A stretch of 60,779 nucleotides of DNA from a virus (Duplodnaviria > Caudoviricetes), in the IMG/VR virus record IMGVR_UViG_3300042982_000029, positions 1 to 60,779 of that record. One strand, given 5' to 3'. The position numbers and the translations under genes are program-made. This document shows positions 1 to 60,779 of this stretch, one piece after another. Position 1 is the stretch's first letter; every line of letters begins with the position of its first letter. Under the pieces are notes generated by a model. That model was given only the letters and a program-made list of their open reading frames with translations. It ran no database searches and was not told the DNA's origin.

Positions 1-9
1 CGGCGGGAC
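1..9. repeat. Terminal 9-bp direct repeat CGGCGGGAC (left copy); likely cohesive-end/cos sequence
   Basis: Bases 1-9 are identical to bases 60771-60779. Confidence 0.65.
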
Positions 10-100
10 CGGTCTGCATAGCAGCTCGCCGGCTGTACGGGTATCACATTCTGAGATTAGGTGGCTATACAGACGATCTTGGGGCCCACGCAGCGCCCGG

Positions 101-373
101 CGTAACGGATCGCCGGCCCGAACCGTTACGGGGCAAACGCCCAGGTCAGGGCTGGGTTAGCAGTGCTAGCGTAACGCGTAACGGATGGTCGCCACCTCGG
201 CTGAGATTTTGCCGTGCGCGTGATGCGCGTGCCCGCGTGCGTATGTATGGATGTCTTTTATCCGTTACAAGAGTTACAAGTGTTACAGAGCCGAATCATC
301 ATGCCTCTGACCTGGGACTTCTTACTCTCCGTGTTGTAACGGATCGACTTTCCGAAGCGTTACAAGCCGTTAC
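101..373. repeat. Iteron-like GTAAC/GTTAC repeat cluster; putative replication origin
   Basis: Ten GTAAC/GTTAC copies (102,125,171,178,264,273,282,336,359,369) in both orientations; GTAACGGAT occurs four times; non-coding and directly upstream of the primase-helicase. Confidence 0.6.
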
Positions 374-499
374 GCCCCTGAGGATGGGTGGCGGAGCCGG
401 AGGGCAGGGTGTAGAGTGGTGGAGCTGGCCCGGACTGGAACCTCCGGACGAACGTGGAGCCGTGGACTTAGGGCAGACGGGCCAGCAGTCCAGACATGA

Positions 500-2965
500 A
501 TGACCCCCGACTCGGCGGGAACCGATCGGGGGCCTGAGCAGAGGAGACCTGCCATCAGCGATTCTAGCATCCTCGACGCCGCGCTGCACTACATGCAGGC
601 CGGATGGCGCATCATCCCACTACATCGTGTGGGTCCGGACGGCAAGACGTGCTCCTGCAAGAAGGGCGCCGGCTGCCCGACGCCCGGCAAGCACCCGAAG
701 GCCTTCGACTGGCAGACCGCGCAGCCGATGAGCGCACCGGATGTGTACGCGACATGGGATGTGGCCCGTCCGCCGAACCTGGGCACCGTGACCGGCGAGC
801 CGAGCGGCTTCTGGGTCCTCGATATCGACCCGGGCGCCGGCGGGTTCGCCTCGTTCCGCACGCTGGTCGAGGAGAACGACCGCCTGCCCGCGACCAAGCG
901 GTTCAAGACCGGCTCGGGCGGCTACCACCTCCTGTTCACCCTGCCCGAGGGGTTCAAGCCGAAGACCAAGACCAACGCGTTCGGCCCGGCGTACCCCGGC
1001 CTCGACATCCGGGGCGTGGGCGGCCAGATCGTGCTGCCGCCGTCCCGCTCGAACAAGGGCGACTACACCGTCGCGACCGACGCCGACATCCTACCCGCCC
1101 CGGCCTGGCTGCTCGCCCTCGTGGACCAGGTCGACGACACCGTCGCGGTGGAGCTGGCCGACGACGACCTGCTCGAGCGCTCCGAGATGACCGAGGCCGA
1201 GCTCGCGACCGCCGACCGGTACATCGACCGGGCCATCGACGGCATCGTGAAGGACCTGGAGGCCCTGCCGCGCCCGTGGCGCGAGGGAGCCGGCTGGGAC
1301 CAGGGCGTCCACCGCGCCGCGTGCCGCCTGTTCGAGCTGGCCCAGCAGTCCTGGTCGAAGCTCACGTACCGCGACGCGTTCGCGCTCCTGGACGGCCACG
1401 CTCCGCGCGACGACGCGTGGGGATCGGCTGAGATCGCCGCCAAGTGGGACTCCGCCCAGAACACCGTCGGGAAGAAGGCGCTGCCCCGCCCAAAAGGCGA
1501 GGCGCAGGACGACCGGATGGACGTGTGGGGCTTCGACGAGCAGTCGACCGGGGTCACCACGGTGATCGAGGAGCGTCCGGCGCCCGCGAAGGGCGAGTCG
1601 GAGCCGGCCGGCCCGCGCCGCAAGGTCCGTCTGCGGGTCAAGTTCGACGCTGACCAGGCGTTCAGCGAGCCGGACGACAAGGGCAAGCAGCAGTTCCAGG
1701 CCTTCGACACCGCGATGGCCATCAAGGGCCAGGTCCACGTCGCCAACGGTGACGACGGGTCACTCTGGGCTCACTCGCGCGGCATCTGGACCCCGCAGCC
1801 CAAGCTGGTCCAGGACGCGCTGACCCTGACGCTCAAGAACGCCTACAAGACCACGATGGTCAACGAGGTCACGCACCACGTCGAGTCCCGGTCGCCGCAG
1901 ATGGTGGTCGGCCCGACTCCCGACGTCATCAACTTCACCAACGGCATGCTGCACTGGCAGACCGGCGAGCTCGGCGAGCACGACCCGAACCAGTTCTCGA
2001 CGATCCAGCTCCCCCATGACTGGAATCCGGACGCCGAATGCCCCATGTTCGACCAGTTTCTCGAGGAATCGCTCGAGCCGGAGACGGTTCGGCTCGCTTG
2101 GGAGGCTGTCGCGGTCGCGGTGTACTCCGGCAACCCGATTCAGCGCGCCATTCTGCTCCACGGACTGCCCGGATCCGGCAAGTCGGTGTTCCTGGACGTA
2201 ATTGCCGGCCTCCTGGGCCAGGAAAACGTCTCGCGCGTCACTCTGCAGGGCCTTTCCGGCCGATTCAACGCCGCAGAGCTGTACGGGCGGGCCGCGAACA
2301 TCTGCGCGGACATCGATGCGACCAAGATCAGCGAGACGGGCGCGTTCAAGATGATTGTCGCGGGCGACACGGTGCAGGGCGAGCGGAAGAACAAGGATCC
2401 GTTCACCTTCAAGCCTTTTGCCACGCAATTTTTTTCCGCGAACGAGATTCCGGGGTCCGAGGACCGCTCGGGCGCCTGGACTCGCCGATTCGCGATCATC
2501 CACTTCCCCCGGGCCCGCAAGGCTGACGAGAAGGTCCTCAGCTACCAGGATGTCCTGCTGTCCGAGGCTGAGGGGATCATCGCAAAGGCCGTCCGGATCC
2601 TGCCCGAGGTGCTGCTGCAGGGCGACTACTCGCTGATCCAGAAGGACCAGGAAGACTTCGAGCGCAAGACGAACTACCTCCTGCAGTTCGTCGAGGACGA
2701 GCTCGAGCCGGGCGACCTGACTGACGAGACGTGCTTCGTCCCGACGGGCGAGGTGCGGAACCGGTACAACCTCTGGACGGCCGAGGAGGGCTACGACCAC
2801 CCGGCGACCTGGAAGAAGGTCACCGAGACGCTGACCGCGAAAGGCTTCAAGGCGACCCTGAAGCGGTTCGGCGGCGGCGGCCCGGTCCGGGGGTGGGCCG
2901 GCTTCCGGCTCCGCCCGCGCGCCTCGGTGTCCAACGCCTACGAGCCGTACGATGACGGACACTGA
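500..2965 (+). CDS. Bifunctional DNA primase/polymerase fused to D5/P4-type SF3 helicase
   Basis: N-terminal CSC..C..PGKHP, VLDID and TGSGGYH prim-pol motifs; INFTNGML D5_N region; Walker A GLPGSGKS; FSANEIP motif C. Confidence 0.9.
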   Translation: MTPDSAGTDRGPEQRRPAISDSSILDAALHYMQAGWRIIPLHRVGPDGKTCSCKKGAGCPTPGKHPKAFDWQTAQPMSAPDVYATWDVARPPNLGTVTGEPSGFWVLDIDPGAGGFASFRTLVEENDRLPATKRFKTGSGGYHLLFTLPEGFKPKTKTNAFGPAYPGLDIRGVGGQIVLPPSRSNKGDYTVATDADILPAPAWLLALVDQVDDTVAVELADDDLLERSEMTEAELATADRYIDRAIDGIVKDLEALPRPWREGAGWDQGVHRAACRLFELAQQSWSKLTYRDAFALLDGHAPRDDAWGSAEIAAKWDSAQNTVGKKALPRPKGEAQDDRMDVWGFDEQSTGVTTVIEERPAPAKGESEPAGPRRKVRLRVKFDADQAFSEPDDKGKQQFQAFDTAMAIKGQVHVANGDDGSLWAHSRGIWTPQPKLVQDALTLTLKNAYKTTMVNEVTHHVESRSPQMVVGPTPDVINFTNGMLHWQTGELGEHDPNQFSTIQLPHDWNPDAECPMFDQFLEESLEPETVRLAWEAVAVAVYSGNPIQRAILLHGLPGSGKSVFLDVIAGLLGQENVSRVTLQGLSGRFNAAELYGRAANICADIDATKISETGAFKMIVAGDTVQGERKNKDPFTFKPFATQFFSANEIPGSEDRSGAWTRRFAIIHFPRARKADEKVLSYQDVLLSEAEGIIAKAVRILPEVLLQGDYSLIQKDQEDFERKTNYLLQFVEDELEPGDLTDETCFVPTGEVRNRYNLWTAEEGYDHPATWKKVTETLTAKGFKATLKRFGGGGPVRGWAGFRLRPRASVSNAYEPYDDGH

Positions 2966-3105
2966 TCGCTGGGCCGACCGGCCCATGTTCGCCCTGGATG
3001 CGGACGTCACGGTCTACTGGCCGGACGTCCGCCCTTGCTGGGAGGAGCGACCTGATACCATAGGTCCGACGGGAGATCCGTCGACCTGATGCCTAGGAGG
3101 CTGAC

Positions 3106-3639
3106 ATGCGAACCCTGATCCTTGCTGGATCCTTCCGGGAGGCGAGCACGTACGCTCGCGCTCGCGATCTTCGGTTCTATCGCTTCGCATCGTCGGCCGC
3201 CGCAGTCGAGACCTTCTCCGCCCAGCGGGTTGTCGAGCTGCCCGGGTTCGCCCGGCGTGCAGACCGGCATGCGCTGATCGCCGTTGCCAACCGCGTCACG
3301 CGGCGCGGCGGCGAGTGGGTGAAGGACGAGTACGTTCCGGAGCCCGAGCCCGTCGACGACTCCCCGTTGGGGATCCTGGGTCGGATGACCCGTGAGGATT
3401 GGCTGCTGGCCGGCGCCACGCCGGCCCAGGCCGCTCAGCTCACCCCGCAACTCACTGTTGAGCAGCGGGAAGCCGTCGACCGTGTAAACGCCGAGAAGGC
3501 GGAGCCCAAGCCGGCGGCCAAGCCGAAGCGCACCCGCAAGACCCCGCCCCCGCCCCGCCGGACCAGTTCGGGTAATGCCCGAGTTCCGGTGGCAGCGGAG
3601 AAGACCAGTATCCCGAACACCGACCCCTTCCAGGACTGA
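3106..3639 (+). CDS. Hypothetical protein
   Basis: AGGAGG RBS upstream of ATG; tightly coupled to the terminase small subunit gene. Confidence 0.7.
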   Translation: MRTLILAGSFREASTYARARDLRFYRFASSAAAVETFSAQRVVELPGFARRADRHALIAVANRVTRRGGEWVKDEYVPEPEPVDDSPLGILGRMTREDWLLAGATPAQAAQLTPQLTVEQREAVDRVNAEKAEPKPAAKPKRTRKTPPPPRRTSSGNARVPVAAEKTSIPNTDPFQD

Positions 3640-3642
3640 CCG

Positions 3643-4191
3643 ATGGCAGGAGAGCGCGGTCCGCTGCCGAAGCGGACAGAAGAGCGTCGCCGGCGCAACG
3701 TGCCGGACAAGCCGGTCGACCGCGTCGCGATCGGCGGGGACATCGACGACCTGTTCGGCGACGACATGCCGGACGAGCGCGTCGAGAACCGGATCCAGGC
3801 CGATGGCTTCGCCAAGGTCGTGGCCCCGCCGGTCAACGAGAGCTGGAACCCAATCGCGAAGATGATCTACGAGAGCCTACCCGAGTCCGGCCAGAGCATC
3901 TTCTTCGAGCCGTCCGACTGGGCTGCCGCCTACCTGCTGTGCGAGTCGATCAGCCGCGACCTGGAAGAGCAGGTCGTCGGCACGACGGAGTCCGGCCAGG
4001 TCATCAAGGACTACATCCCGATGAAGGGCGCCAGCCTCGCGGCCTACCTGAAGGGCCTCGGCGAGCTCGGCATGACCGAGGGCGCCCGCCGGCGCCTGTC
4101 CATCGAGCTGACCCGGGCCGACAACCGGCCGGCGGCCGAGCTCCCGGACGGCGTCGTCGACATCAACTCCGCGCGGGAGGGCCTGCTGTGA
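3643..4191 (+). CDS. terS: Terminase small subunit
   Basis: GPLPKR N-terminus, SGQSIFFEPSDW and LGMTEGARRRLSIE motifs typical of actinophage TerS; upstream of TerL. Confidence 0.8.
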   Translation: MAGERGPLPKRTEERRRRNVPDKPVDRVAIGGDIDDLFGDDMPDERVENRIQADGFAKVVAPPVNESWNPIAKMIYESLPESGQSIFFEPSDWAAAYLLCESISRDLEEQVVGTTESGQVIKDYIPMKGASLAAYLKGLGELGMTEGARRRLSIELTRADNRPAAELPDGVVDINSAREGLL

Positions 4192-4340
4192 GCGACGAGC
4201 CGAAGCACTTGACCGTCGAGGAGCTGGCCGAGGCCCTCGGTCACGAACTGCACTCCTGCGGTTACCCCGAGGGTACGTTTGCGTGCAAGATCCGGCACCT
4301 CCAGCTCAACACGGGGGCGGCCAAGGCCGCAAACGACTGA
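4188..4340 (+). CDS. Small hypothetical protein (50 aa)
   Basis: GTGA overlap with the terS stop and TGATG overlap with the terL start. Confidence 0.55.
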   Translation: MSDEPKHLTVEELAEALGHELHSCGYPEGTFACKIRHLQLNTGAAKAAND

Positions 4341-6274
4341 TGCTGTACGATCCGCGCTGGGACCGCGCTCCCGGCATGTACCACGACCCCGAGGGGCTCG
4401 TCTGCGTACCCCAGACCTACGGGCCGACCTGGCGCCGGAACCCCGACTGGGACGGGCAGAACAAGCTGGACCAGTTCGTCCTGCCCACCCGCACCCTTGG
4501 GTGGCAGGCGCTGAAGTGGATCCGCGACAACCTGCTGTCCGACGATCTCGATGAGAACGACCAGCCGCTCCCGTTCAAGCCGACGTTCGAGCAGGCCCGG
4601 TTCATCCTGTGGTTCTACGCCATCGACGAGAATGGCGAGTTCATCTACCGCGAGTACGTCCTCCAGCGGCTCAAGGGCTGGGGTAAGGACCCGCTGGCGG
4701 CGGTCATCTCGGCCGTCGAGTTCGTCGGGCCGTGCCGGTTTGCGGGCTGGGCGCGGCGAGACATGCCGGAGAAGGGCCTGAAGGCCGGCGACCCGGTCGC
4801 GAAGGGCCACCCTCGCGCGTGGATCCAGGTCGCCGCCGTCTCGCTCGAGCAGACCGGCAACACGATGAAGCTCTTCCAGGGCCTCTTCACCAAGAAGTGC
4901 ATGCAGGAGCACTCGATCGACCCGGGCAAGGAGCGCGTCTACGCGTACCACGGCCAGCGGGTCATCAACGCGGTCACCAGCTCCCCGAAGAGCCTCGAGG
5001 GTAACCGCGCCACGCTCGTCGTCATGAACGAGACGCACCACTGGCAGGCCAACAACTCCGGCCACGACATGGCCGACGTCATCGAGCGAAACGTCACCAA
5101 GTCGAAGGACGGCGCGGCCCGCACGCTCGCGATCACCAACGCGTACGAGCCCTCCGAGGACTCCGTAGCGCAGCGGATGCGCGAGGCCTGGGAAGAGGAG
5201 CAGGGTGACGATCTGATCGACTCCGGCATGTGCTACGACTCGCTCGAGGCACCGCCGGACGCCAAGCTGCGCCCGCCCACGAAGGAGCTCCCGGACGGCA
5301 CGAAGATCGAGCCGACCCGCGAGGAGATCATGGACAACTTCCGGGCCATCCTGGAGGCGGTCCGGGGTGACTCGGTGTGGCTGAACGTCAAGAACATGAC
5401 AAAGTCGATCCTGAACCGACGGAACAAGCCCTCTCGCAGCCGGCGGTTCTGGTTCAACCAGGTCGTCGCGGCCGAGGATGCCTGGATCGACCCGGGCGCA
5501 CTGTTGAAGGCGGTCGACCCGGACGTCGCCGAGATGCGCCAGAACCCGGGGCACGACGTGCTGAAGGTCGGCTGGGACGCGATCCTGCCCGGCGAGGAGG
5601 TCGTGCTGTTCGGTGACGGCTCGAAGTCGCACGACGCGACCGCGATCATGGGCTGCCGGCTGTCCGACGGCTACGTGTTCACGGTCGGCATCTGGGAGAA
5701 GCCGAAGGGTAAGCGCGGCGAGAAGTGGCTCGCGCCCCGTGGCTCCGTCACCAGCCGTGTAAACGAGGTGTTCAAGCGGATGAAGGTCGTCGCGTTCTGG
5801 TTCGACCCGTCGCACACCCAGGACGACGAGGATGGCGGCCGGTACTGGGACGGCACGATCGACCAGTGGTTCCGCGAGCACCGTGACGCGCTCGACAGCC
5901 AGTACTGGCCCCTGAAGAGCGGCAACAACACCCACGGCATCCTGTTCGACATGGCGACGCCGGCCAACCGCAAGCTGTTCGTCGGCGCTGCCGAGCAGTT
6001 CGTCGACGAGCTCGAGACCCTGGACGACATCGAGGAGTTCGCCCCCCAGTTCGCCCACGACGGGCACCCGCTGTTCATGTCTCACGCACGCAACGCGAAG
6101 CGCTTCCCGACCGACGACGGCACCTCGCTGATGAAGGAGGGCCGGGAGTCGCTGAAGAAGATCGACGCGGCCGTCTGCGCGGTCGGTGCCCGGATGCTGC
6201 GTCGCGTCGTGCTGAACCGGCCGCTCGAGGAAGAGGAGCCGCCGGGCGACGTGTGGGGCTTCCGTCGGCGTTGA
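4340..6274 (+). CDS. terL: Terminase large subunit
   Basis: Walker A RLKGWGKD, Walker B VVMNETHHW, coupling motif ITNA, nuclease FGDGSKSHDATA and KIDAAV. Confidence 0.93.
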   Translation: MLYDPRWDRAPGMYHDPEGLVCVPQTYGPTWRRNPDWDGQNKLDQFVLPTRTLGWQALKWIRDNLLSDDLDENDQPLPFKPTFEQARFILWFYAIDENGEFIYREYVLQRLKGWGKDPLAAVISAVEFVGPCRFAGWARRDMPEKGLKAGDPVAKGHPRAWIQVAAVSLEQTGNTMKLFQGLFTKKCMQEHSIDPGKERVYAYHGQRVINAVTSSPKSLEGNRATLVVMNETHHWQANNSGHDMADVIERNVTKSKDGAARTLAITNAYEPSEDSVAQRMREAWEEEQGDDLIDSGMCYDSLEAPPDAKLRPPTKELPDGTKIEPTREEIMDNFRAILEAVRGDSVWLNVKNMTKSILNRRNKPSRSRRFWFNQVVAAEDAWIDPGALLKAVDPDVAEMRQNPGHDVLKVGWDAILPGEEVVLFGDGSKSHDATAIMGCRLSDGYVFTVGIWEKPKGKRGEKWLAPRGSVTSRVNEVFKRMKVVAFWFDPSHTQDDEDGGRYWDGTIDQWFREHRDALDSQYWPLKSGNNTHGILFDMATPANRKLFVGAAEQFVDELETLDDIEEFAPQFAHDGHPLFMSHARNAKRFPTDDGTSLMKEGRESLKKIDAAVCAVGARMLRRVVLNRPLEEEEPPGDVWGFRRR

Positions 6275-6335
6275 CAGGCCCCGGTCCGGTACCATGGGCC
6301 TGTACAGACCGCTACCAGGAGGAGAGCCGCCAGCC

Positions 6336-7835
6336 ATGATGAGCGTCGGCGCAGTAAAGGGGCTGGCCACGGAATTCTTCCCGGATTTCCTGGAGCAGCG
6401 CAAGAAGGTCATCATCCTCGACAAGTGGATGGCCGGCAAGCAGTACGACCTCACCAACGAGGACGACCTCACCGGCCGCGTCTACGTGCCCGAGGGCGCC
6501 ACGAACGAGCTCGCCAATCTGGCCAAGCTCGCCCCGAACAACTTCGCCTCCCTGCTCGTCACCGAGCTGGTCCAGACGGCGTACGTCGAGGGCGTCCGGC
6601 TCCCCGGCTCCGAGGACAACATGGAGTCCTGGGACGTCTGGCAGGAGAACCGCTGGGACGCCAAGCAGATCGCTCTGCACCGCGCCGCGATTGGCCACGG
6701 CCTGTCGTTCGGCGTTGCCATGCCGGCCGTGAACCGGCTCACCGGCAAGAAGACCGTGCTGATGCGCGGCGTCTCCGCGAAGCGCATGGCCGCCTGGTAC
6801 GACGACGACGACGACGAGTGGCCGCTGCACGCCATTGAGGCCCAGCCGGTCGTCGACACCCGCCTCGGCTCGGCGCATGCCGGCAAGTGGACCGTCCGCG
6901 TGTACGACGAGGAGGCCGTCTACTACCTGTCGTGCGAGAACAACGGTCGCGAGGAGGCGGACTGGACCTTCGAGTCGGCCGAGTTCCACGGCGCCCCGGT
7001 CCCCCCGATCGTCCGCTACCCCAACACCCTCGACCTTGACGGCGTCGCGACCGGCGTCATCGAGCCCGTCCTGCCGATGCTGCGGCGTGTCGACCAGACC
7101 ACCTACGACCGCACGATCGTCCAGCGCTTCGGCGCCTGGAAGGTCCGCTGGATCGCCGGCCTGGCTAAGCCCAGCGACGAGATGCAGGCGAACATGCAGG
7201 CTCTCGAGCTGTCGATGATGGACATCCTGGTCTCCTCGAACAAGGACACCAAGTTCGGCACCCTGGACTCCAGCTCGACGGCTGACTACATCCAGGGCGG
7301 CGACACCGACCTGCGCTACCTGGCCGCGATCACCCAGACCCCGCCGCACCACCTCCTGGGCCTGTCCGACAACCTCCAGGCGGAGGCGCTCGAGACGGCC
7401 GAGAAGGGCCTGCAGCGGAAGTCCCAGGACTTCAAGACCCTGGCCGGCGAGAACCACGAGCAGATGTTCCGGCTCGTCGCGATGATCATGGGCAACACCA
7501 AGGAGGCCAACGCCACCGGCATGAAGGTCCGCTGGCGCGACACGGAGTCGCGCTCGCTGGTCCAGACCGCCAATGCGCTGACCCTCCTGGCCACCGGCCT
7601 CGGGATCCCGTCGCAGATGCTGTGGGAGAAGCTGCCCGGCTGGGACGACGCCGACAGCGAGCGGGCCAAGCGCCTGATCGAGTCCGGCGACTCCATCGAC
7701 CAGCTTCTGCAGGAGATCGCGACCGCCCAGGCCATCGAGGTGGCGCAGAAGACGGCGCCGGCGACCTCGGACAACGGCGGCAAGGGCGGATCGGACAACA
7801 ACCCGAACGATCAGCCGGCGAAGAAGAAGAGCTGA
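6336..7835 (+). CDS. Portal protein (SPP1 gp6-like)
   Basis: Follows terL; GGAGGAG RBS; WQENRWDAKQ, TPPHHLLG and VRWRDTESRS motifs of actinophage portals. Confidence 0.88.
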   Translation: MMSVGAVKGLATEFFPDFLEQRKKVIILDKWMAGKQYDLTNEDDLTGRVYVPEGATNELANLAKLAPNNFASLLVTELVQTAYVEGVRLPGSEDNMESWDVWQENRWDAKQIALHRAAIGHGLSFGVAMPAVNRLTGKKTVLMRGVSAKRMAAWYDDDDDEWPLHAIEAQPVVDTRLGSAHAGKWTVRVYDEEAVYYLSCENNGREEADWTFESAEFHGAPVPPIVRYPNTLDLDGVATGVIEPVLPMLRRVDQTTYDRTIVQRFGAWKVRWIAGLAKPSDEMQANMQALELSMMDILVSSNKDTKFGTLDSSSTADYIQGGDTDLRYLAAITQTPPHHLLGLSDNLQAEALETAEKGLQRKSQDFKTLAGENHEQMFRLVAMIMGNTKEANATGMKVRWRDTESRSLVQTANALTLLATGLGIPSQMLWEKLPGWDDADSERAKRLIESGDSIDQLLQEIATAQAIEVAQKTAPATSDNGGKGGSDNNPNDQPAKKKS

Positions 7836-8644
7836 TGGCGTCCAGCCCGGCGGCGGCGACCCTGACGCGCGCTGAGCAGCAGGCCGAGACCAAGCTTGGC
7901 CTGCTGTACGCCGCGCTCGCCGTGAAGCTCTGGCAGAGCTACGTCAAGCCCGACGACATCGATGGCGCCGGCTACGAGCGGTTCCTCGAGCTGCTCATCC
8001 CGAACATCCTGAAGGCCCGTACCCAGGCCGCCAGTAATGGCCGGACGTACTACCAGGCCTTCCGGGTCCTGGAGACCGGCGACCGCAACGTTTACACGCC
8101 GAAGACCGAGCTGATCACGCTCGACCGGTCCGTCGTCGAGACCAGTGCCCGCGTGACGGGCCCGGTCGCGTTCAAGGCGCGCGTCGCCGCGATCAAGCAG
8201 GTCGATCTGAAGCCCGAGGTCGAGAAGGCGCTCCTGGACAAGTTCTACAAGCAGTCCGCCGAGGGAGTCGCCGGCGCCATGATGCGCCACGTCATCGACG
8301 GCGCCCGCCAGCAGGTCCAGGAGGACGTCAAGACCGACGAGGTCGCCCTGGGGTACATGCGGGTCCTGAAGAGCATCGACCCCTGCTACTACTGCGCGAT
8401 GCTCGCCAGCCGGGGCCCGGTCTACAAGCAGGACAGCTTCGCAGCCTCCGACGCGCGGTTCACCGGTGGCGGCACGGAGAAGGTCCATGACCACTGCGCC
8501 TGCGGCATGGAGCCCGTCTTCCGCCGCGATTCCGACTGGACTCCGGGCGCGCGCGACGCCGCGAAGGTCTGGGGCGCGACGACCGCCGGCAAGTCCGGCC
8601 GGGGTGCGATCGCCGCCTTCCGGGCGGCCTGGGAAAGTCGCTGA
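7835..8644 (+). CDS. Head morphogenesis (MuF-like / capsid maturation) protein
   Basis: TGATG overlap with portal; PCYYCAMLASRG and HDHCAC motifs; lies between portal and scaffold. Confidence 0.75.
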   Translation: MASSPAAATLTRAEQQAETKLGLLYAALAVKLWQSYVKPDDIDGAGYERFLELLIPNILKARTQAASNGRTYYQAFRVLETGDRNVYTPKTELITLDRSVVETSARVTGPVAFKARVAAIKQVDLKPEVEKALLDKFYKQSAEGVAGAMMRHVIDGARQQVQEDVKTDEVALGYMRVLKSIDPCYYCAMLASRGPVYKQDSFAASDARFTGGGTEKVHDHCACGMEPVFRRDSDWTPGARDAAKVWGATTAGKSGRGAIAAFRAAWESR

Positions 8645-8748
8645 CCACTTTCTGTTCGTGAGACGCCCCTTGACGGACGGGGCTGATGTATGCTAGGTGC
8701 TGTAGGGCAGCCGAGACGGCCGCCCCCGACGCCCTAGGAGGGCAAGCA

Positions 8749-9294
8749 ATGCCGAAGCTGCCGGAGTTCAAGGACTGGAAGGCACCTTGGGAGAAGAGTG
8801 GGACGGAGTTCTCCGCCGACGTGGCGAAGAAGTTCATCTACGACCTTCACAAGGACGTCGAGACCCGGGACGAGACGATCACGGGACTCAAGACCAGCAA
8901 CAGTGAACTGCAGACCAAGGTCGACGAGGCCGAGAAGGCCAACATGACCGACGCAGAGAAGGCCGCCGCCGAGCGCGCGGATCTCGAGAAGAAGCTTGCC
9001 GAAGCCGGCGAGACCTCCCTCGAAGTCGCTCGACTGGAACTGGCTCTCGAGCATGGTCTGACGAAGTCGCAGGCGAAGCGTCTTGTGGGCAAGACCCCCG
9101 AGGAGCTCAAGGCTGATGCCGAAGAGCTGATCTCGGATCTGGGCCTCAAGAAGGACGAGACCAACGAGAACAACGACGACCAGAGCAACAGCGGTCGCCA
9201 GCGTCCCCGTCAGGTACGCAACCCGCTTCAGACCGGCGACGCGGACACCGGAGTTTCCACCGAAGAGCTCCTGAAGGTTGTACCCCGACTGTAA
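8749..9294 (+). CDS. Capsid scaffolding protein
   Basis: AGGAGG RBS; charged coiled coil with RLVGKTPEELKADAEEL motif; immediately upstream of the capsid gene. Confidence 0.8.
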   Translation: MPKLPEFKDWKAPWEKSGTEFSADVAKKFIYDLHKDVETRDETITGLKTSNSELQTKVDEAEKANMTDAEKAAAERADLEKKLAEAGETSLEVARLELALEHGLTKSQAKRLVGKTPEELKADAEELISDLGLKKDETNENNDDQSNSGRQRPRQVRNPLQTGDADTGVSTEELLKVVPRL

Positions 9295-9352
9295 ACCACA
9301 AGCTCCCTGAGGCATAAGGCCGAGGGGTTGAGAAGCCCCGGAGGCTACGACA

Positions 9353-10357
9353 ATGGCTGTTATCAAGCCGAAGCCGGAGAAGGTCGTCGACTTCTTCCTG
9401 GCGATGCTCCAGCGAGAGCTGGTGATCCCGAACCTCGTGACCCGCGTGGGCGACGAGTTCTTCACCGGCGCCAAGGACGACACCGTAACCCTGCGCATCC
9501 CGGGGCTGTACGCCACGGCGCATGACTACGAGTGGCGTACGCGGACCGCCGACATCGAGTTCGACGACATCTACGGCGGCGACGGCGTCACCGTGCGTCT
9601 CGACACCCACTCGTACTCGGCGACCGAGCTGACCGACGAGCACATGACCCTGGACGAGGTCGACTTCGCGTCCGAGGTGCTGGCTCCGCAGGTCGCGGCC
9701 GTCACGAACCGCTTCGAGGCCAAGACCCTCGCCGGCTTCCGTGGCGCCAACGTCAAGCACAGCCTCACCTTCGGCGCCGGGGACGACCCGCACCTGGTGG
9801 CGCTCGAGGCCAAGCGCCTCATGGACTCGGACAAGGTCGCCCCGACCTCCGGCCGCAGCTTCCTGGTCGGCTCCGACATCGCGGCGCAGTTCCTGGCGTC
9901 CGACCGTCTGTCCCGGGCCGACTCGATCGGTGAGTCCGGCGCGAACAGCGCGGTCCGCGAGGCCGTCATCGGCCGGCTCGCCGGCGCGAACGTCGTGGAG
10001 TCCAGCTCGCTGGCCCCCGACGAGGGCTACTACTTCCACAAGACGGGCATCGTGCTCGGCTCGGTGGCCCCGAAGGTCCCGCGCGGCGCGGTGCAGGGTG
10101 CTCGGCTCTCGCGGAACGGCTTCGCCGTCCGCTGGATCCAGGACTACTGGGCCAACCAGCTCGTCGACCGCTCCATCGTCTCGGCCTTCCTGGGTGTCAA
10201 CGACGTGCGCGACGAGCGCAACGCCGACGGCACCATCCTGGAAGAGGGCCCCGGCCCGGACACCATCGAGGGCAACGCGGACGACGTGGTTCGCCACAAC
10301 GTCCGGATCGTGAAGCTGACCGGCGAGGCCGGCCCGGTCTTCACCCCGGGCGTCTGA
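9353..10357 (+). CDS. Major capsid protein
   Basis: GGAGG RBS; 334 aa; GAKDDTVTLRIP and IGRLAGANVVES motifs; followed by a strong hairpin. Confidence 0.88.
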   Translation: MAVIKPKPEKVVDFFLAMLQRELVIPNLVTRVGDEFFTGAKDDTVTLRIPGLYATAHDYEWRTRTADIEFDDIYGGDGVTVRLDTHSYSATELTDEHMTLDEVDFASEVLAPQVAAVTNRFEAKTLAGFRGANVKHSLTFGAGDDPHLVALEAKRLMDSDKVAPTSGRSFLVGSDIAAQFLASDRLSRADSIGESGANSAVREAVIGRLAGANVVESSSLAPDEGYYFHKTGIVLGSVAPKVPRGAVQGARLSRNGFAVRWIQDYWANQLVDRSIVSAFLGVNDVRDERNADGTILEEGPGPDTIEGNADDVVRHNVRIVKLTGEAGPVFTPGV

Positions 10358-10375
10358 TCCACCCAGCTCCACAAC

Positions 10376-10410
10376 GAGAGGCCCTGACCCGGTGAGGGTC
10401 GGGGCCTCTC
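10376..10410 (+). terminator. Intrinsic terminator-like hairpin after the capsid gene
   Basis: GAGAGGCCCTGACCC-GGTGA-GGGTCGGGGCCTCTC. Confidence 0.7.
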
Positions 10411-10438
10411 CCCGTTTACACCGAGTAGGATGGGACCC

Positions 10439-11296
10439 ATGACGAACCTCTTCACGCGCGACGAGTTCGCGACCTGGTGCCAGACCACCATCGCGCCCGA
10501 CGACGCGTTCGCCACGATGGTCATGGATCAGGCCACCGTGCTGGTCGTCGATGCCGCCAACGCGCCCGGCTGGGAGCTTGACCCGAGCACTGCGCCGCGC
10601 CTGGCCAAGCTGATCGCACTCCGCGTCGCCCGCCGGACCTACCTGAACCCCGACCAGGAGCTCTCGAGCACCGTTGGCCCGATCTCCGCGTCGATCCTGA
10701 AGGACGCAGCGGCCGGCATGACCCTGACCGAGACCGAGCTGGCCCAGCTCCTCGACCTGGCGCCCGATGGTGACCCGAACGACGGCGTGCTGTGGGTCCA
10801 GAAGGTCACGCGCGGTACGGCGGACACGCTGCCCATCATCGAGCTGCCGTCCGAGTATGGCCCGATCCCCTACGCCTACGAGGGCGAGACGTCCGCGTTC
10901 GATCCGCTCGTCGACGACGGCGGCAGCGGCTCGTACGACGGCCCGACCATGGCCGCCTTCAGCGCGCTCGCGGCGCAGGTCGCCGGCCTGACCACCACCA
11001 AGGCTGACGTTACCGCAGTCACGCCCAAGGCCGACAAGACGTACGTCGACGCCCAGGACGCCACGAAGGCCGACGCCGCAGCCACGACCGCAGCCCTGGC
11101 CGGCAAGGCTGACGCTGCCGCCACCACGGCCGCCCTGGCCACCAAGGCGGACCAGGCGGCCATCGACGACCTGTTCGACGACGTCAACGCGGAACTGGCC
11201 ACGAAGGCCAACACCGCCGATCTCGGTGTCCAGATCCGCACGACGCAGCCCGAGAGCGGCTCCGGCGAGCTCTGGGCCGACACGACGGGCGCCTGA
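10439..11296 (+). CDS. Head-to-tail adaptor with C-terminal fibre-like extension
   Basis: N-terminal VARRTYLNP..S.TVGP.S...LTETE adaptor motif; C-terminal KAD-containing Ala/Thr repeats. Confidence 0.7.
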   Translation: MTNLFTRDEFATWCQTTIAPDDAFATMVMDQATVLVVDAANAPGWELDPSTAPRLAKLIALRVARRTYLNPDQELSSTVGPISASILKDAAAGMTLTETELAQLLDLAPDGDPNDGVLWVQKVTRGTADTLPIIELPSEYGPIPYAYEGETSAFDPLVDDGGSGSYDGPTMAAFSALAAQVAGLTTTKADVTAVTPKADKTYVDAQDATKADAAATTAALAGKADAAATTAALATKADQAAIDDLFDDVNAELATKANTADLGVQIRTTQPESGSGELWADTTGA

Positions 11297-12039
11297 TGCC
11301 CGGCGACCTGGTGGCCGCCTGGTCGTTCGATTCGGCCCCGTGCGTCGACCATACCGGCAACGGCAACACGATCACCCCGACCGGAAACACGGTCGTCGCG
11401 GCGGGCGGAGCGCACGGCTCCGCCCTCACGCAGATCACGTCGTCCGAGACCTTCACCGCGTTCACGATGCCGTCGGCCTTCAACTCGCCGCAGCGCACCT
11501 GGATGGCTACCGTGAAGTGGGGCGGGTCCGGCGAGGTGGGCTGGCTCGGGGAGTTCTACAACCAGTCCGGCAATACCGGCGTCTGGGGACTGCTCTGCCT
11601 CGGCGGCGCGCTGCAGTTCAGGGCGAAGGACTCCAGTAGCCAGGAGCGGCACGTCGATCTGACCAAGCCGACGGTCTACACGACCGTGACGGCTACGTAC
11701 GACGGCACCAACCTCTCCGTTTACACGGACGACACGCTCATCAGCACGATCCCAATCCCGGCCATTTGGACCGCGACTCACTTTCGCCCCATGGATTTCG
11801 GCTCCGGCGGCCCGACGACGTTCATCGACGACCTGCGGCTCTTCAACGGAGCGCTCACTCCGGAGGAGATCGAGGCCTGGCGTGTCCTTCCGGCCGACCA
11901 GATGCCGGCCGAGGGCGGTAAACTGAAGTACGAGTCGGCCCCGGGCGTCTGGACACCGGTGCCCCTGAAGACGGAGACCGGCGAGCCGCTGGTCGTCAAG
12001 TCTGAGACCAGTCCGGGGACATGGGAGGTACTGCCGTGA
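11296..12039 (+). CDS. LamG/concanavalin A-like domain virion protein
   Basis: LVAAWSFD start, TATYDGTNLSVY and IDDLRLFNGALTPEEI are LamG-type signatures. Confidence 0.75.
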   Translation: MPGDLVAAWSFDSAPCVDHTGNGNTITPTGNTVVAAGGAHGSALTQITSSETFTAFTMPSAFNSPQRTWMATVKWGGSGEVGWLGEFYNQSGNTGVWGLLCLGGALQFRAKDSSSQERHVDLTKPTVYTTVTATYDGTNLSVYTDDTLISTIPIPAIWTATHFRPMDFGSGGPTTFIDDLRLFNGALTPEEIEAWRVLPADQMPAEGGKLKYESAPGVWTPVPLKTETGEPLVVKSETSPGTWEVLP

Positions 12040-12347
12040 GGGGCTCCGAGGACGTCATCGTCCACCCGTACGGCGGCAAGGACCGCCAGGGCGTCGACTC
12101 GTGGGGCGCGGACATCCTGCTCGAGCGGGCAGGCATCCCGTACCCCCGCAGCTCGACCGACCTGGAAGAGGGTGGCACGATCATCGGCGAGAACGTCTTC
12201 ATCCCGGGCGACGCCGGCGCGGCCATCACGTCCGAGGACAACATCACCCTGCGCGGAGTTCGCTATCACATCGAAGGGCGCCCGGAGGACCTCCGTAAGT
12301 CCGGGCGCCGAAAGGGCATCCTGGTCCAGCTTGGCGGTGTCGTGTGA
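12036..12347 (+). CDS. Head-to-tail stopper
   Basis: Synteny; I...D.ITLRGVRYHIEGRP motif; GTGA overlap. Confidence 0.7.
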   Translation: MRGSEDVIVHPYGGKDRQGVDSWGADILLERAGIPYPRSSTDLEEGGTIIGENVFIPGDAGAAITSEDNITLRGVRYHIEGRPEDLRKSGRRKGILVQLGGVV

Positions 12348-12676
12348 GCACCTACAAGCCCAATCACCGGTCGTTCGGTGAGTTCATGCTGTCCCAGCAG
12401 ATCCGCAAGCCGGTCCGCGAGATCGCCGAGCTCATCAAGACCGACGCGGTCGCCGGTACCCCGGTCCGCACTGGCGAGCTGGCCGGCTCGTACGAGGTGA
12501 ACGACGTGACGCCCGTGGTCGCCGGCGGCAACCCGCGCGCAGCGTATGAGGTCCGGAACAGCGACCCGGCGGCCGTTCCGCAGGAGTTCGGCAACAAGCA
12601 CGTCCGTGGCCACCGCATGCTCGGCAAGGCCGCCTCCAAGTTCGGCGACCAGCGTGGCGAAGGAGTGACCGACTGA
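12344..12676 (+). CDS. HK97 gp10-like neck protein
   Basis: PVRTGELAGSY and QEFGN...HRMLGKA motifs. Confidence 0.72.
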   Translation: MSTYKPNHRSFGEFMLSQQIRKPVREIAELIKTDAVAGTPVRTGELAGSYEVNDVTPVVAGGNPRAAYEVRNSDPAAVPQEFGNKHVRGHRMLGKAASKFGDQRGEGVTD

Positions 12677-13062
12677 TGAAGACGTTCCCCGATGTCGAGG
12701 AGGCCGTGATGGCGTTCCTCGACCGCGACGTGCCCGCGATCGCCGAGAAGTCCCGTACCGAGTGGCCGTCCCCGCTGGAGTACCCGGCAGTCAGGATCGA
12801 GCGGCTGCCTGGCCGGCGGAACCGCCTGAACGACTATCCGTGGGTCGATATCGAGGTCCTGGACGAGGGCGTGAACGGCAAGTTGCTTCTGGAGGCCATC
12901 GACACGGCTCTGGCCAGCTATCCTAGGGGTGTAGCAGTCGGCGACAGGTTTGTCAAGCTGGAGCTCGTTCAGGTAATCACGGGTCCTCGGCGACTTCCTT
13001 GGAGCGACGATCGCGTCCGGCGCTACGCCGCGACGTATCAACTACGGACCACCCGTTCCTGA
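12676..13062 (+). CDS. Tail terminator
   Basis: FPDVEEAV start and RRYAATYQL end; directly upstream of the major tail protein. Confidence 0.75.
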   Translation: MKTFPDVEEAVMAFLDRDVPAIAEKSRTEWPSPLEYPAVRIERLPGRRNRLNDYPWVDIEVLDEGVNGKLLLEAIDTALASYPRGVAVGDRFVKLELVQVITGPRRLPWSDDRVRRYAATYQLRTTRS

Positions 13063-13076
13063 AAGGTAGACACACC

Positions 13077-13748
13077 ATGGCAGGTTTTGCCGATCTTCGC
13101 GACAAGAAGACCGAGCTGATCCGCAAGGCCACCGACGGCTCGCTGTTCGTGGCCGAGGGCACGGCGGATCTGATCGACTCGCTGACCACGTACACCGCCG
13201 GTCCCCCGGTGACCATCGTCCCGACCCCGCTGCCGGTAGGCTACGAGGACGTCGGCTGGGTCACCTCGGACGGCTTCGGCACGTCCCGCGACGTCAACAA
13301 CTCGGAGATCACCAGCTTCGGCTCGGTGTCCCCGACGCGTACCGACGTCACGTCCGACACCACGACCCTGACGGGCACCATGCAGGAGACGAAGCTCCTG
13401 ACGCTCGGCCTGGCCACCGGCGCCGACCTCGCGGCCATCACGGCCGACGCGAACAGCGGTGAGGTCGTCATCAAGAAGCCGACCCGGCCGCGCGCCAAGA
13501 ACTACCGGGGTCTGCTCCTGGTCGTCGACGAGAACGAGTCGGGCGAGATCTACATCGCGCGCTTCTTCCCGCGCCTGAAGGTGACCAACTTCGCGGAGCA
13601 GAACTTCACCTCCGGCGACGAGGCCGTCACCTGGGGCGTCACCTGGACGGCCGAGGAGGACAGCGACTACGGCGCGTCCGAGGCGTGGCTGTTCGGTGGG
13701 CCGGGCTGGAAGGCGATCCTCACGGATATGGGAATCGCCTCCGCGTGA
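13077..13748 (+). CDS. Major tail protein
   Basis: GAAAGG RBS; LPVGYEDVGWVTSDG and FGGPGW motifs of actinophage tail tube proteins. Confidence 0.87.
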   Translation: MAGFADLRDKKTELIRKATDGSLFVAEGTADLIDSLTTYTAGPPVTIVPTPLPVGYEDVGWVTSDGFGTSRDVNNSEITSFGSVSPTRTDVTSDTTTLTGTMQETKLLTLGLATGADLAAITADANSGEVVIKKPTRPRAKNYRGLLLVVDENESGEIYIARFFPRLKVTNFAEQNFTSGDEAVTWGVTWTAEEDSDYGASEAWLFGGPGWKAILTDMGIASA

Positions 13749-13771
13749 CCAAAGTCTGATAGTCTGGTCGC

Positions 13772-14350
13772 ATGACCGAGACTGAAGACGCAACGGACTC
13801 CCCTCGTGCATACTCTGTGCATCGAGGGGAGTCCTGTTCTGTGGGTGACTGCATTCGACCCGCAACCCGCCGCGAGTGGTGTGATCCGCACTATCGCCGC
13901 TGGAAGAAGTACGGCGACCCGACCGCTGGCGGGGTCCTGAAGCAGTCGTACCGCACCGGTGGCCAGTGCTCAATCGATCAGTGCTCGACCCCCGCTCGCA
14001 AGCGCGGCTGGTGTCTCCGCCACTACGACCGATGGAGGGCGCACGGAGACCCGCTCTGGACCCCGCGTCTCGAGGGGCATCGTCGGCCCCATGCCGATGG
14101 CTACGTCTACGTTCAGTTTGCCGGCCAGACCTGGCTGGAGCACCGTCTCGTCATGGAGGCGCGCCTTGGTCGCTCGCTCACCCTAACCGAGAATGTCCAC
14201 CACAAGAATGGTGATCGCGCGGACAACCGGATCGACAACCTCGAGATCTGGAACACGGCGCAACCTTCCGGTCAGCGCCCCGAGGACAAGGTGGAGTTCG
14301 CGCTTGAGATGTTGCTCCTGTACGCTCCTGAGCGACTGGCCGCCGGATAG
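13772..14350 (+). CDS. Free-standing HNH homing endonuclease
   Basis: Two C..C...WC..HY.RW Zn modules; EHRLVME...ENVHHKNGDRADNRIDNLE. Confidence 0.9.
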   Translation: MTETEDATDSPRAYSVHRGESCSVGDCIRPATRREWCDPHYRRWKKYGDPTAGGVLKQSYRTGGQCSIDQCSTPARKRGWCLRHYDRWRAHGDPLWTPRLEGHRRPHADGYVYVQFAGQTWLEHRLVMEARLGRSLTLTENVHHKNGDRADNRIDNLEIWNTAQPSGQRPEDKVEFALEMLLLYAPERLAAG

Positions 14351-14425
14351 ACTGGAGACCTGAGGTACGAGAGGGGCGCACTGCCTGGGCGGGCCGGTGC
14401 GCCCCTCCTGCTATGATGTTGTGCT

Positions 14426-14629
14426 ATGACCGATGTATACCGCAAGGACGGCCGGCCCGACCGGCTGGTCGACACCGAGACCGAGCGGACTGCCGCCGTC
14501 TGGGACGGGTTCACGCTCGTCAAGGACGAGAAGCCGTCCGACGCCAAGACCGAGGGTAAGCCCGAGGCCCGTTCGAACGCCGCCGGTACCAACACCGGCA
14601 GCACCAAGCCGCCGACCGCCACCAACTGA
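14426..14629 (+). CDS. Small hypothetical protein in the tail operon
   Basis: 67-aa ORF with typical codon usage, preceded by a hairpin and a TATGAT -10-like box. Confidence 0.6.
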   Translation: MTDVYRKDGRPDRLVDTETERTAAVWDGFTLVKDEKPSDAKTEGKPEARSNAAGTNTGSTKPPTATN

Positions 14630-14649
14630 GCAAGGAGCCCGCCCACACC

Positions 14650-15003
14650 ATGGCTACTACACGTCGCCCTCAGGACCGCAAGCCCGCGTCCAACGTGACC
14701 GCTCTCCCGGAGAAGGTCCACTACTCGCTGCTCGTCGACAACGAGGAGCCGGCGGAGCCGTTCCGGCTCGAGCTGGACGAGGACACCATCGTCGAGCTGA
14801 CCGACCCGACTGAACTGCCGGTCGAGGAGCTGGCCGCCATGCGCGAGCCGCTCGCCTTCCTCCGCTCGACCGCGCCCGACCAGGAGACCCTGGACGTGCT
14901 GCGGAAGCTGTCCGCGAAGAAGTTCGGCAAGGTCATGCGGGCCTACTTCGAGCACTTCGGGATCGATGACGCGCCGGGAAAATCGAACGGCTTGGGTTTC
15001 TGA
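14650..15003 (+). CDS. Tail assembly chaperone (short form)
   Basis: AAGGAG RBS; position before the tape measure gene; ends just after a slippery site. Confidence 0.82.
   Translation: MATTRRPQDRKPASNVTALPEKVHYSLLVDNEEPAEPFRLELDEDTIVELTDPTELPVEELAAMREPLAFLRSTAPDQETLDVLRKLSAKKFGKVMRAYFEHFGIDDAPGKSNGLGF
14976..14982 (+). other. Programmed -1 frameshift site G GGA AAA giving a long chaperone 14650..15476
   Basis: In-frame XXXYYYZ heptamer; the -1 frame is open through 15476. Confidence 0.85.
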
Positions 15004-15517
15004 TCGATCGGTACTTCCCGCAGATCGAGGTCGACTTCGCCCGTCACTACCCTGGGATTGATCCCGGCGAGTTGTGGCGGGCGAGGCGTTTCCGGCGCCT
15101 GCTCAACCTGATCGACCATCTGCCGAGGAACACGTACTACTCCCAAGCCGTGATGAACGATCCCGAGCACATGGCGATGCTCGACCGCGTGAAGGAGCAG
15201 GGCGACCCCGGTCCGCCGCCGCTCCCGCCGCTGGCCACCTGGTCAGCCGAGGTCGACATGGGCGCCACGATCAACGACTCGATCCAGCAGCTCATGGACG
15301 CCCTGATCCGGTCGAACGTCGACAAGGCGCACCAGAAGAGCGTGCCGCCGATCAAGTGGACTCCGCGCCCTGGCCGGCCGGTCGACTCGGTCAAGAAGGA
15401 CATGCTTACCCCCGAAGAGAAGAAGGCTCGTCACCAGCGCGCCGTGGAGCTGTTCAAGCCCCGTCCGGTCGACTGATAGACTGTCTGTGACCCGTTTACA
15501 CGCGAGAGGACCGGCCG

Positions 15518-18500
15518 ATGGCTGACGACGGCTTTGACGCCGGTTCGATCTTCGTCCAGGTCGTGCCCTCGTTCCGGGACACGCAGCGGATCATCGAGAA
15601 GGAGTCGAAGAGCTTCGGCGACCGGCTCGAGAAGGATCTCTCCGAGGGCATGGAGCGCGGCGCCGAGCGCGGCGCCAAGAAGGCCTCCGAGAAGCTGTCC
15701 GGCCTGACCGACGAGGTCGGCAAGAACGCCGACAAGTCCGGTGAGAAGGCGGCCGACGAGTACGCCGGCGCGTTCCGGACCAAGCTGCAGAACGCGCTCC
15801 GCTCCATGGAGAAGGAGCTCAAGCCGATCGAGTTCAACACGGGCTCGACCAAGGCGCTCGCCGACCTGGACCGCATCAAGGCCAAGATCGCGGAGCTGAA
15901 CGACGCCGAGATCAAGCCCGGCATGTCGACCACCAAGATCCGCAAGGACATGGACGACCTGCTCCGCGACCTGCAGAACCTCGGCAAGGACTCCGAGATC
16001 GAGGTCAAGGCCGACTTCAACGAGGCCCGCCGCGCGGCGGAGGCCTTCAAGAAGTACGTCGAGTCCATCGACCCGAAGGTCGAGCTCGAGGTCGAGACCA
16101 AGACGGCTGAGCGGCAGCTCGGTGAGTTCGAGTCGAAGATGAAGGCCTCCATCAAGGGCGCCATGAAGGCGATCGGCGACCAGTCCGGTCCCGAGCTGGC
16201 CAAGCTGAAGAAGCGCCTGGAATCCCTGAGCGACGCCGACATCGACATCGACATCTCGGCCGCCGACGCCCTGCGGGAGCTCGAGGACATCCACCGCGAC
16301 CTCGCGCAGATCAACGGCACCACTGCCACCGCGCGCGTTCGGGTCGACTCCGGCAAGGCGCTCGCCGAGCTGATCCTGCTGAACCGCGAGGTCGACAAGC
16401 TCGACGGCCAGACCGCGAAGGTGAACGCCCGCACGAAGGGCCGGGGCCTCGTGTCCTGGCTGATCGGCGGCACCGGCACCGGCGGTCGCGGCGGCGAGGC
16501 GGCCACGGCGTTCCGTACGTTCAACGGCGTCCTTCTCACGGCCGTCACCCTCGGCCCCGCGCTGATCCCGATCCTGGCCGGCATCGCTGGCGGCCTCCTG
16601 GCGATCGGCCCGGCGGCCCTGTCCGGCGTCGCTGGCCTGGGCACGCTGCTGCTCGCCTTCGGCGGGATCGGTAACGCCCTCCAGGCTCTGAACCAGGCAG
16701 AGACTAAGTCCGCGAAGGACTCGGTCACCGCTGCCCGTACGATGCGCAACGCTGCGCAGGGTGTCGAGGATGCCCAGCGCTCACTGACTCGCGCACGGCG
16801 AGACGCAAAGCAGGCCGGCCTGGACGCGGCGAAGGCTGTCGCGGACGCTGAGGAGGAGGCGGCCCAGCGTAACGCGGACGCTGCTCGCCGTGTCGCTGAC
16901 ACGCGCGAGCAGGTCGCCCGCCAGACCGAGGCTGCCCTGAAGCGTCAGCAGGACGCTGAGGAGCGCCTGGCCGACACGCAGCGCGACGCCACTCGGGCGC
17001 AGGAGGATCTGGCCGCAGCTCGCCTGCAGGCCCAGAAGGACCTCGACGACATCGCGGACAAGAGCCGGCAGAACGCGCTCGACATCCGGCAGGCCACCAT
17101 CGACCTGTTCGACGCGACCACCGCGAACAACGCGGTCCAGGCTGACCCTGGCGCGACGAACAAGGAGAAGGAGCAGTCGGACATCAACCTGAAGCAGGCC
17201 CAGCTCCGGCTTGAGCAGCTTCGGGACACCGAGAAGGACCTGGCTGAGCAGAAGGCCAAGGGCGACAAGGGCGGTGTAAACGGCACTGATCGGGTCATCC
17301 AGGCCCAGCAGCGGCTGAACGACGCCCTGAAGGCCCAGAAGGATGCCCAGGACGATGTGGCCGACTCGGCCGCAGAACTGCGCCAGACCCAGACGGACGG
17401 CCTGCAGGCGGTCGCTGACGCCCTCAAGGCGCAGAAGGACGCGGCGAAGGATGGCCAGGACAGCATCGCGGCTGCTGTAGAGGCTCAGCGACGCGCGCAG
17501 GTCTCGGCCGCCGAGTCCATCGGCGACGCGCAGCGCGGCCTCCAGCGCGCCCAGCAGTCCTACAGCGACGCGCTCTACGACACCGGCGAGCAGGGCTCTG
17601 CGGCGATGCAGAAGGTCCGCGACGCCATGAGCAAGCTGGGCCCCGACGCCCAGCGCTTCACCCTGTTCATCTTCGGCCTGCGCGACGAGTTCTATAAGCT
17701 ACGCAACGTGGCCGCCGCCGGCATCCTCCCGGGTGTCCAGGAGGCGCTGCAGACCCTGATCACGACCTACGGGCCGTCGCTGTTCAAGTTCGTCGGCGAC
17801 ATGTCCAAGGTCATCGGCGACTTCGCGGTCAAGCTCGGCCAGGTCCTCTCGACCGGCGTGATGAAGGACTTCTTCGGGATCTTCGCGCAGACCGCCCCGC
17901 TCCTGGCCGGCGAGTACGGCAAGGGCTTCCTGCAGTGGATGCAGGTCATCGCCCGGCTGCTCATCGTCTCGACCCCGCTGGCGCTGAAGTTCGCCGGCTG
18001 GCTGACCGACATCGGCAAGAAGGCCAACGAGTTCCTCGACAGCCCCGAGGGCATCAAGATCATGGGCGACTTCTTCCGGTACATCGACCGGATCGCGCCC
18101 AAGGTCGAGAAGTTCTTCAAGAACCTCGGCGCGGCCGTGATCGCCGTCGCTGTCGCGATCGCACCGGTCGGCGAGGACATCCTGACCGTGCTGACGAACG
18201 TGCTCGGCTGGATCGCCGCGATGGACCCGAAGACGCTGCAGCTCATCGTCACGGCGATCCTCGCGATGGCCGCCGCGTTCCAGATCACCGCGATCGCGGT
18301 CGTCGTGCTCTACGCCGCGATCAACTTCTTCGCGAGCCCGCTGCAGCTCATCATCGTCGCGATCCTCGCGGTCGCCCTCGGCCTGTACCTGCTGTACACG
18401 CGCAGCGACACGGCGCGCAAGATCATCGACGCGGCGTTCAGGGGCATCGCGGCCGTGGCGACCTGGCTGTTCGACAACATCCTGAAGCCGGCGATCGCCT

Positions 18501-20539
18501 ACACGATCTGGATCTGGGGCGTCATGGGTAAGGCGTTCTCGGACGTCTGGAACACGATCCTGAAGCCGGTATTCACCGTGCTCGGCGGCATCATCGTGTG
18601 GCTGTGGAAGAAGGTCTTCCTGCCCTACCTGAAGTTCATCATCGACTACTGGACCGTGCTGGCCAAGACCTTCTCGTGGGTGTGGAACAACCTGCTGTGG
18701 CCGGTCATCAAGGTCATCGCCAAGATCGTCTGGGAGCTCTGGCTGCTCGGCTTCAAGGTCGCGTTCGCCGCGATCGGTAAGGGCTGGGAGCTGCTCTCGA
18801 ACGCCTTCAAGTGGGTCTGGGACCACGCCCTGAAGCCGCTGTTCGACCTGTTCATGAAGTACATCGGCGACGACCTGGTGAAGGTCTTCAAGTCCGCCGT
18901 CGACCTGATCAAGAAGCACTGGGACACCATCAAGCAGATCGCGATGGCCCCGATCTCGTTCGTGATCGACATCGTCATCAACAAGGGCCTGATCGCCGGC
19001 TTCAACAAGCTGGCCGACGTGTTCCAGATGGACAAGGTCGACCCGATCCCGTGGCCGCCCAAGGGCTTCGCCCGAGGCGGTGTCTACCCGGGCTACACGC
19101 CGGGCCGCGACATCGGCTACATCGGCATCTCCGGCGGTGAGGCGATCATGCGCCCGGAGTGGACCCGCGCCATGCAGCAGATGGACCCGTCGTACATCGA
19201 CGAGGCCAACCGTCGCGCGCGCCTCGGCGGCGTGCAGGGCGTCCGTCGGTTCCTGGGCGGCTTCAAGAACGGTGGCGAGGTCGGCAGCGGCAGCGGGACC
19301 AACATCTTCGCCCGGACCACCTGGCGCGGCAAGCAGTTCGACTACTACACGATCCAGATGATCCAGGCCGCTGAGAAGCTGCTGGGCCGGACCGTGGACA
19401 TCACGCAGGGCTCGTTCAGCACGAGCGTCGCGGCGTCGGGCTCGACCCACGCTGGCGGTGGCGCGCTGGATATCTCGGTGCGGAACCTGTCTACCGCGCT
19501 GCGTCAGGCGACCGTCGCCGCGTTCCGTTCGGTCGGCTTCGCGGCGTGGCTGCGTAACCCGTCGCAGGGCCCGTGGCCGTTCCACATCCACGCGATCGCG
19601 GCCGGCGACCCGACCGCGTCCGACTCCGCCAAGCGGCAGGTCCAGGACTACTACAACGGCGGCAACGGCCTCGGCGGCAAGGACGACGGCCCGGACGTCA
19701 AGAAGGACCCGTCGCTGCTGCACCGGATCCTGGGCGGCATCGGGGACCTGGCCGGCTGGGCGAAGGACGCTCTGGCCGACCCGGCGAAGTGGCTGAAGGC
19801 TCAGATCGGCGAGAAGCTCGGCCAGATCAAGGAAAAGTTCGGCCAGAACAAGCTGACCGACCTGCTCACCAAGATCCCCGAGCGGTTCATCGACGCCATG
19901 GTCGACCGAATCAAGGGCTTCAACCCGTTCGGCGGCGGCGACTCGAGCGACCTGAAGTCGATGGCGCACGAGATGATCAACGCCCAGGGCTGGGGCGCCT
20001 ACTGGAACGACTTCGACTGGCTGGTCAACAAGGAGTCGTCCTGGAACCCGAAGGCGAAGAACCCGACGTCGTCGGCGTACGGCCTGATGCAGTTCCTGGA
20101 CGGCACCTGGGAGAACGGCCGCACCGATGACCCGCGCGAGCAGCTCCGCCAGGGCATCAACTACATCAAGAGCCGGTACGGCAACCCGGCCGAGGCGCGT
20201 CGTTTCCACGAGGCGCACGGCTGGTACAAGGACGGCGGTGTCGTTCCGGACACCCCGGCCGAGCTGTTCTCCACGCCGACGTACTTCCGCGACAGCGGCG
20301 GCACGATCCCGCAGGGCCTGTCGCAGGTCCTGAACCTGACCGGCGACAACGAGCACGCGGCCGTGTTCACCACCGACCAGTGGGAGCACCTCCAGACGGG
20401 CGCCGGTGGCGACATCAACATCAACGTGCCGATGTCCCCGACCCGGTCCACGCCGGCTGAGGTCGCCGATGAGGTACTCTTTGCTGCACGGCGTATCCGC
20501 CGTGGCGGGGCGTACCTTGGCGCGAATGGGAGCGACTGA
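15518..20539 (+). CDS. Tape measure protein with C-terminal peptidase-like and lytic transglycosylase domains
   Basis: 1673 aa; Ala-rich coiled coil and Trp-periodic repeats; STHAGGGALDIS...HIH; KESSWNPKAKNPTSSAYGLMQFL (SLT). Confidence 0.93.
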   Translation: MADDGFDAGSIFVQVVPSFRDTQRIIEKESKSFGDRLEKDLSEGMERGAERGAKKASEKLSGLTDEVGKNADKSGEKAADEYAGAFRTKLQNALRSMEKELKPIEFNTGSTKALADLDRIKAKIAELNDAEIKPGMSTTKIRKDMDDLLRDLQNLGKDSEIEVKADFNEARRAAEAFKKYVESIDPKVELEVETKTAERQLGEFESKMKASIKGAMKAIGDQSGPELAKLKKRLESLSDADIDIDISAADALRELEDIHRDLAQINGTTATARVRVDSGKALAELILLNREVDKLDGQTAKVNARTKGRGLVSWLIGGTGTGGRGGEAATAFRTFNGVLLTAVTLGPALIPILAGIAGGLLAIGPAALSGVAGLGTLLLAFGGIGNALQALNQAETKSAKDSVTAARTMRNAAQGVEDAQRSLTRARRDAKQAGLDAAKAVADAEEEAAQRNADAARRVADTREQVARQTEAALKRQQDAEERLADTQRDATRAQEDLAAARLQAQKDLDDIADKSRQNALDIRQATIDLFDATTANNAVQADPGATNKEKEQSDINLKQAQLRLEQLRDTEKDLAEQKAKGDKGGVNGTDRVIQAQQRLNDALKAQKDAQDDVADSAAELRQTQTDGLQAVADALKAQKDAAKDGQDSIAAAVEAQRRAQVSAAESIGDAQRGLQRAQQSYSDALYDTGEQGSAAMQKVRDAMSKLGPDAQRFTLFIFGLRDEFYKLRNVAAAGILPGVQEALQTLITTYGPSLFKFVGDMSKVIGDFAVKLGQVLSTGVMKDFFGIFAQTAPLLAGEYGKGFLQWMQVIARLLIVSTPLALKFAGWLTDIGKKANEFLDSPEGIKIMGDFFRYIDRIAPKVEKFFKNLGAAVIAVAVAIAPVGEDILTVLTNVLGWIAAMDPKTLQLIVTAILAMAAAFQITAIAVVVLYAAINFFASPLQLIIVAILAVALGLYLLYTRSDTARKIIDAAFRGIAAVATWLFDNILKPAIAYTIWIWGVMGKAFSDVWNTILKPVFTVLGGIIVWLWKKVFLPYLKFIIDYWTVLAKTFSWVWNNLLWPVIKVIAKIVWELWLLGFKVAFAAIGKGWELLSNAFKWVWDHALKPLFDLFMKYIGDDLVKVFKSAVDLIKKHWDTIKQIAMAPISFVIDIVINKGLIAGFNKLADVFQMDKVDPIPWPPKGFARGGVYPGYTPGRDIGYIGISGGEAIMRPEWTRAMQQMDPSYIDEANRRARLGGVQGVRRFLGGFKNGGEVGSGSGTNIFARTTWRGKQFDYYTIQMIQAAEKLLGRTVDITQGSFSTSVAASGSTHAGGGALDISVRNLSTALRQATVAAFRSVGFAAWLRNPSQGPWPFHIHAIAAGDPTASDSAKRQVQDYYNGGNGLGGKDDGPDVKKDPSLLHRILGGIGDLAGWAKDALADPAKWLKAQIGEKLGQIKEKFGQNKLTDLLTKIPERFIDAMVDRIKGFNPFGGGDSSDLKSMAHEMINAQGWGAYWNDFDWLVNKESSWNPKAKNPTSSAYGLMQFLDGTWENGRTDDPREQLRQGINYIKSRYGNPAEARRFHEAHGWYKDGGVVPDTPAELFSTPTYFRDSGGTIPQGLSQVLNLTGDNEHAAVFTTDQWEHLQTGAGGDININVPMSPTRSTPAEVADEVLFAARRIRRGGAYLGANGSD

Positions 20540-20540
20540 C

Positions 20541-21437
20541 ATGTGGGACCTGGCAGATCACCAGTTCGAGCTCCTGCCCGACGAGGACCTCCCCGACGGG
20601 CTCGAGTTCGGCATCTACCTGGACCTGTCTGTCGATGACGGCGGCTTCGACCCGGGGTCCGCCGAGTGGATCGTGCAGGACGGCACCAACCCGCTCGACG
20701 GCACCACCCAGTTCGGCCGCGACTCGCTCGCCGGCGAGACCTGGGCGTGGAACGCGCATGTCAACCGGACCGACGAGACCGAGGCGCTCGAGACGCTGCG
20801 CCGCGTCCGGAAGGCCTGGCGCGCCCGCGCGACCGCGAAGGACCCGGGCAAGATGTCGGTTATCCGGTACCAGATGGACGGGAAGCGCCGCCGTACGTAC
20901 GGCCGGCCGCGCCGCCTGGCCGCGCCGCCCGACAACAAGATCCTGACCGGCTACGTCCCGGTCACCATGGACTTCAAGACCGTCACGCCGCTCACGTTCG
21001 ACGACCTGGAGCAGATGACCACGGTCAACTTCAACTCCACGTCCAACGGCGGCCTGCGGTTCCCGGTCGCGTTCCCGGCCAGCCCGCTCCCGCCCGGCGA
21101 GCGGCAGGGCTCGATCCTGGTCGGCGGCGACGCCCCTACGTACCCCGTTTACACGTTCGTCGGGCCGATCGTGAACCCTTGGATCATGTGGGACGATCGC
21201 AAGTGGACGTTCAACGCCTCGCTGAACGACGGGATCCGCATGACGGTCGACACCCGGCCGTGGAAGCGGACCATCGTCGCGAACGGCTCGTACGCGCCCG
21301 GTGCGCTCGGCCGGCGCCAGTACCTGCAGGACATGACGATCGACCCGGGTGGCCACGAGGTCGTCTTCGGCGGCCTGTCGAGCTTCGGCACCGCCCAGCT
21401 CGAGTTCCGGTGGCGCGACGCCTACGAGGGATTCTGA
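20541..21437 (+). CDS. Minor tail protein (distal tail-like)
   Basis: First gene after the tape measure; GDAPTYPVYTFVGPIVNP and WRDAY motifs. Confidence 0.78.
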   Translation: MWDLADHQFELLPDEDLPDGLEFGIYLDLSVDDGGFDPGSAEWIVQDGTNPLDGTTQFGRDSLAGETWAWNAHVNRTDETEALETLRRVRKAWRARATAKDPGKMSVIRYQMDGKRRRTYGRPRRLAAPPDNKILTGYVPVTMDFKTVTPLTFDDLEQMTTVNFNSTSNGGLRFPVAFPASPLPPGERQGSILVGGDAPTYPVYTFVGPIVNPWIMWDDRKWTFNASLNDGIRMTVDTRPWKRTIVANGSYAPGALGRRQYLQDMTIDPGGHEVVFGGLSSFGTAQLEFRWRDAYEGF

Positions 21438-21481
21438 GCGAGGACTGGTAGACTCGACGTGACGACGACCGGAGGAATCTG

Positions 21482-22480
21482 ATGCCGAACAACACCGCGT
21501 GGCTCATCGATGGGCCCCTGACTGAGGCTGAGCTCGCTCGACGGGCGCAGTTCGCCGCGTCCGGCGGTGCCGAGGGTATCGCGTCCCTGACCGACCTCAA
21601 GGTCATCACCAACTCGACGCCCGGCAACGGCGTCCGGGTGATGCCCGGCTCCGCGTCCATCCTGAACCGCTACGTGACCCCCGTCAACCAGACGTACGTC
21701 GCGACCGAGCCGTCGATCTGGGCGATCCCGTCCAGCGACATGCCGGCCAGCAACCCGGCCGCCAAGAGCCACCTGGTCGCCATGGTCGTCGGCGACCCGC
21801 AGTACTCGGCCACCGGCCACCCGTTCATGCCGTCGACCGAGATCCCGGCCGAGGACGTCGACACCTTCCAGTACGTCCGGTACGTCGTCATCCCGAACGT
21901 GCCCGCGACCACCACGAAGTTCTCCGACCTCGGGCTGAACTATCCGGGCATCGAGTTGGCTCGCCTGGACGTGCCGGCCAACACGACCACGATCACGTCC
22001 GACATGATCAAGGACCTGCGCAACGTTGCGCGGCCGCGCACCAAGGACGTCCAGTGGCACGTGTGGGCCACCGACAACGACGTCCTGAACGTCACCCCGC
22101 TGACCTATGAGGTCTGGCCCGACGCCTCGATCAAGCAGGTCGAGGTCCCGTCCTGGGCGAGCATGTGCTACGTCGACGGATTCATCAACGGCTTCGTCGA
22201 CGGCAACGACCTGCAGACCCGCGCGCGGATCCGGGTCTCCTCGCTGTCCGCGCCCGGCGGCGCGATCGCGACCTCGTACACCCAGTACGACGAGTCCGAG
22301 CTCGGCAAGAAGAACGTCAACCTCGGCGGGACGATCAAGATCCCCGCCGCGATGCGTGGCACCACGCAGCAGTTCGAGATCTCCGCGACCACTCTCGCGG
22401 CCGGCGACAACAGCGGCCTGGCGACCGTGGTCACGACATCCTGCATGGTCCACCTCCGGTTCGTCGAAGAGCCGGACTGA
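21482..22480 (+). CDS. Minor tail protein
   Basis: Synteny; VRVMPGSA and IELARLDVPANTTTITSDMIKDLR motifs. Confidence 0.75.
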   Translation: MPNNTAWLIDGPLTEAELARRAQFAASGGAEGIASLTDLKVITNSTPGNGVRVMPGSASILNRYVTPVNQTYVATEPSIWAIPSSDMPASNPAAKSHLVAMVVGDPQYSATGHPFMPSTEIPAEDVDTFQYVRYVVIPNVPATTTKFSDLGLNYPGIELARLDVPANTTTITSDMIKDLRNVARPRTKDVQWHVWATDNDVLNVTPLTYEVWPDASIKQVEVPSWASMCYVDGFINGFVDGNDLQTRARIRVSSLSAPGGAIATSYTQYDESELGKKNVNLGGTIKIPAAMRGTTQQFEISATTLAAGDNSGLATVVTTSCMVHLRFVEEPD

Positions 22481-22483
22481 CCC

Positions 22484-23611
22484 ATGGGCTGGCACTTCGA
22501 GGCGGAGCGGCTCGACGGTGACGGCAACGCTGACCTGCTGGCCAGTGACCTGCCGCTCCAGGACGTCTCTCTGACCCAGACGCTCTCCGGCGCCGATTCG
22601 TTCACCGCGACGGTCTCGCCGGAGATCGGTCGACTGCTCGGCCCGGACGGCAACCCGCTCCTGGCCGGCAACTGGTCGACCGCCATCTACGCCGTCACCG
22701 ACGAGTTCGAGGTGTACGGCGGCTACGTGCTGGACGAGCCGAAGTTCAACGGCCCCCAGTGGTCGCTCGAGGGCACCGGCTTCATGGGGTACATGTACGG
22801 CATGCCGTACACCGACTCCAATTTCTGGGTCGGGATCGACTCCATCGACGCGGCCCGCCAGATCATGACCCACCTCGCCGCGAAGCCCGGCGGCAACCTC
22901 GGCGTTATCGTCGACGCGACCACGATGTCCGGCGTCAAGATCGGCACCGAGCTCAAGCAGGGGCAGTTCGACACGATCAACGGGCCGCTCACCTTCGAGC
23001 AGGGCCCGTTCCGTCTCGCCTGGTACCAGACGCAGGACCTCGGCAACGAGTTCGACACCCTGGCCAAGAACACCCCGTTCGACTGGCGCGAGCGGCACAT
23101 CTACGTCGGCGACGTCATCGAGCACCACCTGGACTTCGGCTACCCGAAGATCGGCCGCCGGCTCGAGAACCTGCGCTTCGTCGTCGGCGAGAACGTCGCC
23201 CTGCCGCAGGTCCAGGACCACGGCGGCGAGTTCGCCACGGAGATCCTGGTGCTCGGCGCCGGCGAGGGTGCCGCGATGATCCGGGGCAGCTACTCCGGCC
23301 CGCGCCCCGGCGTACGCCGTGTAAAGGTCGTCCAGGATCAGACGCTCAAGACCGTGGCCGCCGCGAACGCCCGCGCGAAGGCCGAGTGGCAGAAGGCCCA
23401 GTCCATCCGGGACATCACCGACATCTCGCTGTTCGACCACCCCAACGCCCCGCTGGGCTCCGTGGCGGTCGGTGACGAGCTCTATCTGGAGGGTCGAATC
23501 GATTGGATGGAGGTCGGCATGTGGGTTCGTGTCACCTCTCGGACGATTCGCCCCGCAGATCTATCGGCAGTTCAGCTTACAGTCACCCGAACTGACCGCA
23601 TGATGGGCTAG
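22484..23611 (+). CDS. Minor tail protein (tail hub/Tal-like)
   Basis: Synteny; YPKIGRR, ILVLGAGEG and SVAVGDEL motifs. Confidence 0.75.
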   Translation: MGWHFEAERLDGDGNADLLASDLPLQDVSLTQTLSGADSFTATVSPEIGRLLGPDGNPLLAGNWSTAIYAVTDEFEVYGGYVLDEPKFNGPQWSLEGTGFMGYMYGMPYTDSNFWVGIDSIDAARQIMTHLAAKPGGNLGVIVDATTMSGVKIGTELKQGQFDTINGPLTFEQGPFRLAWYQTQDLGNEFDTLAKNTPFDWRERHIYVGDVIEHHLDFGYPKIGRRLENLRFVVGENVALPQVQDHGGEFATEILVLGAGEGAAMIRGSYSGPRPGVRRVKVVQDQTLKTVAAANARAKAEWQKAQSIRDITDISLFDHPNAPLGSVAVGDELYLEGRIDWMEVGMWVRVTSRTIRPADLSAVQLTVTRTDRMMG

Positions 23612-23767
23612 TATAGACATGGAGTGAAGGACGATAATCGCCCCGAGAACCTCGAGCTCTGGTCCAGGAGTCAGCCTGCAGGGCAGCGCGTGGCCGACAA
23701 GGTAGAATGGGCACGACAGATTCTCGCCCTCTACGGCGACGACTACCCGGCCGAGGAGAGCAACTGA
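23612..23767 (+). pseudogene. Remnant C-terminal fragment of an HNH endonuclease
   Basis: Translates as YRHGVKDDNRPENLELWSRSQPAGQRVADKVEWARQILALY, which aligns with HKNGDRADNRIDNLEIWNTAQPSGQRPEDKVEFALEMLLLY of the 13772 HNH; N-terminal part missing. Confidence 0.8.
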
Positions 23768-26700
23768 TGAGCGGCATCGAAGAGCTTGCCCGGCGGCTCC
23801 TGTCGCTCGAGAAGGCCCAGATGGCCCGCTCCACCCCTCAGCTCGCGTACAGCTCGATCGAGAACGGCGCCCTCCGCGCTCACGACGACCTGTTCGGCGA
23901 GACCATGCAGATCGGTCTCCAGTGGGACGGCACGTACGCGCCCACCGTGACCAACGGCCCGACTCCGCCGACCCCGTCCGCGCCGCAGGTCCTGGACGCC
24001 ACTGAGGGCATCGTCGTCGGGTGGGACGGCTCGTTCGCCGGCGGCCTCATCCCGACCCCCATGGACTTCCTCCGCGTCGACGTGCACGTCGGCGCGACCA
24101 GCGACTTCATCCCGGACCACAACAACCGTCGGGCCTCGTTCGCGTCGCCGCAGGGCGGCTTCGCCAGCATCACGCTGGGCTACGGGACGTACTGGGTCAA
24201 GCTGGTGCTGTGGACCCTGGCCGGCAAGGTCAGTGCGGCGTCCACCGCGACCGAGGGCGACTCGTGGCCCGTCGAGGTGAGTTCGGACGGCTTCGCGCCG
24301 GCCAGCTCTCCCGACCCCACCGTCATTGGCGCCTACGAGACCCTCGTCGTCAAGTGGTCCCCGATCAGCAACGCCGACCCGGTCCGCTATCAGGTTCACG
24401 TCTCCACGACCACCGGCTTCACGCCGGGCCCGGACACGCTCGTCGACACCGTCCAGGGCGGCCAGTTCAGCATCAAGACACTGCCCGGCGAGGCGCCCGT
24501 CAACCCCGGCGACGTGGACCCGCGCAAGCTGCAGTACGACACCACGTACTACGTCAGGCTGGTCGCCGAGGACGACGACGGCACCGCCGCCCCGTCCGCC
24601 GAGGCTTCCGACCAGATCTTCCGCATCAACGGCGGCATGATCGGCGCGGAGACCATCGTCGGCGCGAACATCCTCGGTGGCACGATCACCGGCGACCTAC
24701 TGAGCTCCACGATGGTCATCTCGTCGGCGTTCTGGACGGCCCTGACCGGCCAGCGCGCCGGCTTCACCCCGGACGGCTTCTTCGCATACAAGCCTGACAA
24801 CTCGGCCATCCTGAAGATCCCGACCGATGGCAGCAACGCGCTGTACGACGGCGAACTCGTCGTGCGCGGCGCCACGATCCTGGGCGGCATGTCCATCCAG
24901 TCCGACGAGAACGAGCTGACCGCCGACGCCCGGATCACCCTGATGCGTGGCATCGTCTCGCCGACCGCGTCGCCCCAGATGGCCTTGGACTACGAATACG
25001 TCACGCCCAGCACGGCCGGACTGTCCAGCGCCCTGAAGACCGACATCCTTGGGACCTTCGACTTCGACGCGAACCAGATCTCCTGCATCGAGTGGCGAAG
25101 CACGCTGAACTTCTGGTCGATGTTCCAGGTCCGCCCTGGAGGCACGCGCGAGTGGTGGATCAACCCGGACGGTACGCCGCACGACATCACCGGCGCCGGG
25201 GACTACTTCCTCGACTGGAAGGACTGGGAGATCTGGTCGGCGACCGAGCTCCTCACGTCCACCAATCCGGCGCTCAACGGTCACTACCTGATGTTCCGAT
25301 TCATGCCGTCCGGAGACGACTACTGGGTATGCGCGCCGTCGGGAAACTATCGGTACTCGCGCCAAAACGGTATCCAGCCTCCGGTGATCGGGAACAACGG
25401 CCAGAGCATCTTCGTGGCCGAAGTGCCGACCATTGTGACCCCGCAGACCCATCTCCGCATTCGATACTACGAGCCGCTGCTGGACAATGGCGTCATGCCG
25501 GCGCCGACGACAGCGTACGAGTCGACCACGGGCTTCAGCTCGGGCACCGCCCTGGCCAACGTCCGGTACAGCACCACTGGATTCGACGTGTCCGGGGGCT
25601 CCGGCGCTCGCTACCTAGCGGCCGAACGAGGCAACTCGACGAACAACAAGATCCTGGTCACCTCGGGCACGAACGCCGACTCGATCTTCCCATCCGGCTC
25701 GGGCAACAACTGGTCGTCGGCCAACAAGGAGGCCCACTCCTTCGAGGCTCCGGCGTCGAACCGGCGCGGCTGTGACTGGGACGGTACGCAGTTCTGGACG
25801 CTGTCCGGCGATGGTCGGCTGTACAAGCACACGAACCAGTTCTGGGATCCCGCCACGACGTCCTCGACCCTCTGGGGCCAGACCACGTTCCGCGACGGTG
25901 ACTCTGGCGGAACCGGCACGCACGAGACGACTCCCGGCGCGGCGAAGTCCTTCACCTGGAAGCGTCGGTCCCGGTTCACGTTCGTCTCGCCGGACGTGCC
26001 TGACAATGGCGGCCCGGACGACCCGGACCGCGTGCGGTTCTACGTCGGCCGTGGCTTGACCAAGCCGGCCAACTCGGCCATGTTCCAGCAGTACGAGGGC
26101 ACCGGCACGGCGACGATCAGCACGCTCGCGACGTCCGGCAACGTTCCCCCGACCATCAACACGTTCCCGTCGGCCAACCCAGCCAAGATCCGCACCGATG
26201 ACGACGCCCTGGTCATCTCGGGCGACGGCACGATCAAGATCAACGGCGTCGACGTCGCGGTTGGCTCCCCCGTGCGTCAGATCTTCACGAGCTCGGGCAC
26301 GTGGACCAAGCCGGCCAACATCAAGGCCGTGCGGGTTCAGGTGCAGGGCGGTGGCGGCGCGGGTGGCGGTGCGGCTGCACTGTCGGCCGACGGCACGCAC
26401 TCCATGGGTTCCGGCGGCGGCGGCGGCGGGTACGCGGAGAAGTGGTTCCTCGCAGCCGACCTGGCCAGCTCCATTCCGGTCAGCGTTGGCGGCGGCGGCG
26501 TGGGTGCTTCGGCGGCAACCGGCGGCGGCGGCGGTGCATCGAACTTCCAGCACACCACGAACGTCGTCGGCAACGGTGGCGGCGGCGGCGGGCTCTTCGG
26601 GGCGACCGCCCTGGCCCTCGGCCCGGCTGTTGGTCAAGGTGGCTCGGCGACCGGCGGCGACACCAACCAGCAGGGCGGGGGGGGCGTGGCTGGCTGGGGC

Positions 26701-26928
26701 AACGCGGCCTGGGGGGTCGGCGGCGCTGGCGGCAATGCGATCCTGGGGACTGGCGGCGCTGGTCGCGGTACGGCAGCGCAGGGTCCGTACACCGGCTTCG
26801 CAGGGAACAACTACGGCGGCGGCGGCGGCGGCGCTCTGACGGCCCGGACGAACAGCTCGGCTGCCGCAACGGCGGTCGCTGGCGGTAACGGAGCGCCGGG
26901 AATCGTCATCGTCACGGTATACTACTGA
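23767..26928 (+). CDS. Large minor tail / central fibre protein with FN3-like and Gly-rich domains
   Basis: FN3-like segments (LVVKWSP..YQVHVS..YYVRLVA); FTSSGTWTKP..GGGG Gly-rich C-terminus. Confidence 0.8.
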   Translation: MSGIEELARRLLSLEKAQMARSTPQLAYSSIENGALRAHDDLFGETMQIGLQWDGTYAPTVTNGPTPPTPSAPQVLDATEGIVVGWDGSFAGGLIPTPMDFLRVDVHVGATSDFIPDHNNRRASFASPQGGFASITLGYGTYWVKLVLWTLAGKVSAASTATEGDSWPVEVSSDGFAPASSPDPTVIGAYETLVVKWSPISNADPVRYQVHVSTTTGFTPGPDTLVDTVQGGQFSIKTLPGEAPVNPGDVDPRKLQYDTTYYVRLVAEDDDGTAAPSAEASDQIFRINGGMIGAETIVGANILGGTITGDLLSSTMVISSAFWTALTGQRAGFTPDGFFAYKPDNSAILKIPTDGSNALYDGELVVRGATILGGMSIQSDENELTADARITLMRGIVSPTASPQMALDYEYVTPSTAGLSSALKTDILGTFDFDANQISCIEWRSTLNFWSMFQVRPGGTREWWINPDGTPHDITGAGDYFLDWKDWEIWSATELLTSTNPALNGHYLMFRFMPSGDDYWVCAPSGNYRYSRQNGIQPPVIGNNGQSIFVAEVPTIVTPQTHLRIRYYEPLLDNGVMPAPTTAYESTTGFSSGTALANVRYSTTGFDVSGGSGARYLAAERGNSTNNKILVTSGTNADSIFPSGSGNNWSSANKEAHSFEAPASNRRGCDWDGTQFWTLSGDGRLYKHTNQFWDPATTSSTLWGQTTFRDGDSGGTGTHETTPGAAKSFTWKRRSRFTFVSPDVPDNGGPDDPDRVRFYVGRGLTKPANSAMFQQYEGTGTATISTLATSGNVPPTINTFPSANPAKIRTDDDALVISGDGTIKINGVDVAVGSPVRQIFTSSGTWTKPANIKAVRVQVQGGGGAGGGAAALSADGTHSMGSGGGGGGYAEKWFLAADLASSIPVSVGGGGVGASAATGGGGGASNFQHTTNVVGNGGGGGGLFGATALALGPAVGQGGSATGGDTNQQGGGGVAGWGNAAWGVGGAGGNAILGTGGAGRGTAAQGPYTGFAGNNYGGGGGGALTARTNSSAAATAVAGGNGAPGIVIVTVYY

Positions 26929-26929
26929 C

Positions 26930-27235
26930 ATGACTTACCAGACCCCCGCGCGCTCGGGCGAGCAGCAGTACAAGGCCGCTTTCTCTTCGTACTTCAATGA
27001 CGAGAATGGCGCCTACGGCGAAGCCGCGATCATCGACATCCAGTTCAGGTTCGAAGCAGCCGTCCATGGCCCCAACTGGGAGGCTGTGGCCGACGAGCAG
27101 TGGCAGAGCTTCGTCGACTACGTGCGCGACTGGCCCGGTTTCGCGACCAGTGACCCGAGCTACGGCATCGTTGGTCCGACCACCTTCTCGGCCGGCAAGA
27201 CCTATCCGGTCACCGAAGAGGTTACCACCCCGTGA
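26930..27235 (+). CDS. Hypothetical protein (tail tip region)
   Basis: Tightly packed 101-aa ORF. Confidence 0.6.
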   Translation: MTYQTPARSGEQQYKAAFSSYFNDENGAYGEAAIIDIQFRFEAAVHGPNWEAVADEQWQSFVDYVRDWPGFATSDPSYGIVGPTTFSAGKTYPVTEEVTTP

Positions 27236-27852
27236 CTAACTACGGATCCGGCATCTATCCCGGCCCGACCACCTCTTCCATCCAGGACGCTGGCTGGGCC
27301 GACCCCGACCTCAAGTGGGGCATGCTCGGCGACTCGATCACGTACCGCTCAGCTCCCAAGCTGCGCGCCGCGTTCGCCCAGGCCGGCGTGGACAGCTTCG
27401 CGATCCGGGCGCACTCCGGGCAGAACTGGGCCGGCTCCAACACCTGGCTCGACTCGCTCACCTACCTCCCCGACAACCTGATCGTGTTCCTCGGCGCCAA
27501 CGACGTCCAGAACCCGTTCGGCGTGCCGGAGCAGATCGCCCGGACCAAGTCGATCATCGGCGAGGGCGTCAACCTGTTCCTCGTCGACACCTACGTCAAC
27601 CGGCCGGCGTACCCGAACCACGACCTGCGCAACTCCGGCCAGGTCAACGGGTACATCCGCCAGGCCGTCGATGCCGCGCACACCGTCAACTGGGTCGCCG
27701 CGATCACCTCCGCCGTCGGCCGGGGCATCCAGCCGGGCTACTACATCCAGGACGGCGTGCACCCGTGGGTGGCCGCCGAGAACGGCCACGGGGACGGCAC
27801 CGCATTCCTCGCGGCGACCGTGATCCAGGCCATTCAGCCGTTCCTCGTGTAA
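27232..27852 (+). CDS. SGNH/GDSL hydrolase
   Basis: Block I LGDSIT, block III LGAND, block V DGVHP. Confidence 0.85.
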   Translation: MTNYGSGIYPGPTTSSIQDAGWADPDLKWGMLGDSITYRSAPKLRAAFAQAGVDSFAIRAHSGQNWAGSNTWLDSLTYLPDNLIVFLGANDVQNPFGVPEQIARTKSIIGEGVNLFLVDTYVNRPAYPNHDLRNSGQVNGYIRQAVDAAHTVNWVAAITSAVGRGIQPGYYIQDGVHPWVAAENGHGDGTAFLAATVIQAIQPFLV

Positions 27853-27932
27853 ACGTTCCAATCAGGCGGCCGGGTTGCGTCAGTCAGCTACCATGGGGTG
27901 ACAGACAATCGCCCCCAAGACTGGACGGCTTC

Positions 27933-28403
27933 ATGACCACAAAGCAGCCCGGCCAGCCTAACCGCTTCTGGCTCGCCTTCACCGTCTCGTCATTCGAGAT
28001 GCCCATCACGCTCGCGTTCGGCCTGTACGGCCTCGCCAGCCTGATCTTCAGTGACTTCATCACCCCGCCCTCCGTCGATCTCACGTACAGCGTGTGGCTC
28101 GTTATCATCTGGCATCTCCTCATGGCCCTGGGCGGCTTTGGCTCTGCAATCGGCCGGCTCTTTGAGTGGGAGAGGCTTGAGATGTCAGGCCTCTCCGCAC
28201 TGGGCCTGTCGTGCGTCTACTACATGATCGCGACCTACCTGATCAACCACGAAGCAGCGTTCGGTCTCACCGTGCTCCTGCTGGCGCTCGCCATTGCGTG
28301 CGCGATCCGAATGTACGTCCTACGAAAGTCTCTCAAGGCTCAGGATGTCGTCCGCAACGTAGTGGAGGCGCTCCGACACAATCACAACGGAGACGACTCG
28401 TGA
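27933..28403 (+). CDS. Multi-pass membrane protein (holin-like)
   Basis: About four hydrophobic segments; in the lysis region. Confidence 0.65.
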   Translation: MTTKQPGQPNRFWLAFTVSSFEMPITLAFGLYGLASLIFSDFITPPSVDLTYSVWLVIIWHLLMALGGFGSAIGRLFEWERLEMSGLSALGLSCVYYMIATYLINHEAAFGLTVLLLALAIACAIRMYVLRKSLKAQDVVRNVVEALRHNHNGDDS

Positions 28404-28861
28404 TCACGCTACTTCTCATCCTCGCGGCTGACCCGACCACCTGGGACACCATCATCGGCACGGGCGGCTGGGCCGGCGCGCTCGGCATCATCGCATTCAT
28501 CGCCAAGCAGGGCGTCGACGCCTGGGTGGCCCACCGACGCGACAAGCGGGAGGGCATCGACGCTGAGCAGAAGGAAGTGCTCGGCGAGGTCGGCGCGGCC
28601 GTCGGCAATGCCTCGACCGTCAACGCGCTCATGCTCAAGTCGCTGGAGAACCTGGCGCAGGAGAACGAGCGGCTCCTGGCTCGCAACTCCCACCTCGAGG
28701 ACCTGAACGCCCAGAAGGACGCGAAGATCGACGAGCGGGACAAGACGATCGAGCAGCTCAAGGCCAACCTGGAGGAGTGGGTGTCTCGCGGCCAGCAGTA
28801 CGTCGAGCAGATCACTAACTACCAGCGGCTCCTCCGCGAGCAGGAGGGCGAGGTAGACTAG
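28400..28861 (+). CDS. Membrane-anchored coiled-coil protein (lysis cassette)
   Basis: N-terminal TM segment followed by a long charged coiled coil. Confidence 0.65.
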   Translation: MITLLLILAADPTTWDTIIGTGGWAGALGIIAFIAKQGVDAWVAHRRDKREGIDAEQKEVLGEVGAAVGNASTVNALMLKSLENLAQENERLLARNSHLEDLNAQKDAKIDERDKTIEQLKANLEEWVSRGQQYVEQITNYQRLLREQEGEVD

Positions 28862-28895
28862 CAGGGATAAGCCCGCTCGTCTACCCGGAGAAGCT

Positions 28896-29771
28896 ATGCC
28901 TACCTCACAGAACGGCTGGCCCGCGAACGACGTTTCGCGCACCGCCAGCTACAAGATCGCCGGCACCACTCGCGCGCTGCGACTCGTCAAGGGTCCGGCC
29001 GGCGAGCTGCTGGCCCTGCTCGCCGCCTGGATCGACGCCAACGTCGAGGTCATGGACAAGGACGCCGAGCTCGACGACTGGGGCTACGCGGAGCGGCCGA
29101 TTCGCGGCTCCACGACCACCCTGTCGAACCACGCGTCCGGCACGGCCTTCGACTACAACGCCACCCAGCACCCCCTGGGCACGACCGGCAACTGGTCGTA
29201 CGCGGAGAAGTCGAAGATCAACGCCAAGCTGAAGCAGCTCGGCAACGTCGTGCGCTGGGGCGAGAACTACTCCGGTCGCAAGGACCCTATGCACTTCGAG
29301 ATCAACGTGCGCCCGACGGCGGCCGGCCTGGCCGCGATCAACCGGGCGATCACCGCGATCAAGGGCGCCCCGGCGCCGGTCAAGGACGTCCCGAACGACG
29401 GCATCGATATGACGGTCGTGGCGGCCTCGATCCGGTACGGCGCGAACGGCGGCTACTTCCACGCCGGCCAGACCACCGGCCCCAACTCGGCCGGCGCGGA
29501 CATCGACATCTTCCTCGCCTGGTGGCTGCGGCTGAACCGGAACGTCAACGCCGACGTGAAGGCCAAGGTCGAGCGCGACGTGCGCGTGTATCGTGCGCTC
29601 CGGGCCATCGCGGCCAGGAGCGACGCGGCGGCGGACTGGAAGCGCGCCGGCGCTCAGCTCACCGGCATCATCAAGTCGTTCCAGGCGCGGTACCGCCTGG
29701 ACGTCGACGGCATCTTCGGCCCGCAGTGCGCTGCCGTGATGCGCCACGACAACTACGTCGTCATCCTCTGA
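28896..29771 (+). CDS. Endolysin (M15 family peptidase + peptidoglycan-binding domain)
   Basis: SQNGWPA start, LSNHASGTAFD, DPMHFEI; C-terminal FQARYRLDVDGIFGP. Confidence 0.9.
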   Translation: MPTSQNGWPANDVSRTASYKIAGTTRALRLVKGPAGELLALLAAWIDANVEVMDKDAELDDWGYAERPIRGSTTTLSNHASGTAFDYNATQHPLGTTGNWSYAEKSKINAKLKQLGNVVRWGENYSGRKDPMHFEINVRPTAAGLAAINRAITAIKGAPAPVKDVPNDGIDMTVVAASIRYGANGGYFHAGQTTGPNSAGADIDIFLAWWLRLNRNVNADVKAKVERDVRVYRALRAIAARSDAAADWKRAGAQLTGIIKSFQARYRLDVDGIFGPQCAAVMRHDNYVVIL

Positions 29772-29790
29772 CAGGGAGAACCACATCACC

Positions 29791-30303
29791 ATGAACACCT
29801 CCGTGAAGCTGTTCGGCAAGGACCCGGCTCTGGTCGGCGCCTTCCTGCAGTCCCTCCTGGCCGCGCTGCTGGGCCTCGGGGTCATCCCGGGCCTGAACAG
29901 CGAGACCGCCGCGCTGATCTCGGTCGCCGGTGCGGCCGTGTTCGGCGGCTACGCGGCGTTCGCGATCAAGCAGAACGTCCTGCCGGCCGTGGTCGCGGCC
30001 TTCCAGGCGCTGGCGGCCGTCGCGGTGGGCTTCGGCCTGGGCGACGTCCTGGCGGCGCATGGGTACGACGCGACCCTGCTGACTGGCCTCGCGACTGCCG
30101 TACTGACCGCCGGCCTCGGCCTGTTCCTGCGGACCCAGGCTGACCCGAAGGCCGGCTCGCCGGCCGACCCGGACCCGGTCACTCCTCAGCCGGTCGTGGT
30201 CAACGTCGCTGCTGCGCCGTCCCTGGCTCAGCACAGCGCTGACGACGAGCCGGAGTTCGTGAACGGCGAGGCCCTCGACGGGGAGCACGACCACCTCGCC
30301 TGA
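29791..30303 (+). CDS. Holin
   Basis: Four hydrophobic helices directly after the endolysin; FGKDPAL start. Confidence 0.75.
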   Translation: MNTSVKLFGKDPALVGAFLQSLLAALLGLGVIPGLNSETAALISVAGAAVFGGYAAFAIKQNVLPAVVAAFQALAAVAVGFGLGDVLAAHGYDATLLTGLATAVLTAGLGLFLRTQADPKAGSPADPDPVTPQPVVVNVAAAPSLAQHSADDEPEFVNGEALDGEHDHLA

Positions 30304-30314
30304 CCGATCCCCCG

Positions 30315-30348
30315 GAGACCCCCGCAGCCTGTTGACTGCGGGGGTTCT
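30315..30348 (+). terminator. Terminator hairpin after the lysis cassette
   Basis: GAGACCCCCGCAG...CTGCGGGGGTTCT followed by TC. Confidence 0.7.
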
Positions 30349-30360
30349 TCATGTCACGAT
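30332..30360 (+). promoter_or_regulatory. SigA-like promoter for a leaderless small gene
   Basis: TTGACT-N17-CACGAT with ATG 7 nt downstream. Confidence 0.5.
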
Positions 30361-30366
30361 GGGTAG

Positions 30367-30546
30367 ATGGCTACACATCCGAAGAAGGCGAAGTCGCCGA
30401 AGAAGGTGAGCAAGGCCAAGGTCGCCGAGGCGGTCAAGGTAAATGGGCAGTGGCGGGTCAAGTGCTACAAGTGCGGCCTGCTTCAGCCGCACTACGGGAG
30501 CTGGACGACGGCCGCCACGGCGGCCTGGAAGCACGGGAAGCACTGA
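30367..30546 (+). CDS. Small basic Zn-finger-like protein (59 aa)
   Basis: MATHPKKAKSPKKVSKAKVAEAVKVNGQWRVKCYKCGLLQPHYGSWTTAATAAWKHGKH; CxxC...HxxH; absent from the ORF track. Confidence 0.65.
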   Translation: MATHPKKAKSPKKVSKAKVAEAVKVNGQWRVKCYKCGLLQPHYGSWTTAATAAWKHGKH

Positions 30547-30567
30547 GAGCCGATCTGAGCGCCTGAA

Positions 30568-30599
30568 AGGCCCCGGGGTCCTACTGGACGCCGGGGCCT
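30568..30599. terminator. Hairpin at the convergence of left- and right-arm transcription
   Basis: AGGCCCCGG...CCGGGGCCT between convergent genes. Confidence 0.65.
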
Positions 30600-30606
30600 C
30601 CGCACG

Positions 30607-31506
30607 TCAGACAGGGGCGGCAAGGCGCTCGTTCTGGCCGGCAATCTGGTCCTGCCTCTCGCGGGCCAGCCGTAGCCTGATCTCCCAGACCTTCGGGTCG
30701 AGCCGATCGGGCACCGCGTGGAAGATGTCGAACGGCCCGTCGTGGTCCTTCGGGAACCGCCAAAAGTCGCCGTCCGAGTAGTGCCCGGTCCGCGACCGCC
30801 GAGCTCGAGCCTCGATGGCATCCTCGGCCTGCTGGCGGAGCAGGGCCGGAAGGCCGCTCTGCTGGCCGCTATCGACGTTGATGCGCGACCGGCCGGCCAT
30901 TACGCCGCCCGTCGCCGACACGTCCTCCAGCGGCAGCTCGCGGCCCTCGCGCACGCGCCTGGCCGGTGGGTCCTCCAGGTAGCTCACGATCCGCTTGGCC
31001 ATGTCGAGCGAGGTGATGTTCCCCAGGACGTCGTGGTTGCAGGACCGGGTGCCGGTGCACAGCAGGCCGCGCACCTCGTTGGTCTCGTGGTTGTGGTCGA
31101 CGGCCAGGCGCTTCGTGCGGGGCTTCTTCCGGCAGATGTAGCACGCCCCACCCTGCGCCTGGTAGATCGCCAGGTAGGTGTCGTACGAGATCCCGTACGT
31201 CTTCAGGATGTGAGCTGAATACGCCGCCTCGGAGGTACAGGCCTTGCAGCGGCTTCCCTGGACGTACCAGAGCGGCACGTAGAAGTTGCAGCCGGAGCAC
31301 CAGCGTCGGCCGGCCGGCCAAGCGCTCGACGGCCGGGTGGCCGCCTCGCCCCACTTCACGATGCCCTTTGGTCGGCGCTGTTTCGCCTCGGCGATCTGGT
31401 CGTCGATGAGCAGGCGGTCGACCCGGTGCCAGTAGCAGAAGTGCGACGGGGCATCCTTGCGTAACTCACAGCCGGGCTGTTTACACGGCTTCGGGGCAGC
31501 AGGCAT
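30607..31506 (-). CDS. Endonuclease VII-like protein (Holliday junction resolvase family)
   Basis: YGIS...QGGACYIC...LAVDHNHETNEVRGLLC..CN. Confidence 0.87.
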   Translation of the reverse strand: MPAAPKPCKQPGCELRKDAPSHFCYWHRVDRLLIDDQIAEAKQRRPKGIVKWGEAATRPSSAWPAGRRWCSGCNFYVPLWYVQGSRCKACTSEAAYSAHILKTYGISYDTYLAIYQAQGGACYICRKKPRTKRLAVDHNHETNEVRGLLCTGTRSCNHDVLGNITSLDMAKRIVSYLEDPPARRVREGRELPLEDVSATGGVMAGRSRINVDSGQQSGLPALLRQQAEDAIEARARRSRTGHYSDGDFWRFPKDHDGPFDIFHAVPDRLDPKVWEIRLRLARERQDQIAGQNERLAAPV

Positions 31507-31524
31507 GGATCCAGGGTACGACAA

Positions 31525-31558
31525 AGGACCCCCCAGCCTTGCGAGGCTGGGGGGTCCT
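31525..31558 (-). terminator. Terminator hairpin downstream of the ssb-like gene
   Basis: AGGACCCCCCAGCCT/AGGCTGGGGGGTCCT perfect stem followed by TTGT on the minus strand. Confidence 0.75.
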
Positions 31559-31581
31559 GGGCGATCCCCCTGATCAGGCGA

Positions 31582-32184
31582 TCAGAATGGGGGCTCCCCG
31601 TCGGACGGGCCGTCGGCCGGAGCCGAGTCGCCGCCACCGAACGGGTCGTCCTGCGGCGCCTCGGCCTTCGCGCGCTTCGGGTAGTGCCCGAGAGCGATCT
31701 TGGCCTCGAAGCCGTTCTGGGCCCGCTTCTCCGGCTGCGACGGGTCCTTCTTCTTCTCGACGAGCTCGACCTGGATCAGGGTTCCCTCGTCGATCCGGCC
31801 GCCTGCCGCCTGCTGCGCGTAGGCCATCTGGTTGAACAGGGCCTTGGTGGCGCCCTTGGCAGCCTTGCCGGCCCAGAGCGACTGCTCCTCGGAGCCCTTG
31901 TGCTGGTGGACCTTCACGGGCGAGTCCTTGCCAGGACCCTCGTGCTCGATGACGCGGATGACGGCCGCCATCTTCGGCTGCGGCTCCTCGCCGTCCCGAG
32001 CGGGCCAGAACGCCGGCTTGCCGGTGTTGAAGTCCCGCTGCTGGACCCAGTCAGCCTTGCCGAGCGCCTCGAAGTAGCGCTTGGTGCCCACGGGGTAGAT
32101 GACGTCCGGGTCCTCCGGGGTCGTCCACGACACGGTCGGCGTGCTGGAGATGTCGAACGGGTCGAAGTCGTCGGTGTTTGCCAT
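31582..32184 (-). CDS. Putative single-stranded DNA-binding protein
   Basis: QQRDFNTGKPAFW motif; acidic tail ending DGEPPF; GAGGA RBS. Confidence 0.6.
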   Translation of the reverse strand: MANTDDFDPFDISSTPTVSWTTPEDPDVIYPVGTKRYFEALGKADWVQQRDFNTGKPAFWPARDGEEPQPKMAAVIRVIEHEGPGKDSPVKVHQHKGSEEQSLWAGKAAKGATKALFNQMAYAQQAAGGRIDEGTLIQVELVEKKKDPSQPEKRAQNGFEAKIALGHYPKRAKAEAPQDDPFGGGDSAPADGPSDGEPPF

Positions 32185-32281
32185 GGTGGCTGGTTCCTCC
32201 TGTGGTTGATGTACCAGTTGATCAGTTGATCTGAGAAGTACTATACAGGGCGCCGCCGACAAAATCAACGGCGCCCCGCTT

Positions 32282-33187
32282 TCAGAGTTTGGTGATGTAC
32301 TTCGGGTTCACGAACGTGGCTCGGTTGACCTGGCCACACAGGCCGTAGTACGCCGTGTCGTAGTTGACGTCGTACCGGATCTGGCCGTCGACCTTGCGGA
32401 TGCCGGAGATCGCGCCGGTCCGCACGGGGGCGTCCGGAAGGCGGAGCTCGACCTGGTCGTCCAGCTCGAGGGTCGGTTCCTTCTGGACGAGCCGGGCGGC
32501 GATGGAGTACGAGCCGTTGCCGTTGTCGGTGATCTTCGGGTTCGGGATGTAGGTCCGGATGAACGACCCGTCGTCGCCGGTGTGCTCGATGAGCAGTGGC
32601 CAGCCGTCCAGCAGGGGGGCGGGCTCGATCTCCTCGGTCGGCGCCACTCCGGCCTCGTTGCTTTCTGGGTCCGGATCCGACCAGCCGACGTGGCGCATGG
32701 CCGCTTGCCAGCCGTTGTAGAATTCCTCCGACTTCTCGTCGTCGGTCAGGCGTTCCTCGGTCGGCGCCACGCCGGCCTCGTTGCGCCGGACCACCGTGGA
32801 CGGCCGGTCGTCGAGCTCCGGGTGCGTCTCCAGCCACTCGAGCAGCGCGAAGGCGTGCCAGGCGACCGCCGCCAGGTGCGACGTACCGGGTCGCGGGACG
32901 CCGTCGATGATCGCGCGCGGGTCGTCGGTCCCGGCGTACGCGGCCGGGTCGACGTCCTCTCCGGCCCAGAAGGCGTTGGCGTGCCCGAGCAGTGCCCGGT
33001 ACGACCACGACCACTGGTAGCCGTTCCGCCAGTTGTCCAGGCCGTTGACCTGGTCGTACTTCAGCGAGCCGACGCCGTACCGGGCGGCCAGCTCAGCGAG
33101 CGGGCCGGCGGGAATCTGGTCATACCGCTCGATCTTGAGGTCCTTGGCACCGCCGGTCTTGCTGACGTGCCGGGTGGGTTCACTCAT
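32282..33187 (-). CDS. dATP/dGTP diphosphohydrolase domain (DUF5664-like) protein with C-terminal extension
   Basis: TGGAKD..RYDQIP..YGVGSLKY..NWRNG..H..AFWAGEDVD..SHLAAVAWHA. Confidence 0.8.
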   Translation of the reverse strand: MSEPTRHVSKTGGAKDLKIERYDQIPAGPLAELAARYGVGSLKYDQVNGLDNWRNGYQWSWSYRALLGHANAFWAGEDVDPAAYAGTDDPRAIIDGVPRPGTSHLAAVAWHAFALLEWLETHPELDDRPSTVVRRNEAGVAPTEERLTDDEKSEEFYNGWQAAMRHVGWSDPDPESNEAGVAPTEEIEPAPLLDGWPLLIEHTGDDGSFIRTYIPNPKITDNGNGSYSIAARLVQKEPTLELDDQVELRLPDAPVRTGAISGIRKVDGQIRYDVNYDTAYYGLCGQVNRATFVNPKYITKL

Positions 33188-33404
33188 GCTTGTCGTGCTC
33201 CTTCCTGTAGGTCTTGCGCGTGTAAACGGTGGAGAGCTCGAGGCCGACCTCCAGGGCGTCCGCGTGCATCTCGGCGATCGTCCCCATGGCCTCCTGGAGC
33301 GACTCGCAGTCGACGGTACCGCTAGATCCGTCGGCCCACCAGAGCCATTCCACCCTGTGAGACACGCCAAGGTCGTGGTTGGAGAGGTCCGGGAGCGCGC
33401 TCAT
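33180..33404 (-). CDS. Hypothetical protein
   Basis: Overlapping operon packing. Confidence 0.55.
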   Translation of the reverse strand: MSALPDLSNHDLGVSHRVEWLWWADGSSGTVDCESLQEAMGTIAEMHADALEVGLELSTVYTRKTYRKEHDKHE

Positions 33405-33571
33405 CCGCCGAACCTTTTCAGCAGCGCGTCGAGCAGCGCGTTCGTGGTGAGCTGGGCTGCGAGCTGTTCCTTGGACACCTGGAGTTGCTCGGCCGCGATC
33501 TCGCGGATCTTCTTCGTCTCCCGGGCCTGCTCGAGCTGAGCAGACTTCACCAGGTTGTCGATGGCGCCCAT
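33401..33571 (-). CDS. Small coiled-coil hypothetical protein
   Basis: TGATG coupling; MGAIDNLVKSAQLEQ... Confidence 0.55.
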   Translation of the reverse strand: MGAIDNLVKSAQLEQARETKKIREIAAEQLQVSKEQLAAQLTTNALLDALLKRFGG

Positions 33572-34638
33572 CAGATCCCCTGCTCGGCTTCCTGGAGTTC
33601 GTCGCGACGCTTGCGGGACGCCTCGGTCATCTCGTCGGTCCAGATCGGCTGGTACTGCGACCAGATCGCCTTCAGCTCCTCGTACGTGATCGCCGCAGCG
33701 AGCCGGTCGAGGATGGCCTGGGTGGCGAGCTGGCGGGCCCGCTTGCCCTTCACGTGCTTCAGCCGCTTGGACTGCAACACCTTGCCGGCCGTCTCGTACC
33801 GGGCGTCGCGGACCTGTGCGGCCAGCTCGCAGTTCTTGTAGCCCCACTCGATGTCGACCTCGGACACCTTGACCTCGCCGACGCCGCCGTTCTGGTCGGC
33901 CTTGACCGACAGGAGCAGCGCGAACTCCTGGTTCACCGGGCCCGGGTCGAACCCGTAGTTCCGGATGACGTACTCCTGGAGCGTGATGCGCTCGCCGGTC
34001 TCCGGGTCGTACACGAGGCTGTGGGCGTAGTTGGCGAACTGACAACCGAAGCCCAGGTTGTTCTGGTTGCGCCCGTTCTTCGTGTCGCCGATGATCAGCC
34101 CGAACCCGTTGATGTAGAACAGGTGGTCGAACGTGCCGGCGACCCGGAGCGCGTCGTTGACGACGAAGACCTCGGAGCCGCAGCGGCGTACGTCGTTGAT
34201 CGCGAGCCACTCGTTGAACGAGGCGAGCTCGGTGATCACGGAGATCGGCACGAAGCCGGCGTAGTCCTCCTCGGTGACCGCGTGGACCACGGTGCCCCGG
34301 TCGGCACGCTCGGTGATCCGGACGGAGTCGAGAGCCCGCTCGATGAAGCCGTCCAGGCGCTTGCCGGACGCGGTCTTGATCGGCTTGTCGGGCTCGTCGA
34401 AGCCGGTGGTGTACGGCTCGAGGGCGCACATGTCGGCCAGGTCGCGGCGCCGGCCCAGCGCGACGGCGAGGTTGCGCATGTGCCACGTCTCGAGGAAGCG
34501 GTCGTCGGTCAGGTAGCCGCCCAGGGAGCTGGACCGCGTGTAGACCTGCGTGGAGCCGTCTTCCTGGAGGATCAGCGGGCCGCCGCTGGACGGGTCGCGC
34601 TCGATCGGGTCGAGGGCGAACGGATCAGTCTCAGACAT
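33571..34638 (-). CDS. PD-(D/E)XK RecB/Cas4-like exonuclease
   Basis: RGTVVHAVTE, EVFVV..VAGTFD..IIGDTKNG..QFANYA. Confidence 0.82.
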   Translation of the reverse strand: MSETDPFALDPIERDPSSGGPLILQEDGSTQVYTRSSSLGGYLTDDRFLETWHMRNLAVALGRRRDLADMCALEPYTTGFDEPDKPIKTASGKRLDGFIERALDSVRITERADRGTVVHAVTEEDYAGFVPISVITELASFNEWLAINDVRRCGSEVFVVNDALRVAGTFDHLFYINGFGLIIGDTKNGRNQNNLGFGCQFANYAHSLVYDPETGERITLQEYVIRNYGFDPGPVNQEFALLLSVKADQNGGVGEVKVSEVDIEWGYKNCELAAQVRDARYETAGKVLQSKRLKHVKGKRARQLATQAILDRLAAAITYEELKAIWSQYQPIWTDEMTEASRKRRDELQEAEQGI

Positions 34639-34972
34639 CAGTCTCCCTTGCAATGTGACGCCGGAGCGTCGTGATGTGAATGCCCAGCCTACTCGCGATC
34701 TGGGCGTCTGTAAAGCCCTCGCCGCGCCGGCCGAGGATCTCGTACTCGTCCATGATGTCCTCGTGTGTCAGGCGCTGGCGCTCGTGGTCGATCAGGCCAT
34801 CCGGATCACCGCCGCGCCGGGCTGCGTCGATGGGCTTCTGGTAGCACCGGCTGCAGAGCCCCCTGGCGTGCGCGCGGGCGTGGGTCATCTTGAAGAGCCG
34901 GGGGTTCGTGGTCTCGACAGATTTCCAGGCGCGCACGGGGACCAGGCGGCGCTGGCAGTCGGTGCAGTTCAC
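34631..34972 (-). CDS. Zn-binding HTH DNA-binding protein
   Basis: CxxC, HARGLCSRCY, and C-terminal TDAQIASRLGIHITTLRRHI helix-turn-helix. Confidence 0.7.
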   Translation of the reverse strand: MNCTDCQRRLVPVRAWKSVETTNPRLFKMTHARAHARGLCSRCYQKPIDAARRGGDPDGLIDHERQRLTHEDIMDEYEILGRRGEGFTDAQIASRLGIHITTLRRHIARETDV

Positions 34973-35589
34973 GCTGCAGTGTACCCGTTCCGGTAGACCA
35001 TGATGTCGTGGGTGTCGAGCCAGGTGAGGTCGTAGTCGACGTACCCCTCGGTCTTCCAGTGCCGCAGGTTGCGGGACAGCTCCTCCTCGGTTATGCCGAG
35101 CTTGTCGGAGATCTCGCGGATCCCTCGGCCCATCGAATGGAAGAACTGGACCTCTTCGATGATGGCCTGGCGCCGGAAGACGCGCTCGTCGCGGCGCTCG
35201 TAGGCCTGGCCGGCGCGGCGCAGGAACCGCTGGATCGAGCCGATGTCCATCTGCAGCATGAAGGCGATCTCGCCGATCGGGTCGCGGAAGCCCTCGCGGA
35301 CCAGGCCCCGGTACATGCCGGCGACCTTCTGGGCGCGCTTCTCAGCCTCGGCCTTGCGTGCGGCGTTGTGCTCCTCGGGCGACCGGCGCTCCATGTGGAG
35401 GCGGCACTGCCCGGCGGACTCGTTGCGGTAGTAGCCGGCGTTCTGCCAGAGCCGACGCTGCGCCTTGCCCGCCTTGTCCCAGATGCCGCCGGTGACGAGT
35501 TTGCGGTCGCAGTCGTCGTCCGTGCAGGTCCCGACAGTCTCAGGGTAACTGTCGTCCAGGTCGGCGAGGTCATATTCGGTGATCGTCAT
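34969..35589 (-). CDS. Double-HTH DNA-binding protein
   Basis: IGEIAFMLQMDIGSIQRFL and IREISDKLGITEEELSRNL; GGAGGAG RBS. Confidence 0.7.
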   Translation of the reverse strand: MTITEYDLADLDDSYPETVGTCTDDDCDRKLVTGGIWDKAGKAQRRLWQNAGYYRNESAGQCRLHMERRSPEEHNAARKAEAEKRAQKVAGMYRGLVREGFRDPIGEIAFMLQMDIGSIQRFLRRAGQAYERRDERVFRRQAIIEEVQFFHSMGRGIREISDKLGITEEELSRNLRHWKTEGYVDYDLTWLDTHDIMVYRNGYTAA

Positions 35590-35632
35590 GGGTCTCCTCC
35601 CGTTCGGGGTTCGGTGCTGGTCGGACACCGAA

Positions 35633-35663
35633 CATGATGGACCGCCCGCCTGGCAGTTGTCAA
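35633..35663 (-). promoter_or_regulatory. SigA-like leftward promoter; -35 lies in a hairpin loop
   Basis: TTGACA-N18-CATCAT; ACCGCCCGC/GCGGGCGGT inverted repeat flanks the -35. Confidence 0.5.
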
Positions 35664-35684
35664 GCGGGCGGTCGCGGGGTGTAG

Positions 35685-35978
35685 CTATTCGGGTGCTGCT
35701 GTGAGCTCGGCCGCCGGGGCGTGCCGGCCGAACCGGAACACGAACTCGACGGTCTCGCACGGCCATGCCGAGGCGCAGGCGGTGCAGTACAGCGAGGGCT
35801 CGCCGACGTCCTGAGTCATCTGGGCGTGCGGCTGGTGGAGGGCGAGGATGCCGCCTCGGATGTCGTCGGCGCGCTTGGCCCGCTCGAGGGCGTCGCGCTT
35901 CTCGCATTCGAGGCGATGATTGTGCTCGATGGCTTCGGCCACCTTGGTCTCCAGGTGCCTGCGGCTTCGGAATGACAT
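35685..35978 (-). CDS. Hypothetical protein (CxxC..WPC motif)
   Basis: GGGGGAG RBS; LHQP...CTACASAWPCET. Confidence 0.6.
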   Translation of the reverse strand: MSFRSRRHLETKVAEAIEHNHRLECEKRDALERAKRADDIRGGILALHQPHAQMTQDVGEPSLYCTACASAWPCETVEFVFRFGRHAPAAELTAAPE

Positions 35979-35998
35979 GGCTCCCCCGAGCGCTTCCG

Positions 35999-36418
35999 TT
36001 AGCCGTCCAGGCCGAGGCCCGTGCGCAGGGCGGCGACAACCTCGTCGACGTCCTGGCCGAGGATCGCGGCCTGCTGCGTGAACTGGGCGACAACGCGGTC
36101 GCGCTGGCGCTCGGTGCCGATCTCGCCGCAGAAGATCCGGACCTGCTGGCGCAGTGTGCTCGCGGCCATCTGGTTGGCGCGGTGCTGCCGGAAGCGCTGG
36201 CGGTTCAGGACCTTCAGGGCCTTCTTCTGGCCGCGCTCACGGGTGCGGCGGACGCGCCGACGGTGGGTGCCACCAACGGGTCCGACGAACGCATCCTTCC
36301 AGGAACGCTGGAAGTTGACGACGGGCGCGGTCGGGAAGTCTTCGACGAGATCGCCAGTGTTCTGGTCGTCGAGCTCGCCGCGAAGCTCGGCGGCCTCGGT
36401 TGCAGTCAGTTCACGCAT
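35999..36418 (-). CDS. Hypothetical protein
   Basis: AAGGAG RBS; operon packing. Confidence 0.55.
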   Translation of the reverse strand: MRELTATEAAELRGELDDQNTGDLVEDFPTAPVVNFQRSWKDAFVGPVGGTHRRRVRRTRERGQKKALKVLNRQRFRQHRANQMAASTLRQQVRIFCGEIGTERQRDRVVAQFTQQAAILGQDVDEVVAALRTGLGLDG

Positions 36419-36662
36419 GTGTGGGGATCTCCTTGATGATCGTTGCTCCCAGAGTACTCTTCAGTAGCTCGGCAGCGGTGTGGATTGGCGGGATGTAGCG
36501 GATCTCGACCGGCCGGTCTCCAGCCGGCCGGTCGATCACCTTTTGCTCGCCGGCGGCGTCGATCAGGAAGACTTTCGTCTTGCCCGAGTGCGTCACGCGC
36601 CAGGTCTTGCCGGTGAGGTCGTCGATGTAGAAGTCCTTCGCGACCTCCGCCCAAGTGCTCAT
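36411..36662 (-). CDS. Hypothetical protein
   Basis: Operon packing. Confidence 0.55.
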   Translation of the reverse strand: MSTWAEVAKDFYIDDLTGKTWRVTHSGKTKVFLIDAAGEQKVIDRPAGDRPVEIRYIPPIHTAAELLKSTLGATIIKEIPTHA

Positions 36663-36671
36663 GGTGTGAGC

Positions 36672-36866
36672 CTAGACGATGGTGTTGCCGTTGTCAACGC
36701 GGAACCCGAGGTGGTCCGCGATCCGCTGGACGAGCTCGAGCTGCCGCGTCATGCCGGCCCAGCCGTCGTCGTCGTGGTTCGGCTCGGCGATGATGATGCC
36801 GTCGAGCTTGATCTGCAGGGCTTCGTCGTTGATCTCGACGATCTGGAAGCGGGCCGGCGTGCTCAT
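36672..36866 (-). CDS. Hypothetical protein
   Basis: ATGA overlap with the ligase stop. Confidence 0.5.
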   Translation of the reverse strand: MSTPARFQIVEINDEALQIKLDGIIIAEPNHDDDGWAGMTRQLELVQRIADHLGFRVDNGNTIV

Positions 36867-37624
36867 CCGAGCCACACCCCGTTCGACTTCGTCAGCGGCT
36901 CCGGCGGGGTGAACGGCGTGCCCTTCGGGGCCGGATCGAACGGCCACTTGAAGAGCTGCTGGGCGGCCTCGTGGAAGATGACGACGCCCTCAGCCGGCTT
37001 GAAGCCCGGGGCTGCGTGGGAGCCGTGCTCGTCGAGGGCCTGCATGCAGTCCTCGATCTCCTTCTCGTCGAACGGGCCCTCGTACAGGACGGGGACAACG
37101 TCGAGCTCGGGGAGCAGCTCTTCGCCGGTGGCCGGGTCGATCTCGTCCTCGCGGGCGTGGTCGGGATCCCACAGGTGCGGGTACCGGGTCCGGTTGAACA
37201 GGCTGAACCGCCTCTCGCCCTTCGGCAGGCCGTAGCCGCGCTGGATGCCGGAGCCCCACCATTCGCCGTAGTGCCGGCCGACCCCGAGGGTCACCAGGAG
37301 CTGCTCGGCGTTCTCGAAGACCCAGGCGGCGAACCCGAAGTTGTCCTTCTCGGGCGTGATGAGCTGCTTGCGAGACTGGGCGCCGACCAGGAACAGCTTG
37401 GCGTTGGCTCCCTCGCCGCGCCGGAACGATCGGGCCTCGTACCGCCCCTCGCCGGGTCCGCCGAGCCAGGTGGTCAGCGTCGACCGGTCGGAGACCTCGA
37501 GGTCCGGGCGCGGGTCGGGGATCGCCTCGATGATCACGGCCGCGTTGGTGCCGTCGATCTTCTCGGTGACGACGATGTCCTTGTGGAGTCGGGGCAGCTT
37601 GGGCCAGGCGACGAAGTCCATCAT
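36863..37624 (-). CDS. RNA ligase, Rnl2-like family
   Basis: Motif I TEKIDGTNA, AQSRKQ, YGEWWGSGIQ, VPVLYEG, AEGVV. Confidence 0.8.
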   Translation of the reverse strand: MMDFVAWPKLPRLHKDIVVTEKIDGTNAAVIIEAIPDPRPDLEVSDRSTLTTWLGGPGEGRYEARSFRRGEGANAKLFLVGAQSRKQLITPEKDNFGFAAWVFENAEQLLVTLGVGRHYGEWWGSGIQRGYGLPKGERRFSLFNRTRYPHLWDPDHAREDEIDPATGEELLPELDVVPVLYEGPFDEKEIEDCMQALDEHGSHAAPGFKPAEGVVIFHEAAQQLFKWPFDPAPKGTPFTPPEPLTKSNGVWLG

Positions 37625-37830
37625 CCGAGTCCCTCCGTCTCCCAGGCAGCGTACTGCTTGTCGTCGTCGTACTCGTGGTCGCCGAACTCGATCTCCGACG
37701 CGGCCACGCCGGTCCGGTCGGCCAGGTAGTCGAACGCCTTGGCCAGGGCGTTCAGCTCCTGGCCGTTGGTCGGCCGGTTGAACGTGACCCGAATGTCGAG
37801 CTTGTCCGGCTTGTTGTCCGGGATGCCCAT
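37621..37830 (-). CDS. Hypothetical protein
   Basis: GAGGAG RBS; first gene after the promoter. Confidence 0.6.
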   Translation of the reverse strand: MGIPDNKPDKLDIRVTFNRPTNGQELNALAKAFDYLADRTGVAASEIEFGDHEYDDDKQYAAWETEGLG

Positions 37831-37868
37831 GGGTGCTCCTCTCGCTGGGAAAGTATCTGCTGAGTGGT

Positions 37869-37897
37869 ACTTTGCCAGCTTTCCCCGGGCATGTCAA
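37869..37897 (-). promoter_or_regulatory. SigA-like leftward promoter
   Basis: TTGACA-N17-CAAAGT with a TGn extension. Confidence 0.6.
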
Positions 37898-37929
37898 GAG
37901 GCCCTGTCCAGATCATGGACAGGGCCTCT
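37897..37929 (-). terminator. Terminator hairpin
   Basis: 14-bp perfect stem AGAGGCCCTGTCCA/TGGACAGGGCCTCT. Confidence 0.75.
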
Positions 37930-37950
37930 CGGGTAGCGCTCAGGGGACGA

Positions 37951-38187
37951 TCAGGCGCCGGCGACCGGCTGGCCCTTCTCGTCGTAGTTCTCGTTGCCGG
38001 CGAGCGGCTCCGGGTTGTTCGCCGGCGTGGTCGGGTCGAACGGGTTGATGCCCGGGTGCCGGCCGTTGAAGATCACGGAGCTGCGCGGGGCCTTGCCCAG
38101 CGGGACAGCGGTGGACGCGCTGGCCGCAGCGAACTCAGAGTCCGCGATCTCGCCAACGATGCGGCTCGGGCCATCGGGTGCGGCCAT
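37951..38187 (-). CDS. Hypothetical protein
   Basis: GGAGG RBS; followed by a terminator. Confidence 0.6.
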   Translation of the reverse strand: MAAPDGPSRIVGEIADSEFAAASASTAVPLGKAPRSSVIFNGRHPGINPFDPTTPANNPEPLAGNENYDEKGQPVAGA

Positions 38188-38234
38188 GGTTTCCTCCAGT
38201 AGAATCGAGTGGTTCTCAACCCCCAGGGTACCAC

Positions 38235-38534
38235 TCAGTGGTTGGGGTGCTCCTCGCCGGGACGGAACTTCTCGGCCTTGCGAGCGGCTCGAGCCGCCCG
38301 CCCCTGCATGGAAGTGCGCTTATTGTGATGAAACGAGCACAAAAGGCGAAGCTTGTGTAAACGGTGGTCGTCCGGGTCGCCGACGTGGTCGACGTCCGTG
38401 CCCTTCCGGGGGCACCGCTTACCGGACGGAAGGCGCCAACGACACCGACCATTGTCACGTTCCTTGATCGCGGGGACGATCTCCGACTCCCAGTTGGGAG
38501 GGAGATCGCGCCCCTTCTCGTCGCCCCAGGTCAC
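38235..38534 (-). CDS. Small HNH endonuclease (cos-packaging associated type)
   Basis: IKERDNGRC..C...TDVDHV...LRLLCSFHHNKRT...RPGEEHP. Confidence 0.82.
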   Translation of the reverse strand: MTWGDEKGRDLPPNWESEIVPAIKERDNGRCRWRLPSGKRCPRKGTDVDHVGDPDDHRLHKLRLLCSFHHNKRTSMQGRAARAARKAEKFRPGEEHPNH

Positions 38535-39682
38535 GGCCGACCCCGGAACCGCCGGACCGGCCGCTCCTGGCCGAACGCGTAGATCTCGACGTCATCGCTC
38601 GCCCGCAGGTGCTGCCGGGCCCGCGCGGTGTCCACGGCCGTCCAGCCTGGGATCTGCTCCCAGAGCCTCTCGTGCGACAGCCCGGCCTGGGCGGCCCGGA
38701 CCAGCGCGTCCGCCTGGGCGGCCGTGAGCCGTCCGACGACGTCCGGCGGTACCCCGATGAGCTGGGCGATCTTCTCGGTCAGCCTCTTCGCCTCCCCGAC
38801 GAACGTCTCGCCGACACCGTCAGCCGTGAACGACCTGATCCCACCCGGGCCGACCTTCACCTTGCGCCGGCCGGCCTGGAAGTCATCGTACGGGATGCAC
38901 GAGCCCCACCAGCGCCCCGCGTCGGCCTTGGTGTCGAACCGCAGCCGCGACACACGGCCGGGCCAGGCCTTATGGAACAGTTGGAGGACGTACTGCCCGA
39001 TGCTGTGGTCGTAGTTCGAGTCGAGGATCTCCGTGGACCAGCCGCGCCGCCGGTAGTCGTCGGCCGACCAGTTGTCCACGGGCGACTCCAGGTTCGGGCC
39101 GGACGGGATCATCGGTCGGACCTCAACGTAGTGATCGGCCGCATTGAACGCCTTCTCGTGCTCGAGCTCGCCGTCCCACAGGCCACCGAATCCCCGGTAC
39201 CCCATGAAGGCCTCGAGGGCGCGGTTGTCCTCGAAGATCACGCGGATCTTGTGCTTGCCGTTCCGGCTCTTCGTGCAGACGAAGTGCGCGAGCATGTTGT
39301 GGCTGCCGGGGACCTTCGACTTGCCGGACCACCGGAAGCCGAGCTTCTCGACCGCAGCACGGCTGACCTTCCGCCGGGCCGGGTCGACGTGATCGGCCGG
39401 TGCGTCCAGGGCCGCGAGCTCGTCGTCGAGCTTCTTCTGCCAGAGCTCCGGGCCGAGCTGGACGTCGCACGTGATGCACAACGTTGCGACCAGTTCGTTG
39501 GGTTTGAACGCGTTCGACCGGATGTCGACGAGCCCGTGGTCGGCGTGCCGGGAGTCGGACTCCAGCAGCTCGAGCTTCGCCCGCTCGCCGGCGCGGTCAG
39601 CGCGGACCCACTTGATCAGGGCCACCCAGCAGGCGGAGAGCGCCCCGCTGGCCCCGAGGACGGCGAGTGTCTCGACGATCAT
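38531..39682 (-). CDS. Membrane-anchored hypothetical protein with a portal-like C-terminal motif
   Basis: N-terminal TM segment; LWEQIPGWTAVDTARAR resembles the portal C-terminus. Confidence 0.6.
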   Translation of the reverse strand: MIVETLAVLGASGALSACWVALIKWVRADRAGERAKLELLESDSRHADHGLVDIRSNAFKPNELVATLCITCDVQLGPELWQKKLDDELAALDAPADHVDPARRKVSRAAVEKLGFRWSGKSKVPGSHNMLAHFVCTKSRNGKHKIRVIFEDNRALEAFMGYRGFGGLWDGELEHEKAFNAADHYVEVRPMIPSGPNLESPVDNWSADDYRRRGWSTEILDSNYDHSIGQYVLQLFHKAWPGRVSRLRFDTKADAGRWWGSCIPYDDFQAGRRKVKVGPGGIRSFTADGVGETFVGEAKRLTEKIAQLIGVPPDVVGRLTAAQADALVRAAQAGLSHERLWEQIPGWTAVDTARARQHLRASDDVEIYAFGQERPVRRFRGRP

Positions 39683-39918
39683 TCGACCCTCCGGGTCTCC
39701 TCGATGGCCTCCTCGAGCATGCCGCGCGCCGCCCAGCTCGTGATGTCGGACGACGAACGGGTCGTGAGCCACTGCCCTCCGGCGACGTCGGACCACTCGG
39801 CGATGCACAGCCACTTCGTGCACATGACCATGTCGACCCCGAACTGCTCGGCCAGCGCGCTGGCCGCAGCCTGGACGGCCTCGTTCATTAGTTCCTGCAG
39901 GTTCTTCGTCTCCGCCAT
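39679..39918 (-). CDS. Hypothetical protein
   Basis: GAGGAGG RBS; operon packing. Confidence 0.6.
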   Translation of the reverse strand: MAETKNLQELMNEAVQAAASALAEQFGVDMVMCTKWLCIAEWSDVAGGQWLTTRSSSDITSWAARGMLEEAIEETRRVE

Positions 39919-39919
39919 A

Positions 39920-40081
39920 TCAGGCCTCCTCGTCCTCGATGATCCAGTGCGCCGGGATCCAGCGGTCCTTACCGGACTCGGGTCGAATGTACACGCAGTC
40001 CCCGAGGTCGCGCAACACCTCGGCCATCTCCGGCTCGCGGCCGGGAGCGGTCGATGGGCGCCACGTGATCAGTCTGCTCAT
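39920..40081 (-). CDS. Small hypothetical protein (53 aa)
   Basis: MSRLITWRPSTAPG...; fills the gap with an ATGA overlap; absent from the ORF track. Confidence 0.5.
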   Translation of the reverse strand: MSRLITWRPSTAPGREPEMAEVLRDLGDCVYIRPESGKDRWIPAHWIIEDEEA

Positions 40082-40338
40082 ACGCGGTGTCCAGCGCGGA
40101 TCGCGGCGGCCTTGCGGCGGGCCTCACGGGCCTGGTACTCGCTCTGCTCCATCCCCCGGCGGGCCAGGAGCTGCAGGGCTGAGTTGGCCTCCAGGCCGGC
40201 CGAGAGGGTCAGCGTCAGCCGGTACGCCGAGGCGGCCATGTCGCACGAGCTCGCCTCCGCGTCCAGCACGCGGGCTCGCCTCTCCCGCCGGGCGTCGCGC
40301 ATCCGGCGGTACAGCTTCAGGATCGCGTTCTCGAGCAT
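40078..40338 (-). CDS. Hypothetical protein
   Basis: GGAGGG RBS; operon packing. Confidence 0.5.
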   Translation of the reverse strand: MLENAILKLYRRMRDARRERRARVLDAEASSCDMAASAYRLTLTLSAGLEANSALQLLARRGMEQSEYQAREARRKAAAIRAGHRV

Positions 40339-40340
40339 GG

Positions 40341-40973
40341 TCAGCCCTCCAGGATCATCGGCTCGGAGTGGCACGGGCAGATCGGGAAGCCGACCTCGTC
40401 CAGCCATTTCTGAGTGGTGCGGACCTTGTAGATCTTCTTCTTGTCCCGGCCGGCGGCGACGCCTTCCTCGCACAGGACCAGGAGCTGCCGGTTGGTGTCG
40501 CGCTTCGGGGCGATCGGGGTGCCGGACGCGCCTCCCTTGGTGAGTTTGCCGTGCGGGTACTTGCCGAGCTTCTCCGCGATCCGCTTGAAGATCTCGGCCA
40601 GCTCCTCGCCGTACGCGACCTCGGTGGCCTTGCCGGTCATGCCGACCGCGCGGAAGGTCCGGAGGAACGCGCCCTTGTGCCCGCTCGCGCAGTCGTCCCA
40701 GGCGTGGATCATCTCGTGGGTCAGGCAGGCCAGGAGCTCCATGACGTCCTTGAGGACGGGGGAGATGAAGATCGACGGGTCCCCGTCCTCGTTCCAGGCC
40801 CGGTTGAAGCACTGGCCGATCGTGGAGGAGCGGGTGCCCTTGCCGGCCGGCCAGCCAACGCTGACCTGGAAGTCGGGGACCTCGAAGTCGTTCGGGGCGA
40901 ACACCTCGGCGCGGAGCTCGTCGGCGGCGGCCGTCAGCCACTGCTCGCGGGTGGTCCACTTCACGTCGGTCAC
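40341..40973 (-). CDS. SprT-like zinc metalloprotease
   Basis: LTHEMIHAW...GHKGAF; C-terminal Cys motif PICPCH. Confidence 0.78.
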   Translation of the reverse strand: MTDVKWTTREQWLTAAADELRAEVFAPNDFEVPDFQVSVGWPAGKGTRSSTIGQCFNRAWNEDGDPSIFISPVLKDVMELLACLTHEMIHAWDDCASGHKGAFLRTFRAVGMTGKATEVAYGEELAEIFKRIAEKLGKYPHGKLTKGGASGTPIAPKRDTNRQLLVLCEEGVAAGRDKKKIYKVRTTQKWLDEVGFPICPCHSEPMILEG

Positions 40974-41203
40974 TTGGTCACCGGCTTTCCGCTCGGGTCG
41001 AACTCCATGTCGACCGCAGCCTCCCAGGAGCGCCGCTCGGTGTTGTCCAGGCCGTACTCGTGATCGAAGGTGGCGACCTGGATGATGGTCTGGGCGGCCA
41101 TGAAGTGCCCGTGCGCCAGGCCGATCAGCCGCTCTGGTGCGCGGGCGGTCTCGGCCTTCTTCATCAGGACCTTTGCCTCTTTGAAGTGCTCGTAGGCTTC
41201 CAT
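40970..41203 (-). CDS. Hypothetical protein
   Basis: GAGGAG RBS after the promoter. Confidence 0.6.
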   Translation of the reverse strand: MEAYEHFKEAKVLMKKAETARAPERLIGLAHGHFMAAQTIIQVATFDHEYGLDNTERRSWEAAVDMEFDPSGKPVTK

Positions 41204-41234
41204 CGTGGTGCTCCTCTCGCTCGTCGTGTAAACG

Positions 41235-41264
41235 ACCCTACACGCACCTCGGCTCCGGGTGCAA
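41235..41264 (-). promoter_or_regulatory. SigA-like leftward promoter with a CGTTTACACG box over the start site
   Basis: TTGCAC-N18-TAGGGT immediately followed by CGTTTACACG; -35 lies in a hairpin loop. Confidence 0.55.
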
Positions 41265-41294
41265 TACCCGGGGCCGGATGTCTCACGATGCGGA

Positions 41295-41507
41295 CTACTT
41301 GCCTTGGTTGCGGCGGCGCATCTTCGCCTCGCGCTCGCGGCGCTCCTTCTCCGCCTTCTTGCCGGCCTTGTAGGCCTTCATGACCGCGCGGTCCTGGGCC
41401 TTCTTTTTCTTGGCAGCCTCACGGGCGGCGCGCTGCCGCATCTTCTTGATCGCGGCCTCCTCGCGCTGCCGCTGCTCCCGTCGCCGAGAGACCTCATCCT
41501 TAGCCAT
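41295..41507 (-). CDS. Small Lys/Arg-rich protein
   Basis: AGGAG RBS; highly basic, predicted helical. Confidence 0.6.
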   Translation of the reverse strand: MAKDEVSRRREQRQREEAAIKKMRQRAAREAAKKKKAQDRAVMKAYKAGKKAEKERREREAKMRRRNQGK

Positions 41508-41576
41508 GTGCTGAACTCCTAACTCTCGGTGAAATGTTGCCGTACAACCTGGACTATGGTCAGCCCTTATTCCAGG

Positions 41577-42554
41577 TTAGAACGCGCCCGGGGCGACCTG
41601 CAGGCAGGTCAAACCCAGCGAGCGCCACATCTCCACGACCTGGTCGCGGTCGTCCAGTACGAACTGGACGTCGTAGATGTGACGGACGTGCTCGTTGAAC
41701 AGCTCCAGCTTGACGACCGAGTCGCGCCGGTTGTCCCCCTCGGGCCGCATGAACAGCTCAACATTGCGGTCCAGGCGCTCGTCCGGGTCGTCGAAGGTGT
41801 CAGCCTCCAGGATCAGCTCAGCGTCGCGCTCGAGCCAGAGCAGCGTGTCCGCGCGGCAGACCTCGTCGCGGCCGGACATGAAGATCACGTGCGCGTCGTC
41901 GCCCCGGTCGGTGTACGAGAACTTGTACCGCTCGACGAGCTCGGCGATCGGGATGTTGACGTCGTCCTCGAGTACCCGGTCCCAGTCGTACGCCTTGCGG
42001 CCGTTCATCAGGGCCAGCGTGCCGTCCAGGTCCACCAGGATCGCCTTCGGCGCGCCCTCGACCGGCACGTACGGCTTGGAGTCCTCGCCCAGGACAGGCT
42101 CGTACGGCGGCACCGGTGGCAGGCCGCCGGCGATGTTGAACCGGACGAACTGGTTCTGGATGACGTGCGCGCCGACGCGGTGGAGCACGTCTCGCTGGGC
42201 GTCCTGTGCCTTGCAGAGCTCGATCGGCACGTGGAGGAAGTGGTCGACGACGTCGAACTCGGCGCCCTCCTCGTACGCGATCTTCGAGAACTGCCGGGCG
42301 TGCTTCAGTGCCAGGTTGGTGTCGTCGACCACGACGGTGTGGCCGCGCCGGAGCAGCGTGCGGATCGTGTCCTGCTGGATCTTCGTGACGGTCACTTCGA
42401 ACTCGTGGCCGTGCTGGTACCCGCCAAACAGCATCGCCCGAAGGTCGTCGCGGTTCACGCGGTGCCGGTTGGCGATGTCCTGCGCGCAGAAGTCCTTCGC
42501 CCAGGTGGTCTTGCCGGATCCGGACGGGCCTCGCGTGATGATCAGCTTGCTCAA
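41577..42554 (-). CDS. pnk: Polynucleotide 5'-kinase/3'-phosphatase (T4 Pnkp-like)
   Basis: GPSGSGKTT, NRDDLR, VVDDTNL; HAD motif DLDGTLA; LDDRDQVVEMWRSLGLTCLQVAPGAF. Confidence 0.93.
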   Translation of the reverse strand: MSKLIITRGPSGSGKTTWAKDFCAQDIANRHRVNRDDLRAMLFGGYQHGHEFEVTVTKIQQDTIRTLLRRGHTVVVDDTNLALKHARQFSKIAYEEGAEFDVVDHFLHVPIELCKAQDAQRDVLHRVGAHVIQNQFVRFNIAGGLPPVPPYEPVLGEDSKPYVPVEGAPKAILVDLDGTLALMNGRKAYDWDRVLEDDVNIPIAELVERYKFSYTDRGDDAHVIFMSGRDEVCRADTLLWLERDAELILEADTFDDPDERLDRNVELFMRPEGDNRRDSVVKLELFNEHVRHIYDVQFVLDDRDQVVEMWRSLGLTCLQVAPGAF

Positions 42555-42608
42555 GATGAGCTCCTCTCGTTGGCGTGCCCCCGATCCTCGCAGATCGGGG
42601 GCACCGTG

Positions 42609-42803
42609 TCAACCTCGGCCGGGACCGTGTTTCAGATGCCGGCCCCGCTTGCCGCACCGCTTCTCGGTCCCCCACCGGTCGCGGTACGACGCGTTGCACT
42701 TCGGCTTGGACGGGTCGTGCAGGTCGCGGCCGTCATCCTTCGGGCCGAACGACTTGGGCGTCGGATTGCCCCGCTTGCCGGGCTTCTTCGGTCCGCCAAC
42801 CAT
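42609..42803 (-). CDS. Small basic Cys/His protein
   Basis: TGATG coupling; C..(x12)..C..H..H. Confidence 0.5.
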   Translation of the reverse strand: MVGGPKKPGKRGNPTPKSFGPKDDGRDLHDPSKPKCNASYRDRWGTEKRCGKRGRHLKHGPGRG

Positions 42804-43015
42804 CAGTAGAAGAACTTCCCGGCAGCTTTGGCGGCGGCCTTCTTGTCCTTCTTCGCCTGCTTTTTGTACAGCTCCTTGTCGCGCTTGTCCTCGTGATTCG
42901 GGCGCGAGCTCGTCCTGAATCCGACGATGTCGCGACGGTGCTGCGTCTTGTCCGTCTTGGTGTCCGCGTCCCACTTGGAGTTACCGCCCATCAGGGCGTC
43001 CCAGATAGCTCCCAT
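42803..43015 (-). CDS. Small basic hypothetical protein
   Basis: GAGGAG RBS. Confidence 0.55.
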   Translation of the reverse strand: MGAIWDALMGGNSKWDADTKTDKTQHRRDIVGFRTSSRPNHEDKRDKELYKKQAKKDKKAAAKAAGKFFY

Positions 43016-43031
43016 AGGTATCGGGCTCCTC

Positions 43032-43205
43032 TCAGTTGCCGTGCCGGTGCGGCACGTTGGCGTTCTTCGTGCAGTACAGGGTGACCTTCGAGCCGTTCGG
43101 CATCGTCTTGGTCTTGAAGGCGACGCCGCACTTGCGGTACTGCGCCTTCTTGTTCTTGTCCCGCTTCTGCGAGACCTCGTCCTTCTTCTTGCGGCCCCAG
43201 GCCAT
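43032..43205 (-). CDS. Small basic Cys/His protein
   Basis: GGAGG RBS; KCG...YCTKNANVPHRH. Confidence 0.55.
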   Translation of the reverse strand: MAWGRKKKDEVSQKRDKNKKAQYRKCGVAFKTKTMPNGSKVTLYCTKNANVPHRHGN

Positions 43206-43206
43206 G

Positions 43207-43440
43207 TTAGACCTCCGGTGGTTTGTGCGACTCGAGCGGCACCTCGTAGAGGAACGTCGCTGGCTCGAACTGACCTTCGTACTCCGGGTAGCGTAGCGCG
43301 GGCCGACCGTCACTGTCAACGATGATGCCCAGAATGCGGACACTTCCCGAGTCAACGTCGGCCGTCAGCGCGACGACCGGGTTGCGGACGCCGTACTCCC
43401 CGACGGCGTCCGCGAGCAGATTGCCCAGTGTCTTGCTCAC
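43207..43440 (-). CDS. Hypothetical protein
   Basis: GTGA overlap with the ligase stop. Confidence 0.5.
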   Translation of the reverse strand: MSKTLGNLLADAVGEYGVRNPVVALTADVDSGSVRILGIIVDSDGRPALRYPEYEGQFEPATFLYEVPLESHKPPEV

Positions 43441-44591
43441 TTGATGTACAGCTTCGGCTCGTAGGAACCCGGGGTCTGGCCGGCCGGCGGCTGCAGGTCC
43501 TTCCAGATCCGCTTCGTGATGTCCTTGCCGTCGAGCTGCGCGAAGAACGCCCAGGCGTCCTCCTCGGCCTCCTGGAACAGCCGCGCCAGGGCGCCACGCT
43601 TGTCCCGGTCGACGTACCAGCCCTCCTCCTCGTCCAGGCCGACCAGACCGCCCTTGAATGCGTACGACATGGTGTTCTGGTACGAGTCGACCAGGTCGCG
43701 GTATCGGCGCTTGAAGTTGTTCTGGATCTCCGTGTAAACGCCACGGGTCCAGGCGTGGAACTCGTCCGGCAGCGGCTCGAGGATGTCGCCGATGACCTGG
43801 CCGTCCAGGATCGCCTCGTAGACGCGGCGGGTCGACAGGCCGAACACGATCCGGTGCAGCAGCAGGTAGTCCTCCTGCTTCAGCTTCACCATCTTGTCGG
43901 TGCCGCGCTGCCGTACGACGTAGCCCTCGGCGTTCGGCCGGGGCGGGGCCGCCAGGGCGTCCGCGAAGGTCGCGAAGTGGAAGTGATCGGCGCGCGGGCC
44001 GGTCCAGCCGTGGAAGTTGGCCGTGACGCGAGTGTTGTTCACGAACCCCGTCTCGAGCTCGACCGAGCCCAGCAGCACCAGCATGTCGGCGTCGCCGTAG
44101 TCCAGCACGATCCGGTTGTCCGGGTAGACGATCTCGAACAGGATCGTGTCGTCGTCGGCCGGCACGAAGTCGCTGTACTCGCGGTCGAACAGCTCGGTGG
44201 CGTGGACGGCCTGGTCGGACGTGAACGACCCGCGCGTCGCGATCGCGTAGCCGCCCGCGTTCGGCCGGCGGTACAGGATGCCGAGCGAGCCGTCGACCTT
44301 GTCCTGGACCTCGACCTCGGCGTCCAGTGGGATCTGCGCGGCCTGCGGCTGGCCGTGGTTCCAGAACTTCGGGAACGGCCGGGCGACGATCGTGCCATCC
44401 GTCGTGTTCCAGATCAGCCCACGGCAGTAGTTCAGCGAGGGGACCTGCTCGAATAGCTCGGGCTTGGTCTGCGCACGGTCGGTGTAGTTGATGATCCGCA
44501 GCGGCTCGGTCGGGTGGGTCTGCTCGCGGATGTAGCCGTTGGCCAGCAGCCAGCCGAGCTCGTCGGCCGGGGTCAGGTCGTACAGGTGCAC
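43437..44591 (-). CDS. RNA ligase, T4 Rnl1-like
   Basis: CRGLI..VARPFPKFWN, motif I KVDGSLG, ATRGSF, FEIVYP.NRIV, AEGYVV, VKLK. Confidence 0.92.
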   Translation of the reverse strand: MHLYDLTPADELGWLLANGYIREQTHPTEPLRIINYTDRAQTKPELFEQVPSLNYCRGLIWNTTDGTIVARPFPKFWNHGQPQAAQIPLDAEVEVQDKVDGSLGILYRRPNAGGYAIATRGSFTSDQAVHATELFDREYSDFVPADDDTILFEIVYPDNRIVLDYGDADMLVLLGSVELETGFVNNTRVTANFHGWTGPRADHFHFATFADALAAPPRPNAEGYVVRQRGTDKMVKLKQEDYLLLHRIVFGLSTRRVYEAILDGQVIGDILEPLPDEFHAWTRGVYTEIQNNFKRRYRDLVDSYQNTMSYAFKGGLVGLDEEEGWYVDRDKRGALARLFQEAEEDAWAFFAQLDGKDITKRIWKDLQPPAGQTPGSYEPKLYIK

Positions 44592-44620
44592 GATGTTCTC
44601 CTCTCGTCGGTGTGCGCACT

Positions 44621-44650
44621 ATTCTGCCGGTATGCGCACACGAGTGTCAA
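44621..44650 (-). promoter_or_regulatory. SigA-like promoter of the RNA ligase operon
   Basis: TTGACA-N18-CAGAAT; TGTGCGCA/TGCGCACA inverted repeat flanks the -10. Confidence 0.65.
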
Positions 44651-44678
44651 CAGCCTGTCCCGATGTCTCAAGAAATGA

Positions 44679-44716
44679 GACAAGCCCCGGCGGGTGTCGG
44701 CCCGCCAGGGCTTGTC
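44679..44716 (-). terminator. Terminator of the tRNA operon
   Basis: GACAAGCCC..GGCGGG/CCCGCC..GGGCTTGTC stem followed by TCATTTCTT on the minus strand. Confidence 0.72.
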
Positions 44717-44902
44717 GGTCCGGGTTGGATTTAGAGGGCCCGTACCCCTTGACGGCATGCGCTCCGGCGAGGCGGGCATTTGCGGGTGCCAGCCGGGCAG
44801 TAAGGTGCCAGCTAAGGGTCGAACCTTCCGGATTTGGCCGAACGATAGCGCCCCCGTGAGCACGAACTCGTCCTGCTGGTCCACCGGCCAGACGTTACCC
44901 TG

Positions 44903-44977
44903 TAGGCCCCGTGGGACTCGAACCCACAACCCTCCCGGTAAGAGCGGGATGCGCTAATCCAATTGCGCCAGAGACCC
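44903..44977 (-). tRNA. tRNA-Lys(CTT), CCA not encoded
   Basis: Cloverleaf GGGTCTC/GGGGCCT, D arm GCGC/GCGC, anticodon arm TCCCG-CTCTTAC-CGGGA, T loop TTCGAGT. Confidence 0.8.
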
Positions 44978-45069
44978 TCGCGGGAGTGCCGGATCGGGGT
45001 CATCACTCCGCCGCCGGCTGGCCAGTCGATGATCCCCGGAATCCCTTCCGAGGTACTGGCCCTCCCTCG

Positions 45070-45142
45070 CTCCGAAGGCAGGACTCGAACCTGCAACCCT
45101 GGGATCAACAATCCCCTGCTCTACCAGTTGAGCCACTTCGGA
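45070..45142 (-). tRNA. tRNA-Asn(GTT)
   Basis: Acceptor TCCGAAG/CTTCGGA, G73, anticodon loop TTGTTGA, T loop TTCGAGT. Confidence 0.88.
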
Positions 45143-45143
45143 A

Positions 45144-45226
45144 TGGTGGAGCTGTCGGGAATCGAACCCGCGTCCTGCCCGTTCCGCAAGCGGTCTTACG
45201 GGCAGTCGATGCCAATGCTCAGCCCC
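45144..45226 (-). ncRNA. Miniature tmRNA-like RNA: tRNA-like domain only, no mRNA-like domain
   Basis: GGGGCTG/CAGCTCC-ACCA acceptor with G3.U70; stemless D loop ending GG..TCGAC; 7-bp P2a TGCCCGT/ACGGGCA capped by a short hairpin; GGAC linker; T loop TTCGATT. Confidence 0.8.
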
Positions 45227-45306
45227 TCGGGCCTACCTTGCCACTGTCCGGCTGCATGCTCCCCGGCCTCTCGGCGGTCGAACCGGCCATCGTTCCGACT
45301 CTTTCG

Positions 45307-45379
45307 CGGTCGAGACGGGACTCTAACCCGCAACCGACGCCTCGACAGGGCGCTGCTCTCCCAATTGAGCTACTCGACC
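45307..45379 (-). tRNA. tRNA-Asp(GTC)
   Basis: Acceptor GGTCGAG/CTCGACC, G73, anticodon loop CTGTCGA; variant T loop TTAGAGT. Confidence 0.83.
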
Positions 45380-45493
45380 AATGCCGCTGGTGGGTGCACC
45401 CTGTCGGGATCACTCAGGCCGGCCTGATTCTCCCTGTAGACCCCGAGCCGCCAACGGACTCTCCAACTCGGGCGCTGAATGAGTCAGCTCTCG

Positions 45494-45566
45494 TGCGCGA
45501 TCCCGGATTTGAACCAGGGACATCCGGCGTTTGGGCCGGCGCTCTACCAGGCTGAGCTAATCGCAC
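45494..45566 (-). tRNA. tRNA-like gene with a Val-like body and an aberrant 6-nt anticodon loop
   Basis: Acceptor GTGCGAT/ATCGCGC, A73, canonical D and T arms; anticodon arm CCGGC-CCAAAC-GCCGG lacking U33. Confidence 0.7.
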
Positions 45567-45644
45567 AGCGGCTACCATGTCTCCGCTTACCCGAGGATCA
45601 ATTTCACCGATCTGACCTTTCAGCCAAACCCCTCGGCCCTTCCG

Positions 45645-45716
45645 CATCGGACGAGGGATTTGAACCCTCACTACGGGGTTGAGAACCCCGCGTGCTGCCG
45701 ATTACACCAGCCCGAC
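45645..45716 (-). tRNA. tRNA-Glu(CTC)
   Basis: Acceptor GTCGGGC/GTCCGAT, G73, anticodon arm CGGGG-TTCTCAA-CCCCG, short variable loop. Confidence 0.85.
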
Positions 45717-45818
45717 TCGACGGCACCGCGAGGGTTTGCCCAACAGGGGTTGACACCCTGTCCAAGCCGCGTTGCACCGTCTTTCGCTCAGGGCCCACCC
45801 CTGGGATCCCTTCGCTAG

Positions 45819-45891
45819 TGGCGGGAGTCGGACTCGAACCGACAAACGCTGGGTCATGAGCCCAGTGTGCATTCCATCGCACCATCCCGCT
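45819..45891 (-). tRNA. tRNA-Met(CAT), initiator-like
   Basis: A1xC72 mismatch; three G-C pairs in the anticodon stem CTGGG/CCCAG; loop CTCATGA. Confidence 0.85.
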
Positions 45892-46061
45892 ACTACGAAC
45901 CCGCGTGCCGATTGCTTCGCCCAGATCGACACCGTCGCACCTCCCCCTCCGCCAGGGGAGCTCCACAAGACTATCCGGCTCTAGGGCCCTCGCAGGGCCG
46001 TTCGGTGTGACCGTGTCCGTGGAAGTTCAGATTGAGTTGTCAAGTCCTGCCGACGAGAACT

Positions 46062-46092
46062 ACTCTACCAGCAGGCCCCGGTAGGTTGTCAA
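46062..46092 (-). promoter_or_regulatory. Putative promoter of the tRNA operon
   Basis: TTGACA-N19-TAGAGT with a TGn extended -10. Confidence 0.55.
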
Positions 46093-46331
46093 GGCCTGGG
46101 CCCGAACAGTTCCCGAACCCGCCGCCGGATCCGCCGCTGGTCGGCAGCACGCGCCCACTCCCACTCGTCGAGCAAGCGGTTGATCTCCTGGTGCGTCCAA
46201 TCGTAGTGCTCCCACCAGCGCGGGTGGCGCGCGGCCAGCTTGCCCTGCGCCGTGATCGCCTGCTCGAGCTCGACCTGAGTAGGCTTGTGCGCGAACTTGC
46301 CGTACTTCTCGTGGATCTCCTCGTCGCTCAC
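46089..46331 (-). CDS. Hypothetical protein
   Basis: GTGA overlap with the upstream gene. Confidence 0.5.
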   Translation of the reverse strand: MSDEEIHEKYGKFAHKPTQVELEQAITAQGKLAARHPRWWEHYDWTHQEINRLLDEWEWARAADQRRIRRRVRELFGPRP

Positions 46332-47554
46332 CGGCCGAATCCAGCCGGCTCGGTCCGGTACGTCTGCTTCGGCGACAGGATCTCCAGGTCGCCGTAGTTC
46401 AGCGGCAGCCACTTGTCCAGCCGGAGCGTCAGCAGGCCAGCGGGCGTCTCCTCGCCCGAGCCGAACCGGAACCACTGCGAACCGGGGTCCATCGCGGGCG
46501 CCTGGATCGCCGTGCGACGGCCGTACGTCACCGCGCTGAAGTGGTGGAAGTGCCCCGACAGCAAGATGTCCGAGCCGGACACCGGTTGGAGCCCGAACTC
46601 CTGGTTCTTCCACCACTCGTGGGCCTTGGCCTGCACCGTCGACCCCTTGCGGAACATGTGCCCGTGAGTCATGCCGACGTGGACGCCGCCGAGCGGGATC
46701 GACATCGACAGCTCTTCGTCCGGGATGAACCAGCGGAGACCCTCCGTGCCGGCGCGTGTAAACGCCTCACGAACGGCCTCAAACGCAGCTACGTCGTCGT
46801 TGTCGCCGGGGTTGGTGAAGGACTTGCCGTCGTGCCTGTTCTCGCCGTGGTTGCCCGCTACCGTCGCGATCACGAACGTCTCGAACAGCGGGTGGATCTC
46901 GTCGATGATGTGGGTGATCAGCTCGCGGGTGATGCGGCCCTGCTCGCGACGCGTACGGTCGACGTTGAACTGCTGCGCCGGGTAGAACCCGATGCACCCC
47001 TCGACCAGGTCGCCCAGGCCCAGCAGGGCGCCGGTGGGCATCTGGCGGCCGATGCGCCGCAGGTCCTTGATCCGCTGCTTGGTCATGTCGACCGCCTCGA
47101 GGATCCGGTCCACGGTCTGGTCGGTGCCGCTGCCGCCCTCGGCCTTCCCGATCTGCCAGTCCGACGCGACGACCGCGAACGCGTCGCCCTCGGTGAACGT
47201 CGGCCGGGTCGCGACCCGGCGCCGGCGGATGTGCTTCACCAGGTCGTCGACGTGCGCCTGGACCGCTGCGGCCGACTCGGCAGCCGTGACACTGAACTTG
47301 AAGTAGTTCAGCCACCGGCCGTCATAGGCCTGCCACTTGCGGAACTGGATCGTGCCCGGGGTGATGCGCCACTCGTCCGGGTCGAACCCGGCGCCGAGGA
47401 GCAGGTCGTGCTCGGTGGCCTTGGGGTTCGGCAGGCGGACGATCGCCGAGCCGACCTGGTCGTGGATCTCGGTGTATTCCTTCCACGCCGCCGGGACCGT
47501 GTCACCCTTGCGGTACGCCGCTTCCAGGTCCTTCTTCAGATCCTCGTCGCTCAT
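46328..47554 (-). CDS. Calcineurin-like metallophosphoesterase (Mre11/SbcD-like)
   Basis: SDWQIGK, LGDLVEG, VAGNHGE, THGH, SGHFHH. Confidence 0.87.
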   Translation of the reverse strand: MSDEDLKKDLEAAYRKGDTVPAAWKEYTEIHDQVGSAIVRLPNPKATEHDLLLGAGFDPDEWRITPGTIQFRKWQAYDGRWLNYFKFSVTAAESAAAVQAHVDDLVKHIRRRRVATRPTFTEGDAFAVVASDWQIGKAEGGSGTDQTVDRILEAVDMTKQRIKDLRRIGRQMPTGALLGLGDLVEGCIGFYPAQQFNVDRTRREQGRITRELITHIIDEIHPLFETFVIATVAGNHGENRHDGKSFTNPGDNDDVAAFEAVREAFTRAGTEGLRWFIPDEELSMSIPLGGVHVGMTHGHMFRKGSTVQAKAHEWWKNQEFGLQPVSGSDILLSGHFHHFSAVTYGRRTAIQAPAMDPGSQWFRFGSGEETPAGLLTLRLDKWLPLNYGDLEILSPKQTYRTEPAGFGR

Positions 47555-47817
47555 GCAGTGTGCCCCTCTTCCCGGTGGCGAGCCACCGTCGGCCTGCCGA
47601 CCAGGACCCCGTGGTCTTGCAGGATGTTCGTCAGCCGGATGATCCCGACCTCGCTGCGGATCCCAGCCCGGATGATGTCGGCCCTTGCCGACGGCATCTT
47701 CTCCAGGATCTCACACAGCTTACACGGCCGGCGCCCTACGGCCCGCTCGGCCGCTACGGAGAGTGCTTGAGCGAGCTGGAAGTCGGCCTCGGTCGCCTTA
47801 CTCCGCTTGGTCGCCAC
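47551..47817 (-). CDS. Small Zn/HTH-like protein
   Basis: CKLC and TVARHREEGH; coupled to the phosphoesterase gene. Confidence 0.6.
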   Translation of the reverse strand: MATKRSKATEADFQLAQALSVAAERAVGRRPCKLCEILEKMPSARADIIRAGIRSEVGIIRLTNILQDHGVLVGRPTVARHREEGHTA

Positions 47818-48091
47818 GCTCGTGGGCCTCCCGGTTCGCGATGTACTGGGCGTCCGACTCCTTCGTCAGGTGCCACCGGTCACAGACCTTGTGGTGGTAG
47901 ACCCGCTTCTCGAGCTGGTCCTCGTCCGCGCCGGCCGAGATGCGCTTCTCGCGGATGTCAGCGAGTGCAGCGGTGGCCTCGGGCTCGGTCTTGTAGCCGT
48001 ACTTGCCGGTCTGCCAGCAGCGACCGGACGGGCGGACGGTGTTGCGGAGCTTCTTGCGCTTGCGCTGTGCGTTGCCGTTCTTTCGTGGCAC
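47798..48091 (-). CDS. Hypothetical protein with C..GK..Y / C..WHLT Zn-like motif
   Basis: AGGAGG RBS; CWQTGKYGY...RVYHHKVCDRWHLT. Confidence 0.6.
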   Translation of the reverse strand: MPRKNGNAQRKRKKLRNTVRPSGRCWQTGKYGYKTEPEATAALADIREKRISAGADEDQLEKRVYHHKVCDRWHLTKESDAQYIANREAHERGDQAE

Positions 48092-48159
48092 GATGACCTC
48101 CTGTAGACTTGGGACAGGCAGCTTGCGCCTGCCGTGGGGCCGCTGGAGGTCCCGCTGTA

Positions 48160-48567
48160 TCAGCGGTCTGTACCTCCGGCGGCCTTCGCTTGCTTGGCCC
48201 GCTCGTCGCGGTCCTTCACAATCTTCTGACGTTCGCTCGCCGTGTAGCCAGCTCGGATACCGTACTGCAGAGTGACGCCCGGCGTCAAGCCCTCCGCGAG
48301 ACATTGCGTGCGGACAGACTGCGGGCAGTCCAGCTTGCAGGCCCACTGGGCGCGCGCCGCGACGGGCGTGTGGGCGGCCACGGCGGCCTGATACTCGGCG
48401 TCGCCGGCCGCTCCGGGGGCGTACTCGGCGCGGATGGGCTCAAACCAGTCATCCGGATGCAGCCGGTTGAGCGACTGATCCGGATGACGGAAGGTGTGCG
48501 TGCAGTTCTCAGGATCCGGGCATCGCAGCCCGACCTGGCATGGGATGGGTTGGTCGGCTCGGCTCAT
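48160..48567 (-). CDS. whiB: WhiB family transcription factor
   Basis: C...PDDWFEP...AQWACKLDCPQSVRTQCL...YGIRAGYTASER (variant of GIWGG..ER). Confidence 0.75.
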   Translation of the reverse strand: MSRADQPIPCQVGLRCPDPENCTHTFRHPDQSLNRLHPDDWFEPIRAEYAPGAAGDAEYQAAVAAHTPVAARAQWACKLDCPQSVRTQCLAEGLTPGVTLQYGIRAGYTASERQKIVKDRDERAKQAKAAGGTDR

Positions 48568-48600
48568 ACCACACAGGGTAGGCGCCGGCTGACAACGGTG

Positions 48601-48897
48601 TCAGCGACCCGGCTGGTCCTTGGGGTCGAGCAGGTCGTGCAGGGCGATGAACTTCTTGCCGAGTGCCCAGGTCCAGAACACCTGAGTGGCCGCGCCGTAC
48701 GCGAGCGCCACCCAGACCAGGAACGGTACGTCCCATCCGCCGCCCCAGATGTAGCCGAGGACCAGGAGCGTGCCAGCGAGGTTGGCCAGGACGATGATGA
48801 AGAAAGACAGGCAGGTCTGGTGCGCCCTGATCTCGGGGTCAGCCTCGATCCGCCTGGTCATCCGGTCGAACGCCTTGCTGAAGTTGCTGTCCGTCAT
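48601..48897 (-). CDS. Two-TM membrane protein
   Basis: GAGGAG RBS; two hydrophobic segments. Confidence 0.6.
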   Translation of the reverse strand: MTDSNFSKAFDRMTRRIEADPEIRAHQTCLSFFIIVLANLAGTLLVLGYIWGGGWDVPFLVWVALAYGAATQVFWTWALGKKFIALHDLLDPKDQPGR

Positions 48898-48979
48898 GTG
48901 GTGTGGTCTCCTCTCGTAGCTCCGCAATCCATCGGTCGATGATGGCGCGGAAGCCGGCGATGATTTCGGTGTTGGTCAG

Positions 48980-49009
48980 ATTCTGCATGAGAGAGGACCC
49001 CAGTGTCAA
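48980..49009 (-). promoter_or_regulatory. SigA-like leftward promoter
   Basis: TTGACA-N18-CAGAAT. Confidence 0.6.
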
Positions 49010-49056
49010 GCGGGCCCGCCGCCCCCGAGGGGCCCTCTCTCAATCGTACGCTTGCG

Positions 49057-50301
49057 TTACTTGGAGTGCGTGATCGTGACGAGCTGCTCGAAGTCGCCCG
49101 ACACCCGGACGTCGCCCATGATCGCCGTGTAGGTGACCGTGTCGCGACCTTCCTTCAGCCGCAGCTTCTTGCCGGCGAGGTCGCCGTCGGTGAATGTCAG
49201 CCAGTACGTGCCGCCCTGGTCCGCCTCGACGTACGCGTTGCCCTTGGCTGTCAGGTATGACGGCTTCCAGACGTGGTTCGCCGGGACGAGCCGGGTTACC
49301 GTCACCTCGACAGGCTTGCGGCGCTCGGACAGCAGGCGCTGCTTCTGCAGCCGCAGGACCTTGGTGATCTTGTACGCGTCGTACCGTGTGTGGCTGGACA
49401 ACTGCAGCTCGCACCAGTGCTTCCCGGCGTCCGCGCCGAACGTGTAGCCCCTGTTGTAGACCACCTCGGACGTCCTCGAGTTGCTGATCGCCACGCCGGC
49501 CCGCTCGGTACGGTGCGTAGCCGTCACGACGTCCCCGACCTCCACGGCCGCCCAGGAGCCCCTGACCTTGTCCGTCACGTCGACGTAGGCCGGCGACTCG
49601 GTCGGCTTGTCCGCACTCGCCAGGTCGGCCCGAAGGTCAGCGCCAGCCGGTGCCTGGTGGTTGCTCGGCGGCTGAACCGGGCGAGGGGATCCTCCAGCGC
49701 CGACGTGGATGTGCGCGCTGCCCCCGTTGCCGCCGCGCCCGCCGACCGCGCCCGGACCGATCGCCACGCCACCCTGGCCGCCTTGACCGCCGAAGGCCCC
49801 GAAGGCGTTCGCGATGTTCTCGTAGAACCCGTCCAGCTTGACGCGCGGGAACTGCCCCGGAGTGTTCTTCGCCTGCCGCAGGTACGACGGGTCCGTGTAA
49901 ACGACCTCACCGACCTGCAACTTGCCGTCCGCGTAGATCCCGCGCGTCTTGACCTGCACTGGCACCTTGTCAGTGCGGCTGATGCCCTCGGCGTGCGGGT
50001 CGCGGTCGACCACCACGCCAGTGATGTGCAGCCCGGCCGACAGGACCTCGTCGCCCTCCCAGAAGTCGCCGGCGAACTTGCGCTGGAGCTGGTCACGGCT
50101 GACCATGCCGCCCGTGTCCTGCTCCGGCAGGGCCACGCGGATGTCCCCGTCCGCGTCAGCCTCGTCGATCACTGTCAGCTCGGCCGCCGCCTTCAGCGCG
50201 CGGTGTGCGTTGGCGTTGATCAGGGTGTCCGAGTCGAACAGGTGGAACCCTGCCTGGCCCCCTTCCTTGACCCGTACGGTGTCGCCTACCTTGATGCTCA
50301 T
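49057..50301 (-). CDS. Multi-domain hypothetical protein (KOW/SH3-like modules, Gly-rich linker)
   Basis: Repeated VGD.V motifs; GAGGAG RBS. Confidence 0.6.
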   Translation of the reverse strand: MSIKVGDTVRVKEGGQAGFHLFDSDTLINANAHRALKAAAELTVIDEADADGDIRVALPEQDTGGMVSRDQLQRKFAGDFWEGDEVLSAGLHITGVVVDRDPHAEGISRTDKVPVQVKTRGIYADGKLQVGEVVYTDPSYLRQAKNTPGQFPRVKLDGFYENIANAFGAFGGQGGQGGVAIGPGAVGGRGGNGGSAHIHVGAGGSPRPVQPPSNHQAPAGADLRADLASADKPTESPAYVDVTDKVRGSWAAVEVGDVVTATHRTERAGVAISNSRTSEVVYNRGYTFGADAGKHWCELQLSSHTRYDAYKITKVLRLQKQRLLSERRKPVEVTVTRLVPANHVWKPSYLTAKGNAYVEADQGGTYWLTFTDGDLAGKKLRLKEGRDTVTYTAIMGDVRVSGDFEQLVTITHSK

Positions 50302-50993
50302 GTGATCTCCTCACCTCGGATGAATTTCTTCAGGTCGTTCCCGGCGACCTTGCCGTTGGCCGCGACCTGCAGGTCGGTCGGCTCGGCGTGGTACTTGCCG
50401 TCGGAGCCGAGCTTAGACCCGCCCGAGCCGCCTGTCAACCGCTCAGGCGCCGGGCGAACCTGGGCGTACTCGAGCTGATAGCCGCCCGCGCCCGCCGAGC
50501 TGTCCTCCTTCTGGCCGGCCTTGGTCCACGGCTTCCGCAGCCACATCGCCGCGAATGACCGGTCGCCGAGCCAGCCGCGTACGAGCACCGAGTCGGCCTG
50601 GCCGTGCTTCGTGAGCACGTCGTCCCCGTCGTCGTCGTTGTGCTCGGTCTGCATCGACCACGGGCCACGGCAGTACGACACCGCGACGTTCCAGCCGTGC
50701 TCCTCGGCGAGCTTCACGACCTGCTTGGCACCGCCCGGCATCACTGTCCCCCAGATGGTCTCGTTCGCCGTGATCAGCGCGGCCGGGTACTCGGGCACCG
50801 GTGGCGGCAGCACGACCTTCTGCGCGGCCTTGTGCGGTGTCGCGGTGGACGGGATGAACCGCAGGTCACCGGCCGCCCGCATCGACCACGACGTGCGGCC
50901 GACGTCGGACAGCCCGGTCCACTGGTCATCCCCGTCCCGGCCGGTCACCTCGACGAAGAGGCGCCGGCCGGCCTCGAAGTCCAGCTCAGCCAT
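50298..50993 (-). CDS. Hypothetical protein
   Basis: GGAGGAG RBS; operon packing. Confidence 0.6.
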   Translation of the reverse strand: MAELDFEAGRRLFVEVTGRDGDDQWTGLSDVGRTSWSMRAAGDLRFIPSTATPHKAAQKVVLPPPVPEYPAALITANETIWGTVMPGGAKQVVKLAEEHGWNVAVSYCRGPWSMQTEHNDDDGDDVLTKHGQADSVLVRGWLGDRSFAAMWLRKPWTKAGQKEDSSAGAGGYQLEYAQVRPAPERLTGGSGGSKLGSDGKYHAEPTDLQVAANGKVAGNDLKKFIRGEEIT

Positions 50994-51322
50994 TCAGCTC
51001 CTCCTCCAGCTCGGCCACGGTGACCTTGAGCGCCTCGATCCTATCGCGCTCCTTGGCCGGGATCCAGCCGCCGATCGCCTCGACCCCCTCGGCGTCGACG
51101 ATGTCCGACTTCATCCACGCGATGCGGTACCGCAGGGCTCGACGAGCCCTGCGGCAAGAGCACCACGGCCAGCAGACGCTCACCGGTACAGCGACGGCCA
51201 GTTGTACGGGTCCGTCGGGTCGAACGGCTTGTTGAACTGCGACCAGTCGATCGGCCCCAGAGTCTTGCGCACGATCAGCCAGATCGCGAGCTCCTCCAGC
51301 GCGAGGACCACGAACGCCCACA

Positions 51323-52213
51323 TCATCGACGGCTCCGACGCAGCACGCCCTTGCCGTCGACGTACACGACGGAGTACTCGGCCGGGTCGAACGTGATCTC
51401 GCCCTCGGAGTTGGGAGCGAACTTCGCGCGGACGTGGTCCAGCCGGCTCAGCCGAGCGGTCTCCTCGGCCTCGTCGACGAACTCCAGCCGGTCGACCGTA
51501 GGCCCCGGGTCGGTGCCCGGGGCCAGCTCGAAGACGTCGTCGACAGCCTCGGTCGCCTCGTGCGCGGCGGTGCCCGGCACGGCCAGGTTCACGCCATCGT
51601 CCCCGCCGCCCAGCTCCTTGCGGACCCACGGCAGCCGGAGATGCGTGGAGCCCCGGACCTTCGACGCAGCGACGTACCCCTGCTCGACCAGGCCAGCCTC
51701 GGCCAGCGCGTCCAGCAGCCGGAAGTACTCGATCTCGCCGACCGGCTTGTCGATGTACAGGTGGTAGTGCCCGGCCGTGCTCGACGGCAGCACCCGCACC
51801 GGGTGATCGATGTCAATCATGACCGTGTGGTAACCAGTCCTGTTACCTTCGGCGTCCACGAGCTCCGACGACCAGGTCTGCGCCCGGCTTAGCTCGGCCT
51901 GTGGGCGCGACACCGGCTGGTTGGGCTCCTCGGAGATCTGGCCCGGCCGGAAGTCCACCGAGTAGTACTTGTGCTGGTACGCCGACAGCTCGTCCAGGCG
52001 CGGCGCGGCCGGCCGCATCGGGCCGAACAGGTCACCCTCGGACCACACCTCGCCGGAGACCTTCACGCCGACCGGCTGGATCCCCGGCTTGCCGTCCGAC
52101 TGGATGTGCGTCTCGCCGGTCACCAGCGGCGTACCGTCCAGGCCGCCGGTCCAGTCGACCTCGTCGAACCCGAAGGAGCTGAGCACCTCGGCCCGCTCGT
52201 TGTTGTCACTCAT
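51323..52213 (-). CDS. Hypothetical protein with AEP-like DxD/GHxH motifs
   Basis: VMIDIDHPVRVLPSSTAGHYHLYID; TGATG coupling. Confidence 0.55.
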   Translation of the reverse strand: MSDNNERAEVLSSFGFDEVDWTGGLDGTPLVTGETHIQSDGKPGIQPVGVKVSGEVWSEGDLFGPMRPAAPRLDELSAYQHKYYSVDFRPGQISEEPNQPVSRPQAELSRAQTWSSELVDAEGNRTGYHTVMIDIDHPVRVLPSSTAGHYHLYIDKPVGEIEYFRLLDALAEAGLVEQGYVAASKVRGSTHLRLPWVRKELGGGDDGVNLAVPGTAAHEATEAVDDVFELAPGTDPGPTVDRLEFVDEAEETARLSRLDHVRAKFAPNSEGEITFDPAEYSVVYVDGKGVLRRSRR

Positions 52214-52439
52214 CAGTAACCTCGCATCCTGCGGCCGTACGCCGCGTCGTCCTCGACTTGCTGCCTGCGCTTCTGCGCCTCGTACGCCGCCTGGTTGCGG
52301 CGCCGGACCTTGATCACGATCCACGCGATCGGCGGGACCAGCAGGATCAGGCCGCCCGTGAGCGGGATCCCGATGATGGCCACCAAGATCCCGAAGATGA
52401 TCAGGCCACCCTTGCAGGCGCTGTGGTCGTCTACCCCGT

Positions 52440-52823
52440 TCAGTTTTCCTCCGTTTCCAGCCCTGCTGAACGCCGAGCTGCGCTGAACATCTCGCGGCAC
52501 GTGGGGCAGATCGCCGGCACGTGAGGCAAGACTACCTGCAGATAATCCATGGCGTCAAGACCCTGCAGACGCAACATCGTAGCGCCGAACGCCACGACCT
52601 CCCAGCCCTCGCCATGGATCCACCGGCCCGGCCGCACCCAGGCGACCTCGAACTCCGAGCCCTCCGGCGGCCGATGCTCAGCGTTGAAACCCCACTCCGA
52701 ATCGTTCGGCACCCACAACGACTCGCCACGCTCGAGCGCCCACACCGGCCGGATCCCGATCATGCCGTGCGGGCGCTGCGCCGAGTAGTCCGGGACGTCG
52801 AACTTGCCGGTAGCCTGGATCAC
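52440..52823 (-). CDS. Hypothetical protein (C-terminal CxxC)
   Basis: GTGA overlap; HG...ICPTC. Confidence 0.45.
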   Translation of the reverse strand: MIQATGKFDVPDYSAQRPHGMIGIRPVWALERGESLWVPNDSEWGFNAEHRPPEGSEFEVAWVRPGRWIHGEGWEVVAFGATMLRLQGLDAMDYLQVVLPHVPAICPTCREMFSAARRSAGLETEEN

Positions 52824-53575
52824 GGGATCTGCTTCCTGGTGACCGTCGGGTACAGGCCCGCGATCATCTTGATGTAGTACTTGTCGTAAGAGTCCAGCGT
52901 GTGGCCCTCGCGCATGATCGATGTGACGCGTGGCTGCGCGTGAGACAGCCCGAACGCGTGGCCCAGCTCGTGCGCCCACACGTCCTGCCACTCGTTGCCG
53001 CCGCCGCACGGGGTCAGCTTGGACCCTGTCACGTTGACCTTGATCATCGGCAGCCCCAGGTAGCCGTCGTCAGCGTACGCGCCGTAGTTGCGCGGCAGCG
53101 TCATGCCGCACGTCGACGGGTTCGCGTTCTTGTCGTGCGTCGTGAACGCGTAGTACGTGATGCGCCGGTTCGCGGGGAAGCCGTGCGCCTTGCACTGTCC
53201 AGCGCCGATGTAGGCCGAGATCAGGATCCGCGAGTCGATCTGGCGGAACAGGTTCGCGACACCGGCCAGCGGTGCGCCCGCGATGCTGGAGTCGATGCAC
53301 ACCCAGGTGCGGCCGTCGGCCAGCGTCGGGAAGCGCCACCCCTGGTACCAGCAGTAGCCGTACGGATTGCCGTCGTTTACACACGACGTGGCGGCCGTCG
53401 CGGCACCGGTCGTCAGGTGCTCGGCGGGAGGCGCGGTGACCGTGACGGTCGGCGCCGGCGTCGGCCCGTAGTCGTCGTGCTGCGGCACGAACGAGATCCC
53501 CAGGAAGTACAGCAGGAGACCGATGATCATCCCCAGGCTGACGTTACGCGCGATGCGCAGTTGGTACTCGGTCAC
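52820..53575 (-). CDS. Membrane-anchored matrixin-like (metzincin) metalloprotease
   Basis: N-terminal TM segment, Pro/Thr linker, HELGHAFGLSH and Met-turn SIM. Confidence 0.82.
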   Translation of the reverse strand: MTEYQLRIARNVSLGMIIGLLLYFLGISFVPQHDDYGPTPAPTVTVTAPPAEHLTTGAATAATSCVNDGNPYGYCWYQGWRFPTLADGRTWVCIDSSIAGAPLAGVANLFRQIDSRILISAYIGAGQCKAHGFPANRRITYYAFTTHDKNANPSTCGMTLPRNYGAYADDGYLGLPMIKVNVTGSKLTPCGGGNEWQDVWAHELGHAFGLSHAQPRVTSIMREGHTLDSYDKYYIKMIAGLYPTVTRKQIP

Positions 53576-53576
53576 T

Positions 53577-53891
53577 TCATGCCTCCCGGCTGGACGTGTA
53601 GTTGAGGATCGCCTGCTCGACCGTGGACCACTCGCTCGCCGAGTTGTTCCAGATCAGGTCGCCGGTCTTGAGCGAGAAGACGTACGAGTAGCCGCCGAGC
53701 CGCCGCACCTCGGCCGCGATGGTGAACCGCGAGTCGCTGCGCTTGAGGACCTTGGGCCGGTAGTTGCCCTTGTGCGTCTTCGTGTGGTTGGCGACGAGCT
53801 GGACGATCGCGAAGCGCCGATTGCTCTCGCAGCGGATGCTCAGTGCGTGCGCCTTGGTCGCGATGGTCTGCGGGATGGTCAGTGTCGGCAT
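53577..53891 (-). CDS. Hypothetical protein
   Basis: AGGAGG RBS. Confidence 0.55.
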   Translation of the reverse strand: MPTLTIPQTIATKAHALSIRCESNRRFAIVQLVANHTKTHKGNYRPKVLKRSDSRFTIAAEVRRLGGYSYVFSLKTGDLIWNNSASEWSTVEQAILNYTSSREA

Positions 53892-53892
53892 G

Positions 53893-54195
53893 TCAGGCCT
53901 CCTGTCCGGGGTAGATGATCTCCAGGATCTTGCCGCGCGGCTCATCGGCCCAGTCGTACGTGCCGTTGTCCTTCGCGATCATCCAGGCCAGCGACTGCGA
54001 CTTGTCGTCGGCCCGGATCCAGATGCCCTCGGCCGTGCGGACGACCGCCTGCTTGTTGTTCGGCACCGACAACCCCGGACGCTGGAGCTCCATGTCGTAC
54101 GCGATCCGGTTGGCCAGCTCGCCGCCGAGTCCCTCTCGCAGGTCGTTGATATGGTCGGTGAGCTCGTCCTGCGTGAGATTCAGGTTGAATTGCAT
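53893..54195 (-). CDS. Hypothetical protein
   Basis: AAGGAG RBS. Confidence 0.55.
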   Translation of the reverse strand: MQFNLNLTQDELTDHINDLREGLGGELANRIAYDMELQRPGLSVPNNKQAVVRTAEGIWIRADDKSQSLAWMIAKDNGTYDWADEPRGKILEIIYPGQEA

Positions 54196-54196
54196 G

Positions 54197-54334
54197 TCAG
54201 TTCTCCTTCAGGTAGCTGTACAGGTCGGATGCGAAGAACGACGCGAGGACGAGAGCGGACAGCGTCCACCCTGCCGTGATCGCGCCGATCAGCGCGACGA
54301 ACGTGGCGATGAAACAGAACCGATCCCAGTTCAC
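54197..54334 (-). CDS. Small membrane protein (45 aa)
   Basis: GGAGGGG RBS; VNWDRFCFIATFVALIGAITAGWTLSALVLASFF; absent from the ORF track. Confidence 0.5.
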   Translation of the reverse strand: MNWDRFCFIATFVALIGAITAGWTLSALVLASFFASDLYSYLKEN

Positions 54335-54337
54335 CGC

Positions 54338-54649
54338 TTACCCCTCCGTCCGCAGGATGGACACGATCGTGTCCAGGATCTCGGCGTAGGTCTCGTTGAG
54401 CGTCGACTGCAGCTCCTCGACCTCGTCGCCCGAGATGTCAGCCTCGTCCGGCTCCGGCCCCCAGGTGTCCTTCCAGACGTAGCTCCCGTAGTCGCCCAGG
54501 ATCGCCTTCTGCGCGACCAGCTTATCCTGGTCGTCCTGCATCTCGTCGTACCGCCGCAGCGCGGCGCGCAGGTCGCCGGCGGAGTCCGTGAGGACCGCGC
54601 CCGCCCGCGTCAGCTTGCCCTGCTCGATCAGGTCCAGAATCGTGCTCAC
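54338..54649 (-). CDS. Hypothetical acidic protein
   Basis: Operon packing. Confidence 0.55.
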   Translation of the reverse strand: MSTILDLIEQGKLTRAGAVLTDSAGDLRAALRRYDEMQDDQDKLVAQKAILGDYGSYVWKDTWGPEPDEADISGDEVEELQSTLNETYAEILDTIVSILRTEG

Positions 54650-54650
54650 T

Positions 54651-54866
54651 TCATGCCTCGCTCACCCAGCGCACACCGATGATGGCGCTGATCAGGTAGA
54701 TGGTTTCCTCGGGAAGGTCGACGTTGACCGCGACGAGCGGTCCCGTCATGAACAGGCTGATCTGGCCGGACACCTTCTCGCCGGTCGACAGCGTCACCTC
54801 GACCACATCGCCGTCCCAGTCGCTCAAGATCGTCGCGATGCTCATCTCACGCACAGGCTCACTCAT
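54651..54866 (-). CDS. Hypothetical protein (Sm/LSm-like pattern)
   Basis: VEVTLSTGEKVSGQI...YLISAIIGVR. Confidence 0.45.
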   Translation of the reverse strand: MSEPVREMSIATILSDWDGDVVEVTLSTGEKVSGQISLFMTGPLVAVNVDLPEETIYLISAIIGVRWVSEA

Positions 54867-55201
54867 CGGGCAGCCAGCCGATCCCGCAGGTAGCCCGCTG
54901 CGGACTCCAGACGCTCGGCGAGCTGCTTCTCAGCCGCGTCGCGGATGCGCTTGGGCGGCAGCATGCCGGGCCGGGGAAGGACACGCGAGTACAGCACGCG
55001 CTTCTTGTCGGTCGCGACGCGGACGATCACGCCCGCCTGCGCGTCCTGGTCGATGTCGGTGAACTCGGTGGGGCCCACGCCGTCGGGCAGGGTGATGCCG
55101 TACTGCCACGACCCGATCGCCGGGTCGTGACCGATCAGCGTGTTGACCTTGCAGCCCAGAGCTCGGAGCTGCGCGATGGGCAGACTCGTCGGGTTCGCCA
55201 T
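54863..55201 (-). CDS. Hypothetical protein
   Basis: AAGGAGG RBS. Confidence 0.55.
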   Translation of the reverse strand: MANPTSLPIAQLRALGCKVNTLIGHDPAIGSWQYGITLPDGVGPTEFTDIDQDAQAGVIVRVATDKKRVLYSRVLPRPGMLPPKRIRDAAEKQLAERLESAAGYLRDRLAAR

Positions 55202-55203
55202 GA

Positions 55204-55893
55204 TCAGGCCTCCTTCTTCGTGCGACGCCACGCGGTCCACGTGACCGCCTGCACCTCGGCCGGCGTGATGCCGGGAAACTCTTTCTGGAGCTGGTCGGCG
55301 GCCCGCTCGTATGCTCGCACGAAGCTCTCGTACGCGCCCTTCCTGCCCAGCACGATGCCCCGCGTCCGGTCGTCCATGACCCGGCCGACAGCCACGTCGA
55401 ACGCGTGCCGGTCGATCACAATGCCGCGCGGGTCGTTCGGGTTGGCGATCGCGTGGTAGAACGCGGTCACCTTCGGACCGGACACGACCTCTTCGGGCGG
55501 GACGCCCTGCAGGATCAGTTGGGCCTTGGTGCCGTTCACCTTCAGGCCAGGCCAGGCCCAGTCGACAACGACCTTCTCGGCGACCGGAGGCATGACACCG
55601 TCACGCTTGGAGTCGGCGTTGATCTCGTACGCCAGTCGCGCCAGCTCGACGTTTTTCGCCCAGGACAAGCGCGGGGAGATGACCGCGATGACACCGACCG
55701 CACGCTCAACGGCTCGTTCGACCGAGTCGTTCGGCGTGACGAAAAAGGTGCCGTACTGCTCGACTAGGTCGAACGCCAGGTTCAACGCGGAGCGATACCA
55801 GGCGCGGCCCTCGTGGATCTCGTCCAGCGTGGCCGAGCCGAACGCCTTCAGGATGTTCGGGGTGGTCGGTCGTGCGGTGACTCTCGTGTTCAT
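55204..55893 (-). CDS. DUF7178-like protein (putative HhH-type glycosylase fold)
   Basis: GRAWY, IAVISPRLSWAKN, GPKVTAFY, IVIDRHA, PAEVQAVTW. Confidence 0.65.
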   Translation of the reverse strand: MNTRVTARPTTPNILKAFGSATLDEIHEGRAWYRSALNLAFDLVEQYGTFFVTPNDSVERAVERAVGVIAVISPRLSWAKNVELARLAYEINADSKRDGVMPPVAEKVVVDWAWPGLKVNGTKAQLILQGVPPEEVVSGPKVTAFYHAIANPNDPRGIVIDRHAFDVAVGRVMDDRTRGIVLGRKGAYESFVRAYERAADQLQKEFPGITPAEVQAVTWTAWRRTKKEA

Positions 55894-55917
55894 GCTCGTT
55901 CAGCTCCTCGGTTGGTA

Positions 55918-55975
55918 GGCCTTGATGCCCCGGCAACACCACAGACCGTAGTCTGTGGTGCTCCCAGATGTCAAG
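55918..55975 (-). promoter_or_regulatory. Repeated promoter cassette, copy 1
   Basis: CTTGACATCTGGGAGC-[10-bp stem, TACGGT -10]-GTTGCCGGGGCATCAAGGCC. Confidence 0.7.
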
Positions 55976-55976
55976 A

Positions 55977-57541
55977 TCAGACCGTGGCGGCCGGTTGGCG
56001 CGGCGGGTAGACCGTCGGCACAGCCGGAGCGTGGAAGATCTGGATCACGCGCAGCGCCAGACCAGCGCCGCCCGGGTTGAAGTGCCGCCACGCGACCAGG
56101 TAGTCGGGCGCGTCCGGCCCCGCCATGACCTTCTCGGCAGACTTCACCATCGACTCGTACGAGCGGAACGTGCGAGTCTTGAAGAACGGGCCCCGCAGTT
56201 GGTAGGGGTGGCTGTAGTTCGAGTAGCTGACGTAGCTACCATCCTCGCGGGTGTGGTTCGTCTCATGCATTGTAGATGCTCCGTCCGTTGGCCTCGTCTG
56301 CGTGGATTGCGAGCGCCAACCCGGCCTCGCTCTTGTCGCCGCCCGTGCCGGATCCGAAGACCTCACCGCACCGGCACGTCTCAGTGAACTCACCGAGCTC
56401 GTAGTCCTGGCCCGGCCCGGGCCACACCTCGCCGGTCTTGCGATACCCGGCGCCGTCCTGAGTCCAGCCGTGCGCCGGGACGATCACGATCTGACCGCTG
56501 TGGTCGCTGTGCTCGTCCAGCTCGATGTGTTCGGTGAACGGGTAGTCCTCACGCTTGAGCGACAGCGCGCCGCGCTTGAGCACGCGGGCCTTGGCCACCT
56601 TGTGGCGACCGCCGAACGCGTCGAAAACCCAGTCACCGGGCCGGAGCTGGTCGAAGTCCACGCGGACCGCGTCCAGATGCACGATCGTGATGTCGACCAT
56701 TGCCAGGTTCGATGTGACTTGACTCACTGCTCAGCCCTCCTCGGCTGCCCGCAGGATCAGCTCGCGCTGGTCGGCGGGTACTTTCTGACTGGTCAGGAAC
56801 GCCTTGATCGGGCGGACAGCCGCCCGCAGCTCAGCATCCGTGATGTCCTCGCGCTCTTGCAGCTCGTCCGCTGCGTGCGTGGTGGACTGAATGTGTCGCA
56901 TCGCCGACTGCGCAGCTCGGGCAGGCTTGGGCCAGTGCGCCCAGCCGTCCGAGTGGTCGTCGGCCCACGTGGCCAGGTTGCGCACGATCAGCGCCAGAGC
57001 CAGCCGGTTAGGCTTGCTCGCACGGATGAACCTGTGGATCGCGCCGGTATAGTCCCACTCGTTCATGTACAGCACGGCTCACGCCTCCCGGATCTGGTCG
57101 CCGGACAGGCCGAGCTCGACCAGCTTGCGTGTGGCCTGCGTGCGGTCCCGCCGGGTGTTGCGCGGCGCGTGGACCGTGGACTGACGGAACCGTCCAGCCG
57201 TCGGACGGGTGATCCGCTCGAAACCGGCCTCGGTGTCATCGTACTTGTTGACTCGCATGATCACTCCAGTGATCTCGTGTGCTAGGCCTTGTGCCCAGCA
57301 CCCTTGGAACTACCCGGCTCCCGCATCGCTCGTGGCGGAGAGAGCCGGGTAGGACTAGGGGTGCTCAGTACGTGCCGGACATGAAGTCCTTGAGCTGTGG
57401 CATGGGGTGGTCTCGCTTGTACTCGGCGAGCTCGGTCTCGTAGAGGCTGGTTGCCGCCTCTGCAGCGTTCAACCAAACCTCCTTGGCCAGGTCGAACGCG
57501 TCCATCATCCTGCCGTGTCGGCAAGTGCAACGGACGCCCAT
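55977..57541 (-). other. Cluster of small hypothetical early genes (approx. 55977-56270, 56263-56727, 56731-57075, 57079-57258, 57365-57541)
   Basis: Contiguous minus-strand ORFs with RBS-like elements; no recognisable domains. Confidence 0.55.
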
Positions 57542-57542
57542 G

Positions 57543-58007
57543 TCAGTCGACCGGGATGAGGCGCAGCTCGCCGTCATCGCCGAGCTCGGCGATCGCGCCG
57601 CCCTCGACCTCGAACATCGGAGCGACCATCCGGATCTCTTCCTGCCGTGCGAAATCCCAGATCGCGAGCTGGTTGCGATCGTAGCCCAGAGCCTCGGCGT
57701 GGGCCCGCTCGGCGTGCACCTCAGTGATGTCGAGATACACGATGCCGTCGTCGATCCACGCGCCCAGGTACCGGCCGGGCTGTGCCAACCAAGAGCGCTT
57801 GGACTCAGCGTAGTCCGCGATCGCCTGCTGCAGCCCGAGCCATCCGACCTGCAGCGGCACGCGCTGCTCGTGGCCGGGCAGGCTCACGCCGTACCCGCTG
57901 GACACGGTCGGCACGCCGACGATGGCGGACTGAGTCGAACCGCTGAAAGCGTCGAGATCGTTGTAGACGTTCTGCGCCAGAACGTCGAAGCTGATGAGAG
58001 TGGTCAT
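57543..58007 (-). CDS. Hypothetical protein (conserved phage early protein pattern)
   Basis: YLGAWID.GIVYLDIT...A.ALG..RNQLAIWD; GGGAG RBS. Confidence 0.6.
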   Translation of the reverse strand: MTTLISFDVLAQNVYNDLDAFSGSTQSAIVGVPTVSSGYGVSLPGHEQRVPLQVGWLGLQQAIADYAESKRSWLAQPGRYLGAWIDDGIVYLDITEVHAERAHAEALGYDRNQLAIWDFARQEEIRMVAPMFEVEGGAIAELGDDGELRLIPVD

Positions 58008-58029
58008 GATGTCTCCCGGTTGTGTGGTG

Positions 58030-58093
58030 GGCCTTGATGCCCCGGCAACTTGCCGTGCTCACACTCAAGCACGGCAAGCTCCCAGATGTCAAG
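58030..58093 (-). promoter_or_regulatory. Repeated promoter cassette, copy 2
   Basis: Same 16-bp and 20-bp flanks as 55918-55975 around a different 11-bp stem. Confidence 0.7.
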
Positions 58094-58095
58094 GT

Positions 58096-59643
58096 CTACG
58101 GCCAGAGTTGGCCGCACACGTCATCGAAGGTGTAGCGGTCGTTCGTCGCGTCCAGCTCGTCGCGGAACTGTGACGCCGCGTCATCCTGCAAAAACTGCGT
58201 GTCGCCGTCAGAGCCCTTGCGTACGATCTCGTACGCCGAGCCGTTGCCGTACGACAACACACGGTAGTTCTCGTTGTCGTGCGTGACGACCGGTCCGGAT
58301 CGGAAGCTCATCAGTGACCCCTCGGGTCGTTGCAGTGCTTGCAGCAGATGCACGAGCGCCAGCTATCGCCCTCGTCGTCGTCATCGTGCGTCTCGCGGAA
58401 CTCCTTATGCCCCTTGCACTGCTGGCAGATCAGGTGCCCGCACTCGCCCCGCTTGAACGACCGTGCGTCATCCTCGGGACGCTCCGGCGCTGCGGTGGAC
58501 AGGGTCGGCGACCAGATGGACTCACCAGCCTTGACGGCCACACCGTCACGGCGTGGGGAGATGGACACCTTGCGCCCAGCCTCGACCGCCTGCTTGACGG
58601 CCAGGAAAGCCGGGCTGCCCGGCTGCATGATGATCGTGTCGAACATGTCCATCACCACCACGTCCGAGTCAGCTCGTCCACGATCGGGTCGAGGTTGGTC
58701 GTGTAGTCGCACACAACCTCCTCGGGGTCGTTGCCGAGCACGAAGAGCACGTAGCCCAGCACCAGACCGCGCCGGACGTACAGCCACGACTGGTCAACCG
58801 CAGTCAGTGCCGCGATTGCCTCGTTCTCGTCGGTCGTGGCAATCTCCTCCTCGCCGTCGTCGACATGGTGGATCGACCAACCAGCGTCAAGCAGGGCATG
58901 GATCGTCGCGCGAATCGCTTCAATGTCGCTCTTCGGTGCCGTCATGATGTGTCCTCTCAGGCAAGTCCGACAGCCCTTGTGGCTGCGGGACCAACTCAGG
59001 GCACGGACTCGGCCGGCGAGCCCGTGCCTGACACTTCACCTATCGACCGATCCACTCACTCGGCACGATGTGCCATGCAGCGATCTGGTCGACGTAGTAC
59101 TTCAGTGACTCCATGGAGTCAAGCCACAGGTTGTAGAGGATGTGGCCAGAACCGTCACCCGTCGGGTCGTTCCACTCCGGGTACGCTGCGTTCAGCGCTG
59201 CCAGGAAAGCGCGCTGCGACCGATTGTAGAGCTCGACGTCCTCTTGCGCTGCGGCGTGGTGGTGCGCCTGTCGTGCCGCCTCGGCGATGATTCGCCAGGA
59301 GGATTGCGCCAGCTCGGTCTCAGAGACCTTGGGCGCGGGCTTCCACTGCATCACCATGTCAGATCATCTCCACGTTCAGCGTCTCGCCGATGCCGGACAG
59401 GAAGGACTCGGCCCACTCGAGCAGCGCGTTGGACTCGGAGTCCTCGTACTGGCTCGCCATCTCGCAGTACGACGCCAGAGCCTCGACCAGGCATTTCGCG
59501 TCCGTCGCGTTCAGCTTCAGATCGTAGCCGTCCTCGTACTGTGCGTGGACAGCGATCCGGCCCATGATCGCAAGGATCGCGTCGCCGGACATCGCCGTGA
59601 AGGACACTCGATCCGTGCCGAATGCCGCGTTCAATCCGCTCAT
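58096..59643 (-). other. Cluster of small hypothetical early genes (approx. 58096-58311, 58311-58652, 58652-58945, 59040-59357, 59359-59643)
   Basis: Contiguous minus-strand ORFs with TGATG coupling or RBS. Confidence 0.55.
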
Positions 59644-60166
59644 CTCACGTCCCATCATCCAAACCACACACCTCGTGTGTGTGATCAGGAATGGACACGG
59701 TGCGAAAGTCACTCGATCCCAGACCCTGTCTGGTCATCGTCGCGCCGTGTCACAGTCCGTGACTCGGTATATTACCATCCGAGAATGGCGTCAGCTCGCG
59801 TTCGTCACTGGACTAGCCCCGTTTGGGCCGTCTACCGGCCGCACCTATCCTGATGCGCCGTTTTCCCAGCACTCTTTTCCGTCCGGCCGTTTAGGAAGTA
59901 GGCCTGGAGCGGGCATAGTACGCCCTCGGTATCAAAGCTGCTCTCTCTATTCAGTTTCCAAGTTGCGAGTGCTACCTCACCGCGCCCTCTCGGGTTTGGC
60001 AAGTGCAACGCTGGCACTCATCCGCTGGGATGACCGGGGAGATACCGCAGCCCTTTTGTAGACGAGCCGCCCTCTCCGTCAGGGTCGCGACCGGATCGTT
60101 CGCCCTGCCGTCCACGCGGGTTCCGCGCTTCCGAGTACCGATGTTCAGTTTGACTTGCTGACCAGA

Positions 60167-60465
60167 AACTTACCGGAGATTCGAGCCCTTGTCAAGCTCC
60201 CGATTCGGCGAGTTCGGCGAGTTGCGCGGTCAGTGTAGAGGAGCTCCCTAGGGCCCTTGCACGTCAGTTGCGCTGCCGTACGCGCCATGGTGGGAGCCTT
60301 ACTGGCCTGCCCTCCGGCGGTTTCCGCTCTGCAATTTTCAACCTGGGCACCAACCTACAGGCGACCTGCCTGCCTGTCAAGGGCCGATCCCTCCGGCCCC
60401 TCCGGCCCCTCCGTGCCCTGCTTCGTTCTGAGGACAACTCTGCCTGAGATCCGGCCCTAGGTCAA
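60167..60465 (-). promoter_or_regulatory. Three tandem leftward early SigA-like promoters
   Basis: TTGACC-N17-CAGAGT (~60465), TTGACA-N17-TAGGTT (~60380), TTGACA-N17-TAAGTT (~60195). Confidence 0.65.
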
Positions 60466-60559
60466 GCCCTACAGGGAATGTTCCCACATGCTGAGACAAG
60501 GGCCCTTCCCAGCTCCCCTCACATGGGCCCTGACCTGCATATATAACCCTGCCCTTATA

Positions 60560-60594
60560 TGCATGACCATGCATCGCACTGCATAGCCATGCAT
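60560..60594. repeat. TGCAT repeated with an exact 10-bp period
   Basis: TGCAT at 60560, 60570, 60580 and 60590. Confidence 0.6.
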
Positions 60595-60770
60595 CTCATG
60601 ACGCGAGACAAGGGGAACGCATGTGCGGATACCACAGGCATACCGGAGTCGCAACCCTCACTTTGGTGCCAGCAGCAGCTTTTCCGCATCGCGGAAGTCC
60701 GATGGCACATTGGTGTCACGGCACTCCTGTGTCTTGACATGCCAGGGGAGGGGTCCCCGACAATCGCGCG

Positions 60771-60779
60771 CGGCGGGAC
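60771..60779. repeat. Terminal 9-bp direct repeat CGGCGGGAC (right copy)
   Basis: Identical to bases 1-9. Confidence 0.65.

What the first reader, a model, noticed from the sequence alone, without database searches (positions are those of the whole stretch)
3481..53383. Genome-wide AT-rich pseudo-palindrome (C)GTGTAAAC(G) spaced mostly every 2-5 kb
Seen in sequence: I counted at least 17 exact GTGTAAAC/GTTTACAC cores, with 10-mers starting at 3481, 5756, 8089, 10413, 11718, 15493, 17273, 21146, 27846, 31478, 33219, 38354, 41225, 43731, 46755, 49894 and 53374. Near matches occur at 23318, 9290 and 47718, and most copies are the full CGTGTAAACG. A rough zero-order estimate assuming ~68% GC gives about 0.5 expected copies. 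In genes the motif forces A/T-ending codons (GTA, GTT, CGT) that are rare elsewhere in this genome. Copies occur in both orientations in both arms, unlike the transcription-oriented stoperators of L5-like phages. Several are intergenic next to -10-like boxes: 41225 covers a predicted start site, and 10413 and 15493 sit beside such boxes. I found none in the last 7 kb or first 3.4 kb. Inference: binding sites for a dimeric phage or host protein (repression, genome compaction or localisation, or an injection/packaging signal) in a phage with no evident integrase.
Basis: partly seen in the sequence, partly recalled or inferred. Interest (0 to 1): 0.75.

Follow-up and report, generated by a model that had tools for sequence, protein, structure and literature searches.

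The report
Evenly spaced exact DNA word in phage
An uncultured soil phage and its relatives keep one exact 8-10 letter DNA word about every 3 kb on either strand, mostly written into genes through rare codons, so some protein must read the whole genome at these marks, but which protein and why is still open.

Summary
GTGTAAAC occurs 17 times in this complete 60.8-kb phage genome, and 12 copies are the full CGTGTAAACG. About 0.1-0.4 copies are expected, and the excess survives a codon-aware null.

It is the most over-represented 8-mer here and in a 61.4-kb relative with 20 copies that shares only 21 of 76 proteins. It also recurs in most related metagenome fragments.

- The word is all-or-none: one-base variants sit at chance and the two perfect palindromes are absent.
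- Sites lie on both strands with no detectable order. They are spaced more evenly than chance, and the two strands fill each other's gaps.
- None of 401 sampled Actinomycetota genomes holds more than 8 copies.
- I found no integrase or ParB domain.

My best reading is a genome-wide array of docking sites for an asymmetric, sequence-specific protein, reader unknown (0.35). Rivals are a nick-associated motif as in phages tf and T5 (0.25) and recognition sites of the phage's own primase-polymerase/helicase (0.2). The second rests on a 7-of-8 match to the phage NrS-1 origin repeat.

This scan has noted evenly spaced arrays of other words in other phages. I rate it a new variant of a known kind.

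The parts
3481..3490 (+). site CGTGTAAACG inside ORF 3106-3639
   Evidence: conserved in 4 of 4 aligned relatives
5756..5765 (+). site CGTGTAAACG inside the terminase large subunit gene (codons CGT GTA AAC)
   Evidence: exact in 7 of 13 aligned relatives, and GC-ending codons where it is lost
8089..8098 (-). site CGTGTAAACG inside ORF 7622-8644
   Evidence: absent in 3 of 3 aligned relatives
10413..10422 (-). site GGTGTAAACG, non-coding, between a hairpin after the capsid gene and the ribosome-binding site of 10430
   Evidence: absent in 2 of 2 aligned relatives
11718..11727 (-). site CGTGTAAACG inside ORF 11296-12039
15493..15502 (-). site CGTGTAAACG, non-coding, 16 nt before the tape-measure start codon
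   Evidence: core kept in the one aligned relative
17273..17282 (+). site GGTGTAAACG inside the tape-measure gene
   Evidence: kept in 1 of 2 aligned relatives
21146..21155 (-). site CGTGTAAACG inside ORF 20406-21437
27846..27855 (+). site CGTGTAAACG whose TAA is the stop codon of ORF 27232-27852
31478..31487 (-). site CGTGTAAACA near the 5' end of the endonuclease VII-like gene
   Evidence: same aligned position as a site in the 61-kb relative
33219..33228 (+). site CGTGTAAACG inside ORF 32282-33370
38354..38363 (+). site TGTGTAAACG inside the 99-aa HNH endonuclease gene
41225..41234 (+). site CGTGTAAACG, non-coding, 22 nt upstream of the start of ORF 40970-41203 (minus strand)
43731..43740 (+). 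site CGTGTAAACG inside the RNA ligase-like gene 43437-44591
46755..46764 (+). site CGTGTAAACG inside the exonuclease gene 46328-47554
49894..49903 (+). site CGTGTAAACG inside ORF 49057-50301
53374..53383 (-). site TGTGTAAACG inside ORF 52820-53575
500..2965 (+). primase-polymerase + D5-type helicase gene: candidate reader only, not shown to bind the word
   Evidence: (Prim-Pol, D5_N, DUF5906); homologues in 4 of 4 motif-bearing relatives where this region is held

Best explanation
The word cGTGTAAACg is a recognition site that a sequence-specific protein reads on the phage's duplex DNA. The reading is asymmetric, of the single-subunit type, and does not depend on which strand carries the word. 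Selection keeps the number and even spread of sites (about one per 3 kb) rather than particular positions. Sites are lost and regained, often through synonymous rare codons, while the array persists. So the array marks or organises the whole phage chromosome as distinct from host DNA; it does not control individual promoters.

Shown: the enrichment, its conservation across the lineage, its DNA-level nature, the strict asymmetry, the strand-independent spacing, and its rarity in the sampled host-phylum genomes.

Inferred: that a protein binds the sites, that binding without cutting is the primary event, and that the purpose is genome-wide marking or organisation.
For: - Enrichment is 50-200 fold over Markov, shuffle and codon-aware nulls in two genomes.
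- The word ranks first among 8-mers in both the window and a relative that shares only 21 of 76 proteins. It is present in 10 of the 16 fragments whose TerL is 51-88% identical and in all 5 IMG/VR records searched. One further 17-kb relative has none.
- On 45 independent sites, information is confined to 10 bp: C at 78%, the invariant 8-mer, then G at 91%.
- One-base variants are at chance (12 observed against 7.5 expected; 6 against 7.2). Palindromic versions occur 0 times.
- Sites fall in several frames and on both gene strands. Synonymous codon choice creates the TerL site.
- Positions turn over between relatives about 80% identical in DNA: of 6 window sites with a usable alignment, 4 are kept in at least one relative and 2 in none.
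- Spacing is even. Sliding the minus-strand set against the plus-strand set worsens evenness: P = 0.0016 in the relative, 0.10 and 0.047 in the window.
- The order of orientations looks random: runs test P = 0.36 and 0.52.
- The 10-mer occurs at most 8 times in each of 401 sampled Actinomycetota genomes, 0 times in 170 of them, and is not clustered in the five richest.
- Some sites sit between a hairpin and a ribosome-binding site. In the relative, two sites head a duplicated leader of about 60 nt before the capsid and major tail genes.
Against: - No reader was found. There is no ParB N-terminal domain. No HTH or WhiB-like protein aligns between the two genomes.
- The only shared non-structural proteins are enzymes: primase-polymerase/helicase, HNH endonuclease, endonuclease VII-like protein, an exonuclease and a SprT-like protein.
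- The total lack of near-consensus copies resembles enzyme recognition more than a typical operator set.
- Most window sites (13 of 17) lie inside genes, unlike most known repressor arrays.
- The word is identical in phages whose shared proteins are 23-65% identical. That is unusual for a co-evolving phage reader and its site.
- Nothing here shows binding.
Confidence: 0.35

Rival explanations
1. Nick-associated motif. A phage nuclease cuts one strand at each word, so virion DNA carries localized single-strand interruptions, as in phages T5, phiKMV and tf/Rembedalsseter.
For: The sequence pattern matches the published cases closely.
- tf has 14 copies and Rembedalsseter 13 copies of an exact 9-mer in about 45 kb, against about 0.7 expected. 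The motif is conserved across relatives with little DNA similarity, lies inside and outside genes, and has almost no one-base variants (passages of PMC3517423 and PMC11780129).
- Here too the word is all-or-none and conserved across diverged relatives.
- Both complete genomes lack an integrase, like the lytic nicked phages.
- Two nucleases of the HNH-like metal-finger fold are shared by both genomes: the 99-aa HNH and the 305-aa endonuclease VII-like protein.
- The only site at the same aligned position in both genomes lies in the endonuclease VII-like gene.
- The two closest site pairs in the relative (43 and 250 bp apart) are same-strand pairs.
Against: - In every published case read here, the motif lies on one strand only. 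Here the split is 10:7 and 14:6.
- The HNH belongs to a family found in 961 phage records, many next to terminase genes, so packaging explains its conservation.
- No physical data: only assembled contigs were available, which cannot show molecule ends.
Confidence: 0.25
2. Recognition word of the phage's own primase-polymerase/helicase (window 500-2965). The enzyme starts primers, or loads, at these words, and the phage writes them through its genome because it relies on this enzyme and has no polymerase gene that I detected.
For: - The protein has Prim-Pol, D5_N and D5-type helicase domains. Homologues are present in 4 of 4 motif-bearing relatives where that region is held.
- Enzymes of this architecture have strict template words. 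pRN1 ORF904 needs GTG and starts the primer at the base 5' of it (PMC2034472 passages). NrS-1 polymerase uses GTG(A/G) and the 8-mer TTTGGTTA (PMC8718748 passages).
- Our word begins with GTG, and the base 5' of it is C in 78% of 45 sites.
- I fetched NrS-1 to test something else. Its top 8-mer is GTGTAACC, 7 of 8 identical to GTGTAAAC. It sits in 11 repeats just after the primase gene, and those repeats contain the published TTTGGTTA.
- The window's own repeat cluster upstream of the gene (100-375) has the core YGTAAC.
Against: - In NrS-1 the word is clustered at one origin and not dispersed. TTTGGTTA occurs once, against 1.7 expected.
- The origin-type repeats differ between the window and L010, while the dispersed word is the same.
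- The N-terminal primase part is only about a quarter identical between the window and the 61-kb relative, yet the word is identical.
- Site orientation follows no fork polarity.
- Per-strand gaps reach about 22 kb, and the even spacing holds only when both strands are pooled.
- The NrS-1 resemblance was noticed after looking at the top words of 7 other sequences, so its chance probability is perhaps a few percent.
Confidence: 0.2
3. Signal for a host factor. Either a Chi-like word that tames a host end-processing nuclease, or decoy sites that soak up a host regulator.
For: - An unchanged word across strongly diverged phages fits a constant external reader.
- Site density, about 1 per 3 kb, is in the range recalled for Chi in E. 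coli (from memory, no call).
- Low copy number in bacterial genomes fits a specific regulator with a small regulon.
Against: - A Chi-type word should be abundant in the host genome. None of the 401 sampled Actinomycetota genomes has more than 8 copies of the 10-mer.
- There is no orientation polarity.
- The host is unknown. The closest prophage TerL is 43% identical.
- No known actinobacterial binding motif that I recall matches (memory only).
Confidence: 0.1
4. Promoter or other transcription-oriented signal (phage-specific promoter element, terminator, RNA-level motif).
For: Five non-coding sites, three in the window and two in the relative, have GTTTACAC on the sense strand 16-23 nt before a start codon and upstream of a ribosome-binding site.
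Against: - Most sites are inside genes, and both orientations relative to transcription are common: 6:11 and 9:11.
- No sigma-70-like promoter lies near the left-arm sites.
- The word lacks the final T that I recall as typical of actinobacterial -10 boxes (memory).
Confidence: 0.04

Closest known systems
Nick-associated motif of Pseudomonas phages tf and Rembedalsseter (TACTRTGMC / WACTRTGAC); also T5 and phiKMV-like phages
   Same: An exact 8-9 bp word, 13-20 copies per 45-61 kb against fewer than 1 expected. It is conserved across relatives with little DNA similarity, lies inside and outside genes, and has almost no one-base variants. The function is unknown (PMC3517423, PMC11780129 passages).
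   Different: The published motifs lie on one strand only and, in the tf group, bunch towards one side of the genome. Here both strands carry the word and spacing is even. Nicks are not shown here.
17-bp dyad repeat of Cluster O mycobacteriophages (TGTTCGGNNNCCGAACA)
   Same: More than 30 invariant copies throughout an actinophage genome, about a third inside genes, not tied to promoters. There is no integrase and the function is unknown (PMC4351075 passages).
   Different: That repeat has clear dyad symmetry, is denser at the right end and is mostly intergenic. Ours is asymmetric, shorter, evenly spread and mostly intragenic in the window.
Stoperators of Cluster A mycobacteriophages (13 bp) and R4-like Streptomyces phages
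   Same: An asymmetric short site repeated across both genome arms of actinophages, read in Cluster A by a monomeric repressor (PMC6550527 and PMC10276819 passages; PMC9283540 search listing only).
   Different: Stoperators are oriented with transcription and belong to temperate phages with a cognate repressor. Their motif drifts with the repressor. Here orientation is mixed, no integrase, ParB domain or repressor was found, and the word is identical across deep divergence.
Template recognition words and origin repeats of primase-polymerase/helicase proteins (pRN1 ORF904: GTG; phage NrS-1: GTG(A/G), TTTGGTTA, repeat AAAGTGTAACC)
   Same: The phage encodes the same protein architecture. The word starts with GTG and is 7 of 8 identical to the NrS-1 repeat core.
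   Different: The known words are either a trinucleotide or clustered at a single origin. No genome-wide array has been described in the passages I read, and none exists in NrS-1.

Membership tests
Cluster A-type stoperator system | Sites predominantly in one orientation relative to transcription | tested here: not met
   Sense to antisense is 6:11 in the window and 9:11 in the relative. The feature is as stated in PMC6550527.
Cluster A-type stoperator system | Temperate phage with an immunity repressor plus integrase or parABS | tested here: not met
   No Phage_integrase, Resolvase or ParB_N match at E <= 0.1 in either complete genome. No repressor was identified.
Cluster A-type stoperator system | Asymmetric site read by a monomer | tested here: inconclusive
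   The asymmetry is invariant, but no protein is known.
Nick-associated motifs (T5, phiKMV, tf) | Exact short consensus far above chance and conserved among diverged relatives | tested here: met
Nick-associated motifs (T5, phiKMV, tf) | All sites on one DNA strand | tested here: not met
   Plus to minus is 10:7 and 14:6.
Nick-associated motifs (T5, phiKMV, tf) | Physical single-strand breaks at the motif in virion DNA | not testable with these tools
   Only assembled contigs of public runs were available.
Cluster O-type dyad repeats | Two invariant inverted 7-bp arms (dyad symmetry) | tested here: not met
   Only 4 of 5 base pairs are symmetric. The symmetric versions occur 0 times.
ParB/KorB/Noc loading-site arrays | The phage encodes a ParB N-terminal domain protein | tested here: not met
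   0 of 2 genomes match PF02195 at E <= 0.1 in a six-frame search. The control rang in 11 of 14 genomes.
Chi-type recombination hotspot | The word is strongly over-represented in the host chromosome | tested here: not met
   At most 8 copies of the 10-mer in each of 401 sampled Actinomycetota genomes. The true host is unknown, so this is not final.
Primase-polymerase recognition site | A primase-polymerase with helicase is encoded by the element | tested here: met
Primase-polymerase recognition site | Primer synthesis depends on the word | not testable with these tools
   This needs enzyme assays. The sequence is merely compatible: GTG start, and C at the position 5' of it in 78% of sites.

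The most novel reading that the evidence does not exclude
The word is the extended recognition sequence of the phage's own primase-polymerase/helicase. A polymerase-less lytic phage would then write its own priming or helicase-entry points every ~3 kb through its genes. That would be the first genome-wide array of primase sites, and it would suggest that GTGTAA(A)C-type words are an ancient specificity shared with the NrS-1 enzyme.
Probability: 0.2. Interest if true: 0.85.

Novelty: new variant of a known kind. Interest (0 to 1): 0.62.

Why it matters
Genome-wide arrays of short exact words are turning up in many phage groups, and for most (T5/tf nicks, Cluster O repeats) the function has stayed unknown for years. 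This case adds a clean example with an unusual mix of traits: strictly asymmetric, on both strands, evenly spaced, mostly inside genes, and identical across relatives that share little else.

It also offers a concrete candidate reader, the primase-polymerase/helicase, that a few oligonucleotide assays could test. Whatever reads the word distinguishes phage from host DNA by about 100 to 1000 fold in site density. That is of interest for replication, packaging and defence biology, and as a marker for finding this uncultured lineage in metagenomes.

Tried and rejected
- **Literature search for the word itself**: 1,422 papers hold one of the four strings. The 30 listed are primers, shRNAs and unrelated uses, with nothing on phage motifs. 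A search on over-represented octamers in phages found nothing relevant among its 13 papers.
- **Close relatives among cultured phages.** Megablast of the first 20 kb found only a 42-bp tape-measure match. Capsid identity is at most 40%. The nearest, Streptomyces phage Attoomi, has 0 copies. Primase-helicase identity is at most 28%.
- **HNH as a motif-specific reader: rejected.** It belongs to a family present in 961 phage records, and an IMG/VR scan with the two-sequence profile found only the known relative.
- **ParB-type loading, prompted by earlier notes of this scan: rejected.** There is no ParB domain.
- **2-aminoadenine DNA.** A dATP/dGTP diphosphohydrolase domain is present, but there is no PurZ/adenylosuccinate synthetase match.
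- **Global periodicity of site positions.** A Rayleigh scan over 200-8000 bp gave a maximum of 10.6, below the 95% null value of 11.15.
- **Orientation blocks suggesting fork polarity.** Not significant by runs tests.
- **Sequencing runs.** No RNA holder is listed, and all 23 listed runs are kept as contigs. Laying four runs showed that relatives exist in other soil and plant metagenomes. Only 40 of 2,821 differences were printed, and no molecule ends can be seen, so nothing could be concluded about conservation or nicks at the sites.
- **Host genomes with the most copies** show no clustering, so no hidden prophage relative was found that way.
- **My own early labels were wrong and are corrected.** The 821-aa protein used is the primase-polymerase/helicase, not the terminase. 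The 663-aa protein used is the terminase large subunit, not the portal.
- **Gene calls** are my own rough ORF/GC-frame calls. Starts are the longest-ORF starts, so 'near the 5' end' statements are uncertain.
- **Supplementary files** of the cited papers were not seen. Stoperator tables in them might bear on the comparison.
- **Unpublished genomes.** The 401-genome tally includes 13 genomes flagged unpublished: G131, G185, G402, G237, G059, G250, G029, G347, G159, G093, G329, G354, G099. The three genomes with the maximum of 8 copies are not among them, so the claim holds without them.

Full report
**What the window is.** The window is a whole virus record of 60,779 bp, rated 100% complete, with 67% G+C.

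My rough gene calls put the left arm on the + strand up to about 30.4 kb and the right arm on the - strand.

Left arm:
- primase-polymerase + D5-type helicase, 500-2965 (PDB 7OLA 'DNA primase', E = 5e-15)
- small terminase, 3643-4191
- large terminase (TerL), 4283-6274 (phrog_9, E = 4e-61)
- SPP1-type portal, 6294-7835
- capsid, 9353-10357
- major tail protein
- tape measure, minor tail proteins, an M15 peptidase lysin and a holin

Right arm:
- an endonuclease VII-like protein, a dATP/dGTP diphosphohydrolase domain, two exonucleases, two RNA-ligase-like proteins, a polynucleotide kinase-phosphatase, a SprT-like protein and a weak WhiB-like protein
- a 99-aa HNH endonuclease

No integrase of either type, no ParB domain and no adenylosuccinate-synthetase-like gene was found by six-frame family searches. 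I found no DNA polymerase among the proteins scanned, but not every ORF was scanned.

No cultured phage is close. The nearest prophage TerL is 43% identical, in Nakamurella lactea. The host is therefore an unknown actinobacterium.

GTGTAAAC occurs 17 times, 10 on the + strand and 7 on the - strand, at exactly the listed places. Dinucleotide shuffles give 0.29 on average and never more than 2. Twelve copies are CGTGTAAACG.

An order-3 Markov model expects 0.36 and ranks the word first of all 8-mers. With the sites masked from the background the expectation is 0.085.

The codon-aware null shuffled synonymous codons within each gene. This keeps the proteins and each gene's own codon pool, including the rare codons that the word itself contributes. 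It leaves a mean of 3.9 copies, about 3 of them unshuffled non-coding sites, against 17 observed.

**It is a lineage trait.** A complete 61,388-bp relative (G001) has 51% capsid identity, 54% TerL identity and 23% primase-helicase identity to the window. It shares only 21 of 76 proteins by BLASTP. It carries 20 copies against 0.35 expected, and the word is again its top 8-mer. Its codon-aware null gives 6.95, about 6 of them unshuffled, against 20 observed.

Fragments of closer relatives carry 2-4 copies in 5.5-13 kb. Among the 32 metagenome contigs found with the TerL profile, 10 of the 16 with 51-88% identity hold the word. The six without it are 1.9-7 kb long. None of the 16 with 45% identity or less holds a full 10-mer. 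One 17-kb relative with a 52% identical major tail protein has none.

**Anatomy of the word.** On 45 independent sites from all these sequences, information is confined to ten positions: C (78%), the invariant GTGTAAAC, then G (91%).

The site is a near-palindrome, CGT-GTAA-ACG, but the asymmetry never varies. GTTTAAAC and GTGTACAC occur 0 times in both genomes.

The 24 one-base variants of the core are at chance: 12 observed against 7.5 expected in the window, 6 against 7.2 in the relative. The word is therefore all-or-none, with no halo of weaker copies.

**DNA level, not protein level.** Window sites inside genes lie in all three frames and on both gene strands. One provides a stop codon (27847). 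Three are non-coding and sit 16-22 nt upstream of start codons, two of them just after a hairpin.

At the TerL site, relatives that keep the word use CGT GTA AAC in a genome where about 90% of third positions are G or C. Relatives that lost it read CGG GTC, CGC GTG and the like.

Positions turn over between relatives about 80% identical in DNA:
- Site 3482 is kept in 4 of 4.
- Site 5757 is exact in 7 of 13.
- Site 15494 is kept in 1 of 1.
- Site 17274 is kept in 1 of 2.
- Sites 8090 and 10414 are kept in none (0 of 3 and 0 of 2).

The relatives also have sites that the window lacks. Several fragments are near-duplicates of one another, so these are not independent counts.

Between the window and G001 only one site is at the same aligned position, in the first codons of the endonuclease VII-like gene. 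Selection thus seems to act on number and spread, not on positions.

**Spacing and strands.** Window gaps range from 1305 to 6700 bp. The minimum gap has P = 0.001 and the CV of linear gaps 0.42 has P = 0.0003. In G001 the evidence is weaker, P about 0.02-0.03, with two close pairs at 43 and 250 bp.

The largest gap on a circular map spans the genome ends in both: 10.9 kb and 7.4 kb.

The order of + and - sites is indistinguishable from random (runs test P = 0.36 and 0.52). Yet sliding the minus set relative to the plus set makes the pooled spacing worse: P = 0.0016 in G001, and 0.10 (CV) and 0.047 (minimum gap) in the window. The two strands fill each other's gaps, which argues that the element works on duplex DNA without regard to strand.

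One oddity is unexplained. Five of the 35 neighbour gaps in the two genomes fall within 2322-2333 bp, at non-homologous places. That happened in 0-1 of 20,000 simulations under three nulls, but I chose the window size after seeing the data. No global periodicity supports it.

**Host side.** In 401 Actinomycetota genomes drawn evenly across the phylum, the 10-mer occurs 0-8 times per genome; 170 have none. In the five richest genomes the copies are scattered. At about 200 copies per Mb, the phage is two to three orders of magnitude denser. The word is therefore not a host-genome word such as Chi or an uptake signal, at least in the genomes sampled.

**Who reads it?** The non-structural proteins shared by the two complete genomes are few:
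- the primase-polymerase/helicase
- the HNH
- the endonuclease VII-like protein
- one exonuclease
- the SprT-like protein
- a lysin domain

The HNH belongs to a family present in 961 phage records, many beside terminases, so packaging explains its presence. HTH and WhiB-like proteins exist in both genomes but do not align.

The primase-polymerase/helicase deserves attention. Proteins of this build have strict template words (GTG for pRN1 ORF904, with the primer starting at the base 5' of it; GTG(A/G) and TTTGGTTA for NrS-1).

I fetched NrS-1 to ask whether its 8-mer is dispersed. It is not: it occurs once. But the genome's top 8-mer turned out to be GTGTAACC, 7 of 8 identical to our word. It is repeated 11 times in both orientations at 17062-17377, directly after the primase gene, and the published TTTGGTTA lies inside that cluster.

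The window has its own repeat cluster (core YGTAAC, about 10 copies) at 100-375, upstream of its primase-helicase gene. L010 has a different cluster (ACAAGACACA) there, together with a different helicase half but a roughly 85% identical primase half. Those clusters behave like origin repeats that co-vary with the helicase half. The dispersed word does not co-vary with them.

The resemblance to NrS-1 is suggestive but was noticed after the fact. The primase part is only about a quarter identical between the window and G001.

**Comparison with what is known.** Three published kinds are close.
- *Nick-associated motifs of tf/Rembedalsseter, T5 and phiKMV.* They share the statistics, the exactness, the conservation and the unknown function, but sit on one strand.
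- *The Cluster O 17-bp repeat.* It shares the genome-wide spread, the intragenic copies, the absence of an integrase and the unknown function, but is a true dyad.
- *Stoperators.* They are asymmetric and genome-wide, but oriented with transcription and tied to a repressor in temperate phages.

None of the three fits on every defining feature (see the membership table). I therefore file this as a new variant of the kind 'genome-wide recognition-word array in a phage', not as a member of any of them. Earlier notes of this scan describe evenly spaced arrays of other words in other phages, several attributed to ParB-type proteins.

**Verdict.** The element is real, strongly selected and read at the DNA level. 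My estimates are:

| Reading | Probability |
|---|---|
| Docking sites for an asymmetric duplex-DNA reader that marks or organises the phage chromosome | 0.35 |
| Nick motif | 0.25 |
| Primase-polymerase/helicase word | 0.20 |
| Host-factor signal | 0.10 |
| Transcription signal | 0.04 |
| Unassigned | remainder |

No binding, cutting or priming has been shown. The tests that would separate these readings are listed under next steps.

Noticed in passing
window 100-375: A cluster of about 10 short repeats with core YGTAAC(G/A), in both orientations, lies between the left genome end and the primase-helicase gene. It is likely an origin of replication or terminase-binding sites. The relative L010 has a different repeat (ACAAGACACA) at the same place (L010 1-468).
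   Followed up: partly
window 500-2965 vs L010 469-3009: The primase-polymerase/helicase is a mosaic. The first ~360 residues are about 85% identical between the two phages and the helicase half about 30%. This suggests exchange of the helicase/origin-binding half together with the upstream repeats.
   Followed up: partly
window sites and G001 sites (gaps between neighbours): Five of 35 neighbour distances are 2322-2333 bp, at non-homologous places in two genomes. A 718-bp distance recurs in G001 and in the L010-like contigs. No global period was found.
   Followed up: partly
G001 (reverse-complemented coordinates 14061-14140 and 19285-19305; L023): A leader of about 60 nt that begins with the word is duplicated in front of the capsid gene and the major tail protein gene of the relative.
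   Followed up: no
L072 (phage NrS-1) 17062-17377: Eleven copies of AAAGTGTAACC in both orientations lie directly after the primase-polymerase gene. The published 8-nt primase recognition sequence lies inside this cluster and occurs only there.
   Followed up: partly
window 1-9 and 60771-60779: The first and last nine bases of the record are identical (CGGCGGGAC). This is compatible with a cohesive end written twice or with an assembly overlap.
   Followed up: no
window 38235-38534: The packaging-type HNH endonuclease sits in the middle of the right arm, far from the terminase genes. In the relative it lies on the opposite strand to its neighbours.
   Followed up: partly
window 32282-33370: A dATP/dGTP diphosphohydrolase N-terminal domain, as in phages that make 2-aminoadenine DNA, is present. 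No PurZ-like gene was found in either genome.
   Followed up: yes
window 38531-39823: A 430-aa protein has a C-terminal segment of about 45 residues resembling a portal protein (weak PHROG hit). The segment is 41% identical over 49 aa to the end of the relative's portal homologue. A first-reader note describes the same thing.
   Followed up: no

What the first reader, a model, noticed from the sequence alone, without database searches (positions are those of the whole stretch)
45144..45226. Phage-encoded miniature tmRNA: tRNA-like domain with no mRNA-like domain
Seen in sequence: the minus strand reads GGGGCTG AGCATTGGCATCGAC TGCCCGT AAGACCGCTTGCGGA ACGGGCA GGAC GCGGG TTCGATT CCCGA CAGCTCC ACCA (83 nt). 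It has the Ala identity elements G3.U70 and A73 and is the only RNA in the cluster with an encoded CCA. It also has a stemless D loop ending GG..TCGAC, a 7-bp helix in place of the anticodon arm and a GAC linker into the T arm. Established knowledge: these are the signatures of the SmpB-binding tRNA-like domain of tmRNA, whose ends in bacteria read GGGGCTG...TCGAC and GAC.CGGGTTC..TCCCG.CAGCTCCACCA. A normal tmRNA inserts roughly 270-300 nt of pseudoknots and a tag ORF inside that helix; here the helix is closed by a 15-nt cap. The order is not circularly permuted, so this is not a two-piece tmRNA. Both ends are intact with a clean cap, which argues for a selected element rather than an att-site scar. 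Inference: it could (a) titrate SmpB and block trans-translation, (b) rescue stalled ribosomes without degradation tagging, or (c) add template-independent Ala tails. Its position beside anticodon-variant tRNAs and RNA-repair enzymes suggests counter-defence against translation-targeting nucleases.
Basis: partly seen in the sequence, partly recalled or inferred. Interest (0 to 1): 0.92.

Follow-up and report, generated by a model that had tools for sequence, protein, structure and literature searches.

The report
Phage tag-less mini-tmRNA (DS6A type)
This soil actinophage carries a real 83-base gene that is only the alanine-accepting, tRNA-like end of the bacterial ribosome-rescue RNA (tmRNA); the type was first reported in mycobacteriophage DS6A, is common but unannotated in phages, and probably interferes with the host's rescue-and-tagging system.

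Summary
Window 45144-45226 (minus strand) matches the Rfam tmRNA model above its cut-off (59.8 bits, cut-off 47), with about 300 internal model positions missing. It has the alanine acceptor stem (G3.U70, A73, CCA), a D-loop analogue, helix P2a and a T arm. The 15-nt "cap" is the P2a/P2b junction bulge plus a short P2b stub.

It is not a new kind. A "TLD only" tmRNA was reported for mycobacteriophage DS6A and said to inhibit E. coli tmRNA. The DS6A element is also 83 nt and homologous along its whole length. This scan found the same type before on other DNA.

New here:
- Two pattern scans gave 166 viral contigs and 133 unique sequences.
- Covariation is strong.
- Alanine identity is invariant in 48 of 48 members found without constraining the acceptor stem.
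- The closest relative phage also carries the short form.
- Six further cultured phages carry it unannotated.
- None of the 8 genomes checked has a full-length tmRNA, and none of the 6 checked has SmpB.

The likeliest role is competition with host tmRNA for SmpB and stalled ribosomes. The link to RNA-repair genes does not hold across the family (10 of 166 loci).

The parts
45144..45226 (-). Whole 83-nt TLD-only (CDS-less) tmRNA gene
   Evidence: RF00023 59.8 bits, E 6.9e-21. Family model R1 67.3 bits. No ARAGORN call.
45220..45226 (-). Acceptor stem, 5' strand (GGGGCTG), with G3 of the G3.U70 pair
   Evidence: Read. It pairs 7 of 7 with 45148-45154.
45206..45219 (-). D-loop analogue (14 nt, with GG and ending in TCGA)
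   Evidence: Aligned to the unpaired D region of RF00023.
45198..45205 (-). Helix P2a, 5' strand (8 nt)
   Evidence: It pairs 8 of 8 with 45175-45182. All 8 family columns show compensatory changes.
45194..45197 (-). A-rich 5' bulge (AAGA) at the P2a/P2b junction
   Evidence: It corresponds to the 3-nt bulge after P2a in the RF00023 structure line. It is A-rich across the family.
45184..45193 (-). P2b stub hairpin (CCGCTTGCGG: 3 pairs plus a 4-nt loop) standing where the pseudoknots and tag ORF would be
   Evidence: Folded. All 3 stub pairs covary in the family. DS6A and the relative L146 have the same stub.
45183..45183 (-). Single-base 3' bulge opposite the A-rich bulge
   Evidence: It matches the 1-nt 3' bulge between P2b and P2a in RF00023.
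45175..45182 (-). Helix P2a, 3' strand
45172..45174 (-). GAC linker into the T arm
   Evidence: GAC is found in 82 of 107 family sequences although the search pattern did not fix it.
45155..45171 (-). T arm (stem GCGGG/CCCGA, loop TTCGATT); the first pair is a G.A mismatch
   Evidence: The window is the only one of 107 sequences with G.A at this pair.
45148..45154 (-). Acceptor stem, 3' strand (CAGCTCC), with U70
45144..45147 (-). Discriminator A73 and encoded CCA
   Evidence: CCA is encoded in only 47 of 119 and 8 of 48 family members.
44902..45891 (-). tRNA array that holds the element. The order on the minus strand is Met, Glu, odd tRNA, Asp, TLD-only tmRNA, Asn, Lys. One base separates the element from tRNA-Asn.
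   Evidence: ARAGORN, Rfam tRNA hits, sequence.
44679..44716 (-). Terminator-like hairpin (16-pair stem) after tRNA-Lys; probable end of the array's transcript
   Evidence: This is a consensus scan only. 1 site was found against 1.2 expected in shuffles, so it is weak on its own.
43437..44591 (-). Context only: Rnl1-type RNA ligase gene downstream of the array
   Evidence: PF09511 E 1.2e-11; phrog_562 E 1.5e-59. No functional link to the element is shown.
41577..42554 (-). Context only: polynucleotide kinase (Pnkp-type) gene
   Evidence: phrog_505 E 9.8e-90. No functional link to the element is shown.

Best explanation
The element is a gene for a small RNA that is only the tRNA-like domain of tmRNA. 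It has the acceptor stem with the alanine identity set, a D-loop analogue, a T arm, and helix P2a closed by the P2a/P2b junction and a short P2b stub. It has no resume codon, no tag reading frame and no pseudoknots. It belongs to a widespread phage family whose first reported member is the DS6A 'TLD only' tmRNA. The proposed mechanism has five steps. (1) It is transcribed with the tRNA array and cut out like a tRNA; this is inferred from the 1-nt spacing to tRNA-Asn. (2) Host alanyl-tRNA synthetase charges it; this is inferred from G3.U70 and A73 being invariant across the family. (3) It binds host SmpB, since the phage encodes none; this is inferred from homology to the SmpB-binding domain. 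(4) It competes with host tmRNA for SmpB and for stalled ribosomes. (5) Because it carries no template, normal trans-translation and ssrA tagging of stalled products are blocked or diverted during infection. Step 4 is the only one with experimental backing, and that is for the DS6A homologue in E. coli. I know of that experiment only through two papers that cite it.
For: Identity: RF00023 scores 59.8 bits against a cut-off of 47, over the full model with the middle deleted. The DS6A element (NC_023744.1 28478-28560, 83 nt, 43.2 bits) aligns along its whole length, including the stub hairpin. Family: scan 1 returned 120 viral contigs (capped), and 119 of them have a 7-of-7 acceptor stem. ARAGORN calls none of these a tRNA and only 3 a tmRNA. 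Scan 2 returned 62 contigs and was complete; 46 were new. There are 133 unique sequences in all. Structure: on 100 sequences, 95.4% of cells pair, against 65.9% in shuffles and 44-52% in slid registers. 19 of 23 pairs show compensatory changes. The covariation score is 0.657 against 0.135, reached by 0 of 500 shuffles. An anchor-based count that fits no model agrees. Charging: in scan 2, which left the acceptor stem unconstrained, 62 of 62 hits have a perfect 7-pair stem. Among the 48 unique sequences, pairs 1-2 are G-C, pair 3 is G.U and the discriminator is A in all 48, while pairs 4-7 covary. Lineage: the closest relative phage (exonuclease 77% identical) has an 82-nt element of the same design (75.4 bits) with three compensatory pair changes in P2a. 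Dependence on the host: there is no SmpB in the window or in 5 other carrier genomes. No tmRNA-model match longer than 83 nt was found in any of the 8 carrier genomes. Literature, from passages I read: Hudson et al. 2014 list DS6A as 'TLD only' and say that a similar molecule, chargeable or not, strongly inhibits tmRNA, perhaps by titrating SmpB. Nawrocki et al. 2025 say the DS6A form was shown to inhibit endogenous tmRNA in E. coli.
Against: There is no expression, charging or SmpB-binding evidence for this element or any relative in its natural host. No RNA run holds the stretch. I could not read the key experiment (Mao et al. 2009). As cited, an uncharged variant also inhibited, so the invariant alanine identity is not explained by titration alone and points to a step on the ribosome. 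The window's T stem starts with a G.A mismatch, unique among 107 sequences, so this copy could be slightly impaired. Why a phage would gain from blocking trans-translation is inferred, not shown. The MFE z-score of the single sequence is modest (-2.3).
Confidence: 0.6

Rival explanations
1. Productive tag-less rescue or alanine tailing. The charged RNA, with host SmpB and EF-Tu, enters stalled ribosomes and donates one or more alanines. The chain is then released by drop-off or by back-up release factors. The gain to the phage is freed ribosomes, with products that escape the ssrA degron or receive a minimal alanine tail, and not inhibition as such.
For: The alanine identity set is invariant in 48 of 48 members found without constraining the acceptor stem, which suggests charging is under selection. 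Himeno et al. 2014 (passages) report that SmpB with a TLD fragment supports polyalanine synthesis without a template (citing Shimizu and Ueda 2006). Naturally CDS-less tmRNAs in mitochondria and two plastids are thought to still help with incomplete mRNAs (Nawrocki et al. 2025).
Against: The only in-vivo result cited for a homologue is inhibition of tmRNA, and it did not depend on charging. No release mechanism is encoded: I did not search specifically for release-factor-like genes, and only SmpB was tested. No data show alanine-extended proteins.
Confidence: 0.25
2. A tRNA-like element with no role in trans-translation, for example a processing signal for RNase P inside the non-coding array, or a decoy for a host nuclease or toxin that attacks tRNAs.
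For: It sits in a tRNA array next to Rnl1 and Pnkp repair genes. 24 of 119 family members lie within 500 nt of a tRNA.
Against: tRNAs in the array already supply processing sites. Features specific to tmRNA are conserved and covary, namely the UCGA...GAC junction, P2a, and the P2a/P2b bulge and stub, which a bare processing signal would not need. Repair homologues are found near only 10 of 166 family loci. DS6A has the element with no annotated tRNA at all.
Confidence: 0.08
3. A non-functional remnant: an attP core or integration scar, a deletion derivative of a full-length phage tmRNA, or an assembly artefact.
For: Some phages do carry tmRNA 3' ends as attP cores (cluster K1, a 24-bp core; passages). 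This copy has a G.A mismatch in the T stem.
Against: Both halves are present and form a full acceptor stem. The window has no tyrosine or serine integrase. A second assembler's contig spans the region with 0 differences. The closest relative carries the same short design with compensatory changes. The family covaries.
Confidence: 0.02

Closest known systems
'TLD only' / CDS-less tmRNA of Mycobacterium phage DS6A (tmRNA Website tmID 11587; Mao et al. 2009 as cited by Hudson et al. 2014 and Nawrocki et al. 2025)
   Same: Same length (83 nt) and the same parts in the same order: alanine acceptor stem, D-loop analogue ending in TCGA, P2a, A-rich bulge, CCGC-nn-GCGG stub, T arm. Both score with the family model (window 67.3 bits, DS6A 64.9). 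Neither genome has a full-length tmRNA or SmpB. Both are actinophages of about 60 kb.
   Different: The phages are only distantly related (terminase 33%, portal 28% identity). DS6A's copy stands alone after the lysis genes, with no annotated tRNAs, and ends CTA. The window's copy lies in a tRNA array and encodes CCA. DS6A scores below the Rfam cut-off (43.2 bits) and the window scores above it (59.8).
Standard one-piece bacterial and phage tmRNA (Rfam RF00023), e.g. the 403-nt tmRNA of mycobacteriophage PegLeg
   Same: The tRNA-like domain, P2a and the P2a/P2b junction are homologous and align to the model's two ends.
   Different: There is no mRNA-like domain, no resume codon or tag ORF and no pseudoknots. 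About 300 model positions are absent. PegLeg and the roughly 131-kb phage L126 have full-length forms of 403 and 269 nt.
CDS-less organellar tmRNAs (jakobid and oomycete mitochondria; two Mallomonadaceae plastid genes of about 65 bp)
   Same: Natural tmRNA homologues reduced to the tRNA-like part, with no tag frame (Nawrocki et al. 2025, passage).
   Different: Those are the organelle's own rescue RNA and work with a co-evolved, imported SmpB. The phage form enters a cell that already has a full tmRNA. I did not compare sequences.
Synthetic TLD fragments used in structural and in-vitro work (5' 25 and 3' 34 residues joined by a UUCG loop; Bessho 2007, Shimizu and Ueda 2006, as cited in Himeno et al. 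2014)
   Same: The same idea: a TLD with P2a closed by a small loop. Such fragments bind SmpB and support polyalanine synthesis in vitro (passages).
   Different: Those are engineered. The natural family keeps the A-rich junction bulge and a P2b stub, and these are conserved.

Membership tests
tmRNA (Rfam RF00023, standard one-piece) | Score at or above the curated gathering threshold | tested here: met
   59.8 bits against 47.
tmRNA (Rfam RF00023, standard one-piece) | tRNA-like domain: 7-pair acceptor stem with G3.U70, discriminator A, T arm, D-loop analogue | tested here: met
   Read; aligned. The first T-stem pair is G.A.
tmRNA (Rfam RF00023, standard one-piece) | mRNA-like domain with a resume codon, tag reading frame and stop | tested here: not met
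   Only 15 nt lie between the P2a strands, and 302 model positions are replaced by 9 bases. ARAGORN finds no tag.
tmRNA (Rfam RF00023, standard one-piece) | Pseudoknots PK1-PK4 | tested here: not met
   There is no sequence available for them.
tmRNA (Rfam RF00023, standard one-piece) | Alanylation by AlaRS and binding to SmpB and EF-Tu | not testable with these tools
   Indirect only: the alanine identity set is invariant in 48 of 48 unbiased members.
TLD-only (CDS-less) phage tmRNA, DS6A type | Full-length homology to the DS6A element, including the closing stub | tested here: met
   Alignment A1 has 83% mean column identity. Both score 65-67 bits with model R1, which was built from 16 other members.
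TLD-only (CDS-less) phage tmRNA, DS6A type | P2a closed after the junction, total length about 60-90 nt, structure supported by covariation | tested here: met
   19 of 23 pairs show compensatory changes.
TLD-only (CDS-less) phage tmRNA, DS6A type | Inhibits host tmRNA function in vivo | not testable with these tools
   Reported for DS6A in E. coli, known to me only through citing papers. Mao 2009 is not held.
tRNA-Ala | Cloverleaf with D arm, anticodon arm and an alanine anticodon | tested here: not met
   No ARAGORN call. The best Rfam clan member is tmRNA, not tRNA. The middle is an 8-pair helix with a bulge and stub.
Two-piece (permuted) tmRNA | 3' acceptor half encoded upstream of the 5' half | tested here: not met
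   The order is collinear. There is no RF04321 or other permuted-model hit in the window at gathering score.
Phage attP core derived from the 3' end of host tmRNA | Only the 3' part of tmRNA is present, next to an integrase | tested here: not met
   Both halves are present. There is no PF00589 or PF00239 match in six frames.

The most novel reading that the evidence does not exclude
The family is not a passive SmpB sponge. It is a charge-dependent phage device that recruits host AlaRS, EF-Tu and SmpB to add untemplated alanine to chains on stalled ribosomes. This would be a minimal 'alanine-tail' system that either frees ribosomes without the ssrA degron or installs a different, phage-controlled fate for stalled products. 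The absolute conservation of G3.U70 and A73 (48 of 48 when unconstrained), the conserved P2a/P2b junction and the in-vitro polyalanine activity of TLD fragments all fit this. That alanine tails can act as degrons in some bacteria is recalled by me and comes from no call.
Probability: 0.25. Interest if true: 0.8.

Novelty: new member of a known kind. Interest (0 to 1): 0.45.

Why it matters
The kind is known from a single phage (DS6A) and, as cited, one heterologous experiment. This work adds four things:
- The short form is a large, structurally conserved phage family, with 166 viral contigs from two pattern scans, one of which was capped.
- Standard tools mostly miss it. ARAGORN called 3 of 119, and Rfam missed the relative's copy.
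- Its alanine identity is under strict selection.
- It occurs, unannotated, in culturable systems such as Streptomyces phages BRock, LuckySocke, Alone3 and pSt2308, and Stenotrophomonas virus Jojan60.

This makes an old question testable in harmless hosts: what do phages gain by tampering with trans-translation, and does a message-less tmRNA block rescue or perform a tag-less version of it? For this particular window the result is ordinary: one more member of the family.

Tried and rejected
- Megablast of the 1.2-kb cluster against GenBank phages found nothing.
- blastn of the 83 nt found 189 records, but none covering 80% or more. These were only the conserved 3' ends of full-length tmRNAs.
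- The cluster M lead (PegLeg and others) turned out to be an annotated 403-nt full-length tmRNA.
- The Melnitz and AcrIIIA1 papers were not relevant.
- Relatives found through the Rnl1 ligase were distant (45% identity or less), mostly phages of about 131 kb. The one of these I scanned, L126, has a full-length tmRNA.
- MAFFT alignment A2 put the 5' acceptor strand out of register. I replaced it with an anchor-based count and a model-based alignment.
- The same pattern in bacterial genomes (capped at 120) gave 81 matches with a 7-of-7 acceptor stem: 15 ordinary tRNAs, 3 tmRNA calls and 63 uncalled. Most of the uncalled ones belong to a different 72-nt family, so this scan did not identify the host.
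- BLAST with member L006 found no cultured phage.
- The RNA-repair association was rejected as a family trait: 10 of 166 loci, at BLAST-level sensitivity within about 5 kb.
- Expression: no RNA holder is listed for this stretch, so nothing can be said either way.
- Mao et al. 2009 and Jacob et al. 2004 are not held, and supplements are closed. Tables of phage tmRNAs in supplements, for example of the Melnitz paper or the 2025 database paper, might list further short forms that I could not see.
- I dropped an idea that the cap derives from pseudoknot 1, because it rested on a recalled sequence. The P2b-stub reading replaced it.
- Complex prediction was not used because it does not take RNA.
- Claim 'not in print beyond DS6A': this rests on searches of the held library only.

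Full report
WHAT IS THERE. The window is a complete IMG/VR viral contig of 60,779 bp. CheckV completeness is 100 and G+C is 66.7%. Its terminase matches only actinobacteriophages, best at 43.6% identity. The one sequencing run that holds it is a soil metagenome.

Rfam's tmRNA model matches those exact coordinates end to end: 59.8 bits against a cut-off of 47, E 6.9e-21, with 302 internal model positions replaced by 9 bases. ARAGORN calls the six flanking tRNAs (Met, Glu, an odd tRNA, Asp, Asn, Lys) but not this element.

ANATOMY. The parts are:
- a 7-pair acceptor stem with G3.U70, then A73 and an encoded CCA
- a 14-nt D-loop analogue ending in TCGA
- an 8-pair helix P2a
- a 4-nt A-rich bulge
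- a 10-nt hairpin
- a 1-nt bulge
- the GAC linker
- a T arm whose first pair is G.A

The structure line of RF00023 on full-length phage tmRNAs shows P2a followed by a 3-nt 5' bulge and a 1-nt 3' bulge, and then P2b. So the 'cap' is the P2a/P2b junction with the first pairs of P2b closed by a small loop, exactly where the pseudoknots and tag frame would be inserted. One base separates the CCA from tRNA-Asn. A terminator-like hairpin follows tRNA-Lys. A second assembler's 5,994-nt contig spans the region with no difference, though possibly from the same sample.

IT IS A KNOWN KIND. Hudson, Lau and Williams 2014 (passages read) list 'Mycobacterium phage DS6A (TLD only)'. They state that a similar molecule, chargeable or not, strongly inhibits tmRNA, perhaps by titrating SmpB, citing Mao et al. 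2009. Nawrocki, Petrov and Williams 2025 (passages) say the DS6A form was reported before and shown to inhibit endogenous tmRNA in E. coli. They place it beside CDS-less tmRNAs of mitochondria and two plastids. Mao et al. 2009 is not held, so I saw nothing of it.

In the DS6A record the element is unannotated. The tmRNA model finds it at 28478-28560: 83 nt, 43.2 bits, below the cut-off. It aligns with the window's element over its whole length, including the stub hairpin. The two phages are only distant relatives, with terminase 33% and portal 28% identical.

Earlier notes of this scan reached the same closest-known on other DNA. I saw them after finding DS6A myself.

A LARGE, CONSERVED FAMILY. 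Of these, 119 have a 7-of-7 acceptor stem and 105 are unique. ARAGORN calls none a tRNA and 3 a tmRNA. CCA is encoded in 47 of 119. A tRNA lies within 500 nt in 24 of 119.

A second pattern, anchored only on internal features, gave 62 contigs. This scan was complete, and 46 of the contigs were new. Together they give 133 unique sequences. A rough mark-recapture estimate gives about 270 contigs for the first pattern alone. That pattern catches only 36 of the 62 second-pattern hits. Locus G+C spans 31-68%.

An anchor-based count on 107 sequences, fitted to no model, gives 73-99% standard pairs at P2a positions 1-6, with 4-6 pair types each, against 29-54% in slid registers. The T stem, which the pattern did not constrain, pairs in 99-100%.

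A covariance model (R1) built from 16 same-length members aligned 100 sequences. On these, 95.4% of cells pair, against 65.9% shuffled and 44-52% slid. 19 of 23 pairs show compensatory changes, including 8 of 8 in P2a and 3 of 3 in the stub. The covariation score is 0.657 against 0.135, reached by 0 of 500 shuffles. That alignment is fitted to the model, which favours it. The anchor-based count does not have this bias.

ALANINE IDENTITY. The first pattern fixed the acceptor ends, so it cannot show that they are conserved. The second pattern left them free. All 62 hits have a perfect 7-pair stem. Among the 48 unique sequences, pairs 1 and 2 are G-C, pair 3 is G.U and the discriminator is A in all 48, while pairs 4-7 take 3-5 pair types each. 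I chose the best of 12 offsets for the 5' strand, which inflates pairing somewhat but cannot produce this pattern. Members found by other routes also keep G3.U70 while neighbouring pairs differ: Alone3 and the relative's 62-nt element.

THE 'ONE-OFF DELETION' TEST. The closest relative phage is L146, a 59,380-bp contig with CheckV completeness 100, whose exonuclease is 77% identical. It has tRNA Met, Asn and Lys. Right after tRNA-Lys lies an 82-nt element of the same design, scoring 75.4 bits with R1. Against the window's P2a it shows three pair changes on both sides and two on one side, with all 8 pairs kept. My patterns and Rfam's threshold both missed it. L146 also has a weaker 62-nt TLD-like element. 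Neither phage has a full-length tmRNA.

CULTURED CARRIERS. The following carry full-length matches in unannotated gaps of tRNA clusters or under small 'hypothetical protein' calls:
- Streptomyces phage LuckySocke (82.7 bits with R1)
- Streptomyces phage pSt2308 (80.7 bits)
- Streptomyces phage BRock (74.0 bits)
- Streptomyces phage Alone3 (55.5 bits)
- Stenotrophomonas virus Jojan60 (84.3 bits)
- Streptomyces phage GiJojo (by BLAST only)

The BRock genome note mentions tmRNA only in its ARAGORN reference.

In 8 of 8 carrier genomes, no tmRNA-model match exceeds 83 nt. In 6 of 6 checked there is no SmpB.

CONTEXT IN THIS PHAGE. An Rnl1-type ligase (43437-44591), a polynucleotide kinase (41577-42554) and an Rnl2-type ligase (36863-37897) lie nearby. 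This is real but not general. Only 10 of 166 family loci show a homologue of these genes or of DS6A's RtcB. The close relative lacks them beside its array. No integrase of either class is present, which removes the attP reading. Cluster K1 phages illustrate that reading with their 24-bp tmRNA core.

MECHANISM. Shown here: the RNA has every sequence feature of the SmpB-binding, alanine-accepting domain and none of the message. The features are under selection. The phage must rely on host SmpB. Shown by others, as cited: the DS6A form inhibits tmRNA in E. coli, and a TLD fragment with SmpB makes polyalanine on ribosomes without a template.

Inferred: it is cut out with the tRNAs, charged with alanine, and competes with host tmRNA for SmpB and stalled ribosomes, so that ssrA tagging is blocked or diverted. 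The strict conservation of alanine identity suggests the RNA acts on the ribosome and not merely as a sponge. Whether the outcome is inhibition or tag-less rescue stays open.

VERDICT. The novelty and the counter-defence inference are not supported. This is a new member of a known, little-studied kind. The family-level facts, namely breadth, covariation, invariant alanine identity and cultured carriers, are what is useful here.

Noticed in passing
window 45493-45566 (-): This tRNA has normal acceptor, D and T arms (Rfam tRNA 50.8 bits) but a 6-nt anticodon loop. ARAGORN reports a 2-base 'anticodon' and no isotype.
   Followed up: partly
window 25965-26029 (+): Rfam hit to the L31-Actinobacteria ribosomal-protein leader, just over its cut-off (36.8 bits against 35, E 0.001). 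It lies inside a 1073-codon ORF (23707-26928), so it is probably a chance match.
   Followed up: no
L146:6864-6925 (+): The closest relative phage has a second, 62-nt TLD-like element between tRNA-Asn and tRNA-Lys. It has an alanine-type acceptor stem (G3.U70, A73) and a T arm, but only a 4-pair hairpin in the middle (RF00023 36 bits, R1 27.9 bits). It may be a further-reduced form or a decaying copy.
   Followed up: partly
L152, L163, L170 and about 45 other genome-contig loci (e.g. L163:2978-3049): A separate 72-nt alanine-type tRNA-like family occurs in Eremiobacterota, Vulcanimicrobiota and Baltobacteraceae MAGs. It has G3.U70 and A73 and an anticodon-arm-like stem-loop, but no GAC linker, and ARAGORN does not call it. 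It scores only 34-35 bits with R1, and some loci hold two copies.
   Followed up: partly
L269:1339-1464 (+) (Streptomyces phage Alone3): An unannotated tRNA-like gene (Rfam tRNA 37.5 bits) with a 62-nt insertion in the anticodon loop, directly upstream of the phage's TLD-only element. It may be an intron-bearing tRNA.
   Followed up: no
L002:3301-3714 (+) (Mycobacterium phage PegLeg, record about 55846-56259): A strong GOLLD RNA match (RF02032, 216 bits against a cut-off of 150) lies among the tRNA genes. It is not listed among the record's annotated features for that stretch.
   Followed up: no
W02:12707-12782, W06:12889-12964, W05:28249-28324 (LuckySocke, Alone3, pSt2308): Each of these Streptomyces phages has a second, weaker 76-nt match to the tmRNA model (26-30 bits), about 5 kb upstream of the TLD-only element. 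I did not examine them.
   Followed up: no
L168, L175, L187, L188, L193, L194, L207, L233, L238, L244 (Nostocales genomes): An 81-nt TLD-only-type element recurs in several Nostoc and related cyanobacterial assemblies (R1 40-52 bits for the two I scored). I presume these are in prophages, but I did not look at the context.
   Followed up: no
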